Positions 1 through 64,000 of a DNA stretch of 64,000 nucleotides are shown in pieces. The position numbers and the translations under genes are program-made. Positions within the stretch are counted from its first letter, which is position 1, and every line of letters begins with the position of its first letter. Origin of the DNA: Amoebophrya sp. A120 (lineage: Eukaryota > Protista > Dinoflagellata); contig CAJINV010000014.1 of NCBI GenBank assembly GCA_905178155.1, forward strand, positions 964,116 to 1,028,115, given 5' to 3'. Under the pieces are notes generated by a model. It searched no databases. It worked only from the letters and a program-made list of their open reading frames with translations, and was not told the DNA's origin.

Positions 1-898
1 AGCACCTCGCGGTATTCACCGTGCTCCTTCTTCCGCTCCGCTTCGTTCTCCGCGTGGATCTTCTTGCTCTCCCGCAGCTCCGTTTGCAGCAGGCTGTCCT
101 CTTCCGCCAACTTCTCCAGATCGTTCTCCGCGGTCGCCTTCTCTGCCGAGGCAGTCACCAAAGTGGTTTCCGCGTCCGTGTAAATCTGGTTCTGTTCCGA
201 CAACGACGTCCCCAGGGTCTGCTGCTCCTGCCGGTGAAATGTGGTCCGTTCGGTGAGGTCCGCGGCGGCTTTTTTCCCGATGCCGTCCAGAATCTCGATC
301 ACCTTCTGGACCATGGCGTTCTTCTGGAGCACAACAAGACCACCTCCGTGCTGCTGCTGCTGCTGCTGCTGCCGCTGCCGAACAGCGGTCGTCGAACTGC
401 TGCTGCGGGAAGATTCGTCTGCATTTAGAAGTTGATGCAGTTGCAGTTTATGTTCCGCAGCTTCCATGCGCCCTTGCCTTTTCTCCACTACCAGGACAGC
501 GGTTGCCGGCACTATTACAGCATTGAAGTCCAGCAGTATAGTAGCCGTCGAAAAGATCGCTGCAAGAACTACCCTTGCTGCCAATGGGCAGCGAAGGGAG
601 GAGAATCGTAAAACGGAAAGCCACATCTTGGGTCCTCGTATCCGGCAGAATGCTAAGCACTTAGCTCGTGCGCACAAGAAGAACTTGTACGACTTTCTGC
701 ACAAGTGCTGCTACGCGCAGCAGGTGCGGTCTTGCGACCGGGACGCGGCCGCGAGCGTGTGTCGCGAGGAACCTTGGCGAATCTCACATCATTTAAAGAG
801 AAATTGGACGGCGGTCTGCTAGATTTGGACCGAGACGTTGACCTTTCTGGTAGCTGTTCTTTTGGAGATCACGAGTTCGTTGTGCATGCTGTGCCATG
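1..898 (-). CDS. partial coiled-coil protein (runs off the left edge of the window)
   Basis: Hand translation of the minus strand over ~470-1 is open: ...NAMVQKVIEILDGIGKKAAADL...LQTELRESKKIHAENEAERKKEHGEYREV, with heptad-like composition. The start near 898 is tentative. Confidence 0.6.
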
Positions 899-1273
899 CG
901 TAGTTGATTCAGTAGAAAAAGCACGAAAGTGAAACCACGACAAGGACTGCAGGGTAGATGAGACCGATGGAAAACTTGATTTTTTCAATCACGGATCTGG
1001 TTCACCATTTTCATAGCCTGCGAGCAAAAACCCATACTAGAATCGCTTTGTAGAAACATAGCGGCTCCCTCACAGTTTTCACCACTCTGTCTCTCCTAGA
1101 AAAATCACCAGAAATGCCACCACAGAACAGGCTCCGAAAAAGGATCAAAGATCGTGCATATACGTGCAATGTGGCAACTACAGTTCATCTGCTGGTACAG
1201 ATTAGTAGAAGAGAAATCAGCACAGCAATTTCACAGCGCCACCACTTCGTCATTTTCATTTGTTATAGTGCGT

Positions 1274-3723
1274 CTAGTTCGCGTTTCCAGCCAACAAAGT
1301 GGAAGACACCTGTTTCTGGTCCTTTTCCATCTGAAAGTGAATCTCCGCGCCGCCAACGTGCCTCGCAAAGTCGCTGTCAAACGCGACGCAGTACAGACAA
1401 AACTCCTTCCCGTCTGGGTGCCCGCCTTTTTCCAGCCCCGTGCGCAACACCGCCGCGTGGGGCCCCTGGTCGATTGCCTTCGCGGTCAGACAGACGGCGA
1501 CCCGGCCGGCGTGCTTGCCGATCCAGTTTACCAACTTGTGTCTCACCTCGGTGACTTGCTTGTGCACTCGGCTGGCCGCGCGAACACATCTCTCGCAGCC
1601 CGTGGTAAACTCCACCTCCCCCAGGTACCGGCTGAAGTTGTGCACGAGGGCGTCGTAGAGCACAAACACTTTCGCCGCCCCGCAAACGGCGCGTCGCCAC
1701 GTGCCCCTATTTCCGTTCGCATCCAGCGCGACCGTTACGAGCCGCTGCATCGCGAGGCGGGCGCGCTCGGCCGTCTGCTCCTTCGTCCGCTGCTCCTTCA
1801 TCGCGTTCTTTCGGAACACGCGCTCGGGCGCGGGAATGGCCGGGGGTTCGATCACGAGCAGCGCGCCCTCCTGGTCTGCGGTGGACACGCCCGAAGCGAG
1901 ACCGGCGATGATGGGCCTTGTTCTGTCCTCGGCTTGTTCTTCCATACTCAGCGCGCCACCAACGAAGGGGCGCGCGATTCTTTCCAAAATGTCCGCCGGA
2001 CCCACGTCAAACCACCACGCAAGTGGGCATCAAAGGCAAACTGCGTCAATTGCGTCTACGTCGGTACTAGCAGTGCGGAATGCGTGGTCATACCGCTGTG
2101 TACTGTTGAAAAATCATATGGGCCGCCACAAAGGCTACTTGCAATGCAAACCAAAGCCGCGTCTTTCTCTTTGTTTGGTCAAGTATGCAAAAATTGTTTC
2201 TGCGCGATAAATTTCTTTCTCATCACGTAACGGTACCATTCACAAAAACGCACGAGCTGTAAGCGCCTCCTGTACCGTCGACCCAAACGCAATGCTTTTC
2301 CCGGGCACCATAGCTGGCGCTTGACACGAACGCCGCCAAGCGTTTGGCAGTCTTCCAGATCGCCCGCGTGCTCCTGCGAAATCCGCACGCGCGGGCCGAC
2401 TATGAATTGCAACTATGTCTGGGTCTGGGACTTTGCTAGACTTGTGATGCAGGTTTTCCATGACCCATGTGATCTGTTGTAATGGAGGACCTAGCATGAC
2501 AGATTCCGTGAGATCACTACCATGCCTACCCTGCATGAGAAAGTGCCTCTCAACTTGATCAAAAGTGGACAGCATTTGGTAATCATGCAACAGAGATTTC
2601 TCCATGATTCAGATCTAGCATGACAAGTTCCAACCTTGCCGACCCAGACATTTTTGCACTGCATACCGACGTTCAGGAACCCCGCCGGCGCCTCGTCGCA
2701 CCGCTGGCCCCAGGCCGCCTCGATTCTCTCGAACGCCCCGGGCCGGGCGTAGCTGCCGGCGGTGGCCTCCCGCAGCAGCCTCAGGACCTCGCCCTCCTTC
2801 GCCCGTTGCTGCGCTTCCAGCAGGCCCTGCCGGACCACGCCGGTCACCCGGCTGGCGGCACGGCGCAGCGCACTCGCCACGGCTAGCCAAAAGTCCCGGT
2901 CTCGGCTCAGGCCAAAACCCGGAGAAGCATGCTGGTGCTCCATCTCGTTCCCGAAAAAGCGACACAAGGATCGCTTCTGATCCAGGGGTAGGATTTTCGC
3001 TACCAGTTCTAGCATTCGCCTGTTCGACTCCGACGTTGCCCGCGCTATCAAAGCCCGGACCCGCTTCGGACAGAAGCTTAATAGCTTCGGGTCGCCGGAA
3101 GTGTCAATTATCGAAGTGGTATTTGGATTTGCAGCTCCCCCAACTGGGGGTGTAGAAGTACTCCCTGGCTTCTGCTGCTGTGAAATCGGAAACCTCATCA
3201 GGCAGACAAGGACGAAGGAAACAACTTCGCTCGGCGATTGCATCACCCCCGACAGGATGAAGTCCACAACAATCTCGGCCATTTGCTCCGTGAGCGATTG
3301 GTGTCGCGCTCTGTTCGCTTCCTCTTCCGGAGTCGTCTTCGTGGTGGGCGTCGCGCTGCCTGCTCGTGCTGCTCCTGCTGCTGGCATTTTTGGCATTAGT
3401 TCTTGTTCTTTTCTTGCCTGCTCCCGAATCGGCGGCGAGACTGTCGTGGGCAATTCCGGGGCAGGATCAGAAGAGGTCTGCACACGCCTTTTCTTCGATT
3501 TTTTCTTAATCTTCTTCGTTTTTTTCGTAAGTTTCTTCGTTTCCTTAATTTTCTTCGTTCTCTTAATTTTCTTCGCTTTATGCCCTTTCTTCGCTCTCGT
3601 CTTCACTTGCTGCGCACTGTTCTTCATTTTTCTTTTTACTTTTTTCTTTCGCTTATGGGAGCCGTCCTCGCCTTTTGCATTTTGGAAAACGCATTTCTGC
3701 GGATGTATTTCCCTCTTGCCCAT
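1274..3723 (-). CDS. hypothetical protein with Lys-rich N-terminus, multi-exon (one introner)
   Basis: ORF 2491..3771 (...GFLNVG) joins ORF 2179..2412 (PRVRISQEHAG...) in frame after removing introner 2401-2665 plus one TSD. ORF 1274..2005 is the probable last exon. Confidence 0.65.
2401..2665. mobile_element. introner family A (TIR TATxAATGCAAxxATGTCTGGGTC)
   Basis: Left end TATGAATTGCAACTATGTCTGGGTC, right end GACCCAGACATTTTTGCACTGCATA, TSD CCGAC/CCGAC. Removal of 270 nt restores the frame. Confidence 0.93.
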
Positions 3724-5363
3724 CGAGCAAGAGAAGAATACACACGATGTGGGGAGGTCCACACAGACCATACTCGAACTTATGCAGTTTGTTGATTTTC
3801 GAATGTTATATAATCGTCAATCACTAGTTGTAGCAAGTTGCTGGATGAAGGAAATTGAGTAAGTACTTAGGTGTCAAAGCGTGAGTGAAGGTCAAGAAAA
3901 AACTAAGAGGTCTCGTTGCGCTTATCCGATTACACGATGAGATGTTCCGATCAAAAGAATAGATGACGAGGATCCGCCTATGATATGAGGGCGATCTCCG
4001 GCGGGAAGACGAGTTCAGTGCTCTGACAACAACACCACGTCATGTGTCTCCAGGGAAAGATCTTCCAGCAGCATCAACGAGTCGTAATTCTCGATCTCAA
4101 AGAATTACTAAGCCCCGAGCTTCATCATAACGACACAACAAGCACAAAGAGACACTTGGAACCCATCTTCTACTTCCGACAGTTTTCGTTTCTGTATTTC
4201 ACCGGGCTTCTTGTTCTTCACACCAGATCTCATGTCAGTTTGCTCTTTCTTCAAAAGAACCAGACGGATCATAGCATATTTCTAGGAGTTGCAGAGTTCC
4301 ATGCTTCATCAGCAAGCAGACACTTACTTGTTCTGTAAGGTTGTGTAGAACAGCATCTTCCTGAGTATGAACTCAACTGTCTGAAAGCACGGCGAGCTCG
4401 CCGACGGCGCTCGTTTCAATTGCTATCTTTTGCGTCGGAGAGAATCATGCGTAAAATGAGAAGTCAGGCTATGACATCAATCTAGCAGGTTCTTGTAACT
4501 AGTGGAGCTTTATTGTTGATCTTTCATGGCGTTGCGTGTCGCGTCGCGTCGCACCGCAATGCACTTGGCATTCTTCCTACTTGTTCACGTGATTCGATGA
4601 GCCACAGAAGGATGTTGGTTCTGCTCGTACTAGTATTTGTGTTTCTTGCACTACATCAATTGCTCTACATGATTTTGATTATGATATATGAAGAACGAGA
4701 AGCCAGTTGTAGCAAAACCAGTCACCGCACTTTTTGCACGGGGTACGTGCCATTCATGGTCGTGGTCGTGGTCGTGGGGTGCTGTCGCTCGAATCGCGTC
4801 ACGGCGTCGTGTGTCTTAGTCTTGTACGCTGGTGCTCCATTATGCATGACAAGCATCAACTTGTCGAATGCATAATTACCGCGCAGTTGCATGCCTTCCA
4901 GTCGTTACGGAACTACTGCTAGGACTAGGAGGGGGTCAGTGGTATGGGAATACAGGAACAAACAGGGGTAGAATTAGAAAGGTGGATGAATATCAAGTAC
5001 CTAACAAGCGGCGTTTTATGTGTACTGCCTAATTTGCGTTATGTTGATTTCTAATTTTTTGCGAAAAACTTATGACATTATGCTTAATCAAATGAAGTTG
5101 TTATATGTGAAAAGTTGTAAATTATGTCTCAAAATCTGCTTCAGGGGCTTTTTCTACAAAACGTCGATTTCCATTGTTGCCATGCCTACTGCGATTAATT
5201 TCCTTTTCGAATCTGAAAAACAAAAACTGCTTACTGTACTCAAGAAAAAAATATCAAAAAATTTGCGCAACGAAATTGTATCTTTTCAAACTAAATGCCT
5301 CTCAAAGTACTTCTAAACAAGCACAAACACTGTCACAACCACCGAAGATGAACTGGCACTTGG

Positions 5364-8300
5364 TCACATGTAGATCGCTTTTCGTTGCAAGTTCTGGATT
5401 TCCTTGATGAGCGACTCCGTGATTTTTTTCGCTTCCGCGCGGCTTTCCTCCAGTTTCTTCTGGTCCCCGGCGTTGGCCACCATGGCCAGCTGCCTGGACA
5501 GCCCGACCGCCTTGTCTTTCAGCGAAATCGCCTCTTCATCGGTCAACTGCACGTTGTTTCCGAGCAACAAGTTCGCCTGCGAGTGGAACAAGTTCGCCAG
5601 GGTCTCGGCCTGCGCCCTCCGGATTTTCCCGTTCACCTTGTTGCTATCGACCGTTCCGTTCGAAGCGATGTCCTCGTCGATCTCCTCCGCGATCATGTTG
5701 GCCAACGTTTTCGCCCGGTTCCACTCCGGGGACGCGGATTGCATCGCGAGCGTCGTGTTCATCGTGGTTTGCCTCGTGGACGGGGAATTATTGTTCTGCT
5801 GGTTCAGAACGCTGCCCGCGGTCTGCAGGGGCGCTGCGAGCGAGGTCCCTATCCCGGGCACGAACTGCGGACTGAACCCGGAAGTAGACAGGGCGGACGA
5901 CTGCTGCTCCTCCTGCAAGACCCTCATGCCCTGCATCGACATCCCGAAGTTGAACGCCCCGGCCACCGTGGCGTTGGCCACGCCGGCCATCGCGGAGCCC
6001 GACGCAGCCGTGGACTGCTGCGGACCGACGATGGACTGCGGCGGCCCGACGGCGGAGGGCGCGGTGGAACCACCTCCAGCCCCCGTTGTGGGGTAGCCGA
6101 GCGGCGCGATACTACCGCCTTGCACATTCTGCGTGGTGGTGGCGTTTTGGAGTTGCTCGAGCAAAAGCTGTGTTTTCATCGCGGCGTGCTGGAACTCGTC
6201 GCTGCCCGCGCCGCCGGTCGGCTGCCGCACGTCCACGTAGTGGCGCGGCTGGGACAGCAAGTTGTTCGCGATTTGGGACGTGGTGGCCGGGAGTTGGAAA
6301 TCAGCAGGGCCTGGCTGTTCATTACTTCTATCCTCCTCGGTTTTTCTTTCGCTGTGCTCGTTTTCGTGCGTGTGAAGGGACAAGCCCTGTTGCTCGAACT
6401 GCTTCCGGATCACGTCCCCCTCCCCCTCGTACAGGTCGTCCGCGACGATCTCCCGCACCGCTTCCTTCACGAGCTCCAGGTCGTGCAGCGCGTCGAACAC
6501 GATGGGATCCGCCACCCGGTTCGACTCCTCGCCCACTGCGTGCATCATGTCCGCGCAGAGGTCCTTCAACAGCTCGTCCGTCGGGGTTTCGACGGAGGAC
6601 CGCATGGTCTTGGCCATGAACGACTTCACCGAGAAGGCCCCCCGCAGCTTGGACCAGGCCATGTGCGCGTTGTGCTTGTTCTGCGCGAGGTGCTCGTTCT
6701 TCTCGTGGACGTGTTCTAACGCGTCGTTCACGACGTCCTCGCAGTGCTTCAGGTTCTGCGTCACGTCCTGCCCGGTCACCTTCGCCTGCATGTTCAGCTG
6801 CAGTTTCGTGCGCCCGAGGTTGTCCCGGATCCGGGACCACAGCATGTGGCTCGCCGCCGTGCCCGCCGTGGGTTCCTTCGCCCGCGGGTTCAACTTCGCC
6901 ACCACGCCCGCCTTCTTCACCGCGCGGTCCAGTTTCAGGCGGTAGCTGAAGTAGTCCTTCAGCAGGTCGAGTTTTTCCTTCGGCTTCGCACTAGACCGCA
7001 GCTCCTGCGGGGCGGTGGTTCTTTCCCGGCCGTAAAACAGCTGCGGGTTCTCCTCCGGGGGCAGCGGGGGCATCGACGTCTCCGTCTCCTGGTGCAACTG
7101 CTCCGGCGGCTGGAACAGATGCCCCTTCTCCACGGAGTCCAGCACCTGGTTGCGCAGGTGGTTCATCACGTTCGTCTTCGACTGCCGTTTCCGGTGGTCG
7201 TACACCTCGTGGCCCGGGATGGTGGAGTACTTCGGGACGGGGTTCTCCTGGTGCTTCTTCACGTGGTCTTTGTTTCCGTGCGTGTCCCGCCAGTCCACCT
7301 TCCGCCGGAAGTTCTTGCCGGGCTCTAAAGACCCCTCGGGGGACAAACTCGTGTCGATGGGTTCCTGCCCGCCCCAGTTGTTGTATCTCGTGTTCTCCAG
7401 ATTCTTCGGCCGGATCTTCATGGAGTGCTTCTCGATCAAGCGCATCACGTCGGGTGACGTGAAGGGCACGTGTTCGAAGGTGCTGTCCCCGCTGTCCGAC
7501 AGCTCCACGTCGGAGGGCATCGGCGCGTTCCCGTAGTTCACCAAGTCGATCGGGTTGGCGTTCACAAAGTCGATCTTGTGCGCGAAGTGCCGGTTCTTCC
7601 GCGACCCGTGCTGCCGGCTGTGGAGCGGCTGGCGGTGGTGCAAATGCGCGTGCTTGTCCAGCCCCTGGAGCTCCTTGTGGATCCGCGTGTGCCGGACCGC
7701 GAGGTGCTGCATCACGTCGTTCATGGCGGTGTGCACGGCGCCGATGTGCGCGTAGGACTCGAACGGCTGCGCCTTGTCGGCCGCCGCGGGGATGGCCGCG
7801 TTCATCTGCATGGCCGTCGCGCCGGGGGGGAGCCGCGGCTTCCCGGGCTCCGATCGGGACTGGTCGTCGCTGGACAGCCCGACGTCGTCCGATTCCTCCT
7901 CCGACCCACTCTCCCCGGGTCCGGACGAGTTCTCCTCGTTGATCTTTTTCGGCGCCCCGGCGGACACGTACTCGCCCTTGTTGGTCATTTGCCGCAGGTT
8001 CTTGTCGGCCGGCGTCGCGAAGCTTTCCGTGTCGCTGATGCCCCGCACCTTGGCCGCCTGGTTCACCTCGGCGTCCAGCTGCCCGGCGAGCCCGCTCGCG
8101 TTGGACGTCACCTCGATCATGTTGCCGGCGTTCTCGCCCTCCGCCTCCCCCCGCGGCTTCGGCTGGAACCCGCGCTTCTTCGCGAAGGAGCGAGAACCAC
8201 CCGACGAGGCGACGGAGGACGGCGGACCGGGCTTGGCACTAACAGCCGTTGGTGGCGGCGGAGCAGCGGCGTCTGCGGGAGGAGGAATGTCCTCCGGGGC

Positions 8301-11300
8301 CTGCTCGCCTTCTGCAACGAACAGGTAGGTGTTTGTTGTCGTTGTTATTCCAGCGAGTTGTTCTAATGTGGATTTAATATTTTCTTGCAGGGATGAAGCA
8401 ACTGCAGCTCCCGCACCTTTGGAAGACCTTTTCGACGAACTTGCTGCTGCACCCGAGGCCCTGCTCTTCTTTGCGACAGAATTAGAGGTCTTCTTGCTGC
8501 CCAGCAGTTTTGGTTCGATGGACGTCGTGGCACCAAAAACATTGCTGTTACTCGTACTGCTGCTCCAGCCGCGTCGCTTGGCGAACGTGCGGCTCGCGGT
8601 GCTGGAAGCGGACCGGATCGAGAGCGGCCAAACAAAATCTGGACTGGACGCTGCTGGTACAGCAGGAGCAGCTCCAGTGTCATTCCTAAAACCTTCTATA
8701 TCACCAGCCGGTCCCGCCTCTGTGGTGGAGAAGAGAAATGTTGTGTTCTGCTCCGCGTAGTTCCTCTTGCCGGATATTGAACTGGATCTACTTCGTGTTT
8801 TCTTCTTTTTATTCGCGGTGGTCCCAGCTTGTACACCTGCAGTCTGTTTCTCGTCCGACAGTACTAGAGATGCTGCTGCTCTTGCCGTGGTCTCAGTATG
8901 TTGATCCAAAATCCCTGATTGCTCTTGCTCAGTAGCACCACCAGCGATAGAGCTACTCCTGTCCAGGTGAACTTCCATGTCAAGAAAGCTGACATTCTGC
9001 TTCAGAAACTCTTCCTCCGAGCTGTCTCTTTCACTTCGCGAGCTCTCGGGGAAAAACATGGCCACAGGTTGGTTCTTCTGGTCTCCGCGACCGGAGCCTA
9101 GGTTCCCGCTGGACATAGCTCCTGTGTTGTTTGCGTTCTGCAGGTCCTTCGCCATTTTGTTTACCGTGTTTTTGTTGTTTTTATCCGACACTACATCCGC
9201 GGCGCCGGCGTTTCTCTGGTTCGATAAAGCCTGCTCCGGCTTTGTCATGATGCTATCTTCCGTGCTGTTTCCGACCAACTGCGCGCCGACGAGGTATCAA
9301 ATGCAAACATGTCTGGGTCTGGAAGAATGCAGGAGTTTGTCATGCAGATTTTGCATGACTCATGATGGCTGTGATGCAAGCCGTAGCATCACAGACTCTG
9401 CGAGGCCGAGGACTTTCTGATGCCCATACCGCATGAGAAATACCCTTTTCGCGTAGCAAAAAACTGGACCTTTTTTGCTGTTCATGCAATACAGATTTTA
9501 TGTAGAGTCCAAAGGTAGCATCACAGGTTGCATCCTTCCAGACCCAGACATTTTTACAATCCATACGAGGGCGGACTGGTTGATTTCCCGTTCCGTTTCC
9601 TTCGGCAGCACCACGTTTTCCGGCACTTTGAAGACCGAGTTCGGATCGTCCTGCATCGCGCGGTACACCGGGGTCATGTCGAGTAGCTGCTGCTTCTCGC
9701 TGCTCCCCGCCGCCCCGCCCGCCACGGACGAGACCGACCCGCGGTACGCCAACCCCGCGGTTCGCGGGGGGAACTGGGCAAACTTCAGTTCGCCGTCCAG
9801 GTTCGTCTTCAAAAGCGGCATGGGCGGCTGCTCCAGCTTCAGTCCCTGCGGCGGGAATTTGGCGAGCTGCTGCTGCAGCTGGTGGGACAGCATCTGCAGG
9901 TTCGGCTGCACGGCCGTGAACTTCTCGCTCTGTACCTTCGTCAAGGGGCCCATGTCCACGGCCGGCAAGTCTGGGACGGGGGACAGGCCGATGCTGGCCG
10001 AGTGGCCCGCCAGCTCGGACAGCGGTCCGAGTTCGATCGCTTGGTTCAAGGTCAAGGGCTCGTTCACCTGGTCGCTCATGCGCTTCCCCCGCGACAGGCT
10101 CTCCCGGCGCTTGATCCGCTCGTCCGCGGCCACTTTCGGATCAAGCTCGAACGCCGGCGCCGTCACGAGGCTGGTGTAGCGGGCAGAAGAAGTTCCTTTG
10201 CTCGACTTCGAAGATACGACATGCGCCAACTCCACCTGCGTGCCGTCCTCCAGCGTGACGAACAGCTTTTTCTTGTTCCCGGGCGCGTTTTTCAACGCGT
10301 CGATCTCTTCCAGATAGTTGCTTTCCTCCTCTTTGTTCATGGAGATCGCGTTTATCCGGACCTCGTCCTTCTTCACGTCGACCCCGGGTTTTTTCCCCTT
10401 GGTCGCCGTGTCGTAAAAGCTGGGGCCCGCGCCCTTCGCGCCGCCCTCCTTCGCCTGCTGCTGCTGTTTCTTCTTCTCCTGCCACAGCTTTTCCTCCTTC
10501 TCCATGCGCAGGCGGTGCTCAATCTCCTCCCGCAGCTGCTGCTCCTCGGACAGCGCCTCCAGCTGCCCGGGCAGCCCGACGGGCAAAATTTTCGTGTCGG
10601 TTTTCACGCCCGTCGGCGCGGCTAGCGCGTATCCTATGTAAAAACGTCCCCACACCAGAGTTGTCATGCAAATGTGCAATGACAGGAACATTTGTAATGC
10701 GCATCTCCTTGAGAGGCATTTCCAGTCGTGTTTTCCAATTTGTAATGCTGCAAACAGCATGAGCAAATGGCTTTCTCATGTGGCTTTCCTTGCTACCCTG
10801 CACTACACTGCAGTTGGAAGCTTGTCATGCAGAACTCCCAAAAGTTGGAGATTTGTGTTGCAGATTTCCCATCTTGACTATGGTGTGGGGACGTTTTTAA
10901 ATACGATAACGCGTTCGCGCTCATCTTTTCCCATATTACAATGAAAAGCGCCCCCCACCCCCAAAGTTGCAAAAATTTGTGATGCGAAGTTTCCAAATGG
11001 AAACTTTTTGTCATGCATGAAAGGAGTATGAATCTTTCTGATGCAGATCGTAGTCGTGTTTCGCATCGCTTGCATGAAAAGCACCGCTCTTACTGGGATC
11101 TTTTGCAATACAAATTCTTGCTATTCACGATCGGAAATCTGTGATGCTGATACATGCAAGAGGGCGAATGTTTCATTTGGAAAGGTTTGCAATACAAATG
11201 CTTTCAAGTTCGGGGGTGGGGGCATTTTTCATTTTAATATCCCACACGTCCTTCTTTTCCACTTTCTGTTTCTCCGCCCGCAGGTCCAGCGCCTGCGACG

Positions 11301-13776
11301 TGCTCTCCGTGAAAAACTGGCCCTTCGAGGACTTCCGGTGCGGATCCGTCATCGGCCGGCTGTCCTTCGCGGCGTACAGGTCCGGCACGCCCGGTTTCAC
11401 CTCGGCGCCGCCCGGGTGCTCGTCGATGAACGGATCGTCGAGGTGGGCGTAGCCGTACTCGGGCGACTGCACGATTTTACCCAGCGTCCCGCCCTTGTCC
11501 TTGGCTTCGTACAGCGGGGCGACCTTCGGGTCGTAGACACCCGACTGCTTCAGATTGTTCAAATTCTTGTACTTGTCGATCGAAATCACCGGCGGAGACT
11601 TCGGACCGATCAACAGCGATTTTGGCGCGTTGTGTCAAGATGAAACATGGTGCCCCACCAACAACGGTGGACCGCGCAGTTTGTATCTATTTACAAAAAA
11701 AATTTTCACATGAGAAACTCTTACTTTTGACCTCTTGCATGAAAAGATAACGCTCTATACGCATTTTGTTTCAGAATATCTAAGCCAGTTGCGCAAGTTT
11801 TCAACAGCCCAGCTCTATCGCTTATACTGTTGCGCTGCGCAGCACAGACTTCGACTTCTCTGGCTTGAACATGTGTCATGCTGATACATGCAAGGCGGCA
11901 AATGTTCCCCTTGGGAAATTTTGCAATACAAACAGTTCCACATTTAGGGGTCGGGGGGGCACCACTTTTCACTTTGATACATTGAGCCCCTGGTCCATTA
12001 GCCGCTGGGCCTCCACCGTGTTGCCGTTGATTGACTGGAAGGCGGAGACCGGGCCCTCCTTCTCGTAGAAATTGTGCAACCGCATCTTCTCCTGCATGTT
12101 CAGGCTATCCTTCTGCGGCAGGGAATACGGGTTCTGCTTCTTGTGGTACATCAACTCATTGTGCAGCGTATCGACGTAGGCTTCCAGCTGCCGCTGCGAC
12201 GCGAGGACCGCAGCCACGTCGGGGAGGCCGTCGCCGGGCTGTTTTTCAGTTTGTTCTCCTAATAAAAACTCAGGATTCATATTTCGACGCTCTTGTCGTG
12301 TGCCATATTATGAATCTTCTCGAGCACTGGCCGGCTACAACTTATGCACCAAACGAAAACAGCAAAGAAGTCTACGACCATACACGCTTCCTCTACAACT
12401 ATGACTAAGAATTCCATATTACCCTTCCTTTCCCCACGCCGGCGCCGGGGGTGATGCTGAGGCAGATTTTGGGTACGAACACCTCTTCCGCGACGTGCAA
12501 GTAGTTTTTCTCGAAGGCCAAGTTTGCCGAGGACCCGAAGGGCGCGTCCGGGAGGTCCAGATTGAACCACTGCCGGTACAACCCCCGCATCTTCGCGACT
12601 TTCGCCATGGGAATGCGCAACTTCCCCACCGCCTTCACCAGCGAAGGGTCGGAATACGCCTGCTCCCGGGACTCGTACACCCGGATCGTCAACTCTGTTT
12701 CGAACGTCACGTCGACGGATAGCGTTTGGCTTCTCCCGATCACCCGCCGCTGGAACGCGGCGTTGGAGATCTCCGCGAAGAAATAGCGTTCCGTTTCAAA
12801 GTGGTGCACGTCCACGAACGTGATCAGAATCGGGACCGCCTCGGGGTCCGCGCTGGCCTGCGACGTGTCCTTCGCGCGGCTCGCCGGCGTCGGCTTCTTC
12901 TTCGGGATGGAAGCTTGCGGCGCAGCTCCCGCTCCAGGAGAACTGCCTGACGGGTTCTTCGTCGTCGAGGTAGCCATCGTGGTTGTTCCGGTTAGGCTGA
13001 CAGCAGGAACTGTATGTGGATTTGCGGGTGTTGTTACAGTTGTGTTTCCAGTAGAAGCTGCGACTTCTGCAGCGGCGTCGGTAGTAACGCGAGTAGGTAG
13101 TTCTGGTACAACCACGGGTACTGCACTGTCCACCTCTTCCACAACCTCTTCCTCCACTACGTCGTCAGCCCCAGCAGCTTCACCCTCCGCTTCGATAGTA
13201 GGTCTCGCCGGCACGAATGCTGCACTGGTAGTCAGCACTGGGTCTTCCTTAACAGCAGCGGACGCGGCTGTGTAGTTGTTTTCTACCAGACTGTTAGCCT
13301 TTTCTTGTGCTTCTGCTGCTGCTGCTGTTGCTGCGCTTGCGACCGGCGGAACTACGACGTTCTCTTCCACTGCGGCTACCAAATCTCGGGGGTTTAATAC
13401 CGGTGGAGCAAGTGCTTCCGTCGGTGCGCGTTCAACCACGCTTTGGGCAACGGCGGGCGCTCGGTGGTGCAACTCCGCGTTCAAACGACCAAAGATTATG
13501 TCCTTCGGGGCTATCAAATGCAAAAGTGTCTGGGTCTGGAAACTTGTGATGCGAGAAAGGGAATAGTGAACTCACTATAATGCGCTGCCAAGCATGACAA
13601 GTTTTTTCCATGGTTCTGAGTTGCGTACTCCGCATGAGAAACTGCGTTTTTGCATGACAGGGAGGCGGAGCTCTTCGCGGCCATGCAACACAGAGTTCAG
13701 AGTCATGCCAGGCAAGCATGACAAATCTCGCAATCTCCCAGACCCAGACATTTTTTCATTTGATAGGGGCCGCCAT
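5364..13776 (-). CDS. large (~2400 aa) low-complexity protein with a C2-like domain, split by 5 introners and at least one other intron
   Basis: ATG at 13776 gives MAAPKDIIFG. Rejoined junctions read LN|APKSLLIGPK, VW|EKMSAN|ALAAPTG and SAL|VGAQLVGNSTED. A C2-like beta-sandwich (ELTIRVYES...VGKLRIPM...YRQWFNL) lies at ~12450-12840. The link across ~12260-12430 is inferred and its splice sites are unresolved. Confidence 0.75.
9295..9565. mobile_element. introner family A
   Basis: TATCAAATGCAAACATGTCTGGGTCTGGA...TCCAGACCCAGACATTTTTACAATCCATA, TSD CGAGG/CGAGG. Confidence 0.93.
10630..10908. mobile_element. introner family D (TIR TATCxTATxTAAAAACGTCCCCACACCA)
   Basis: 28-bp TIR with 2 mismatches, TSD GCGCG/ACGCG. 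Confidence 0.9.
10934..11239. mobile_element. introner family C (TIR TATTAxAATGAAAAxxGCCCCC)
   Basis: TATTACAATGAAAAGCGCCCCCC...GGGGGCATTTTTCATTTTAATA, TSD TCCCA/TCCCA. Confidence 0.9.
11633..11979. mobile_element. introner family C (diverged)
   Basis: TGTCAAGATGAAACATGGTGCCCC...GGGGCACCACTTTTCACTTTGATA, TSD CGTTG/CATTG. The right half resembles element 10934-11239. Removal restores the frame. Confidence 0.8.
13512..13765. mobile_element. introner family A
   Basis: TIRs as in family A, TSD GGGGC/GGGGC. It lies 11 nt into the CDS. Confidence 0.93.
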
Positions 13777-14708
13777 GATACAACAACTTCTGTAGTCCTA
13801 CTGGAAACTTTAGTTCTGGTTATACTTCTTTCGAAGAGCATGGGGAAACATACACGAAGGGTCAATGAAAAATTTGGTGTAGCTCTCCCTCAATCGTGCG
13901 ATGTTGATAAAAAATCGCAAAAGCACGGGGTCGTCGGGGTACGATTCTAACAAAAAATGTTTTTCATGCTCATGTGGGGACAATGGTGGTAAGTACTTAA
14001 CTCTACATGTGGTCCTGTTTTTGGTCGGGAAATTCTAATTTCATTTCGAAAGGAGGATAGGAGGCAGAATTTATTTTCCTACGGTTAATATACACAAATG
14101 TGCACGTGAGTCGCACGTCGAACGAGACTGTCTGCTGGCGGGCGTACGAAGTAGTGACCGATTTTTTTTTCTACTTGACTAAAAGTCACTTTACCAACAA
14201 CTAACTTGCACGATAGATGTGGACGATGATATATGAACGTGAACGCGCGCGATCAGTGGTAAAACGACCGATCAAAAGAGCAACAAAGGAGGTGAAAGAA
14301 GAACGATACGTGCAAAGCGACGGCTTCCTCCGGACACAACTACAACGTCATGGCACGACGACGACATAACCGATACTTTGGGACGACGTAAACGTACGAC
14401 GAAACGAAGGCACGACATAGAATTTTCAATGCAATCGATATGAAACGGACGATAACGGACCGTCAGGCGGGATCAGGAACATTTTTGATTATCGCTATTC
14501 ACCCTCAGTGTGAATTTGACACTCCAGCTGCCTCTTCACGTAGTCAAAAAGGCTCGAAGTCTTATCGCTTTGTTTCAGCACCTGCTGTATTATGGCCTAA
14601 ACTGAATCTGTTCGGTTTGGTTCGGAGCATCACATCTCCAAGAACGAGGTTCTTACTGTATTTCCGTCTTTGCAGGAGCTGGTGGCAGTAGTTCTCTCAC
14701 CTCCACCC

Positions 14709-17700
14709 TCAAACGTCGTCCGGGTCGTTCCCCGGTGGCCCGCCTGTGTTCGATGTCGACCGTCGGTTCGCGGCGCTCTCGCTCCCGGACCCCGCCGCCC
14801 CACCACTACTTTCCACGTTCCCTATCGTCGTGGGCGGGGGGACGACCCCGGTCATGTCGATCACACTCGCGCTCTGCTGGTTGGTATTGGAGGCCGCGGA
14901 AAGACCACCGCCCGTCACGTCATTGTTGCCGCTGGAGGAAGACGCCGCGCCCCCCGCGCCCGAGCTCATCGGCTGGCTGCTGGTCAGGGTGAACTCCGTA
15001 TTGTTGGGTCCCTGCAAGTATCAAATGCAAAAATGTCTGGGTCTGGAAGGTTGGAACTTGTGATGCTAGCTCTGGACTCTAAAAACATCTGTATTGCATG
15101 ACCAGCAAGAGGAGTCTATTTTGTGCTACGCGGGGAGGGCATTTGTCATGCGGAGTAGGCAGCAGGAAGCCCTCTAAAAATCTGTGATGCTAGGTCGTGC
15201 ATTACAGACATCCTGGATCAAGCAAACTACGCATGACAAACCCGGCAACATTCCAGACCCAGACATTTTTGCATTTGATAGCAAGGGTGCGCGGGGCGGA
15301 AAATTGCTCAAAACCTCCTGCTCCAGCGTTTCGGCCTCGCCGAGCAGCCCGCGCATCCGCTGCGGATCGTATCGTAAGGAGAAATCCCCCCTCCCCATAC
15401 CAAAAAGGGGCACTACTGAAAATTTGCGGTGCTGATTTGTGACCACAAATCGTTCCTGTATTGCAAGAGGGCAAAGCCAGAGAATCAGCCGCGTTTCGCA
15501 GGCACTTTGTAACGCTGTATCGCTTACAGAGGATACGCCTGCCTTGCTAGGTGCCTACAGCAAAACGCCCCTACTCAGGCGCTGCATCCGCCTGCAGTCC
15601 TCTAGTGCTAGACAGATTGGATTTGTGTACACACATCCCCCATCACAGATCTCGGTTTTGATATGGGGAGGGGGGATTTTTCATTTTGATAGATCGTTCA
15701 CGTTCACCACGTGTGCCGTGCTTCCCTGCCCGAACGGCGCCTCCGGGGCCTGCGAGATCTGCACGGGACCCTGCGTTTTCGAGGATCTCGACCCCGCCGC
15801 CGTGCGACTCCCGGTCCGCGCCTGCGACGACGTGGCCGACTGGCCCAGGGCTCCGGACTGCGATAACTGGGACCGGGAGAGCTGCGAGCTGGCCCCGAGG
15901 GAGCTGGAAGACTGGTCGAGAAGCTGCAACTATACACTGCAAAATGTCCAAGTTGAAGTTGTAGTACGGAACTTATTTACAACGCGGTATAGCAACTTGC
16001 ATAAAGAGGAATTTTTCTTCAACGTCGACATGGTCGTACTATTCATCAACAAATATCGCTTGCTCATTTCCCAGTTCGAATGGGAAGATCTTTCTTGTCG
16101 CGCATCAAGAATGAATCTAGTTGTACAACACGTCGCTACAGTGGTAACAGCTTCGCCGAGGATTATTTGCAGTGCGTAGCGAGCGCTCGTTAGAATCTTC
16201 GTCCTGGTCCTGTATTCTTCGCTTTGGACTGCGACTGGTATCTTGGATAGCGCGAAGACTGCCGCCGGGGTAATTGTCTGTGGGAATAAATGAGTCTTAT
16301 GTATGATCAACACTTTCACTTGTGTATTGCTGCACTTGCAAACTGACAATGTTGTTGTACTGCCTTTCTTCTCAAACTCCTTGGTACAACGGCACGGCAA
16401 AAGTACTTCCGAAGGGTCAGGCATCTTCTCATATAGTCCCATGTAGTAAAGAACTAAACCCATTTTAGCGCCGAAAATTCAATCATATCACGTTTATTTC
16501 ACATGAACAATTCAGTTGTACCAATGGTCTGAATCGGCATGAGGCGGCCCCTGGTAACATTCTGGTAGAACTGCTCCTTGGCCATGATTTTCGCGTCGCG
16601 ATCGCCGTCCGGGAAATCCGGGCGGTAGTTAGCGGGCGGGGGCATCACCTTTTCGGACTCTTTGTTGGACGCGGCCACGTAGCGCAGACCCCTATCAACT
16701 GCAAAAATGTCTGGATCTGGAGGGGTCATGCTGTTTTTGCATGACGCAGAAGGTCTGGCATGGAAGCTCTAGCATCACAGGTTTCCAGAAGCTTCCGCAA
16801 TGCCGAATCCGCATCACAAATCCCCCAATTTGGTGACAGAAAGTAGACAGCTTTTGCTGCCTATGCATGGGAGATTTTTCTGTGTTCTGAAATGCGCATC
16901 ACAAGTTTGTACTCTTCCCGACCCAGACACTTTTGCAATTGATAACCGCCCAGGAGGAGCATCTTGGACTTCTGCTCAAACCAGGAGTCGAAGGTCAATC
17001 CCTCGTATTGTGAGGAAAAATCCCCCCTCCCCATATCCAAAACGAAATTTGTGTTGCTGTATTTGAGTACACAAATCGATTTGTATTGCTAGAAGGCCAA
17101 GAGACGCAGCTGCTCCCTCGTTCGCAGGCAATTTGTCATGCTGTTTTCCGTTTCCAGTTGCTTTCTGTCATGCTAAAGGCGCAAGGCTTTCCTACGCCAG
17201 CCAGCACTACAATCCGCATCTCTTCCCGACTAGCATGACAACGTGATTTGTGGTCACAAATCATGCTACACAAATCTCCCTTTCGGTATGGGGAGGGGGG
17301 ATTTTTCATTTTGATACCTCGGACAGCGTCTTCTGCAGCAGCGCCTCGTCGCGCGCGCGCTGCTCGGCCTCGGCCTGCTCGCGCCCGCGCTGCAGAAAAA
17401 ACTCGTCGATGGAAGCCAGCACGTTGTCAAACCGCTCCAGCCGCTCCTTTTCGGTTTTGTCCCGGAATTTGAGCAATCGCGACCGGAACCGCTTCACGAC
17501 AAAGAGCATTTTCCGCAACTTGTACGTGTCAAGACCCTCTTTAAAGTAGAAGGCGGTCTATGAGAGGGCGCGATTTTCTCCTCGAGCCATCGGCGTGTCA
17601 ACAAGAGGGGAGTTTGCAAGCTGCAGTAGAAAGCATAGCTGCATGACATCAAGTAGTCGTTATCTATGCATAGAACATTCATCCTGCAATGTTATCTCTG

Positions 17701-20700
17701 ATGCCACAGCTTGTCATGCAGAGTAGGATAATCTTTGACCCGCAACTCCGGACAGATGCGCGAGAAAGAGTAAGAGAGCCGTGCTATTTCACGTCATAGG
17801 ATGCGGTAGATGAACAGAAAGCCGAGGTACATAGCGAGCGCCGAGACGAAAGACGTTGTTTCTATCATGGCGGTGAACGCGCCCGCGATGCCCAACGTGT
17901 TGATGTTGGCGATGAGGGACATGAAGAGAATCATGAGGAACATGTAGAAGTAGATGATCCGTCCGTACCGTAGATTCTCTATCACACAAAAAAAAAGCAA
18001 GAAGCTCCTGTGTAATGCCAAAATAGATACATGAAAAGTTCTGTCTCGCATGGCCGAAGGCACAAACTATGGGCCTGTTCATGCCCACAGACCACTCTTC
18101 TGCCTATTCATCTTTGCAGTACAAGTGCGCCCTGCTAGCTTTTCTTTCTGGGATATTCTCCAGCACTTTCTTCCGCCGGTCGTCGCGGGTAGCGACGAAG
18201 TCCAGCCGCCGCAGCACGTTCCGGTCCGCCCGATGCATGCGGCGCAGAAGGACCTCCTCTCGCGGGTCGCGTTTCAACAGGGACTTCGGATCGTAGTGCT
18301 CGAACTCCAAGGCGCAAACTCAAATATGGAATCGTACAAAAACGCCGTTCCTTGCCCCGAAGAGGTGGAGGTACTCAACGCAAGCGCGATGGCAAGCAAT
18401 AAAGTAAGAGGCTTATTTTCTATAAACTCTGTCTTGCGCTTCCAGCACTACGGTCACATCACATTCACAATCAACTCCGACACTCTGCATTAGAATAAAT
18501 TTGTCTTGCTGGTCGATGCAAAAAAAGTGCTACCTGTTTTCGGGCGAAAGAACTGCAATTTTTCACTTCCCTACTGGATGTCCTTGATTTCGTAAACCAG
18601 ATCGAGTTCGCGATCGTATCTCTCTAGCTGAACCATCCGCATCCCTGCCTGTTCGTCGAACATGGGCACGCGCTTCACCTGTCGTTTTCTGTCGGATTCC
18701 AGGTATCAACTGCACACATGCTTCGGTCTGGAAGATTGTTTCCTTTGACTCTGTACTGCCGAACTCGTCCCATGCTCTGTATCATGCATGTCGCTAAATA
18801 CGAATAGCGCTGTTTCTACTTTGTCATACAAAACAAGCGCGGTTTTACATATGACTTGTTATGCAACACAGGGCAGCTCATGCAACTCTGTCCTGATTGA
18901 CTGCCGACTGCAATCAGTCTTGCATATGCCAATGTTAGCCTGACAACTTCCCAGACCCAGACCTAGTTGCATTTGATAGCAGGAATTTCATGTCGATGTC
19001 GGCGTCGTCGGGGGCTCGGGCGTATTGCGAGGAAAAATCCCCCCTCCCCATATTGAAAGCTCCTCCTCCTAAAAATCTGTGATGCGGATTTGTGACCACA
19101 AATCCTGTCTGTCATGCATGCAGGCCAATCCAAAGAATCCGCCGCATTATGCAGGCGGTTTGTGATGCTATTGGGCCTACACCATCGACGTTTTTCATGC
19201 TAGGAACCTACGCCAAAACATCGCAGCTCAGGCGTGGCATATGCCTGCAGTCCTCTACTGCAATACAAATATGATTTGTGTACTGAAATCCAGCATCAGA
19301 AACTTCTTTTTGATATGGGGAGGGGGGATTTTTCCTCTCAATAGGGCGGAGTGCTTGTTCAGTGCGATCCGCGGAATCGCGTCCAGTTTCCGGAGCGGCT
19401 TGCTAATCCCGGGCGCCAGAAAGTAGCGGTACCGAAACAGCTTGTACAGTGTGACCGGAATCGAAGAGAAAAAAAGGTGGCACTAGCAGCATATTTTTGT
19501 AACATTTCAGGTCCTGGAAATGTTGAACAACCCACGGGCAGAAGTCTTTTCGCATGAGGGGGGGATTGGTACTCAAGCCCACCAGCATGATGGTGCGCGT
19601 CACAAGTTCTTTTTCCTCGCTAGTTACCGTATGTGTATGCATCACAAAGTCACCGTCTCCGCCAGTTTTTTTCTACGGGATAGCGCGATCATCGGGCTCG
19701 AAGGTGATCTCGTTGAGCTTTTCCACCGTGTTCAGGATAAAGTCGATCTCAACGTCGGTGTACTTCTTGTACATGTCCACAACGTCGTAGCCCGCACGCA
19801 CGTATGCATTGCAAATATGTCTGGGTCTGGAAGGTTGCAACTCGCCACGCAGATTTTACATGACCCGTGACGTCTGTGATGTATTCCCTGGCATAACAGA
19901 TTTTCTGAGTGCATCTCGATGCCTGTGTATCCCGCATGAGAAATGCGTCGTGGTCCGCGTGACAAAAGCTAGACTTCTCTTGCTGCTCAGGCAATACTGA
20001 TTTGTTTGGAATGCAAAAGCAGCATCACAAGCTCCATCTTTCCAGGCCCAGACATATTTGCAGTTGATAGCACGAAGTACTCGGTAAAGTGGCCCATCTT
20101 TTCCTGCACCAGCAGCAGCTTGATCCCGCACCGCGGTATCTGCAGGTGCAACCCCTCCCGAATTTTCAGCGACCGCAGCCGCTGCCGCATCACCCGGGAC
20201 TTCAGGCCTTTCACCTGCGACCGCAGTTTCTGTTGGTATAGATTGCAAATATGTCTGGGTCTGGAATTTTGTAATGCTAAAAGTGAATGATGGACGCACT
20301 GCAATACGCAGCTATGCATGACAAATTTTTTTGGCTGCCATGTCTTACGTATTCCACATGGCAAACTGCGCTTTTGCATGACAGGTAAGAGGGCCTTTTC
20401 GTGCCTATGCAACACAGATTCTCGAGTCATGCCAGACAAGCATGACAAACTTGCATTCTTCCAGACCCAGACATTTTTGCATTTGATAGCTGGAACCGCT
20501 TGCTGATTTTCCCGGCCTCGGCCCGGTCACGGATCTCCTGCTGCCGTGCCTCCTCCTCCTGCCGCCGCTGCGTTATCACACGGAAAAAAGCAAAAATCTA
20601 TGTAAAATGCGAATATTCAAAACACAGCTACATTTGTCTTGCCTGTCTTCTGAGCCGGAGGGTCAGGGTGTCCTTACATTGGGCTCGGCGGTGACAAACA

Positions 20701-21446
20701 TTAACTAGTTTTGCGCTATTGTTTTTGCATTCACATTCCATGATACGAGGGTTTTTTTCCTTGTGATATGCTCTTCCTCGGGCGAAATGTCCTCGCCATC
20801 CGACTCCATGAGTTGCTGGGGTGTCCTACGAAAACTTGCTCGCACGGCAGGTAATTTGTCATGCAGAAATGATAAAATGTCGCATAGTTATACATGTAGT
20901 GTTTTTCATTTTCTACTCGAGCTCTACGTCCAGCATGACAGAATCATTTACGAACGCTTCATTTGCACGACAAATTCACGCTACGCTAGCACTCTTTTCT
21001 ACCGTACCCAGATTGCCGGAAAGAGAGCTGGTCTTGAGCTCCTCCTTTCGCGGCGTCGGCGGGTCGCTGTTGTCATCTTCGTCCGGCTATGGATTCAAAA
21101 CGTGTCTGGGCCGTTGGGTGACAGTAAAATGATGCTTGTTTTTACAACAAGTCTAGGGTCTAACACCAGACAAACATCTGTGCTGCAGGAGCCCTTCTTG
21201 AGTCTAATACAACTAACAACAAGTGGACGACGTAACTTTCTTTATGCAAAACTTCAAGTAGGTGGTCTTCAAAAATTTACCAATGTTGAAAATCAAAAGT
21301 TTGCCTGGCATGCTCGTTCCCAACGACCCCGCCGCGTTTCTTGCCGTCGATACCTCCTCCGGGAGCCCCTTCAGCTTCCGCGTCATCTTCGACGCCTGCG
21401 CCGCGGAGTCCTTCAGGGACGACTTCGTCGGCTTTTTGTCCGCCAT
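14709..21446 (-). CDS. multi-exon predicted membrane protein with 8 introners plus canonical introns
   Basis: Start MADKKPTK at 21446. Rejoined junctions: KRFQ|QKLRS, EYFV|RAGYDVV, HSA|RAPDD, KFL|ESDRK, LSE|GLTFDSW, LLGG|LRYVAAS, VND|PQRMR, APL|QGPNN. A hydrophobic two-TM exon lies at ~17795-17975. Some internal exons are not fully resolved. Confidence 0.7.
15019..15280. mobile_element. introner family A
   Basis: Perfect TIR TATCAAATGCAAAAATGTCTGGGTCTGGAA, TSD GCAAG/GCAAG. Confidence 0.95.
15370..15691. mobile_element. introner family B (TIR TATxxxxxGAAAAATCCCCCCTCCCCATA)
   Basis: TATCGTAAGGAGAAATCCCCCCTCCCCATA...TATGGGGAGGGGGGATTTTTCATTTTGATA, TSD GATCG/GATCG. Confidence 0.93.
16693..16944. 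mobile_element. introner family A
   Basis: Family A TIRs, TSD ACCCC/ACCGC. Confidence 0.9.
17006..17316. mobile_element. introner family B
   Basis: Family B TIRs, TSD CCTCG/CCTCG. The internal sequence is similar to 59551-59860. Confidence 0.93.
18704..18978. mobile_element. introner family A (diverged)
   Basis: TATCAACTGCACACATGCTTCGGTCTGGA...CCAGACCCAGACCTAGTTGCATTTGATA, TSD CCAGG/GCAGG. Confidence 0.85.
19023..19343. mobile_element. introner family B
   Basis: Family B TIRs, TSD GGGCG/GGGCG. It is an inverted close relative of 60439-60759 (both 321 bp). Confidence 0.93.
19803..20069. mobile_element. introner family A
   Basis: Family A TIRs, TSD GCACG/GCACG. Confidence 0.93.
20237..20488. 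mobile_element. introner family A
   Basis: Family A TIRs, TSD GTTGG/GCTGG. The internal sequence is similar to 13512-13765. Confidence 0.92.
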
Positions 21447-22349
21447 CTTGCCGGGTGAACTTGTGTACGTAAAAAACCCTTAAAACTCACAAAAAGGAAC
21501 AGTGGCGCCAGATCACTTTCTTGTAATCAAAATTTTTGCTCTCTTTATTCATTCTTTTGGTTCGTTTTTAGAAGATAATTTCCTCCCAAGCATCTGAAGA
21601 CTCCCCTCGTTGGCGTTTCCCTCCCTCGCGGTCGACCTGGTTTCCCATTATTTCTCCCAAAGGGACACGAAATTCAGCCGAAGAGATGAAAGCGCTAGCA
21701 ATTAGATTGATTGCTTCGGAACAACGACTTCTGTCCGGCAAGCTAGAGCCGGAGAATCGTTTGTCGCCTTTACCACAAGAAAAAAGCTCCAGATGCTTGC
21801 TCAATCAGCATCAGTTCTAGGCTGAAACATAAAAATCCTGCACTTTCGTATGCATTCTCTCGAGACGAAAGCGGACCGATGCATTCTCGCCTGCCGGCGG
21901 CAGCATTCTCTCGTCTTCACACAGGTCGTGCACACGAGCGGGAATGTTGTACTAGGACGACAGTCTTTGTATTTCTTGAGAGCTGCTATGTGCTCTCAGG
22001 CAACCGACGCTTGGGGTTCGTTGTTGTAGTACTGTGGACGACTTACTGGAAGAGCGAGCAGGAAGAACGATAATTCCTGGGACGAGAAACGTCAGCTGAC
22101 AACCAAAGCGAGTTGTGCGAGCAAAGCCGCAAAGCCAGACCGAACTGATCAAGGCAAGATGAAAATTGACGCATGCAACGTCGGCGACGGTGCAAGAAAT
22201 CTCTGCAGTTTTTGATCAAAGATTAGAATCATCATCACCGAGCGGCCCTGGGAGTAGCCCGCACAATACGTGGGGTCTTGTCTCGTGTTTGCGAACAAGT
22301 TCGCATGTCAAAATCAGGGTAAAAGAGCACGACATGCTAGGAACACCTA

Positions 22350-24050
22350 GAGTCCCCAGATGTTGCTCTCGTTGCTTTCGGCAGAACTGGGTTGTGATGA
22401 GCCACCACCAGCGGTCGTTGCTTCGTCCGGATTCACCTCCCTCATATAGCGCAACAGCTTTGCACGCATGTTCCCTGGCAGGCTTGCCGCATCGGCTTCT
22501 TCGTGCACCTGGTATGGTTAATCATCTGACTCTGAGTATGTAGCAATCTACATCGTAGAAATGACCCAGATGAGACGGAGTACCTATCTATGACTGTGTG
22601 CGTATGATGAATAAATCATAATTAAATATTAGCAGGGCTCTTGAGCTACAACGCTCCAACAAGAGAACGAGTTCGTGTCGTAGATTAGGCATGAGTAGGA
22701 ATAGAGCAGCATCCTGGAGGGCATAGCCTGCGTATGCGTGCTAGTCCGCGTGTGCGATTCGTCTAGCGTCAAAAAGTTTACACCTATACCTCGTTGATGG
22801 TTTGCACGTGGCCCGACAGGATGCGGTTCTTGATCGTGTAAAACTCGAGGTTTTGCCGGAGATAATTTGTACGTTCGGGACTCAAACTCGCTTCCGACGC
22901 TCTTCTTTCCAGCTCAACACGATCGACAAGCCGCCCAGAAGCAATGTCCGCGAAGATCACATCTTCAGGAGAGGCGCCGCTCGTGCCCCTGTTTTCCGGT
23001 ACTGGTGCTACCTATGCAACGTCATCAAGTATTTTACTTTTCTTCGTGAATAGAAAGGCCATCAAGTGCAACCAGAAACCAACTCATTGCAATTCTCTTT
23101 CTCTGATCTCCATCGTGCACCAAAAACATGGATAACTGAAGTCACTGAAGGGTCTCCCTCATGGGGAAATCCTCGGCATGGATAACTGCAGGGTGTCCTC
23201 GGAAATAAAGGGTCTGAAAAAAATAGACCTCCTCAGTGGGAACGAGCACCTCAAGCGTACTACATTTTTTAGTACGTCTGTTAACAAAATCTAAGTACCC
23301 GGTTTCCACCCCGCATGCCTCTCCACATTCGCCGTGCGGCGGCCCGGGCTTCCTCCTGCAAAAACGCATCCTGATGGGCCTCCTCGTCCGAGAACTCGCC
23401 CCCGCCACCGGCATTTATTGCGGCCGTCCTCTTTCCATCCCGCTGGACGGTATCGCTTCCCGCCACACGACGATCGCTTTCCGCGCGGCTAACGAAGGCT
23501 TCATGCGGTGGTGCGTAGGCTTTTATACTTGTTAAACCCGCCCCCACTCCAAATGTATGATGCTGCTATGCACGTGCAGGATCAGGGTCTACATCCCTCC
23601 GTGAAGATGCGTCTGCCCATGCAAGAAAATCGCTATGTAAAGGGCTAGTCACCACGAAAAAAAGTCTCTGATGCGGCGCCCTGCCATTGCGGAACCGAAT
23701 AAAGAGTGACGTTGTCCGTTCGCATGACAGAATAAGTGTTTATCGTATCCTCCATCCTGACTAGGGAGTGGGGGCGCTTTCTTCAAATAACAGGATTATA
23801 TTTATTTATCTCATTCGCGTCCTCCTCTACGGGCGCCGCGGGCGTGCACGCCCGCGGCCGCGAAAGCCAAACTTGCACCGCTCGCTGCGACAGACAGCAC
23901 CTTGACGGCGCGCGTTCCGACGCACGAAGGACGGCTACTGGAGCTGCTGCTCGAGGATTTGTCCTGCTGCCGCGGGACGAGGTGATGGGAAGATGCGGCC
24001 CGGAAGGTGGGGTGTGGTATTCAACTTGTTTTTGTCAAGATCTCCATGAC
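22350..24050 (-). CDS. putative multi-exon hypothetical protein (boundaries approximate)
   Basis: An open minus-strand exon at ~22790-23011 (VAPVPENRG...GHVQTINE) is flanked by AG and GT. GC-rich probable exons lie at ~23300-23525 and ~23815-24010. Confidence 0.4.
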
Positions 24051-25319
24051 CTCGCAGTTCATTTCCTGCACGTGTTCATCGACCCTCTAAAAAGTAGCAC
24101 GCAGAACGAAGAATGGCTACTGTTCTTCCTATACGACGCAGAAGAGGCACAACGGGAGAAGAATTTGACTTTGGTAGAAATCAAATATCTATCAGGCATA
24201 GGATACGTATTCAGTAAATCAACCGAAATCGGCAAGTTCCCTCCTCGTCGTCCCCCGAGAGTTGGTATCAAGCCGGTAGGTGATTGCAGTAGAAGTCCCA
24301 TCCCGCACAACAGTCCCCACGAAGATCTCGATTGAAAACAAACCCCGGCAGGACTCTCCTCTACTCTTCACGAGAGCCGAAAATAACTCACGACTGCCCG
24401 GTGATGAACGACGAAGAAATACAATTCTTGCAGCCTGAAGGTAATGATCAAATCAGACTCTGAAAGTGCGTCGTCACACCGCAGCTGCTGGACCGAAAAC
24501 GCCCTCCGGGTGGACCAAAGTACAAGTTAGTACGCACAGGGAAAAATGATCGAAAACACGAAGACAAGAAGGTCGTACTTTCTTAGTATCGCACCGGCGG
24601 CGATGCAGCGAGTGTTTCTATCTGCTCGTTCAAACAAATTTAAACTTTTTGTACATTTTGTGTCGCTAGGAGAGGTTTTTCTTGCGCACGAAGGAGAAAA
24701 ACACCGCGCGTCGTTCTTGCCGAAATAATGGTTTTTGGAAATAAACCTTTTCTCTTCATACGGCACCTTTCAACGGTCGTAGCATCCATATGTGGACGAT
24801 TTGATTCATTATTTGTTTGCCGCATCCATTTCAAACCATCTGCAAAAAGCAGAAAGAGGGTTGCAATTATTTTCGTCCAAGAAAGCTGCCCGTTGTTCGC
24901 CGCCGCCACGTTGGATGGAGCGTCATTCTCCCTTTCGTCGTGGTCGTGGTCGTCCCGATGCCGTTGGTGCGTCATTATTTTCTTCCTTCGTCATGGGTAG
25001 GTAAGCACGCCGCCTGATGTTTCGCCACCCTGCCGATGAACTACGGCTGTACCTGCCTCTGACACGTTCCAGTGTCGCGCTGGTTTCTCGTCGGCCTTCA
25101 AAAGCCAAGTCGTGGAGCGTTTTGAGTCTGACCACCGCCGATTTGGCTCTGCCCGGCAGTGTATGCACTTTGCAAAAAGTACTATCACTATGCTCAGGTG
25201 CTTACCTATGCTTGAAAACAATAACAAGTCCGCCCATCATCGTCGTGGTAGCTGCATTTGCACATTCATACAACAGACTGCAAGTCGTGATCTCTTTACG
25301 AACACAGCGCGAGCGGGTT

Positions 25320-28300
25320 TCAAGGCACAAAGTTTTGAAATGTAGTACTTATTATATTTTGCAACCTGCATACACTGTTGCTTTGGTTGGTCACCACCCA
25401 GCTGCCGTCCGGCTGTTGCTGCTCCTCCGTCACGCTTTCCTCCCGCCTTCCATCGGCGTGCTGCACCGATTTTGTCGTCGTACGCACAGTGACGCCATTC
25501 ACGGTTCGCATGGACTGAGACTGCGACTGGGAGGTTCCGGAAAATCCGCAGGGTATGGTGCGAGAAAAAGGCCTGCAGTTTCGATGAGACACAACTTGCT
25601 CGCCGTGCTTTGCGATTGGGACCCTGGACAGGCCTGCAATCAGACAAAGCATGACTACTTTCTCGTCGCACTGATGAACGACCCAGGACAACAAGTATGA
25701 TCACTCCGCCAAGAATTGAAATGAAATCAATGCAAACTAGAACGCACTACACCATCTTTGTTTCTACCATGACATCAAGCTCTAGAGATTAGACACGATG
25801 CGTCGCAAGAAGTGACCATGTCTACAAACGTTTTTCTCGCGCGATACCGCCACCACCAAAGCTGCTGGAAAAGGACATCGAGTGGTATGCAACTCGATAA
25901 GAGAGAACTTCTTTGGACTACTGTTTGATCCGTGATGAACCGCATGAAAATCGTGACTTCTTATGACCTCGCGCACCTGCACCCTCATCATGCCATCAAA
26001 AATGGTCGAGCGGACCGTTTTGAACGTAGAAGTTGATGCAGCGCTGTACAAGAGCAGTGATGTAATGGCAAGATGAAAACGCTATGTGTGATCATGCAAG
26101 AGCTGAAGTAAAATCCAGTCAAAGCTGTTCGTTTCTTTCCATATTGATGACCCGCCGCCCATCATGCCACCGCCCATCATGCCACCGCCCATCATGCCAC
26201 CTGGAAAATAGAATTGAAAACGTGAATTTCAGTCCCAGAAAATCAATCGGGTGCTCGCTTCTTTAGGCGAGCGAGTAACTGTTTAAACGTACTATCTATG
26301 TTCCTGCTTGCAAATGGCTGGTGAATAGTGTTTCAACTTATCACCATCGGAGCTCGATGAAACAAAACCCTTCTTAGCTGTGAACCGACGAGCTCGGGGA
26401 GTTGCCTGAGAGAAGGAAAGCCGAAGCCTTCAATCAGCCCTGGCTTCAGAAAGGCGCAATACTACCTCCTCATCCGTACTGCACCAATCAACCTCCGCAC
26501 AACCGCAAGGTCCAAAACAAGCCGCCTCTGCTTGCCCTTCCTTGCGTCAGAACAGGCGCCATAGAAATGGCAGGTCCTAAGCAAGACTCCTCTTCTTGCC
26601 CTTCCTGCCTACTTATCTGAGCCTGGGCTCTAGTGACGGCACGCAAACGCCACCGGGAAACACAGGAAAACACGGAGTTATGAGTTGCCTCCCCAAAACC
26701 CTTAACACTACCCTGAAACCCTTGCCCCCCGACCGAGATTAAAAGAAAAAAGCCCAAAAAATCAATTCCACTTTCTCATGCTGACTTCATGTTAATAGTA
26801 CACTTCGGATTCATCGGAAGGATTCTCTTACAACATATCGCGATGTTCTTGTCAAAGCTTCTATACCGAACGGGTCCCCACCACCGAAAAACGGGTCCGC
26901 GAACGGATCTTGTCTGCGGCTCTGTCGCTGGCTCTGCCGCTGGGACTGTCGACGCTCGTTGCCCCCCATCGGAGGGCCGCCAAAGCCGCGAAATTGCGCG
27001 TGGTCGGCGAAAAAATCGGCGAAGGGATCTTCGTCCCCGAAAAATTCCCGGAACACGGACTATCATGTGCAAAAACGAACCTACAACAATAAAGTCAAGC
27101 TTAGGAGTTCCGCAAGACGAATCGCGGAGTTTTGAACGTTGCGCATGAAAACTTTAGGCCTGCACATCTCGTCATCTCGATGGAACAAGCATGACAAAAA
27201 ATCCCAACACAACGAATAGAAAATGTAGTATTTTTCGGCTTCTCTCCTTGCTCCTGCGCATGAGAGAAAGAAAGACACATCCTGATTTGCATGACAAATG
27301 TAGGGCGGATACGTTTTTACACACGATACGGAAAATGCGTCGCCCATCCCAAACTCATGCCCCGTGGCGGCGTATGCATTGCAACAATATCTGGGTCTGC
27401 AAAAGTGCTGCACCTTGTGATGCTGCCTCTGGATTCTAAAGAAAACTGTATTTTTGCATAAGCAACGAAGAGGAGTCCAGTTCTTGCTACGTGGAGAGGG
27501 CATCTCTCCTGTAGGATAGGCAGCAAGAGGCCCTCAAAAAATCTGTGATGCTAGTAGAGCATACATCACAGACATGGTGGCGATGGGTCATGCAAAACGT
27601 GCATGGCTATGGATCTATACCTTGCACTCATCCAGACCCTCCAAACATATTTCCAATGCATACAGCGCCCGACCGCCGGGGCCCGCCGAAGAACATCGAG
27701 GCAAAGGGGTCCTGGCCACCGAACATGTCTTGTCCGGGTCCGAACCCGCCCCCGAAACCGGTTCCGCCCATACCGCCGCCGTTACTCGGCATACCATCTG
27801 TCTTGCCAAACCGGTCGTAGTGGGCTCGTATCCAGCGCAAAAGTGTATCATCGTCGTATTTTAGTTGTATGATGTTCTTACTTGAACCAAAGCGAATTTT
27901 TACAAAGCATGGAGTGTTTTGTTTTGAAAAAAATCATACTCATCATCATGCAAAAAAGACGGATAGCACTTTTGCGATGCATAGCTCGTTTTTCCTGGTT
28001 CGAGAGGCATTCGTACGCCTCGGAAACCTTCTTGAATGCCTCTTCTGCGGCTTTGTCGCCTGTGAGTGGGGATATATTTTTCCATTAATGAAACGGTGGA
28101 CGACGACGACGACTATCGCTATTGCGTCGCCCTTCCGCATCATGACAAAAAGAACTAAGTGTAGAACCTTCTGCACGACAACAAAAAGTCACAACTAATG
28201 TCCTTAAATACCTGGATTCTTGTCGGGATGGTACTTGAGGGCGAGCTTGGTGTATGCAACGAAAAAGGTACTACCTCGTCAAGGTTGTGCCTTCGTTAGG

Positions 28301-28581
28301 CTTGTTCTCCCATTCAGAAGTTTTTACGATTTCAGTTCATGCAAAGAGCAGGTGAACTTCGACTTCCCGAAGGCACTAAAAACGAAAAATTTGATCGGGC
28401 TAGCATAACTACGATACACGCAAAGGATCTATCGTTTTTGAGCCATGCCAGAAAGCGACCCTGAGAGGGTGATGAGCTGCTCTAATTCGCCCCATACCCG
28501 GTAGGCTTTCTTGATTTCGGCCACATCGCAATTCCTCGGCACGCCGAGAATTTCGTAGTAGTCGTCGCTCTCTACCGACAT
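25320..28581 (-). CDS. DnaJ/Hsp40 (DNAJB6/8-like), multi-exon
   Basis: MSVESDDYYEILGVPRNCDVAEIKKAYR, then KLALKYHPDKNPG (HPD motif, ~28210-28250) and AAEEAFKKVSEAYECLS. G/F-rich exons follow, then a C-terminal S/T-rich exon (SMRTVNGVTVRTTTKSVQHADGRREESVTE). The 3' end is uncertain. Confidence 0.88.
27373..27662. mobile_element. introner family A (diverged)
   Basis: TATGCATTGCAACAATATCTGGGTCTG...CAAACATATTTCCAATGCATA, TSD CGGCG/CAGCG. Rejoined junction RSGA|ATGHEFG. Confidence 0.85.
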
Positions 28582-29766
28582 ACTTGGCTTCGGCGCTGAT
28601 GACGCGCTGTTGTACTGAGTATCTTTTTGTCTAATAGTGACCTGGCGCCGCAGCTTGATGGTGATGGTAAAGGTGCAATACAGGATTGCCAAGTTGCAAT
28701 GAAGCTGAAGTTATTTTGTATGCTACGAGAGAACTAGACCAAAAACCATCTTCGTGATGATTTACTTAATTTCCGCGGTATCAACTGAATCTTTCTAGAT
28801 GTTGACATTGGCATTGATAATAAAGTGTTCACTACTAAAAACGAAATACTACTCAGCCTGTGACGAATTCAAATTTGTTTATGTTTTGATATTATAAAGA
28901 AAAAAACTAACTGCACGATAGATCGAGGCGACCTAAAACTCAAGAAAGCAGGAGGTCCTGTTTGTAGTTAACCGTTGCAAAGCAAGCTAGACGGAAGTTT
29001 TTGCTTCTCAAGAAAGTTTTTACATATTTGAGCAGCCGTCGACCCACTTCTCCGCGTAGCTCGTGCTCTTTTCCAGTGGTTCCAACCTGCTTCGGAACGC
29101 AGCCAGGTGGATGAAAGGAATACGCTTTCCATTTGCGGTGATAAATAAAAAATTTGGGAACCTATTAACAAAAAGTGATCATTTCAACTGCTTCGCAAGA
29201 ATTCTATCCATTGCTTCTGATTTCTCTCGACGACTCATCACTCTCCACCACCAAACTGTACATCTTCGACTTCGTCTAGAACACGAGATACAACCGCAAA
29301 AAAAAAATGTTCAGCAACAATAAACCTCGCACTTTTTTTTCTCTTCACCGTAGCAGAGGTAGGGGAGGAACTACTTTCTTACGCACTCCATTTCTTGACT
29401 CCGGACAAATGGGCAAAAGATCCTTTGCCGTCTTCGCACAATCATCGCACTGCGCCGACAAGATATCTTCACGCCCGTCTTGAAATAACTTGCGTACTAT
29501 CACTATGGTATGCGATGTTGTACACCTACGGAATAGGCGCTGATGAAAAGGACAAGACTAGCCCTAGATCATGTCGTTGCACTTCTTACCAGAATCCCTC
29601 GACTAGTACCTTCCCGGTTTGTTTTCGAAAAAATCCGCCGAAACGAGTCGCTTTTGCAGCGGAGACGACGTCCCGGTCGGTCGTCGAGCAGGAGGTCCCG
29701 GGCAGTCTACTACTTTTTTTCAACACGCACAACATATAAGTACTTTTTCCGTCTCGTAGTGAGCAG

Positions 29767-32460
29767 CTACCCCTGCTTTCCGTTGCACGAGTCCACCCGC
29801 GTGCCCACGTCGGGCACGCGCACGAATTCGATCGTGTTGTCCGTTTTCACCAAGCCAAAAATCACGCCCACCTTCCCGTTCTGGCACTCGTCGTTGCAGT
29901 AGCCCCCGCTCCCGCCGGCCCCATAATGCTTGATCGGGCCGCCGTCCGCGAAACTGGTGATGGACCGGGGGTCCTCCGTGTCGTGGTAGTGTCCATGGAG
30001 ATAGACGATGTTCAAGCTTTCGTTCTGGTCCTGCAGACTTCTCAACGGGTCCGCGTACACCTCTTTTGCGATGCCCTCGTCGGGGTTGTTATACGTCCAG
30101 TGGTTCAAAACCAACAGCGTTTGCAAATTCGGGTTCCGCGCTGCGTCCACGTCTTCGTTGCGAATCAGATCGATTCCCTCGTCCAGTAACTTCCCCAGAT
30201 GCCGTTCCCGGTCGTAAAACTTCCCGCTCTCGAACGGGTACCGCTCCCGCCACCGGTGCGAGCCGTCGGTAGCCAGGATGCGGATGCCGAGCTCCTCTTC
30301 CCAGGCCGTCACGCGGTAGTTGGGCCTCGGCAGCGCCCAGCAGTCGGGCACGGGCGCGCCGTTGCTGGTGCCACTTTTCGTGCAGGATTTCTCCGATAGA
30401 ACGTACTTTTATGGAGCGCAAAAATGGTGCCTCGGGGACGATCGGGGAAAAAAGCAGGGTGATGAAATGCTTGATTTGGTCTCTCGTTCTTGTTGCAGCA
30501 ACATGCATATTGGACAAATTTTCCTTCATAGTACATATGCCTTGTAGATAGCGAACACCAACTCTCGACCGGTGGAAATTGCAAAACTATATAAAAAAAT
30601 CTCCAATTATGCACCACCGCCGACTCGCTGGTAACTAGCAAACCAATATGTAGCAAGTTGATTTTACTTACAAAAGCAATATCAACATGGCGGCCATCCT
30701 GCTCGCGCAGAAGCCGGTTGGTCGTTTCGCAGTTACATCTCACAGCAAGGAAGTCGCCTTGCACGACTACTTCTTTTCCCTACGACCCAGAAGACCACAT
30801 CTTATGTGCTCCGCATACCTCCTCACTGCCGTTCACCTGGCCGCAGTTGTCCGAGCTGGCGTAGGGGTAGCAGGTGGCGTAATTCCAGTGCCCGTAGTCG
30901 TGGTTCCCCAAGACGGCGTACCAGGGGACGCAGGTCAGTTCCGCCGGGTAGCGGTCCTTCCAAACCGACTGCAGGGTGCGGCCGCTGGACTGCCGGACCC
31001 CGTCGTACACGTTGTCACCGGTGGACACGACAAATTTCAAGTACGGAAGTATTACAGTGAAAAATGCCCCACCCCTGAACTTAGCAGCATTTGTATTGCA
31101 AGCCTTTCCAGTAGAAACATTGCGCGTCTTGCATATATCAGCATCACAAATTTGCCATGCTGCATGGCTTAAATTTGTGTTGCGCAAGAGCCCAGCAGCA
31201 GCCGGGCCTGTCATGTAAAAGGTGCCTTACTCGCCTAGATTCTGCATCAGAAAGACTCGGAGTCCTTTCATGCAAGACAAAAAGTTTTCACTTGGAAAGT
31301 TTTGCATCAGAAACTTTTGCAAATTTTGGGGTGGTGGCATTTTTCATTGCAATAGGAAGCAGGTCGTTCTCCTGGAGGTACTGCAGCGCCAGCCTCCCGA
31401 TGTCCATCTGGCACTGCGCCGAGCCGGGGTGCCTGTGGTCAACGGAAAATCCCCAGTCGGCCAGGTGCAGAAACACGCCTTTGATGTTGTTCTGGTTCGG
31501 GACCCGCTTGTTTTTTTTCGTCTGGTCGCAGCCGGGCGGTCTGTAGCTCAACTCCTCGTCCTGCAGGGGGAGAATCGTACTCTGTTGCTGAACACCAACT
31601 CGTCCCCCTTGCTGCGCGTCCGGAGAGGCTCTGCCATCGATGTAGTTGGCTCCTGAGGTCATCATGCCCGTTACAGAAGTTCCACCACTCCCAAAGCTGC
31701 TGCTGCTGCTGCTACCACGGTTCGCAGGAGGCGAGGCATTATTGCCACGCCCACTCATACTAAATTCCGCCGCGCCACGACCGGAGTTACTAGTACTTGA
31801 ACCCCCGCCGACGGCGCTAGCAGACAACTGTCCGGACGTTGTAGTACTTCTACCATCTCCGCCGTAGTAAACCGCATTGTTTCCGCTGCAAGTCTCCTTC
31901 TTCTCGCGCTTCTGCTTAGCGGTCTGCTGCAGGAACGAACGGCGACGGTCGTGGCGTTTCCTATTCTCTTTAGCGGTTGTTGATGTACTCGTTGCTTTTA
32001 TCATCCTTGCTTCTGTAGTTCTGCGCAAGTAGGCCTGCTCCTTCGTCCGAGTGGCAGCATCATCAAGCAGCGCAGTGCTGCTCTCTACTTCGGGTGGTGG
32101 AGCAATGACAGGTGGCTGAGCCGCGATGATCTTCGCACTTCCATTTTCTTCTCGTTGTTCCTCTTGTGTATAGCTTGAGTTCATCCCTCCTGATGTTCCA
32201 GTATTGGCATGTAATTCTGCTCCTCTTCTCAAGTAAGAGGATCCTGCGGCCGCATTGTAGAGGGGAAAGCAACTAGCGAAAAACAAGTAACTACAGCGCG
32301 CGAATCTGACTTTTGAAGATACGAATAGCAAATGTTTATTCTTAAAATGATGACACTGTAGTACTACATTGCTCACGCCACCTGGCTGACTTTTCCTGCG
32401 CGCAGGGAAAGCGCGCGCTGAGCGATGCGATGGCGGGCTTTTTGATCTAACGTTTTCCAT
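29767..32460 (-). CDS. calcineurin-like metallophosphoesterase, purple/tartrate-resistant acid phosphatase (ACP5)-like
   Basis: All five metal-binding motifs occur in order across the exons: LADWG, TGDNVY, LGNHD, VLNH, HGHYH. An introner lies between motifs 1 and 2 (NDLL|PYLKFVV). The start is uncertain. Confidence 0.85.
31050..31354. mobile_element. introner family C
   Basis: TATTACAGTGAAAAATGCCCCACCCC...GGGGTGGTGGCATTTTTCATTGCAATA, TSD GGAAG/GGAAG. It is an inverted relative of 10934-11239. Confidence 0.92.
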
Positions 32461-33376
32461 GATTGCTAAAGCTAGGTGGGTCGACGTCTGGCTAGATGTA
32501 AATTAATACTCAAATGCGCGGTCACGCAACAGAGTTTCTATTCCAATCAACAAACTACGATGCAATCTAGGTGGACTCGCGTGTAAAGCAATCCGATTGT
32601 AGTCGCTTTCTACCTGGTTGTGCGTTGGGAGAATGATTTTTATCGATTTAAACGAAGCAGAACCAACGAATTCCAACTTTGACTCCAGAGCAAGAACGTA
32701 GGAGTACAGAGCGCAGCGACGACAGGACTTCGGATCACCAGTGCACGAAGCGTTGCACGAAAGATTGCACCAGATGTACGTCAGGCTCGGAAGACGAGTT
32801 GCTGCAACCATCATACGACGCATGGATACAACAAGCTTGCAGTATACTGCGACAGTGTTAAGATTCGGGTTTAGGTTAAGTACGACAAGTACGCTTTTGC
32901 CACGAGGAAGACGAAGAAGACAAGAACGCGCGCATTCATCGCATAATTTGAACGAATTGGAAGCACAACAAAACTCCGCCGGAACAATCTGCGGACAAAG
33001 GGCGCTGCAAGAAATCCCAAATCTTCTCCAGTTCTTGTCTCTGCTTTTTTCGCTTTCTATCGGCTAGTCTTTTCGACGAGCAAAGGAATAAAGTTAATTT
33101 TGATTTTGACCGAGTAGATGAAACCGGTCCTCTTTTCGTCGCTTGTATATATATGAAACTTATGCGGTCTTCACCGGTTCACCAATTCTGCAGTATGGCT
33201 ACACATAATTCCTTTCTTGTGTAGACGGCAAACAGTTTTTTTCTTTTACATCAGTGCTCGTCACTACTATTCGGATCATACAAGCAGCAAAAAAGGGTCG
33301 CTGCACCATCTTCGAATACGTAGTGCCGCAAACATCTGAATTATGTACAACAGTTTTTTACAACAAGAACATTCAT

Positions 33377-35911
33377 TCACTGCTGTTCCTGTATTCCTTC
33401 CAGCTCCAACTCTTGCAACCACTGCACAATCTGAGCCTGCTTTGCCGAAACAGTTGTCGGCTCACTTTTCTTCTTGATCGAAGCCGGAGTTTTTGTTTTC
33501 TGGCCTACTTCGATTTCCGATTCGTCCGCCTTTTTTGAAATCGCCCCCTCCTCATCCAATCCGCGTTCTTTTCTATTGCCTTCGGGAAGATGATCAACAA
33601 CTTCTTCGCTTTCGCTTTTCTCGTCCCCCGCTGCCATTTTCAGGAACAGTTGCAGCATAAGCAGCGCCCCGTCCTTTTCGCAGCCCAGGATACGGTCGCT
33701 GACCGCCATGGCAACGTGGTGCTTTTCGACGGTGAAAGCTGAAGTCTTTTCCGCTTCCCCCTCCCCATCCGCCGGCCACTGCAGCAACTTTTCCACCAAA
33801 TCGCGCAGACCCCCGTGAACGGCGAAATCCAAACAGTTCTTCCCGGTCGCGTCGCGGATGTCGCGGAGGGGGAGCTGACGTGCTGTCGGTTGTACATCAC
33901 GGACATAGTTTTTGCACAAGTGAGACCACAGCAGCAGGCTGGCCACGACGTAAAACTGCTCGCCCGGTTCCCAGAATAACAGATTGCTGTTCGCGGCCAG
34001 CATGGGACAGTTGGCGGCCTCGGAGCCGTCAGGTGGTGCGAGTTGTGGATCAGTAGTAACCTTTTCAGAAGTGCTGGTCGTGCAGCCGTCCATCAGACCC
34101 GCAGCTGCATTCGTCACCACTTCTGGCCTTGTCGCGTTCCCGCTTCCGTGCTCTTCTACCTGCTCCAAACTTTCTTGCACCAGCACCCGCGTCCGCGCCG
34201 AAGTCGCAGCCACTTTGTCCGTACCTAGAACGAAGCTCGTGTCCGAACCCAGCTCGATATTGAGAAAGGAAAATGTCGCATCCCGTACGCTCGTGCGGAC
34301 GGCTTGTGGCCAGGTCTGGAGGGTTCTTGGAGGCGAGGACGCGGCCGAAAAGTAGATATCTGTTGTTTCTGCCTCCAAATCCGCAAACACGACCGGTTCC
34401 ACGGGCCGGAGCCGTGCCTTGAAGATGATTTGCTGCGGCGTGAACCTCTGCAAATCTGCGTCGTCGGTTACAGTGCTGCAGAACCGCATGTTTTTGTGAT
34501 GATAATCTTCCACGGCTGTTGTACTAGCAACCCGATCATCTCCTCCGGAGGCACTGTTCATTCCCATAATTTTCATTTCCCTTTCTAGCACGCTCTCCAC
34601 GACTCGGAGAGCTTCGCTCCAGTCCACCCGACTCTTGCGGACCAAGCTTGGCCCCTGCTGGAGGTAGGCCTGTCGCTCCGCGGCGCTCAACCGCTCAAAC
34701 CGGCTGCCGCCTAAACCCGTTTGTGCGTGGAGAAGCGCCTCCAGCGCGGCAGCGTCGGAAATTTCCAAGGCATCCTCTTCCGCATCCAGTTCCGAGGCGG
34801 ACCGCCACTGGAGGGGCGTTACGGCCGCAGCCAGCAAGCGAGATGACGCATGTTGGTCCTCGTCTCCCGCCTGCAACACCGCGTCCGAGAGTTTGTCGAT
34901 CTGTTCGGTATTCGGGTCGATCTTTTCCTGCAGCGGTAAGTCCTCAAAGAGCGCAATCCACTTTCGAACTTTCTTCTCCACAAGCTTCTGAAGTTCCAGC
35001 GCCACCTCGCAGTTGCGTGAGAACTGCCTTCTGGCGGCCAAAATCTTTTGTCGTAACCGTTCTCTGCGGCTGTCCAAATAGCTTTCCGGATCCACACTCG
35101 CCTGCACCTCAAGCCCGGTCTCGCAATCGACGAGCTGCACGAACCGGGGGGTCGGGAAAAAGCTTTTGTTGGAACTGCAACTCTTCAACAACTCTTGCAG
35201 CTGGTGGTGCGGCGGCGGCGGCGTGACGCGCTTATTTCCATTTTTTCCTCCGTGGTCGTCTGCGTGCGACCTTTCCTGCTCATGATCTCCGGCAGAATCT
35301 ATATCTACCTCGCTCAGACTCGCCGCTGTGCTCGCGGGACTAGCGTCTTTGTCGGGTAGTTTGCTTGCAAAAATCCTCGCATGTTCATTTTGCAAAAAAC
35401 CTCCGACTGCCTGATCGGGACAAGAACCCGCAGAGAGGTCCTCGCTGCCGTCGTTCTTGATGTCCTGATCCAATCGCGCGTCACCCGGTAACAACGAAAC
35501 TCCATCCGGCAATCCGACAATGTGGCCTAGCGGGTCGAAGCTGTTCACGGCGCCGGGGAAGATCCGCGGGCGGCAGCCCGCCGCAATCCGCTCGTCGGTC
35601 CAGAGATGCGCGGTCGGATGGTCCTCTTTCTCGAACGACGACAAGGTTCCCTCCTCCTGGCTCCGGCGCGGAACATTTTCCGGCGTCCACCAGTGGCTTG
35701 CCAAGATGGTGAGCGCGGCACGAACCGCGTCGGGACTGCCCTGCGGTTCGAACACCAGACTTTGCACGCGGCGGAGTTGCCGCTCGTGATCCACAGGAAA
35801 CTGGAACGTGTCGCTCGGGGGGGAATGGGGGTTGATGTTCTCCGGCCCGGGACTTGCCGCGGACCAGAGCGGCGGGTAGCGCTCCTGCAACAAAACAAAC
35901 TGCGGCCTCAT
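33377..35911 (-). CDS. hypothetical protein with a C-terminal ankyrin-like repeat
   Basis: 844-aa ORF. RDATGKNCLDFAVHGGLRDLVEKLLQ matches the ankyrin consensus. Further upstream exons (~36050-36180) are possible. Confidence 0.7.
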   Translation of the reverse strand: MRPQFVLLQERYPPLWSAASPGPENINPHSPPSDTFQFPVDHERQLRRVQSLVFEPQGSPDAVRAALTILASHWWTPENVPRRSQEEGTLSSFEKEDHPTAHLWTDERIAAGCRPRIFPGAVNSFDPLGHIVGLPDGVSLLPGDARLDQDIKNDGSEDLSAGSCPDQAVGGFLQNEHARIFASKLPDKDASPASTAASLSEVDIDSAGDHEQERSHADDHGGKNGNKRVTPPPPHHQLQELLKSCSSNKSFFPTPRFVQLVDCETGLEVQASVDPESYLDSRRERLRQKILAARRQFSRNCEVALELQKLVEKKVRKWIALFEDLPLQEKIDPNTEQIDKLSDAVLQAGDEDQHASSRLLAAAVTPLQWRSASELDAEEDALEISDAAALEALLHAQTGLGGSRFERLSAAERQAYLQQGPSLVRKSRVDWSEALRVVESVLEREMKIMGMNSASGGDDRVASTTAVEDYHHKNMRFCSTVTDDADLQRFTPQQIIFKARLRPVEPVVFADLEAETTDIYFSAASSPPRTLQTWPQAVRTSVRDATFSFLNIELGSDTSFVLGTDKVAATSARTRVLVQESLEQVEEHGSGNATRPEVVTNAAAGLMDGCTTSTSEKVTTDPQLAPPDGSEAANCPMLAANSNLLFWEPGEQFYVVASLLLWSHLCKNYVRDVQPTARQLPLRDIRDATGKNCLDFAVHGGLRDLVEKLLQWPADGEGEAEKTSAFTVEKHHVAMAVSDRILGCEKDGALLMLQLFLKMAAGDEKSESEEVVDHLPEGNRKERGLDEEGAISKKADESEIEVGQKTKTPASIKKKSEPTTVSAKQAQIVQWLQELELEGIQEQQ

Positions 35912-36539
35912 GAGAAACGTTAGGGGAAGTAATTAGTATTAGTTAAAAATGAGTGGGGGTAATTGGTGGTCTAAGTAATTTGTAGCATTGAGTATACATA
36001 GAATTTGAGTGGTACCAGTGGCTAGGAGATGGTGCTTCTGAATCTTTACATGCGGGTATCGGACTGGGGATTCGGATTCTCGCGACATAGCATTGATGGG
36101 ATCTGTCGGTGATAGGTGGAGAAAAAAGATTCGGTAAGATCGAAGCGGTACTCTGGGTTATTCCTCAGCGACGGCCGCTAAGTAATTGCAATGCTGCTAT
36201 AATTCCGGGCGACAAAAAAAGACCGAGTCACTACTGCGATTCAATGCTTCCAGACACGCGCTAGTATTTGGACTAGTTCTCAGAGTACGTTCTGCGGAGA
36301 GACACGCTGCGCGCCCGCATAAACCACATTACCCCTGCCGCAATACGCGCCGCGCTGGACTAAGGCCTTGGGCTGCGGGACTGCTCCCCCGCACCGCAGC
36401 CCATAGCGCCCGCGCGCGGGCTGTATTTGATGTCCGCGCGAAACTCGAAGACCCGGACAGGGCAGGGAGCCGGCCGAACCGGGGAGGGCACAGGCCGGAC
36501 CGGACCAGGCGCAGGCCGGACCTGACCGGGCCAGGCACA

Positions 36540-36900
36540 GGCGAAGGCCAACATCACATCTTCTCATGCAATGGCTGGCCAAAGTCACGCTCTCTCACGC
36601 CAAGGCCGGCCAAAATTGCATTTTCTTATGTGGAGGCTGGTCAAAATCGCACTTTTGGACAGAGTGACCGGGCAAGGTGGCATTTTTTCACGTCTGGGCC
36701 TCCCAAAGTCACATTTTCTTGCGTGCTGGGCCGCCAAAATCGCATTTTCTCGGAAAATGGCCCGCCAAAATTGTATTTTCTCGCGTGGTTGCCCGCAAAA
36801 GTCGCATTTTCTCGGATGTTGGCATCTCCAAATTGTATTTTCAGACGTGATAGCCCGTCAAAGTTGCGCTTTCTGACACAGTAGCTGGCCAAAGTCGCAG
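36540..36900 (+). repeat. degenerate 31-bp minisatellite (GGCCAAAATCGCATTTTCTC...), ~12 units
   Basis: GGCCAAA-like cores at 36546, 36577, 36608, 36639 and onward, with a 31-nt period. Confidence 0.85.
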
Positions 36901-37204
36901 GGTGAAGCGGGTAACTGAAGCGGATAACTGGGACGGTTTTTATTTTTTTTGAAAATATTCGGGGAAAAAAATAAAAACTGGCCGTCCGGCGCACGAGAGT
37001 GCGCAAAATTGCAGCTCAAGCTCCGCTGTGGGGCTTGAGCTGCAATTTTGCGCTCTTGGCGGCTTGCTTCCTCCAAAGCACAAATTTGCGCTGCGCAGCG
37101 CAGATGTGTGCCACGCGCGCCACAAATCCGGCCGGCACGGAGCAAGTGCGACTAGAAATGCACTGGTAAGGCAAATTCTGCCTTCTCAGTGAGATTCCCG
37201 CTGG

Positions 37205-37304
37205 NNNNNNNNNNNNNNNNNNNNNNNNNNNNNNNNNNNNNNNNNNNNNNNNNNNNNNNNNNNNNNNNNNNNNNNNNNNNNNNNNNNNNNNNNNNNNNNN
37301 NNNN
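37205..37304. other. assembly gap (100 N)
   Basis: Run of N. Confidence 1.
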
Positions 37305-38841
37305 AGGCGCGCTGGTGTCGCAAACTAAAAGAGCGCGGGCAAGTATTGAAATAACTTAAACCAATACTAATGGTTTGAGTTATTTCAGTACTTGCGCGGG
37401 TTCGGATTGGTTTGGCTTTGGAGGCGGTGCCATCAACTTGGCACCGCCTCAAAATCAAGCCGAACCCGCATGGTATGCCCAATCCAAAGGGAGGCCGGTG
37501 CCACGCACACGATAAAAAAAAAGAGTAAGTATATACACGCTTTTTATTATATTTAAAAACCCAATGGCACCCAGAAGCGAAGGACGGCGCTACGGTGGCG
37601 GTGCCACCCGGATGGCACCGGGTGGCGCCGGTTTGCTGAGTCGAGGTTTTTGACGCGAAACAGCATGCCACGGATGTGGTTTGCTGTGACGGCGAGCCGG
37701 GTCGCAATTTTGCGCGATGCGGCGCGCTTTTTTGCCTTTATGCGTGAGTGCGTCACAACTCTGAAAATTCTGCAGCAGAGAGGCGCTCGTAGCACGCTAT
37801 GGGCGCTTCTTTGCTGCAGAATCTTGAAGCGGCCTCGAGGTTCGCCAAACCCTTCTTCAGGCTCAAGATAGAACGGAGCGCAAGGGGGAAGAAGAGGAAA
37901 AGCGCGAAAAAGTATTGAAGTAGGCGAGGGGAATACTCATGGCGCCTCCGCCCCTCTTGGCGAATAAAAGGGAAAAGGGGCGCAGGACCACGGTGGGCGT
38001 GCGGCGTTGATATGCCGTCCCTGCCGGCGCGCGACCTCAAGATGCCTCCGCGGGCTTACTCCTTGCCGGCGCGTGGCCTTCTAGGCGCCCAACGTGCGCG
38101 AGACACGGCCCGCGCCACTAAACCTTGGGCCTGCGCACCTTGTAGCCCTTAGTATTGCTCTGCGCTATTTTAATACTTTGGCTCGCGTTCCTCTCGTTCT
38201 GCCTGCTTCGCCGCCTTGGTGCCAATCCCCCGGGGCCCCTGTCCCAATGTGGCAGCGGGCGGGCGGGGGAACGCAGCCCCCCCCCACCTTCGGAGCACCC
38301 ATTGGGGATCGCCTGCACCAATCGGAAAGCCCTGCAGTTCCTTGGCAGTGCGGTTTCACCTCAGCGGGGCCCCTGTCCCAATGACGGCTCCCCCACGGCA
38401 GGGCACTCCTGGCAAGCCTGCTCTGGGAGTGGGGAAACATTGGGACAGGGGCCCCAAGGGAGTGACACCGGGCCAAAAGATCCCCAAGCGCGGCGACGTC
38501 GCCAGCCCTCGCCCCCTAGCGGGGCGGGGGGCGCAGCGCCTCCTTGCTTGGGGGCACCCATTGGGACAGGGGCCCCATCGCGTTGGCACCGCCAGCACGC
38601 CTTGGAAAGCAAAGCCCAGAGGCTCGGCGTGCCCCGCCATATGTCAAGCCTGTTCCAGTATTGACTCAGTGCAAGGCAATACTGGCACGCCCTACGCCGG
38701 CGTTTCCGTCTGGGAGTCCAGCCGGAAAGGCATTGGGCAGGCATCCTCAGCGCCCTTCCGGCTAGAATTGCACTGAGAGGGCGCCTGCAGCTGGAACTCC
38801 AGCGGAGGGCGCCCCCTCGGTGCATTTCTAGCCGCAAACAC

Positions 38842-39911
38842 AGCAGGGAGGCCAACTGCTCACGCAGCCGGAAACGGTCGCGCTGTCGGATGAGTATTGA
38901 TTTACTTTAAATCAATACTAATGCGCAGCGCTGCATTACAAATTTGCAAAGCAGCATGGCAAATTTGCAATGCAAGTCCAGACCTGCGGCCCCGCGTTGC
39001 AAATTTGCAATGCTGCAGTACAAATTTGCAATGCAGCATTGCAAATCTGCAATGCAAGTCCAGACGGCGGGCGGCGACTCGGGCTGATTTGTGTTGCATG
39101 AGCAGGGAGGCCAACTGGTCACGCAGCCGGAAACGGTTGCACTGCGGGGCGAGTATTGCCGTGCTTTAAATCAATACTAATTTGCAATGCTGCACTAAAG
39201 CAGCACGGCAAATTCGCAATGCAAGTCCAGACCTGCGACCCCGCGTGGCAAATTTGCATTGCTGCGTTACAAATTTGCAATGCAGAATTACAAATTTGCA
39301 ATGCAAGTCCAGACGGGGGGCGGCGACTCGGGCTGATTTGTGTTGCATGAGCAGGGAGGCCAGCTGGTTACGCAGCCGGAAACGGTTGCACTGCTGGACG
39401 AGTATTGATTTCCTTTACATCAATACTAATTCGCAATGCTGCATTACAAATTTGCAAAGCAGCATGGCAAATTCGCAATGCAGGCCCAGACCTGCGACCC
39501 CGCGTCGCAAATTTGCAATGCTGCCTTGCAAATTTGCGCTGCTGCGTTACAAATTTGCAACGCAGCATTGCAAATTTACAATACAAGGCCAGACGGCGGG
39601 CGGCGACTCGGGCCGATTTGTGTTGCATGAGCAAGGAGGCCAGCTGGTGCCGGAAGCGGTTGCACTGCTGGGCGAGTATTGGTTTACTTTAAATCAATAC
39701 TAATTCGCAGCGCTGCATTACAAATTTGCAAAGCAGCATGGCAAATTCGCAATGCAGGTCCAGACCTGCGACCCCGCATTGCAAATTTGTAGTGCTGCAT
39801 TACAAATTTGCAATGCAGCATTGCAAATTTACAATGCAAGGCCAGACGGCGGGCGGCGATCCCGTGCGAACTTGCAGTACAAATCGGCCCCCGGGCTGAT
39901 TTGTGTTGCAT
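38842..39911 (+). repeat. tandem satellite, 4 units of ~250-280 bp, rich in CAAATTTGCAATGC
   Basis: Unit starts (AGCAGGGAGGCCA-like) at ~38842, 39101, 39350 and 39630. Confidence 0.9.
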
Positions 39912-40489
39912 GTTCGGACGGGATCTAGGTTTGCACTTGGGGGGCGCGTTGTATCACTTGGCTCGTTTAGGCTCCGGACCGAAGGCATTTCCGACCTGTG
40001 CTCGGAAATACCTTCGATCCGGCACCTAAAAGGACTACCAGCTGTTTCCCCAAAAGAACCAGTGGCTCTGGCGGTACTGCCAGAGCAATGGTTCCTTTGG
40101 GGAAACAGCTTGCAATCCGGCACCCAGAGGAGCCGCGGTCTCCGGCAGTACTTGCGGAAAAGTATTGGCCCAATTTGGGCCAATACTAAAAAGACGTGAA
40201 AACGCGCCGCATACGCGATGCAGATCAGCCCTCCTGGGCGAATTTGCATCTCCGACAAGACGCGTTGCTGCGAGTCCATTTTCAGTGCGGTTTTGCACTG
40301 CAAATCGACTCGCCCCGCGGAAGCCCGGCCGCAACGGATAACTTTTTTCAGAAATGCGAAGCGTCGGACTTCATTTTGTCCGACGTTTCGAATTTCTGAA
40401 AAAGTTTATTCGTTTCAGACGGGCAATCCGTTTTTCGCGTTTTCGCGTCGATTTCCAGGCGATTCGTTTCAGTCTTCCGTTTCACCCCT

Positions 40490-41008
40490 GTCGCATTTTT
40501 GCATGTAGTGGCCTTCCAAAATTGCATTTTCTCGCGTGGTTGTCAGCCCAAAATTAGATATTTGTGCATGACAGCTGACCAAAATCGCATTTTCTTTGGT
40601 GATGGATGGCGACAGTCATATTTTCCCACAAGGTGGCTGGCCAAAATTGCATTTTCTTGTTTGGTGGCCAGCGAAAATTGAATTTTCTCCCACTGTGGTT
40701 GATTAAAGTTGCAAAATATTGGGCATTGGCCCACCAAAATCGCATTTTCGTGTCTATTGTCCAGCAAAAATTGCATTTTTTCGCTTCGAAGGCAGCCAAA
40801 AGTGCACTTTCTTGGGTAGTGGCCAGCCAAAGTCGCATTTTGCCGCAAGATGGCCGACAAAAGTCACATTTTCTCTTGTATTGGCCGGCCAAAGTTGCAC
40901 TTTCTCATGTGGTGGCCGGCCAAAATCGTATTTTTTCGCATTGTGGCCAGCCAGAGTTACAAAATCTCACACACTGACCGGCCAAAGTTGCAAAATTTTC
41001 TTCCTGTA
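40490..41008 (+). repeat. degenerate 31-bp minisatellite, same family as 36540-36900
   Basis: Same consensus and period. It is interrupted by the YR element, and one further unit follows at 48918. Confidence 0.85.
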
Positions 41009-41403
41009 GTTCTATTGTATCAGCATCACACTTCTACACTGGGAATCACTTTACTACACTGGAGACATATGCGGCCGTCTGGTCATATGAATCGCCGAGC
41101 GCAAACGCGCGCTGCCGAGAGCCATCGGGCAGCAAGCGCCGATCTTTTCCGCCGGAAATCGGGTGGGGTGGCCCGCTCAAACAAACCCCTCTTGCCAACG
41201 CATAGAAAGCCAATCGGCGTGCCTTCCGATGACACACGACGCGCGCGATGCGCTAGGTGAGAGTGCAGGCTGCGAATGAGCACGGCACTCAGCCTGCTAA
41301 CGGTCACACAATCTCCACAACTGCGTCTGCAGATCATCTCTTTCCAGAAAAAAACAGGCACAAAAAAACACATCTTCACACAGCGAGACCCTTTTTTTAC
41401 AAT

Positions 41404-43710
41404 CTACACAAGGTCGCCATCCGACGAGACGTTTCCACTTTCCCAGTTTTCAGCCATCACATGCGCAAGGTGTTCTACACTACTGGACACAGTCCCTTGC
41501 AATATTTGCAAGAAGTACTCATCCATCCCGAAACCCTCTACAAACTCTCCAAACAGGGACGGGAAAACCCGCAGCAGGACCGCCATTCTCTCATCCCGTG
41601 TCGGGTAGTCCGCCAGGTTGTAACCTGGCGGCACCCTCGTCGTCCACGGCTTCATGTCGCTCCGTGCGACTTCCTTCCAGAACTCTGCACGCAATCTGGT
41701 GTAAATCCACATCTGCTTCCCGCTTTTCCCCTGCTGCAGGAGGGTTTCCTGAGCACGCACGTTGTCTATCGCGTGGTCGAATCTACGACCTTTTCACTGC
41801 TCCCGATAAAACTTGATCGCCAGCGGCGCCGCCGCAGTTTCCAACATGTTGATGGGGTATCTGCGGCAGTCCTCATGCAGAAGTGCTGCCCAGCACTTCT
41901 GCCTCACACACCTGAACACGCCACTCTGCACAATTACTGCCGCAATAACCCCGTGCTTGTCCGACCACTGCGCGTCCGAGTAGAGAAGCAGGCTCTTCTG
42001 CTCTCCTTTTTCAAAAACCACGCTCCTCTGCAGCGGCATGCCCATCACATTTTGCACCGCATGCAACGCGTTCTTCACCGCCTCTGACGCGACCCTCTCC
42101 TCCTTATCCAGGTGCTGACGGATGGGTTTGAGGAGAGGACTTAACGACCTGTCTGCTATCGCCGCCAACACAAAGGTCAATCTCCCTACCAGTGTGCTAG
42201 CTTCCGATGTTTCCAGGATGAGCGACGCAATCGCAGCATCGCATGCCGTGCAGATCTGACTGCTCCTTCTTCGCCTGCGTCACTGCTACTGTGGGTTTTC
42301 CCGACCTGACATCAAACAACAGCCCAAGCACCTCCAAAAGGTCCGCCGCCTTGACCTTGTCACGCATGGCCGGGAGCCCACAAAGCTCCAAAAACTCCAG
42401 CAGCATCGTCCTGACCAGCTGCCCCAAGCCCTTCGCGACGAAGTTGGGGTAGTCGTCCACGTAGTCGTCGCTGTTGATCAGGTAGTGCTTTCTCAGCACT
42501 GACCTGATCAACTTCCCCGGCCGGCACCAGCCGGTCACGCTGTGTCTGCTGCCGAAAATGGCAGACACAGCTTGAAATCGGAAATACTTCTTCTCTTCCA
42601 GGTTGTAGGCCAAAGCACTATTGTATTTCCTGTGCTCCATTTTCACCATCAGGCTGTTGTAGCACTTTGCGATGTCTAAAAGTACTACTTCCAACTCGTT
42701 GATCGCCGTGCTGATCACACGTCTTACTTTCCTGTTGCTGCACACGCCGGCGTCGAGCGAGGGTTTTTTTGCATACACTGGACACTGCACGCCCGTCTTC
42801 ATCAGCTCTGGACTGATTGCTGGTAGTTCTCCTTTCACATACTGCGCAAATTCTTTTTCAAACTTCTTCTCCGCTGCTCTGCACCTCTGCAACACCTTGC
42901 GCGAGTGTTTGATGATTTTCCGTCCCGCCAGACTCGGGTCCGCCGCAACCGACGCGCTCACAAGTATGTCCAGCGGTGTGGGGATCGGTGCCCTTTTGTC
43001 AAGCGGAGAGCAGGAGTTGGCCGACACCGCCGGGTCGATCATTCTCACCTTGGTGGTTTGATGCCTTGGGAACCTCCTGTACGCAAAAAACGCCTTCTCC
43101 TGCTCCTCCTTGTTCGTGACAATGTCGTCTCCGATCGGGAAGGGCCCCTCCAACAGGGCGTATCCTAATTCCTTCACAATTTCCGTTTCCTGCATACACC
43201 GATCCCAGACTAACTTGATGTCACTGTCTCCCCACGCGGGTTTTTTGTGCACGCCGCGTAGCACACTCTTCACAGCGGCGCTTGGTTCATACTCTTCTAC
43301 ACACTTGCTCATCTTATCTCTTTTAGTTTTCTTCTCGGCGACCATGTTTCATCTACTTCACACTTGCCGATCATCGATAATCCTTCCAACCACACCGACC
43401 ATGCCCGCGGGTCGGTCGGGTGGAACTTTTCCCCGAGCAGCTCCCAGAAACCCAAGCTCTGACAGACTTTGGGTCTTCGCAGTTCTACTGGCACCTGTTC
43501 GTGCAATTCCTTGGACCTCTCCTTTGTGGCTTCGTGCCACTCTTTGATGCGTGCGTGCTTCTCTTTCAGCCCTTCTTCTGTCAGTAAAGACGGGTCCGGG
43601 AGGTGCGGCGCCACCTCGAAGGGGTGCTCACGAAGAGCGTCCACCTCCACTCTCTTGAGCACATTATGTACTTCTTCTTCTGTAGGTAACTTCATGTCTG
43701 GAGAAAACAA
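41404..43710 (-). pseudogene. DIRS-type reverse transcriptase-RNase H, frameshifted
   Basis: RT motifs KVRMID, LLDIAKCYNSL, AIFGSRHS, YVDDY and LEVLGLLFD. RNase H motifs LYSDA, INMLETAA and NLADYPTR. The reading frame is split over four ORFs. Confidence 0.88.
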
Positions 43711-44416
43711 TTCTCCGTAGTGATTCTACATGATGTGGGCGAATAGTCTTACACAAACGCAGCTTGCAGTGAATGCGCGTGGCCATTTTGTCTTCTCTTT
43801 TTTTTATAAACCGACTTTGCCCCTGCAATTGCACGAGTTTGTCATGCCGATTTGCAACTTTTGCTTATTCAGTTTGCATTTCTTCTTGTTTGCCACACCG
43901 AAGAGCGCTTGCGCTTCTCGCACACAACAACCGACGCTGAAGACTTCCTGACTTTACACTGCGCTGTGCTGACACGCGTCTTACTTTACATTTTTTTGAA
44001 CGCACAAGGAGAGCCAAATAAACAGGCACGAGTGCTACTGAGCTTTTCCTTTCGCGTGATAATTTCAGCCAGTTCCTGTGCATTCGTCATGTGCTGACTC
44101 CAGCAAATCTCGGTCTGTCGAGTAGCAGTCGCCAAAAGATGTGTTCATATCATGTCCTCCTTTTCAAAAATTCATTAAATGAACGCAAGGCAAACTGTGA
44201 TCCTTGTTGCAAGGCAAAAAATACAATTTGAAACAACATAACTTTCTATGCGCGACAGCCACTGCGCCTTTTCCAATCTAACACTTTACTTTATAGCTTT
44301 CATTTTCACAGACAAATATATTCCTTAACTTTGACACTATTTCAAAATAAGACACAGTGACTGCCACGCAAACAAAAAGACACAACACGCAGGCCTTCCA
44401 GCCCTGCGCGTCACAC

Positions 44417-45908
44417 TCAGACCTCCACACACCACTCCTCAAGCGCGGTGTCGGTGAACTTGTGGCCGAGCTTCCCCTTTTTGATGTTCGCAAAATCCTC
44501 GGCCGTCAAGTCGCCCTTCTTGGGGTGCTTGAAAATACAGCTGTCGCCCTTGTCGCATTTCCCCTTGTTGGCCATGTAGGTGCGACACAACGGCTGCAAG
44601 TTCTGCTTCTTTCCTTTTCCCTTACCTGAAAGTGGGTTTTTTCCATGATTATCTGCAATTTGTGTCGCGCAAAGTCTCCTTCTTCATGATCTGCATTAAC
44701 ACGGTGGTGAGCTCTACTGTCTTGCATGAAGCGAGGACTCAAACTACAACTACGTGCGTCAGTGCACCAGTGGAGTGTCCGCAGCGTGCCACTAAGGCAG
44801 CGCGCGCAGGACTACAACGCGCTCACCATTATCATGCGTGGCGAGGGTCTACTTGCATGCGTGGACTGCTAACAAATACGATGCCAGCCTTTGTCTCCTC
44901 CTTTCTTGCGCCACTCCGCCTGGTACGAGGTGGCCTCCTCGACCTTCTGCTTCAGCGCCTGCAGCGCATCTTTCTCCTTCTTCAACTCCTTCAACGCCTC
45001 CTGGATGTTCGCATTGGCCTCCTTGGCCACCTCCTTGGTCTGTTCCGCCACCTGCTTGACACGGGTCAGCTCCTCCTGCCAGATGCGGTTGAGTCTCTGC
45101 TCCCCGAAAAACAACCGGAGCCGTTGCTCGTAGTTGGTGCCTGCCTGCACCGCGTCAGAGGTGACCGCCTCGGTCTTGTGCAACACGCCTCCGAAGACCT
45201 TATCCGCGGCTTCCTGCGAGATGGTGGCTTTACAGAGCATGTAGTTATTCAAAATCTGGCTCCTCCGGTCCTCGGTCAAAATGGGGCCCCTGTCCCTGTG
45301 GGTCTTCGCCGCCATGGCAAACAACAGCGTCGTGACGGAGTACGCCGGCTTCGCCGCATTTCCCTCGGCATCTAGTCCTGTCTTCCACTGCTGACCTGAT
45401 ATCAGTGCGATTTTACATGTATGCTCATCTTTCTTGCCATGACACATCAGTAACATTTTTTCTTCCCTACAGAGTCGATATGCATGCCGGCACTCTAGCT
45501 TGCTTACACGAGCAAAATATGCAGATTTTCACGCAAGTGCCTACTTTCAAAATGTGATGCTTTTTTACCCTTTTCCCACAAACTCCGTCCGATGCAGTCT
45601 TTGCTCGCCGCCTCAAACTGTTTCTTTCCTTGCCGCAGCTCGGGCATGGGGGTGGTGAGGGCCTGATACGCCGCAGCAACTTGCGCTTCCTGTCCCGCAA
45701 TGAAGTCCACCAGCCTGCGTCCTTCTTCCACTGGCAGCATGCCAGCTGCCGCAGCACCTGTAGGTGATGAGCAAATTCTTTCTTTTACATGACGACGCAA
45801 CTACAAATGTCTCGATCCTGCTAGTGACTCAACAAACAATCAGGAAAAAGCTTTGCCTGCGGCTGCGGCGGCACCAGCGCCGGCAGCAGCAGCTCCTCCA
45901 TCGGCCAT
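44417..45908 (-). CDS. gag-like protein (coiled coil plus CCCH zinc finger), apparently spliced
   Basis: Exons ~45908-45857, 45757-45569, ~45461-44889 and 44625-44417. Zinc finger CRTYMANKGKCDKGDSCIFKH (C-x9-C-x5-C-x3-H). Confidence 0.6.
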
Positions 45909-46177
45909 TTTGACAGTTGTGTTTTTTTCAGAGGTGTCTCTCGGGAAATTTTCCTACGGTTTTGATTTTTTTTTTTGGAAATTGACGCAACGCAGCACAC
46001 ATTTTTGCATTTCTATGCACACGCCGCTGCTGGGACTTTGCAAGCTTCTGGCTGAGCACTAGCTTCTGCACGATCAGACAGCCATGTGGCATGGATCAAA
46101 CAGTCTTCACATTTTGTCTTCAACAAAAAACACTGCACACAGCGTCACTCTGTACATATTTTCTCTAGTTTCTTTAT

Positions 46178-47611
46178 TTACACACCTGCATACACAAGGT
46201 CCACGAGCGAGCTTTTACTGACAAAGGGAATTGACCGCATATAATACATCAACGTCTGTAAATTACTCCAACGACAATGCGCCACGATTCTAACTGGGTC
46301 AAGCTGGTTCAAGTACAGGCGTGTCGCGGGTCCGATCCTCCAGCTGTGGCTGGCCACGTTTTCTTCTGTCGTAAAAATTTCTTTCATGATTTTGGCAACA
46401 TCCAAGTCTTGCTTGCTCAACGTGGGGAGAATGCTACGAAATTTGCACACACAAAACTCCTCGGGGTAGTCTATTTTCTTCAACTGTTCGCATACACACG
46501 CGATTCTTACAAGCGAATAACTGTTAACTTTGTTTTGTCGATGCTTCTATCTTGGAAGTTTAGCGCAAGACCTCTTCCATGGTGCTTCAGACTTATCAAA
46601 CCTTTGTCGCCTGTGAAGCTCGTGTCCAGTTTGGCGCACTCGCTCTTCCTCAGGGCTCCGTAAAAACTCATCAGTAGTGCCACTGCTTGCTTGTAATCTA
46701 GCTCTCCCATTCTGTAATATGTCATGATGTGCGCAGTTGTCAGTGGGGATTTTTGTTTCTTTCTACCTAAGAAACCGCGCCGCACAAGCGGCGCTAGTTC
46801 TTTATTTATAATTTCTTTCTCTTCACACGTCAGCTCACACCTCTGGTCGTTTAACACGTCTGCCACTGCTGGCTTCACACTCAAATACCCCGCTGCCAAG
46901 CTAGTACCTATAAACATGCGCACAGACCTGAAGGTCCATGGCTTCGGGGGTAGTTCTACAGCGATTTTCAGATATCTAGCCAGCCGAGAGGCTCTGTTTT
47001 CATCTGCTTTCTTTGTAGATGCCATTTCGTTCAAATTCCTCACCGCATCCTGCAGGAGACCCGGGTCCCTGGCGATGTCCAGCGCCAAAGCCGTCTTGGA
47101 CTGGGCTTCCTTCTTTTCCACCGCTGTCCTGGCCGCAAAGACCTGCTCCGCGACCTCCTGTCCTTCCCTCATCCGTGCTGCAAACAGTTCCACCGGTATG
47201 TCCGTGCTCTCCGACCGCGTGAGCGGGCTGTCGCTCTTCCTGTACCACGAGAATTGCTTCGTGCCATCCGGGAAAATTTTCTCTACAAACCTGAGCCTCG
47301 CTAGCTCCTTGCTGAGATGCCACTGCTGCGCTTGATTCAAATACAACACACCCAAGTGCTGGGACTGCGGTGTTGGTTCTTCCAACTGCTTATGCGTAAA
47401 AAGATTCTTCGGTAAGGTTTTTGACTCGTGCAACATGCTGGCTGGTAATCTTTTCCCTTCCTCCGCGAATTTTCTCACAGTCTGCTCTGCCGCTTTTTCC
47501 CCTAGCGTCTTCTTGAGGTTGTCACACGTGCTCACGTTGGCCTTGGCCTGCTCTTCCATCTCCGCCTTCAACTCGGCCCAGAGATCATCTCCATTTTCTA
47601 CAAACTCCATG
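46178..47611 (-). pseudogene. tyrosine recombinase of the retrotransposon, one frameshift near 46510
   Basis: Motifs FYGALRKSE (catalytic R), CVC...CVC, HSWRIG and RWSNLQTLMYY. Confidence 0.88.
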
Positions 47612-49014
47612 GCGTGGGTGGGTGGGAAGAAAAAGCGCACGAGACGCTGACTCCACGGTCCAGCTACCCTTTCTATTTTGCTACAGCTACTCAATTTTTT
47701 ACAAATACACATATTTTTCCACATTTCGACCGGTGAGCTGCTCCACTAGAAGCGCCGATCTCGTCCCTCGCCTGGTATTCTATTGCATCAGCGTCACATT
47801 TCTACACTGGGAATCACTTTACTACACTGGAGACATATGTGGCCGTCTGGTCCTATGAATCGCCGAGCGCAAACGCGCGCTGCCGAGAGCCATCGGGCAG
47901 CAAGCGCCGATCTTTTCCGCCGGAAATCGGGTGGGGTGGCCCTTTTTCCACCTCGCTCTCACTCGGAGAGGGTGCCGGCTGAGGCACATCACCAACACAC
48001 CCCACCGCGCTCGACGATGAGTGCGTGAGGAGTCTGCAACTCGCGCTCTTTTTCTTTCTGCATTTCCCTGCTCCTGTTTCCGCTTACACACTCAGAAGTG
48101 GCATGGCGTGTGTCTACATGATCCTTGTCCGACGCGAAGCGCTGCTGCACAGGCAAGCCTGCGTAGCAGCACTCCGAGGTCGGTCGCATCCGGGCGAGCC
48201 CTTCTGCAACCTACCTGGCTGAACACCAACTGGAGCGAGCCGCCAGCGGGGTGATCACTACCGGAGTAGCGAACGACCGGCCCACTGTGCAGCAGCGCTT
48301 ACGCCGACGAGGCTGAGTGCCATCCTAGCTCAAACCTCTTTGCCACAGATAGCTTGCATTCGACATACTGCATGTTTACCAGTGCCAACACGGCCGAAGC
48401 CTTTCTTCGCTTTGCCATCATCAAGTTGCTCCTGCGAGCTTTTGCCAACTAATACCAGCGCGCACTTGCGTGCTGTCACCTTTTTGCCAACTGTGCCAGC
48501 GTGCTCCTAAGAGCTTCCAACATGCCGCTACGCGCAGCTCTTGCCGACTATCTCCGCTGTCTTTCCTACTTGCCAATATGCCGCTTCTGATAAGCAAAGT
48601 CCGGCGCAGATACTGCCACTTCCACTTCCAACTGCGATTCTACATGCACATCGGACAAAGCGAACCAGAGCCGCTCCCTCCGTGCGGCTACGCACACAGA
48701 AATCCAACAAAGTGGAGGGCACGACGCCTGCTGTGGGCACGGTCGGCGAAACCGTGAGACCAGAAAGAAAAAGCGCGCGAGACGCTGACTCCACGGCCCA
48801 GCTACCCTTTCTATTTTGCTACAGCTACTTAATTTTTTACAAATGCACACACTTTTCCACATTTCGACCGGTGAGCTGCTCCACTAGAAGCGCCGATCTC
48901 GTCCCTCGCCTGGTATGGCTAAAGTTGCAAAGTGTGGCCTATTTAGAAAGAAAAGTAGCAATATTATGCGCATTTGCATACGAATGCTGTGCGATCAGGC
49001 CACGCAAGGCGCAT

Positions 49015-50514
49015 TGTAACAAAGTGGGCCACGGTCACCTTGTGGTGGCGGCCGTGGCGCCACATTGTGGCCCTATAATTTTGGGCCACGGTCACCTTGT
49101 GGTGGCGGCCGTGGCGCCACATTGTGGCCCTATAGTGAAATTATAGCGAGCTGGTCGAGCTTTCTGGTGTTTGTAGCCTTCTAGTCTATCGAGAGTGTCG
49201 GTAGATGGTCCACCTGGAGGGTATCTGGTCGAGGGTCGGAGCCCAGTAGAGAGGTCAGCACACAGAGGAGGCTACTGCCTTGCTGTTGATGTCGATGATG
49301 GATGATGGATGCCGATTGATGGATGCTTGTTGATGGACTCTCATCCTGTTTGTGTACTAGTTTGGGTCTATTCTATACCGATTGCGATCGATCTGCCCCA
49401 CGCGGATGTGGGTTGCTTAGCCGGTGGGGGCGTGTGTTCCATCGTCTCGCTCTACCGAGCTACATGCGGTTCCGCCTACCCTCTTTCAAAGAAAGACTTT
49501 TTATTTGTAACCTCATATGTACTTCCTGCACGCGGTTAAGCAGTTCTATATTTTGGTGAAACTCCAAGAGTGTTGGAGTTTGTCATGCGTTTCGACATAG
49601 TTTCGGGAGTATCTTCATAAGGCATTTGACCTCCGTCACCGTTTCCAACTAGCCACGCGCGCAGACCACTAGTGGTGGGCAGTAAAACGCCAATCCTGGT
49701 GCTGCTGGCGTCTAGAGAATCTCGAGGGCAGTTTCTTATGTTTCTGGTTTCGTAAATATCGAGGACATTGTTATTGGTTTAGTTTACTTCAGTTTTTATT
49801 TTTCGGTGGGCATAGGCCGGTAGGTCCGGTAGGCCGGTAGGTCCGGGTGCCCAAGCGTGCTACTGAGGACTCCAGTGTATACAGCCCGAGTTTACATATC
49901 GCGGGGGCTGGGGTCGACGTCCCTCCAGGTGAGATAGTGCGTAAGGGTTTTGGCACTATTTTTCGCGCTTACTACATCTAGCCTTTACTACCTATTCGCA
50001 GCGGTGTGCGATGCTTTTATTTTTCATTCGCTCCTTCCCTAGCGCTTACAAATTTGCTTTTCGGCTCAGCTGATGCTGGAGCAGCGTGCTTTTTTTGCTT
50101 CGCCGGCGGGCAGTAGACCTATTTTTGGGAAGGGGGGTATAACAAAGTGGGCCACGGTCACCTTGTGGTGGCGGCCGTGGCGCCACATTGTGGCCCTATA
50201 GTGAAATTATAGCGAGCTGGTCGAGCTTTCTGGTGTTTGTAGCCTTCTAGTCTATCGAGAGTGTCGGTAGATGGTCCACCTGGAGGGTATCTGGTCGAGG
50301 GTCGGAGCCCAGTAGAGAGGTCAGCACACAGAGGAGGCTACTGCCTTGCTGTTGATGTCGATGATGGATGATGGATGCCGATTGATGGATGCTTGTTGAT
50401 GGACTCTCGTCCTGTTTGTGTACTAGTTTGGGTCTATTCTATACCGATTGCGATCGATCTGCCCCACGCGGATGTGGGTTGCTTAGCCGGTGGGGGCGTG
50501 TGTTCCATCGTCTC
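49015..50514 (+). mobile_element. candidate non-autonomous LTR element (TRIM-like)
   Basis: A ~375-bp near-identical direct repeat at 49015-49448 (with an internal ~55-bp tandem duplication) and 50138-50514. The purine tract GGGAAGGGGGG directly precedes copy 2. Confidence 0.6.
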
Positions 50515-51598
50515 CCCCCACCGGATTTAACACATTGGTTTCTCGCAGCCACAAAGCGGAAGGCGTTTCTGTATCTTAGCCAAATGATCTTGCACATTTA
50601 TCAGTCGGGATCACAAGGTCTGTACCGTTTGCCAGTAGCGACTGCAAAATCTGACGCGTTTGCCAATACTGGTCACAGAATATGACGCGTCAACTGGTCG
50701 CGATCCCGCGCGCTTATACCGTAGCCAGTAAACAGGGAACGACTCAGCCTCTAGACCGCCCGAAATCCCGGAGGACTTCCATAACTAAAGGCATACCGTG
50801 GCACGAAACGCAAAAAAGTCGCGAAGGCGGAGGCGCCTCCGGAAGCCTTGCTCAGGCCCATATCTGCGCACCACTCCGGCCCGCGGCCCTCCGCCCCCCT
50901 AGTGGGCCCGCCCGTGGTCCGGGGCGCTGCAAATAAGCGCGCTGCAGCCGCCGCTTGCACAAGCAGGCCCGGCGGCCCGCCATCCGATCCAGGCCGGGGG
51001 CCCCCATCCAGTGCTGACTAAGAGCCACCGCCCAGGTTCGGACACGTCTGGGCATTGGCAAGAAGTGCGACCGCGGACGTTTTGAAACAGATCGCGCCAG
51101 GTGGTCCCAAGGTGCGCACTGCTTCGCTTTCTCGGGATGTCCTGTTCTGGAATGATCTTCAGAATTTCAGGTAGCTGGACCATTAAAGGGAGCCAATAGC
51201 CCCGCCGGGCACATTCGTGCAGTGCGCCGGAATTCCATTACTGCGCCACCGTGGACCACGTTGCAGGAGCTGCGACATTTGCTTCAAGTTGCTTCCTGCG
51301 GCCGCTTCCGTAACTTGAGCGCCGGCGGACGCCGTGGTGCCGTGGTGCCCCTCCTTATTCACCACCAGCGGAATCCTCGAGCGCACCCAGCGGGGGCCCG
51401 CTAGTGTTCTTCCACGTCTGAAGGCGCCGCGGCGATTCTTTCGCACAGGCTAGTCCTGCGGCTTTCGTGGGGACTGTTCCACCCCGCCGCGCTCCCCGGG
51501 GCTCCCGGAAAGGAAGGCCGGCAATTACTGTTCCCCGCATACTGTCCCGAGTAGCACTCTGCAACGGCGCGTAGCTGCGCCGCGCGTTCCGCATCGCC

Positions 51599-54335
51599 AT
51601 GCCAATGGGGCACGGACATCCACCAAACTGGTGCGCCCGCACACCGCGCCTTTTTCTCTTCTTGGCTGCCGGCGCCGCCGCCGCGGGTTTTTTCCGCAGT
51701 GCGCCGGCCGCGGCATCCTACGACCCTTTGCCGGCCCCGCCCACGATCCGCATCATTGGCGGCCCGCACGGTGGCGAGCTCTGCTACCCGCCGCCACCCG
51801 CGTGCCGGCCTAACGTCGGCGCCGCGGCGCTTTTCCCCCCGCCGCAGGCAAGCACCACCGCAAGGAACGTGGCACGCCCCCCGGAGCAGGGTAGAGGACG
51901 GAGCCGCGCCGCGCCGCCTGGCGCAGTGCTTGCTCTCGAGGCCGGAGTGGCATTGTTTCTGGTGGTCACGGTTTTCTACGTCCCCTGGAACGAATACGTC
52001 CTGGACCACCCCGCGGCACCCCCGTGGCCGCCGCCACCGGACGTCAATTCCTGTCCGGCCGCCTGCTCGCAATTTTCCGATGATGTCGAGAATGCCTATG
52101 ATTCGCGCTCCTGCCTGCTGCCCGAGCACCACCTTTTTGACGTCTCGCCGGAGGTGCAGAACGCGGCCTGCATGCGTCGCGGCGATCTTCGGATGCCACA
52201 GGAGAATACTCCCCGGGAGGAGCTCTATCAAAAAGAACCTTCCTGCTCCGACGCGGCGACGCTCTTCCGCGACAGCAGTAGCATGCCTGCCTCTGCGTTC
52301 GTCGCTCCGCCGGTGGTGCAGCAGGAGGACCACAGTATAGAAATCGAGCGGCGCGCCTCAGTATCTTGCAATCGCGACTTGCGAGCCGTCTGGAGCTGGG
52401 GCTTGCAGTTCACGCTCGGACGGGAATTACAGAAGAAGAAGCCGCGCGGGGGACAACAAGAAGGTGGTCCACTACCGTTGCAAGAAACGATCGCAGTTCC
52501 GGACCGGTTGCCCGCCGCTGCCGTACAAAAGGCCATTGTCGAGGCCTACACCATGACGCACACGCAGATGGGCGACGACGTGTGTTTTGGTGGTTTCAAC
52601 ACTGCGGAACGCCTGCACCTGCGCGGGACGGAAGTCGAACAGGAGAATATCGTCGCCAGGCTTCAGGGGACTGTATGGGAGAGGGAATAAACGTGCAGCG
52701 TCTGTAAAAGTTGCTATGAAATAACCGCCGGCAATATGCCGAGTTGGCTTCTTCTACCGGGCACCGCGCGGGTTAGAAGTCTGTCGCAGAAATACTTCGG
52801 CCTGCGTGATACCTTGGGTCCCCGTGCTGCCCATGTGAGCGCGTTGGGCCGCTCACTTGTTTAGCCATGCTGTTCTAGTATCAAACCGGCACGCGCATCT
52901 ACACACTACCTGTGCTACGCAGGACTTCAAACTTTGGCGCGACGCTTTTCCCCATTTTCATACCGCGACTGCGGACCTGTGCTCTACGAGGAAATCGGCC
53001 GTGCAATGACAAAACTTCCTGCCCCTCCGCCCGGAGTAGGAAGCGCAGACGCAGACGGCCAGCACGCCGGAAAGAAACGACCACGCGCCCAGAACCTCGG
53101 CGTCGTCATCTACACGCTCCGCGAGATGCTGCGCCAGCGCAACGCGGATGCGTCCGTTTTACTGCAGAAAAGCACCAAGCGCGCATGGGACAAGAACCTG
53201 CACTGGGTGGACGCACTGCTCGGAAGCAAGAACGGTTTCTGGCAAAGAGCGGAAGTGGTCTCGTCTGTTGTTGGCGCCGAAAGAACTACTGCTTCGACGC
53301 GAGGACCCTCTAGTACTTCTGGAGGTACAACAAGGTGGGGAAAAATATCGGCGCCGGGCAGCGCCGGTTTTTCTTCCACCGCAAAACGAAATTTCTACGT
53401 GCTGTGCCGTGGTATGTTTATCGGCGACGATGACCCGGTCTCCTACTTGCGCCGCAACTTCTTCGAGTGGCAGTCGGACACGAAACGAATCACGAGGGCG
53501 CTTTATCCGGATTAAAAATGTCCCCACACCAGAGTCAAGATGGAAAATCTGCTAGACAAATCCACCAGCTTCGGTCGTTTGGCATGATGGGATCCTGTTT
53601 AGCTAGTTCAGAAGCATCACAGATGTAGCATAGCATTCTGATTCCAGCATCACAAATTCCAAAACAATGTCGGTGCGGTTGTTTTAGCATCACAAATTCC
53701 AAAACACGAGTAGAAAACGCTTCTCGTAGGGCTCCGGCGCATGAGAAACTTTCTTAGCATGCAGAATTGCATGACAACTATGGGACCCACCTTCCCTGCG
53801 TGACAGCCATCTGCGGCCGTTTGCACAGGGGGAGGCAAAGTGTGTCGCACTTCTGTTTAGCATGACAACTATGGGACGGCGCGGGGACGTTTTTACACGG
53901 GATACGCTCTTCGCCCGAGACGTGCCGCGAGTGCAGTTCCAGCTGGAGGATTTTTGGTCGACGACGGTCTCGCGCACGGTGGCGGAAGGTGTATTCGCGC
54001 GCGCGGGTTTGGCGGATGTGCTGCGGCCGGGGCTGTCGGTCCTGTGGAAAATTCTGGTCCCAACGGGGGAGGATGCGGAATTTGTGCTGCAGTATCCGAA
54101 CGCTATCGGGGAAAATGATTTTTACCGGCCCGCCGCGATCCCGGACCGAATTGGGTCCACGGACAACGAGGGCGAAATTCTGTGGCCGGACCGCTCGGTA
54201 TCGACCGGGGAGGGGGGAAATTTTTTGTCATGCGATCAGGGATTGCGAATGTGGCCAGGCAGGACAAATAACGATATGCATAGATGTGGGAGGAGGTGTA
54301 CTTATCTCTGCGACCTAGTGTTTGTGGCGGTATGA
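51599..54335 (+). CDS. hypothetical protein, multi-exon (one introner), boundaries uncertain
   Basis: ORF 52934..53515 (ITRAL) joins 53862..54335 (FARDVPR) in frame after introner removal. The link to ORF 51599..52690 is inferred. Confidence 0.5.
53504..53904. mobile_element. introner family D
   Basis: TATCCGGATTAAAAATGTCCCCAC...GCGGGGACGTTTTTACACGGGATA, TSD CGCTT/CGCTC. Confidence 0.88.
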
Positions 54336-55799
54336 GCATGTGAAAGCGGTTGTACGCGGTCCGGTATGCTATAATTGTACACACGAGCGGCAATCGAAGG
54401 AACAGCTTGGAGTTGCTGCGAACAGCTTTGATTACTTGATGAAGGATTCCACTTCATAATTAATTCTGGCTTCGAATGACAAAAATTTTCCCAATGGATG
54501 CAAAATCTTCGAGGTGGTCGAGGTGAGGCATTTATGATCAGGAAAAAGTGTAGACTTTCGTTTTCCCTATTGTTCATCTGTTCAGAGTTTGTGATGTATT
54601 TTCATGTATGCAGTGCAGCGTATGGGCAGCGCGACAATCTATCATCACAGAATGTTACAACTAGGTAACCAGCACCACAAGTCGAAGAGATGAATTACGG
54701 GGAAAACAAAGGTTACTCCTTCACAACAGCGAAGGTACCACTTTTGGGAGGTGACAATCTTGCTAAAGAAGCTGCCGCGGGCTGGAGAGTGAGAACCAGC
54801 AGTGCTATCAATCGCAGTTCGTCTGCTCTTTCGAGGAACATCGCGATCTTTTTGTTTTTTGGAAATGAAAATCACATTACTGCTACTTGAGAATATAGCA
54901 TGGGACGACGCCGTCCATGTAGCAAGTTAATTTTTGGTTTACGGCACAGCCGGTCGGCAAAAAATGTAAACTGTCGCACAGGCTCGTAAAAATTACTTTG
55001 CATGTAGCCGGGACGAGTCTGTCTGTTATTAATCATGTGGAGCATTGCTCCACGACGATACCTTCATCCGAAATGTACACCGAGGTTGTCTTATCCAGAA
55101 AGCCATCTGAATTTTGAAAGCATAAGTTGCAAACCGAGTGAGGCAAGAACAAGCCTCGATTTACTTACCACACGATGAGAGCTTGCTGTCGTGGTGTATG
55201 GTTAGAGAACATTTGTTAAGCTGTTCTCAAGCGTCGACCTAATGAAGAGTTTTGCACAGAGAGAGGCGAGTTTCATAGAAAGGAGAGAAAAGAACGAGGT
55301 TGGATGCAGAGCGATAGCACAATGGTGGACAAGTCTCATGCAGTAGTAGACGCCACAACAGTTATTTTGAAAACCGAGGTTGTTGTATTTACAAAAAAGT
55401 AGCCGTCACGACGAGCGGAACATCTGATGCATGAGAGAAATGCTGAAAAGAGTCCAGATATCTGAGGTGTGGTACGATGTGAGGCTGAGCGAGAGCGAGA
55501 GGCAAGAGCATTTTAGTAGTTTTTGACACCCGCAAAAAAAGCCACTAAATCGGGCAGTATTTTAGTTACGCTTACGCAAGCAGGAACTATTGTCGATATC
55601 GACATGAATCTCTCAAGGGAACAAAAGAACGAGTGTTGGCCAAAACACAGAGTCCCCTCGGATTCGGCAAAGAAGTGACCAAACGTCGATAAAATCCAAA
55701 AATTAATTCGCTTATGTTCTAGTAGGACAAGCACAAGGTTGAATAAAGATTTCAAGCAGAGAAAAAGCATATACCCGGTAGAAGTACGACTTGTGAAAG

Positions 55800-58700
55800 A
55801 TGTCGTCGGCCTCCGGGCAAGAGGGGTTCGCCCCGCCCTCCGCGAACGAGCGGGTATCAAATGCAAAAATGTCTGGGTCTGGAACAAAGCAACTTGTCAT
55901 GCTAAATCTGAATCATGTAAAAATCTGTGCTGCATGATTACCAAAAGCTGTCCACTATTCGAGAGGCAGTCTCTCATGCAGGATAGGCATGATAGAACTC
56001 TCGCAGAATCTGTCTTCATGCTATGCCCTACATACCAGACCTCATGGGTCATGGAAAACCTGCATGACAAGTCTGGCACTCTTCCAGACCCAGACATTTT
56101 TGCAGTTGATAGCGGCAGGGTGGGTTCGATTCTGCCGAAAACGCGAAAGACCTCGATCGAGACCAGCTTTTGAAAATTTTCAAGCACTTCGATTCCGATG
56201 GCTCAGGCTCGATCGATGTGGACGAGTTGCGAGACGCGATGCAGGCCCTGGGGATCAAAGTCACCATGGCCAGCGCAAAAAAGATCATGGCGACCATCGA
56301 TGCGGACGGAAACGGTATAAGAATGTGACTTTGATGTTCGAACGGTAGTTGCATGGCATCGCGCATGAATTGTTTGTAAGTACCTTTTTCATGCACGGCT
56401 GCGCTTGTATGTTCACAAAGATCTGAGTTTATATGGATGTCTGTACTTCCACTTACGAGACATCATTAAAAAAACTCGACAATAGGAACCGTTGAGTGGG
56501 AGGAGTTCGAAACGTTTTTATGCATTGCAAATCCATCTAGGTCTGGAACCTTGTCATGCTATAATGTGAGTTGCAAGCGCTAGCGCAAGATCAGCACACA
56601 GGTACGCATCAAAAAGTTTCTCGCTGCGATGCGGTGCCTACTCAGCATGAAAAATTGCAGTTTTGCACGACGAAGAAGTCTTCCTTTTTCGCAACATGCA
56701 TGACAGAATGGGCTGCTCGCTTTCTAGCCGAGCATTGCATAATTTTATTCCTAGACCAAGTGAAGATAGAATTTGCAATGGATATCTTTTCGAGAAGTGC
56801 AAAAACCCAGAGGAGATCCGATCCCTGTTATCCGCACAGAATGCCAAGTATCTGGACTACAAAATGATGGTCGAATATGAAAGCGTCAGGTTTGAAATCG
56901 ACAAAGTTGAAATGATTTGTCATGCATATAAATGGATACCAGTTGGAAGACCAATTTCCATGCGGCGCATGACAAATTTTCGGAGCATCGGAATCCAATT
57001 TGTCATGCTGTTTGGGCACAGGAGACTGCTTTTGTCATGCTCCTTTAGCAGCTCTATCCCAAACCCTAAAGAGGCTCACAATCTACCCCACTTGCCATCC
57101 CGGCAAGACAGGCACTTTATGCCTTGCATTTTATGCATGACAAATCATTTCAACTTTGACGATTTCAATCCTGACAGGTCCATATCGAAGGCGACCCCAA
57201 CTTCGGGAAACGATTTTTCGTCCCGTCAAGCAGAGACAAAAAATTCAAGTTTTCGGTACAGAAATTTAGATGCTTTTTGCATGCTTGTATGTTGATTGTC
57301 TCAAGTATAATATACTCTTCGAGCATGATGGCGTAGAAATTTTGTAAGCGCAAAGTAGGAACGGCATCAAGCGCTGAAGACGACGACCAGTATCTATAAT
57401 GATGTTGATGAAATTGTACCAAAAACAGGGCCACGAGGACAACGTTGAGGACGTAAAGTGGATAGACGCCAAGGGAAATTTTTTCGTGACAGGCAGTATC
57501 GTATCAGCTGCAAAAATGTCTGGGTCTGGAAGAGTGCCAGACTTGTCATGCAGTTTTTCCATGACCCATGAGGTCTGGCATGTAGGACATAGCATGACAG
57601 ATTCTGTGAGAGTTCTATCATACCTATCCTGCATAAGAAACTGCCTCTCGATTAGGTCAAAAGTGGACACTTTTTGGTGATCATGCAACACAGCTTTTTA
57701 CATGATTCAGACTTAGCATGACAAGTTGCTTTGTTCCAGACCCAGACACTTTTGCATTTGATATATCGACGGGTCCATCCGAGTGTGGGATTCAACAACC
57801 GGTACTACTACGGTGAATCTTCTTCGTTGGCATGCTGCAATACGAACTGTTGTCACCACGAAACACAGGGCAAGATTGAAATAGCGTTCTTGTTCCACTT
57901 CCTTTCTTCTCCATACCTGATTGAAAACTATGCAAGTGCGCTCCTACTGCCAATTATGACAGAAGGGATGGCACACCAAAAAAACAACAACAAAAAACAG
58001 GTAAGCTCTCGCATAAGCTGATAGAGGACATAGCGGGCGGGGTGTACTGCATGAATGTATTTAACGCGGGGGAAAGACTTCTGTGCGGGCTCGGCGGCAA
58101 GGAAGACAACATTGGACTCTTCGATATGACAAAACGAGGTAAATTCTAGCAAATTTCGCCGAGTTCGTCGATGAACACCGTGAAGAGTTTTTTTGTGTGA
58201 AGATGGATTTTTTGCAGGCGACAAGACAAATGAGTAATGTTGCGTAAAAAAATATTGTCCACTTCTACACGCGAAAAGAGGAAAAAAAGATCCGCTATCG
58301 TGACATACAGGCGCGGAGTCCAGGGTAATGTCGTACGCCGGACCGCCAGCCCCCGTGTACGCGGTGTGTGCCGAGAAGCTGAAGCAGCCCGCATACTTCC
58401 TCGCCGGGGCCAAAAATGGCCACATGGGGTGGTACGACCTCACGCGCAAAGAGCCCGTGATATCAATGACCAATTTCCACGAAGGTATGAAATATTGATT
58501 GATGCTGTCGTGGTCCGAGATGGAGAGGAAAAACACGCACAATTTTTGAAGATTGGTTATACACAGAAAGAAAAAAAAATTATGCCATCGATTCCAACTA
58601 CTGTTCACCTTTCTCCCAGGTGTGGTGTATTCAACGGACCTGAATAAGGAGGGCAACATGATGATTTCCACGTCGCAGGACGGGTTGCTGCAGATCGCGG

Positions 58701-60798
58701 ACTTCCGCGGCGGATTAGAGTGGAAAATCAACCACACCGTGGAGGAGGCCGCGGCATCGGGCATCTGCTTTAAAGCGCTCTTTCGTGGGGACCGGGAATT
58801 TGTGTCCTGTGGGGACGGTACTTTTGAATATACAACAACGTTGTTGAGGAAAAACTACTACGTACTTTTTACACGCAGTTCTTCTTCTGACATCATGAAA
58901 GATTACCACCGAACCAAAAACCCCAAAATAAAGATCGCCTTATTTGAGGGCGCCGCGACGATGAAAATAATGAACCAAGTACCTATCACAACTTTTCAGA
59001 TTACTGTGTGAAGAAGTGGGACTTGCGACAACTGAAGAAGGGGCCGGTCGAGAACTTCCTCGGTGTGACGTCACCAATACGAGAAATGTGCATGTCCCCG
59101 TGCGAGAAATACTTAGTCTCTGCGTCCGCGGACGGTTGCATCCGGGTGTGGGTCATCGACGAACGAGAATACATCGACGCAGACATCGAGCAGTGCGGCA
59201 GGACCATCCAAAACCTAGAGAAGAAGCGCGCGGCCTGGGACGCAAAACTGCAGGAGGGCGACGACGTGGAGGAAGAGGAGCTCCGATCTTGCGTAATTTT
59301 TAACGGATTTCCTTGTTGTTCCTTGTTCTTTTTTCAACTGAACATCTGATGCGCGTTTACATGTTTCTCATGCTGCAGGACTAGCTTCACACAAAAACAA
59401 TTTTCATCACGTCAACATATGTACTTATTCAAAACCTCAGATTATGGAGCTGGAAAAGGCCTACGTGCGGGGTATTTCCGTTTCACAAGCCGAAAACGAG
59501 CGGTACGCCATGAATTGCGTCCAGGCACGGATAGGGTTGGACGGCCACACTATCAAAAGGAAAAATCCACCCACTCCATATCGAAAACGAAATTTGTGTT
59601 GCTGTATTTGAGTACACAAATCGTTGGGTATTGCTAGAAGGCCAAGAGGCGCAGTTGCTCCCTCGTTTGGAGGCAATTTGTCATGCGATTTCCCGTTTCC
59701 ACTTGCTTCCTGTCATGCTGAAGACGCAAGGCGTCCCTGCGCCAGCCAGCACTACAGTCCGCATCCCTTCCCTTCTAGCATCACAAAGCTGATTTGTGGC
59801 CACAAATCTGCATCACAGATTTCCGTTTTGGTATGGGAGGGGGCATTTTTCATTGCAATACACACCCTCCCAGTCACGTCATGCTGCTGGCGAGACCACC
59901 CGACGGAACAGGGGCGCGTGCAGATCTTGAGTGGTATAGTAAATTTATCATTGTCGTGCGGGATTTAGATTTACAAGGCAGTAGAGTTTTGCGATGCGGA
60001 ATTGCATAACCAACAAACTACAAGCGTCGTGGTTCAATATGTCTGTGTGTACCATCATGTTGAAAACAACTTACAGGTTCCCAGGATCAGTCTGCGTTGC
60101 TGTTCGACATCAAGAAACCCAACCCAAACCATATGGCTTGCTCAGGTGTTACAATTTCAATTGTTATCATGAAAGCGGAAACTTGTCATGCAAAAGCTGC
60201 ACAACCTAGTAGCCTATGCCTAACCCCACACGAAAGCGCATGACAAGTTCGGGAGCTGCTCTGAACTGCACCTAGCCTGATCCGGCTAAGCATTTGTATT
60301 GCTGAGCGCGCAACAAGTCTCTCGAGGGTCATTGCGTTTATGCAAGACTACGCACTTCATCGCAACAGTTGAGATTCGAACCTCTGAGCAGGTTATAAAC
60401 CACTACATCAAGTGGGGCACTGGCGGCGGCGACGACGCTACCAAAGGGAAAAATCCCCCCTCCCCATATCGAAACGAAGTTTCTGATGCTGGATTTGCGT
60501 ATACAAATCAGGTCTGTCTTGCTGGAGAGGACTGCAGGCATATGCCAAGCCTGGGTCGAGAGGTTTTGACGTAGGGGACTAGCATGACAGACGTCGGCTC
60601 TGTAAGCCCAACAGCATCACAAACCGCCGGCATAATGTGGCGGAATCTCTGGCTTTGCCTTCTTGCAAGACAGACAGGATTTGTGACCTTAAATCTGCAT
60701 CACAAATTTTCAGACGAATGCGTTTTCAATATGGGGAGGGGGGATTTTTCCTCACAATAGACGCCGGCAGCCCCAGCGCCAAGCCAGGCTACGGCTAA
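55800..60798 (+). CDS. EF-hand plus WD40-repeat protein, multi-exon with 6 introners
   Basis: Start MSSASGQEG. EF-hands FKHFDSDGSGSIDVDEL and IDADGNG|TVEWEEF. WD40 repeats GHEDNVEDVKW...VTGSI|DGSIRVWD, LVSASADGCIRVW and GH|TLPVTSCCW. Stop TAA at 60796-60798. Confidence 0.85.
55855..56111. mobile_element. introner family A
   Basis: Family A TIRs, TSD GCGGG/GCGGC. It is an inverted close copy of 57502-57763. Confidence 0.93.
56519..56784. mobile_element. introner family A (degenerate)
   Basis: TATGCATTGCAAAT...ATTTGCAATGGATA, with a degenerate TSD GTTTT/TCTTT. Removing the element plus 5 nt gives ETF|FEKCKNPEE in frame. Confidence 0.78.
56876..57184. mobile_element. introner family E (long ~53-bp TIR)
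   Basis: TATGAAAGCGTCAGGTTTGAAATCGACAAAGTTGAAATGATTTGTCATGCATA and its inverted copy, TSD TCGAA/TCGAA. Confidence 0.92.
57502..57763. mobile_element. introner family A
   Basis: Family A TIRs, TSD TATCG/TATCG. It splits a WD40 repeat. Confidence 0.95.
59551..59860. mobile_element. introner family B
   Basis: Family B TIRs, TSD CACAC/CACAC. Confidence 0.9.
60439..60759. mobile_element. introner family B
   Basis: TACCAAAGGGAAAAATCCCCCCTCCCCATAT...ATATGGGGAGGGGGGATTTTTCCTCACAATA, TSD GACGC/GACGC. Confidence 0.92.
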
Positions 60799-61447
60799 GG
60801 AGTTTGTGGTGAAGTCGATAAATGTGTGACGACTACAAGAAAATGTGATCGAGGAAAAGAAAAAGGTTCAACCCGGAAACAGATATGGTGCAATTGCCTG
60901 TGTGGCAGCATGCTGCACCCGTTTGGGGTGGTCTTTTTCAATTCTCGTCGTCGTAGGTGTTGTCACCGATTCATTTTGTTTCATCCAGAAAGTGTAAACT
61001 TGTATCAAAGCGTATGAACAACAAATACTAGACGAAGCAGTGGTCTCGAAGTTGTAGAGAGACCACGGCTTGTTTCTTCTGGTCCCAGTGAAATACCCCA
61101 ATATATTGCTGTTGACATTATTTCTACCTGGTTTCCTCTCCAAAATCGTGTTTTATTCATAGAATCAGATAAACACCTCGTCGCTGGTAAGAGGCAGGAG
61201 ATAAAGTGCTGAGCTAAACATAAACTGCCAGGCAAAATAAGGTTGCAGAGGGCAGTACAACATCAGCAAGAAGATAGGAGGTAGAGACCCCTGCGCAGTA
61301 GCAGGCAAACACTCCAGCCACAGAAGCTGTCAGACGAGATCAGCAGCTGAGCCACATGTAGAAGTGGACCTCGTATTAAACGGACCTACAGCTAGCGAAC
61401 TGATGTGCGATCATCTAGACTAGACCATAGAATTCTTCGAACTTAAT

Positions 61448-62859
61448 ATGCAACACCGTCGAAGTTTTTACAACTGATTTTTTTCCAGATAATGACGGAT
61501 GCACCTCGGTGCATCATTTTCGACTAAGAGATGACACGCGACGAATATGTAGTATGGGCTAGCAAATCCCTTGGAAGCAACTGCATGGTGTTCCGGCTGG
61601 ACCCTTCCATGATGGAAGGGGGCTGGACCGTTCGAATTTTTTCACAAAATTCCGTTTTGGCTTTTCCACCGATGTGGATTGAGGTGTGCTGGCTGGCACT
61701 GGAAATGATTCTCTATCACCGTGCCACGGATAGTCTTTCCTGTGAGTGTAGCTGAGCCCCTTGGGGGCCTCCGTGGTGGTATAGCCTTGTTGGGTCTAGC
61801 TATTTCTGCTAGCGGGTTACCAATTTTTGGACCGGGTTTTGGGGGGCCAGTCGTCTTCTGAATACCGATCGGCTTCTGCGGCCTTACATCTCTTGCTTGG
61901 CTCTAGGCAATGGCGGTTTGAACCCGTTACCCTACGACTAAGGAGGAGCGTTTGGTCCGGTTTGTGTTTTGCCTCTGCTTGCCAGAGTCGGGCTTGTGGA
62001 TGTAAGGCCGGCTTACTAGTATGTAGCCTGGTTTGTAAGTATTGGCACTACCCAACGGTCCGCAAATTATTTCTCTGATCGGCCGTTCTCCGTTCTGAAA
62101 TCTGGAATTGGGTCCAAGGGTTCCAAAAATTTTCCTGGTCAGCCTTGCTGTCTTCGACTAGCCCGCACAAATTCGTGTGTGGGCGCTGTTTTTATTTTCC
62201 ATCTTTCGCAACCTGTTCCTCCCCGTACAGGCTGGCTGTTGAGAGGAGTTGTGCTGATTTGTGCGAATTTAGTGTGTCTGAGACGTACCTTTCCTCTACT
62301 CGATCTGGAAGCGCCTCTCCTGGGGCTACTAGTGTGATTCCCCCTTTCACTTGAATTTTAGCTCTAGCATTTTCCAGAATGCCGGTATCTTTTCTTGACG
62401 GACATCCAAATGCTTTGCGAACTCCGGGTGCTAGTGGGGCGGGCCCACAAGCTTCGCATGTTAGGACGTGGCAGAAGTTTAGGGCGGAGCAAGGCCCGTG
62501 GCTCTTTGTGGTCCGTCAGGCACTGTTGCTGTTTCCCCCGTCAGCGGGGCCGTTTTTGGTGAGATGTTGGTAGGTGTGGATGCCACTCTACTCGTTGAAG
62601 ACGTCTCGATATTATGCTAGTGCCACTAAGCTGCTGATCCACATGCCGTAGGGGTAGTAGACTCTTTAGCTGCCTTGCCGTTTGCGGTAGACCTAGGCTT
62701 TTGCTTCGGGAAGTGTTCGATTTCTGACCGCGCAAGCAAATAGAGATCGAAATTTGGAAATCCTCTTACTTCTTGTCGAGGGGGCCGTCGACGAAACAGG
62801 TCTTCCGCCGAAGATGCAACACCGTCGAAATTTTTACAACTGATTTTTTTCCAGATAAT
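61448..62859. repeat. 46-bp direct repeat bracketing a 1.32-kb segment
   Basis: ATGCAACACCGTCGAARTTTTTACAACTGATTTTTTTCCAGATAAT at 61448-61493 and 62814-62859, with 1 mismatch. Confidence 0.85.
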
Positions 62860-64000
62860 ATCACACAAAAGGTACTATTAACAGTGAACCCGAATACAAT
62901 AAACAATTACAACCGTGCGGGTACTTCTAAACCGACGAAATTCTGGAACAGAAGCTAATGCTACAACCGAAACTAGGGCGGGACCGCGTTCCACGTCTTG
63001 ATGTTTCGCGATATGAAAAAATGCCAACTACTAGAAAGAGTCTGTCATTGGACAGGTAGGGCTTTGTTCTTGCGGATTGCAAAAGGAAGCGTTTGGAAGA
63101 ATTTTTGCGTTTTGAATATTCGTGATGGAATGATGTCGTGTAATTCGGTTTGGTTTGTGGCAATAACAACGAGCATCTATTCATCTGTCGTGGCTGGAAT
63201 CGTAGGGAAGCGCGATCGTCTGTCGTAATGAAGCAACGGGGCAGCAGGACAACTTTCAAGGAAGAATCACATTTGATATTTCATGTTTCATAAGCAGTCG
63301 ACACTTCGTAGAGGGCAACGTGGCCGCGTTTTGAATGACCAAGTCCAGAAGTTTTATTTCGTGTACAACAAAGTTGCTAGGAATTTGATACGTATCTGTT
63401 TTTTGTGGCAGTAGGTTATGCGCTTGTTTCAAGAGCACTATCACTATGCTGCTGCGTGAGAACTGAAATTGGGAGATTTTTGCTTTGCTGATTTCCACGG
63501 TTACTTCTTGCAAAAGCTAAAAAATGGCCTTGTTTCGTCCGTCGAAGATACTGAAAACGGCCCGCCTCGTACCTGTGCACGACCAGAGCCGGCGGCACTT
63601 TTTCCTGTCTCTCGTGTGTGGGCTGAGGGCCGCGAGGAGCCAAGACGTTGACGCGGGCACACGGGAGTGGAGAAAAACGGTGGAGGAGTACTATTCTTCT
63701 TCTACTTCGAAATCTATTGGCACAAAACATAGCCGTGTCGTCGGTGGTGTTCGCCCAGGCGACGAGAACGAAGGCATGCCAGCATCACAAACACGCCCTT
63801 TCGGCGCACTGGAATCGGATCGGAGAAAATCGCGGAGTGAGAGCGCTGGTCGTGGTGCCACCGCTTTTGTGGACCAGGAGAAGCGACTTCTAGAGGATCA
63901 GGCAGCAGAGGAACCACCTGCGCAAGGAAATGTCCTGGGTCCAAAAGCCACCTCCCTCCTGGAAGAGGCCACGGGACGTCGCAAAGTGGAACGCGAGGAG

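What the first reader, a model, noticed from the sequence alone, without database searches (positions are those of the whole stretch)
2401..60759. 23 MITE-like elements acting as non-canonical introns under one exact rule (TAT...ATA TIR plus 5-bp TSD)
Seen: 23 elements in five TIR families, all inside coding exons and in both orientations. In each case, deleting the element plus exactly one 5-bp TSD copy restores the reading frame. The restored frames include conserved motifs: WD40 SI|DGSIRVWD and GH|T, and the phosphatase segment before GDNVY. Only 7 of 23 have GT at the TIR edge on the sense strand. Of those, I found an exact-length GT-AG solution only for 17006-17316. Known: TIR/direct-repeat introners with non-canonical splice sites have been described in Amoebophrya, but how they are removed is unresolved. 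Inference: removal is guided by the TIR hairpin and TSD rather than by GT-AG. Candidates are structure-guided splicing, a modified spliceosome, or DNA-level excision like ciliate IESs.
Basis: partly seen in the sequence, partly recalled or inferred. Interest (0 to 1): 0.9.

Follow-up and report, generated by a model that had tools for sequence, protein, structure and literature searches.

The report
Hairpin introns cut at fixed offsets
Thirty small hairpin-shaped mobile elements interrupt genes of the marine parasite Amoebophrya A120 and are missing exactly from its RNA wherever RNA could be checked; they are a published intron class, but the cut appears to sit at one fixed offset that needs a U in second place and neither GT nor AG, which likely points to a loosened spliceosome.

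Summary
Real, and already published as a class. The window is Amoebophrya sp. A120 DNA, and the elements are the introners of Farhat et al. 2021. I count 30, not 23; 17 have an exact 5-bp duplication. RNA contigs skip element plus exactly 5 nt at 8 of 8 elements in the region laid for this, while DNA contigs keep 8 elements intact. New here, as far as my searches reach: mismatched duplications place the cut 4 nt into the upstream copy on the sense strand, giving N-TAT...ATA-NNNN, the register of the host's GTA donors. Among 307 strand-called copies from a second assembly, the +2 T never varies while its hairpin partner varies 11 times. G at +1 and AG at the end are at background. One site with only 2 of 5 duplicated bases left is still joined exactly, so the duplication is not the guide. 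Best reading: a loosened spliceosome reading U+2, with the hairpin fixing the 3' cut (0.55); a non-spliceosomal, structure-guided enzyme (0.35). DNA excision is disfavoured. No lariat or circle was observed.

The parts
2401..2665 (-). Introner, family 1 (TCTGGGTCTGG core); exact TSD; predicted intron ends GT-CG
   Evidence: frame only
9295..9565 (-). Introner, family 1; exact TSD; GT-TC; in the long gene ending at 5364
   Evidence: RNA piece starts at its right edge
10630..10908 (-). Introner, family 4; TSD mismatch at sense position 5; RNA has the downstream base (cut at or before 4)
   Evidence: table 5c
10934..11239 (-). Introner, family 3; exact TSD; AT-GG; a 20-nt exon separates it from 10630
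   Evidence: table 5c
11633..11979 (-). Introner, family 3; sense 3' end ACA; mismatch at sense position 4; RNA has the upstream base (cut at or after 4, inferred from piece end 11627 and a 259-nt record gap)
   Evidence: table 8
13512..13765 (-). Introner, family 1; exact TSD; near the start of the coding sequence
   Evidence: RNA piece ends at 13506
15019..15280 (-). Introner, family 1; perfect 24-nt TIR; exact TSD
   Evidence: RNA piece ends at 15013
15370..15691 (-). Introner, family 2 (CCCCCCTCCCC core); exact TSD
   Evidence: frame only
16693..16944 (-). Introner, family 1; one TSD mismatch
   Evidence: frame only
17006..17316 (-). Introner, family 2; exact TSD; the only GT-AG case, and only in the 4+1 register
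   Evidence: frame only
17980..18155 (-). Introner, short; exact TSD
   Evidence: intact in DNA contig
18704..18978 (-). Introner, decayed family 1; one TSD mismatch
   Evidence: intact in DNA contig
19023..19343 (-). Introner, family 2; exact TSD
   Evidence: frame only
19803..20069 (-). Introner, family 1; exact TSD
   Evidence: frame only
20237..20488 (-). Introner, family 1; one TSD mismatch
   Evidence: frame only
20574..20768 (-). Introner, short; two TSD mismatches
   Evidence: intact in DNA contig
25162..25372 (-). Introner in a DnaJ gene; mismatch at position 3; upstream base kept (cut at or after 3)
   Evidence: piece end 25156; public model P0007
25554..25846 (-). Introner in the DnaJ gene; only 2 of 5 duplicated bases identical; joined at element+5, cut at or after 4
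   Evidence: retaining contig 25520-25876; P0007 matches only cuts 4-5
27061..27328 (-). Introner in the DnaJ gene; mismatch at sense position 1; upstream base kept
27373..27662 (-). Introner, decayed family 1, DnaJ gene; one synonymous TSD mismatch
27829..27983 (-). Introner, shortest (155 nt), DnaJ gene; exact TSD; CT-AG
31050..31354 (-). Introner, family 3; exact TSD
   Evidence: frame only
53504..53904 (+). Introner, family 4, longest (401 nt); mismatch at position 5; RNA has the downstream base (cut at or before 4)
   Evidence: table 8, X7 record 8
55855..56111 (+). Introner, family 1; mismatch at position 5; RNA skips 262 nt, cut at or before 4
56519..56784 (+). Introner, decayed family 1; mismatches at positions 1 and 2; RNA skips 271 nt and keeps the upstream bases (cut at or after 2)
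56876..57184 (+). Introner, separate family; exact TSD; RNA skips 314 nt
57502..57763 (+). Introner, family 1, opposite orientation to 55855; RNA skips 267 nt inside a WD40 repeat
59551..59860 (+). Introner, family 2; RNA skips 315 nt
60132..60397 (+). Introner, single; RNA skips 271 nt; element-retaining RNA contig at depth 11 against 315
60439..60759 (+). Introner, family 2; starts TAC; RNA skips 326 nt
55800..60797 (+). Host gene (approximate coding span): 549-aa EF-hand plus WD40 protein with 7 introners and 8 GT-AG introns removed in one transcript

Best explanation
These are transposon-derived hairpin introns of Amoebophrya A120 that are missing exactly from the RNA, and they are likely cut out by a loosened spliceosome that reads a U at the second intron base while the hairpin would fix where the 3' cut falls. 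Steps. (1) Shown: each element has terminal inverted repeats and a duplication that is always 5 bp long. Inferred: a DDE integrase-type enzyme inserted them; none was found. (2) Shown: they are transcribed, and the mature RNA lacks element plus 5 nt. (3) Shown at seven informative sites and inferred for the rest: on the sense strand the cut leaves 4 nt of the upstream copy in the exon, so the intron reads N-TAT...ATA-NNNN in either element orientation. (4) Shown: +1, -2 and -1 are free, +2 U is fixed, its partner at -5 is not. (5) Inferred: the 5' site is read in the same register as the host's GTA donors; the 3' site is set by distance from the stem (4 nt beyond it) and not by AG; a helicase would have to open the last base pairs. 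Because the two 5-bp copies are alike, this cut restores the host codons, so a new insertion is nearly harmless.
For: RNA skips equal element+5 at 8 of 8; the pieces add up to the contig offset exactly (1763 = 1763). Register: at or before 4 at 10630, 53504, 55855; at or after 4 at 11633, 25554; at or after 3 at 25162; at or after 2 at 56519. All 8 canonical donors of the WD40 gene start GTA, the register of N-TA. Sense +2 T deviates 0 times and the -5 A 11 times in 307 copies (P 0.001); other A:T columns show no strand bias (54 against 48, Fisher P 0.0006). G at +1 is 74 of 214 (P 0.13) and AG 15 of 214 (P 0.71) against flank composition. All 18 predominant non-canonical site types in Table S4 of PMC7789003 have T second. 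That paper finds all but 6 of 89 spliceosomal proteins and the same repeat layout in 15% of canonical A120 introns. A spliceosome with changed selectivity is documented in Fritillaria (abstract of PMC13326754).
Against: No lariat, branch point or spliceosome dependence was observed. The U+2, A+3, U+4 bases are predicted paired (probability 0.81-0.85), which would hide a donor. The spliceosome normally pairs the first and last intron bases (recalled), and no +1/-1 preference is apparent (counts only, no test). U1 snRNA was not detected in A120. +3/+4 and -6/-7 are conserved on both arms alike, as a stem-reading enzyme would also need. The lower bound of 4 rests on two sites, both read indirectly from piece ends, plus a public gene model likely built from the same RNA. 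All RNA contigs come from one study. A coding-likelihood test of which copy is exonic was weak: 28 of 47 at positions 1-4 and 4 of 5 at position 5.
Confidence: 0.55

Rival explanations
1. A non-spliceosomal, structure-guided nuclease and ligase (or a separate RNP, as proposed for euglenid non-conventional introns) binds the terminal stem and cuts 1 nt before it and 4 nt after it, with a base-specific contact to the first U of the stem.
For: All 30 elements are predicted to form the stem (z -7.2 for 55855, -1.8 for 25554). Fixed offsets, no G and no AG. Euglena has a spacer-defined code, excised circles and few hybrid introns (PMC12501133 abstract and Discussion). U1 not detected in A120.
Against: The one fixed base matches the spliceosomal +2 U in the host's own donor register. 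No excess of G-U over A-C pairs on the sense strand, 191 against 179, so no sign of selection on RNA pairing as such. The terminal pair is broken on the 3' side in 11 of 307 copies.
Confidence: 0.35
2. The elements are excised from DNA in a transcribed life stage, like ciliate internal eliminated sequences.
For: Transposon-like ends with TA; exact loss of element plus one duplication copy. 832 joints were not shown, and contigs drop rare forms, so an excised DNA form is not excluded; only one DNA run was laid.
Against: DNA contigs span 8 elements intact at depth 24.6-26.5, the single-copy level. Element-retaining contigs occur in RNA runs (25520-25876, 60102-60426), and X3 has zero depth over silent 21674-24341. 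The cut lies at + positions 2-4 in + genes and at + position 1 in - genes, and the fixed base follows the sense strand.
Confidence: 0.03
3. The skips are reverse-transcriptase template switches across hairpins flanked by direct repeats (a recalled cDNA artefact), or removal is guided by the direct repeat itself.
For: Hairpin plus direct repeat is the substrate for such switches; all RNA evidence here is presumably cDNA-based.
Against: The joined form gives a 549-aa protein that aligns end to end with orthologs from other organisms and dominates the depth (315-509 against 5-11). 25554 is joined exactly with 2 of 5 repeat bases. The genomic +2 T constraint does not depend on cDNA.
Confidence: 0.03

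Closest known systems
Introner elements (IEs) / non-canonical introns of Amoebophrya sp. A120 (Farhat et al. 2021, PMC7789003; also Gozashti et al. 2025, PMC12130899)
   Same: Same strain; inverted repeats TAT + 7 nt + A run; 3-5 nt direct repeats at the borders; RNA-supported removal; many families; mechanism open.
   Different: The paper calls splice sites variable relative to the hairpin, the border unknown, and sees no clear dinucleotide signature. Here the duplication is 5 bp only, the cut has one sense-strand offset, and +2 U is fixed. [quoted passage not shown] I could not see its figures.
Euglenid non-conventional introns (Nomura et al. 2025, PMC12501133; review PMC11282704)
   Same: MITE-like origin, terminal pairing, cut sites set by spacer lengths, longer unpaired tail at the 3' end, unknown machinery.
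   Different: Euglena code is N3-CDG ... CHG-N5-6 then a purine; here N1-TAT ... ATA-N4, no purine rule, and a strand-specific fixed U.
Fritillaria borealis non-GT/AG introns (Soo et al. 2026, PMC13326754; review PMC11282704)
   Same: MITE-derived introns removed despite non-canonical ends, with a largely conserved spliceosome proposed.
   Different: Those have preferred ends (AG-AC, AG-AT) and U1 is kept; here the last two bases are free and U1 was not detected.
Retroviral-type integrase elements with 5-bp duplications (LTR elements; AtRE1 has TA...TA ends, bioRxiv 10.1101/137141; A120 family 38 of PMC12130899)
   Same: Fixed 5-bp duplication, TA...TA ends, occasional TG start.
   Different: These elements have inverted, not direct, terminal repeats and no coding region; no autonomous partner was found. 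A lead only.
Ciliate internal eliminated sequences (recalled)
   Same: Transposon-derived, precise removal from coding sequence.
   Different: Removed from DNA leaving one TA; here DNA keeps the elements and one 5-bp copy is left in RNA.

Membership tests
Amoebophrya A120 introner elements | Host is strain A120 | tested here: met
   Two exons 100% identical to A120 proteins P0001 and P0007
Amoebophrya A120 introner elements | Inverted repeat TAT + seven variable nt + at least three A | tested here: met
   TAT at 29 of 30 sense 5' arms; A at +12, +13, +14 in 26, 26, 29 of 30
Amoebophrya A120 introner elements | 3-5 nt direct repeat overlapping the border | tested here: met
   5 bp: 27 of 30 with at most one mismatch; 294 of 326 in the second assembly
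Amoebophrya A120 introner elements | Removed from RNA with non-canonical ends; repeated families | tested here: met
MITE (non-autonomous TIR DNA transposon) | Short, TIR, fixed-length TSD, many copies | tested here: met
   155-401 nt in the window; exact repeat at 5 bp in 245 of 326, at 4, 6, 7 bp in none; control 0.1%
MITE (non-autonomous TIR DNA transposon) | Cognate autonomous element or transposase | tested here: inconclusive
   None among five long TIR pairings in the window plus 617 kb of loci; no whole genome held
MITE (non-autonomous TIR DNA transposon) | Empty orthologous site in DNA | tested here: inconclusive
   No locus matched the window's flanks; orthologs are continuous at protein level only
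U2-type spliceosomal intron | GT at the start | tested here: not met
   10 of 30; 74 of 214, at background
U2-type spliceosomal intron | AG at the end | tested here: not met
   2 of 30; 15 of 214, at background
U2-type spliceosomal intron | U at +2 | tested here: met
   30 of 30; 307 of 307 against 296 of 307 for its partner
U2-type spliceosomal intron | Branch point, lariat, snRNP dependence | not testable with these tools
   A at -7 is conserved, and family-1 A at -12 has 0 against 6 deviations, not significant over 23 columns
U12-type (AT-AC) intron | AT-AC ends and minor snRNAs | tested here: not met
   0 of 30 AT-AC in register; U11, U12, U4atac, U6atac reported absent
Euglenid non-conventional intron | CDG at +4 to +6 pairing with CHG, 5-6 nt spacer, purine at exon start | tested here: not met
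   TAT at +2 to +4, 4-nt spacer; purine at exon start 15 of 30 and 133 of 214, near flank level
Euglenid non-conventional intron | Release as a full circle | not testable with these tools
   No reads of excised introns
Ciliate-type IES | Absent from the transcribed DNA | tested here: not met
   8 elements intact in DNA contigs, retained forms in RNA; one DNA run only

The most novel reading that the evidence does not exclude
Amoebophrya A120 splices tens of thousands of introns by a code of one base and a ruler: U at +2, then a 3' cut exactly 4 nt past the end of a hairpin, with no G at +1 and no AG. The machine is either a spliceosome that has dropped the first-base/last-base check or a splicing enzyme of a new kind, and it makes any 5-bp-duplicating TAT...ATA transposon a seamless intron in either orientation.
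Probability: 0.6. Interest if true: 0.8.

Novelty: already known. Interest (0 to 1): 0.55.

Why it matters
How these introns are removed has been open since 2021, partly because their borders were taken to be variable. A single register with one fixed base turns that into precise tests: where a branch or circle junction must lie, which spliceosomal contacts must have changed, and which point mutation must block splicing. It also explains how transposons can flood coding exons at little cost, and it gives a rule that would correct A120 gene models (two public models in this window are wrong near such sites).

Tried and rejected
No whole genome is held, so snRNAs, Prp8 and U2AF could not be examined. 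No RNA holder was on record as RNA; X3-X5 and X7 are taken as RNA because they skip GT-AG introns. The 2026 raw-read runs X9 and X10 laid only on a repeat end (91 and 3 reads) and gave nothing. The TIR pattern had no match in viral contigs. G-U wobble excess on the sense strand: none. Which TSD copy looks more coding: weak, not significant. Fewer mismatches at position 5 (5 of 52 in loci) vanished when the window's 4 were added. Search for an autonomous element: five long pairings, two were spans over several short elements, three had longest ORFs of 85-137 codons that were not searched further. Pfam found nothing in 14 ORFs; Rfam nothing in the window. A low-complexity DnaJ exon found no protein. 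The retroelement at 41-49 kb was considered as the mobiliser and rejected: it looks like a tyrosine-recombinase type with split direct repeats. Earlier notes by place and by sequence were empty.
Full report
What is there. A strict scan for TAT...ATA with an exact 5-bp flanking repeat gave 17 hits, 16 of them elements, against 0.64 per shuffle. Relaxed scans and the RNA joints raise the count to 30 elements of 155-401 nt between 2401 and 60759. 17 duplications are exact, 10 have one mismatch, 2 have two and 1 has three; 28 of 30 have TAT...ATA. 22 lie in minus-strand genes and 8 in plus-strand genes. None was found between 31354 and 53504, a stretch largely of other repeats plus one long open frame. 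Four families have several copies; three of them clearly occur in both orientations relative to the gene, the fourth weakly. All 30 joins have an open frame. Junction windows score as coding in 26 of 30 cases against 48% of all windows (P 1e-5; the model was trained partly on these genes, so the figure is optimistic).

Where it comes from. Two exons are 100% identical to proteins of Amoebophrya sp. A120. Farhat et al. 2021 (PMC7789003) describe A120 introners with inverted repeats that start TAT, then seven variable bases and an A run, with 3-5 nt direct repeats, about 29,850 copies, and an unknown splicing mechanism. These are the same elements.

They leave at the RNA level. Four runs taken as RNA (two samples, one study) were laid on 52801-61400. 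All 8 elements there are skipped by element plus 5 nt: seven in the joint table and 53504 from adjacent pieces of one contig. One contig removes 7 introners and 8 GT-AG introns; the pieces add up to its offset exactly, and give a 549-aa EF-hand/WD40 protein that aligns end to end with orthologs from A25 and other organisms. On 9001-29000, one RNA contig brackets 10630, 10934 and 11633 and shows one edge of 9295 and 13512; others show one edge of 15019 and 25162. So 11 of 30 are bracketed by RNA, 5 more are joined in the public DnaJ model, and 14 rest on frame or one edge. The DNA run keeps 8 elements intact in contigs at single-copy depth, and RNA runs hold low-depth contigs that retain an element. 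That table was swamped by repeats (832 joints not shown), so a rare excised DNA form is not excluded.

The cut has one register. Where the two 5-bp copies differ, RNA shows which copy each base came from. Counting bases of the upstream (sense) copy left in the exon: at most 4 at 10630, 53504 and 55855; at least 2 at 56519; at least 3 at 25162; at least 4 at 11633 and 25554. The first four are read directly. 11633 and 25162 are read from piece ends under the tool's leftmost-joint convention. 25554 is read from the ends of its retaining contig (25520-25876), a 30-nt overlap rule that reproduces the known junction at 60132 (60102-60426), and from P0007, which matches only cuts 4-5. All seven fit one value, 4, so the intron reads N-TAT...ATA-NNNN. 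In plus-strand coordinates the cut differs between plus and minus genes, so it follows transcription; no family offered informative sites in both orientations, so a dependence on element orientation is unlikely (4 of 4 informative sites) but not excluded. The only GT-AG case, 17006, falls in this register, and the 8 canonical donors of the WD40 gene all start GTA. 25554 keeps 2 of 5 duplicated bases, so the duplication does not guide the cut; it only makes the cut seamless.

A larger sample. The family-1 end pattern fetched 148 loci (617 kb), all from one other assembly whose relation to A120 I did not determine; it may not be independent. A scan on inverted repeats alone found 326 elements and none in 312 kb of shuffles; in the window it finds 22 of the 30 plus one false hit. 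245 have an exact 5-bp repeat, 294 at most one mismatch; exact 4-, 6- and 7-bp repeats never occur. I dropped 19 with three or more mismatches, leaving 307. A codon-model strand caller that ignores the element was right for 27 of 30 window sites; 214 of 307 passed a confidence filter. Independent frame calls on both flanks imply +5 (mod 3) in 179 of 229, and 109 of 116 at the strictest margin. Orientation relative to the gene is even (36:30, 14:13, 7:7, 9:10; 6:3 and 3:0 in small sets). G at +1 (74 of 214) and AG at the end (15 of 214) are at background, and G-U pairs are not enriched over A-C (191 against 179). One asymmetry stands out: the sense 5' T never deviates in 307 copies while its partner, the last A, deviates 11 times (P 0.001; 8 against 0 at the strictest strand filter). 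Other A:T columns show no such bias. The inner four end bases deviate 2-3 times each on both arms. Table S4 of Farhat et al. lists 18 predominant non-canonical site types, all with T second, though the text reports no clear signature.

Mechanism. A fixed U in the register of the host's GU donors, with free +1, -2 and -1, is what a spliceosome would leave if it kept its +2 contact and dropped the others; the stem, predicted in 30 of 30, would bring the ends together and measure the 3' site. Against this, the donor bases are predicted paired, U1 was not detected, and nothing here shows a lariat. A structure-guided enzyme of the euglenid kind with one base contact fits nearly as well. I put these at 0.55 and 0.35. 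DNA excision and cDNA template switching are each near 0.03. The mobiliser is unknown; the 5-bp duplication and TA ends resemble retroviral-type integrase products (and family 38), a lead only.

Novelty and reading. The class is known. I did not find the fixed register, the strand-specific U or the independence from the duplication in five searches or in what I read. PMC7789003: abstract, passages, sections 10, 12 and 16, supplement parts 2 and 3 of 5; its figures (Fig. 3, S19-S25) were not visible and may show part of this. PMC12130899: passages and 21 of 58 A120 rows of one table, which list mixed site types and repeat lengths of 2-5; two supplement files were not searched. PMC11282704: passages and section 6. 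PMC12501133: abstract and Discussion. PMC13326754: abstract and passages. PMC11453091, PMC12005148, PMC9860276 and bioRxiv 10.1101/137141: passages. Roy et al. 2023 (Curr Biol) was not read. Statements on ciliate IESs, template switching and first/last-base pairing in the spliceosome are recalled.

Noticed in passing
window 41003-48916: Likely DIRS/PAT-type retroelement: split direct repeats (41003-41174 = 47771-47942; 47627-47778 = 48765-48916) around broken minus-strand frames. The 42197-43348 frame scores 0.95 to a cluster with RVT_1 in 43% of members; RNase H-like and tyrosine-recombinase-like motifs are my recalled reading. Pfam found nothing.
   Followed up: partly
window 36554-40978: Two arrays of a degenerate 31-bp unit (about 36554-36885 and 40491-40978) enclose 21-bp and 249-bp repeats and an N gap at 37205-37304; possibly a large subterminally repeated element or satellite.
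   Followed up: no
window 60132-60397; protein P0001: The public A120 model of the WD40 gene reads into this introner and has a wrong C-terminus; the RNA join matches the orthologs.
   Followed up: yes
window 24994-25882; protein P0007: The public DnaJ model appears frameshifted from about 25882 on; another frame gives a glycine/serine-rich tail more usual for DnaJ proteins (family comparison recalled).
   Followed up: partly
window 10909-10933, 27329-27372, 18979-19022, 60398-60438: Micro-exons of 20-40 nt net lie between adjacent introners; two are RNA-confirmed.
   Followed up: partly
window 49082-49381 and 50148-50447: A 300-bp repeat at 100% identity, 1066 bp apart.
   Followed up: no
loci L001-L148, family 1: The sense-strand A at -12 shows 0 deviations against 6 for its partner in 149 copies; a possible branch-point lead, not significant over 23 columns.
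   Followed up: partly
window canonical introns 56315-60076: The host's canonical introns are often A-rich before the AG, with no clear pyrimidine tract in most of the 8 seen.
   Followed up: no
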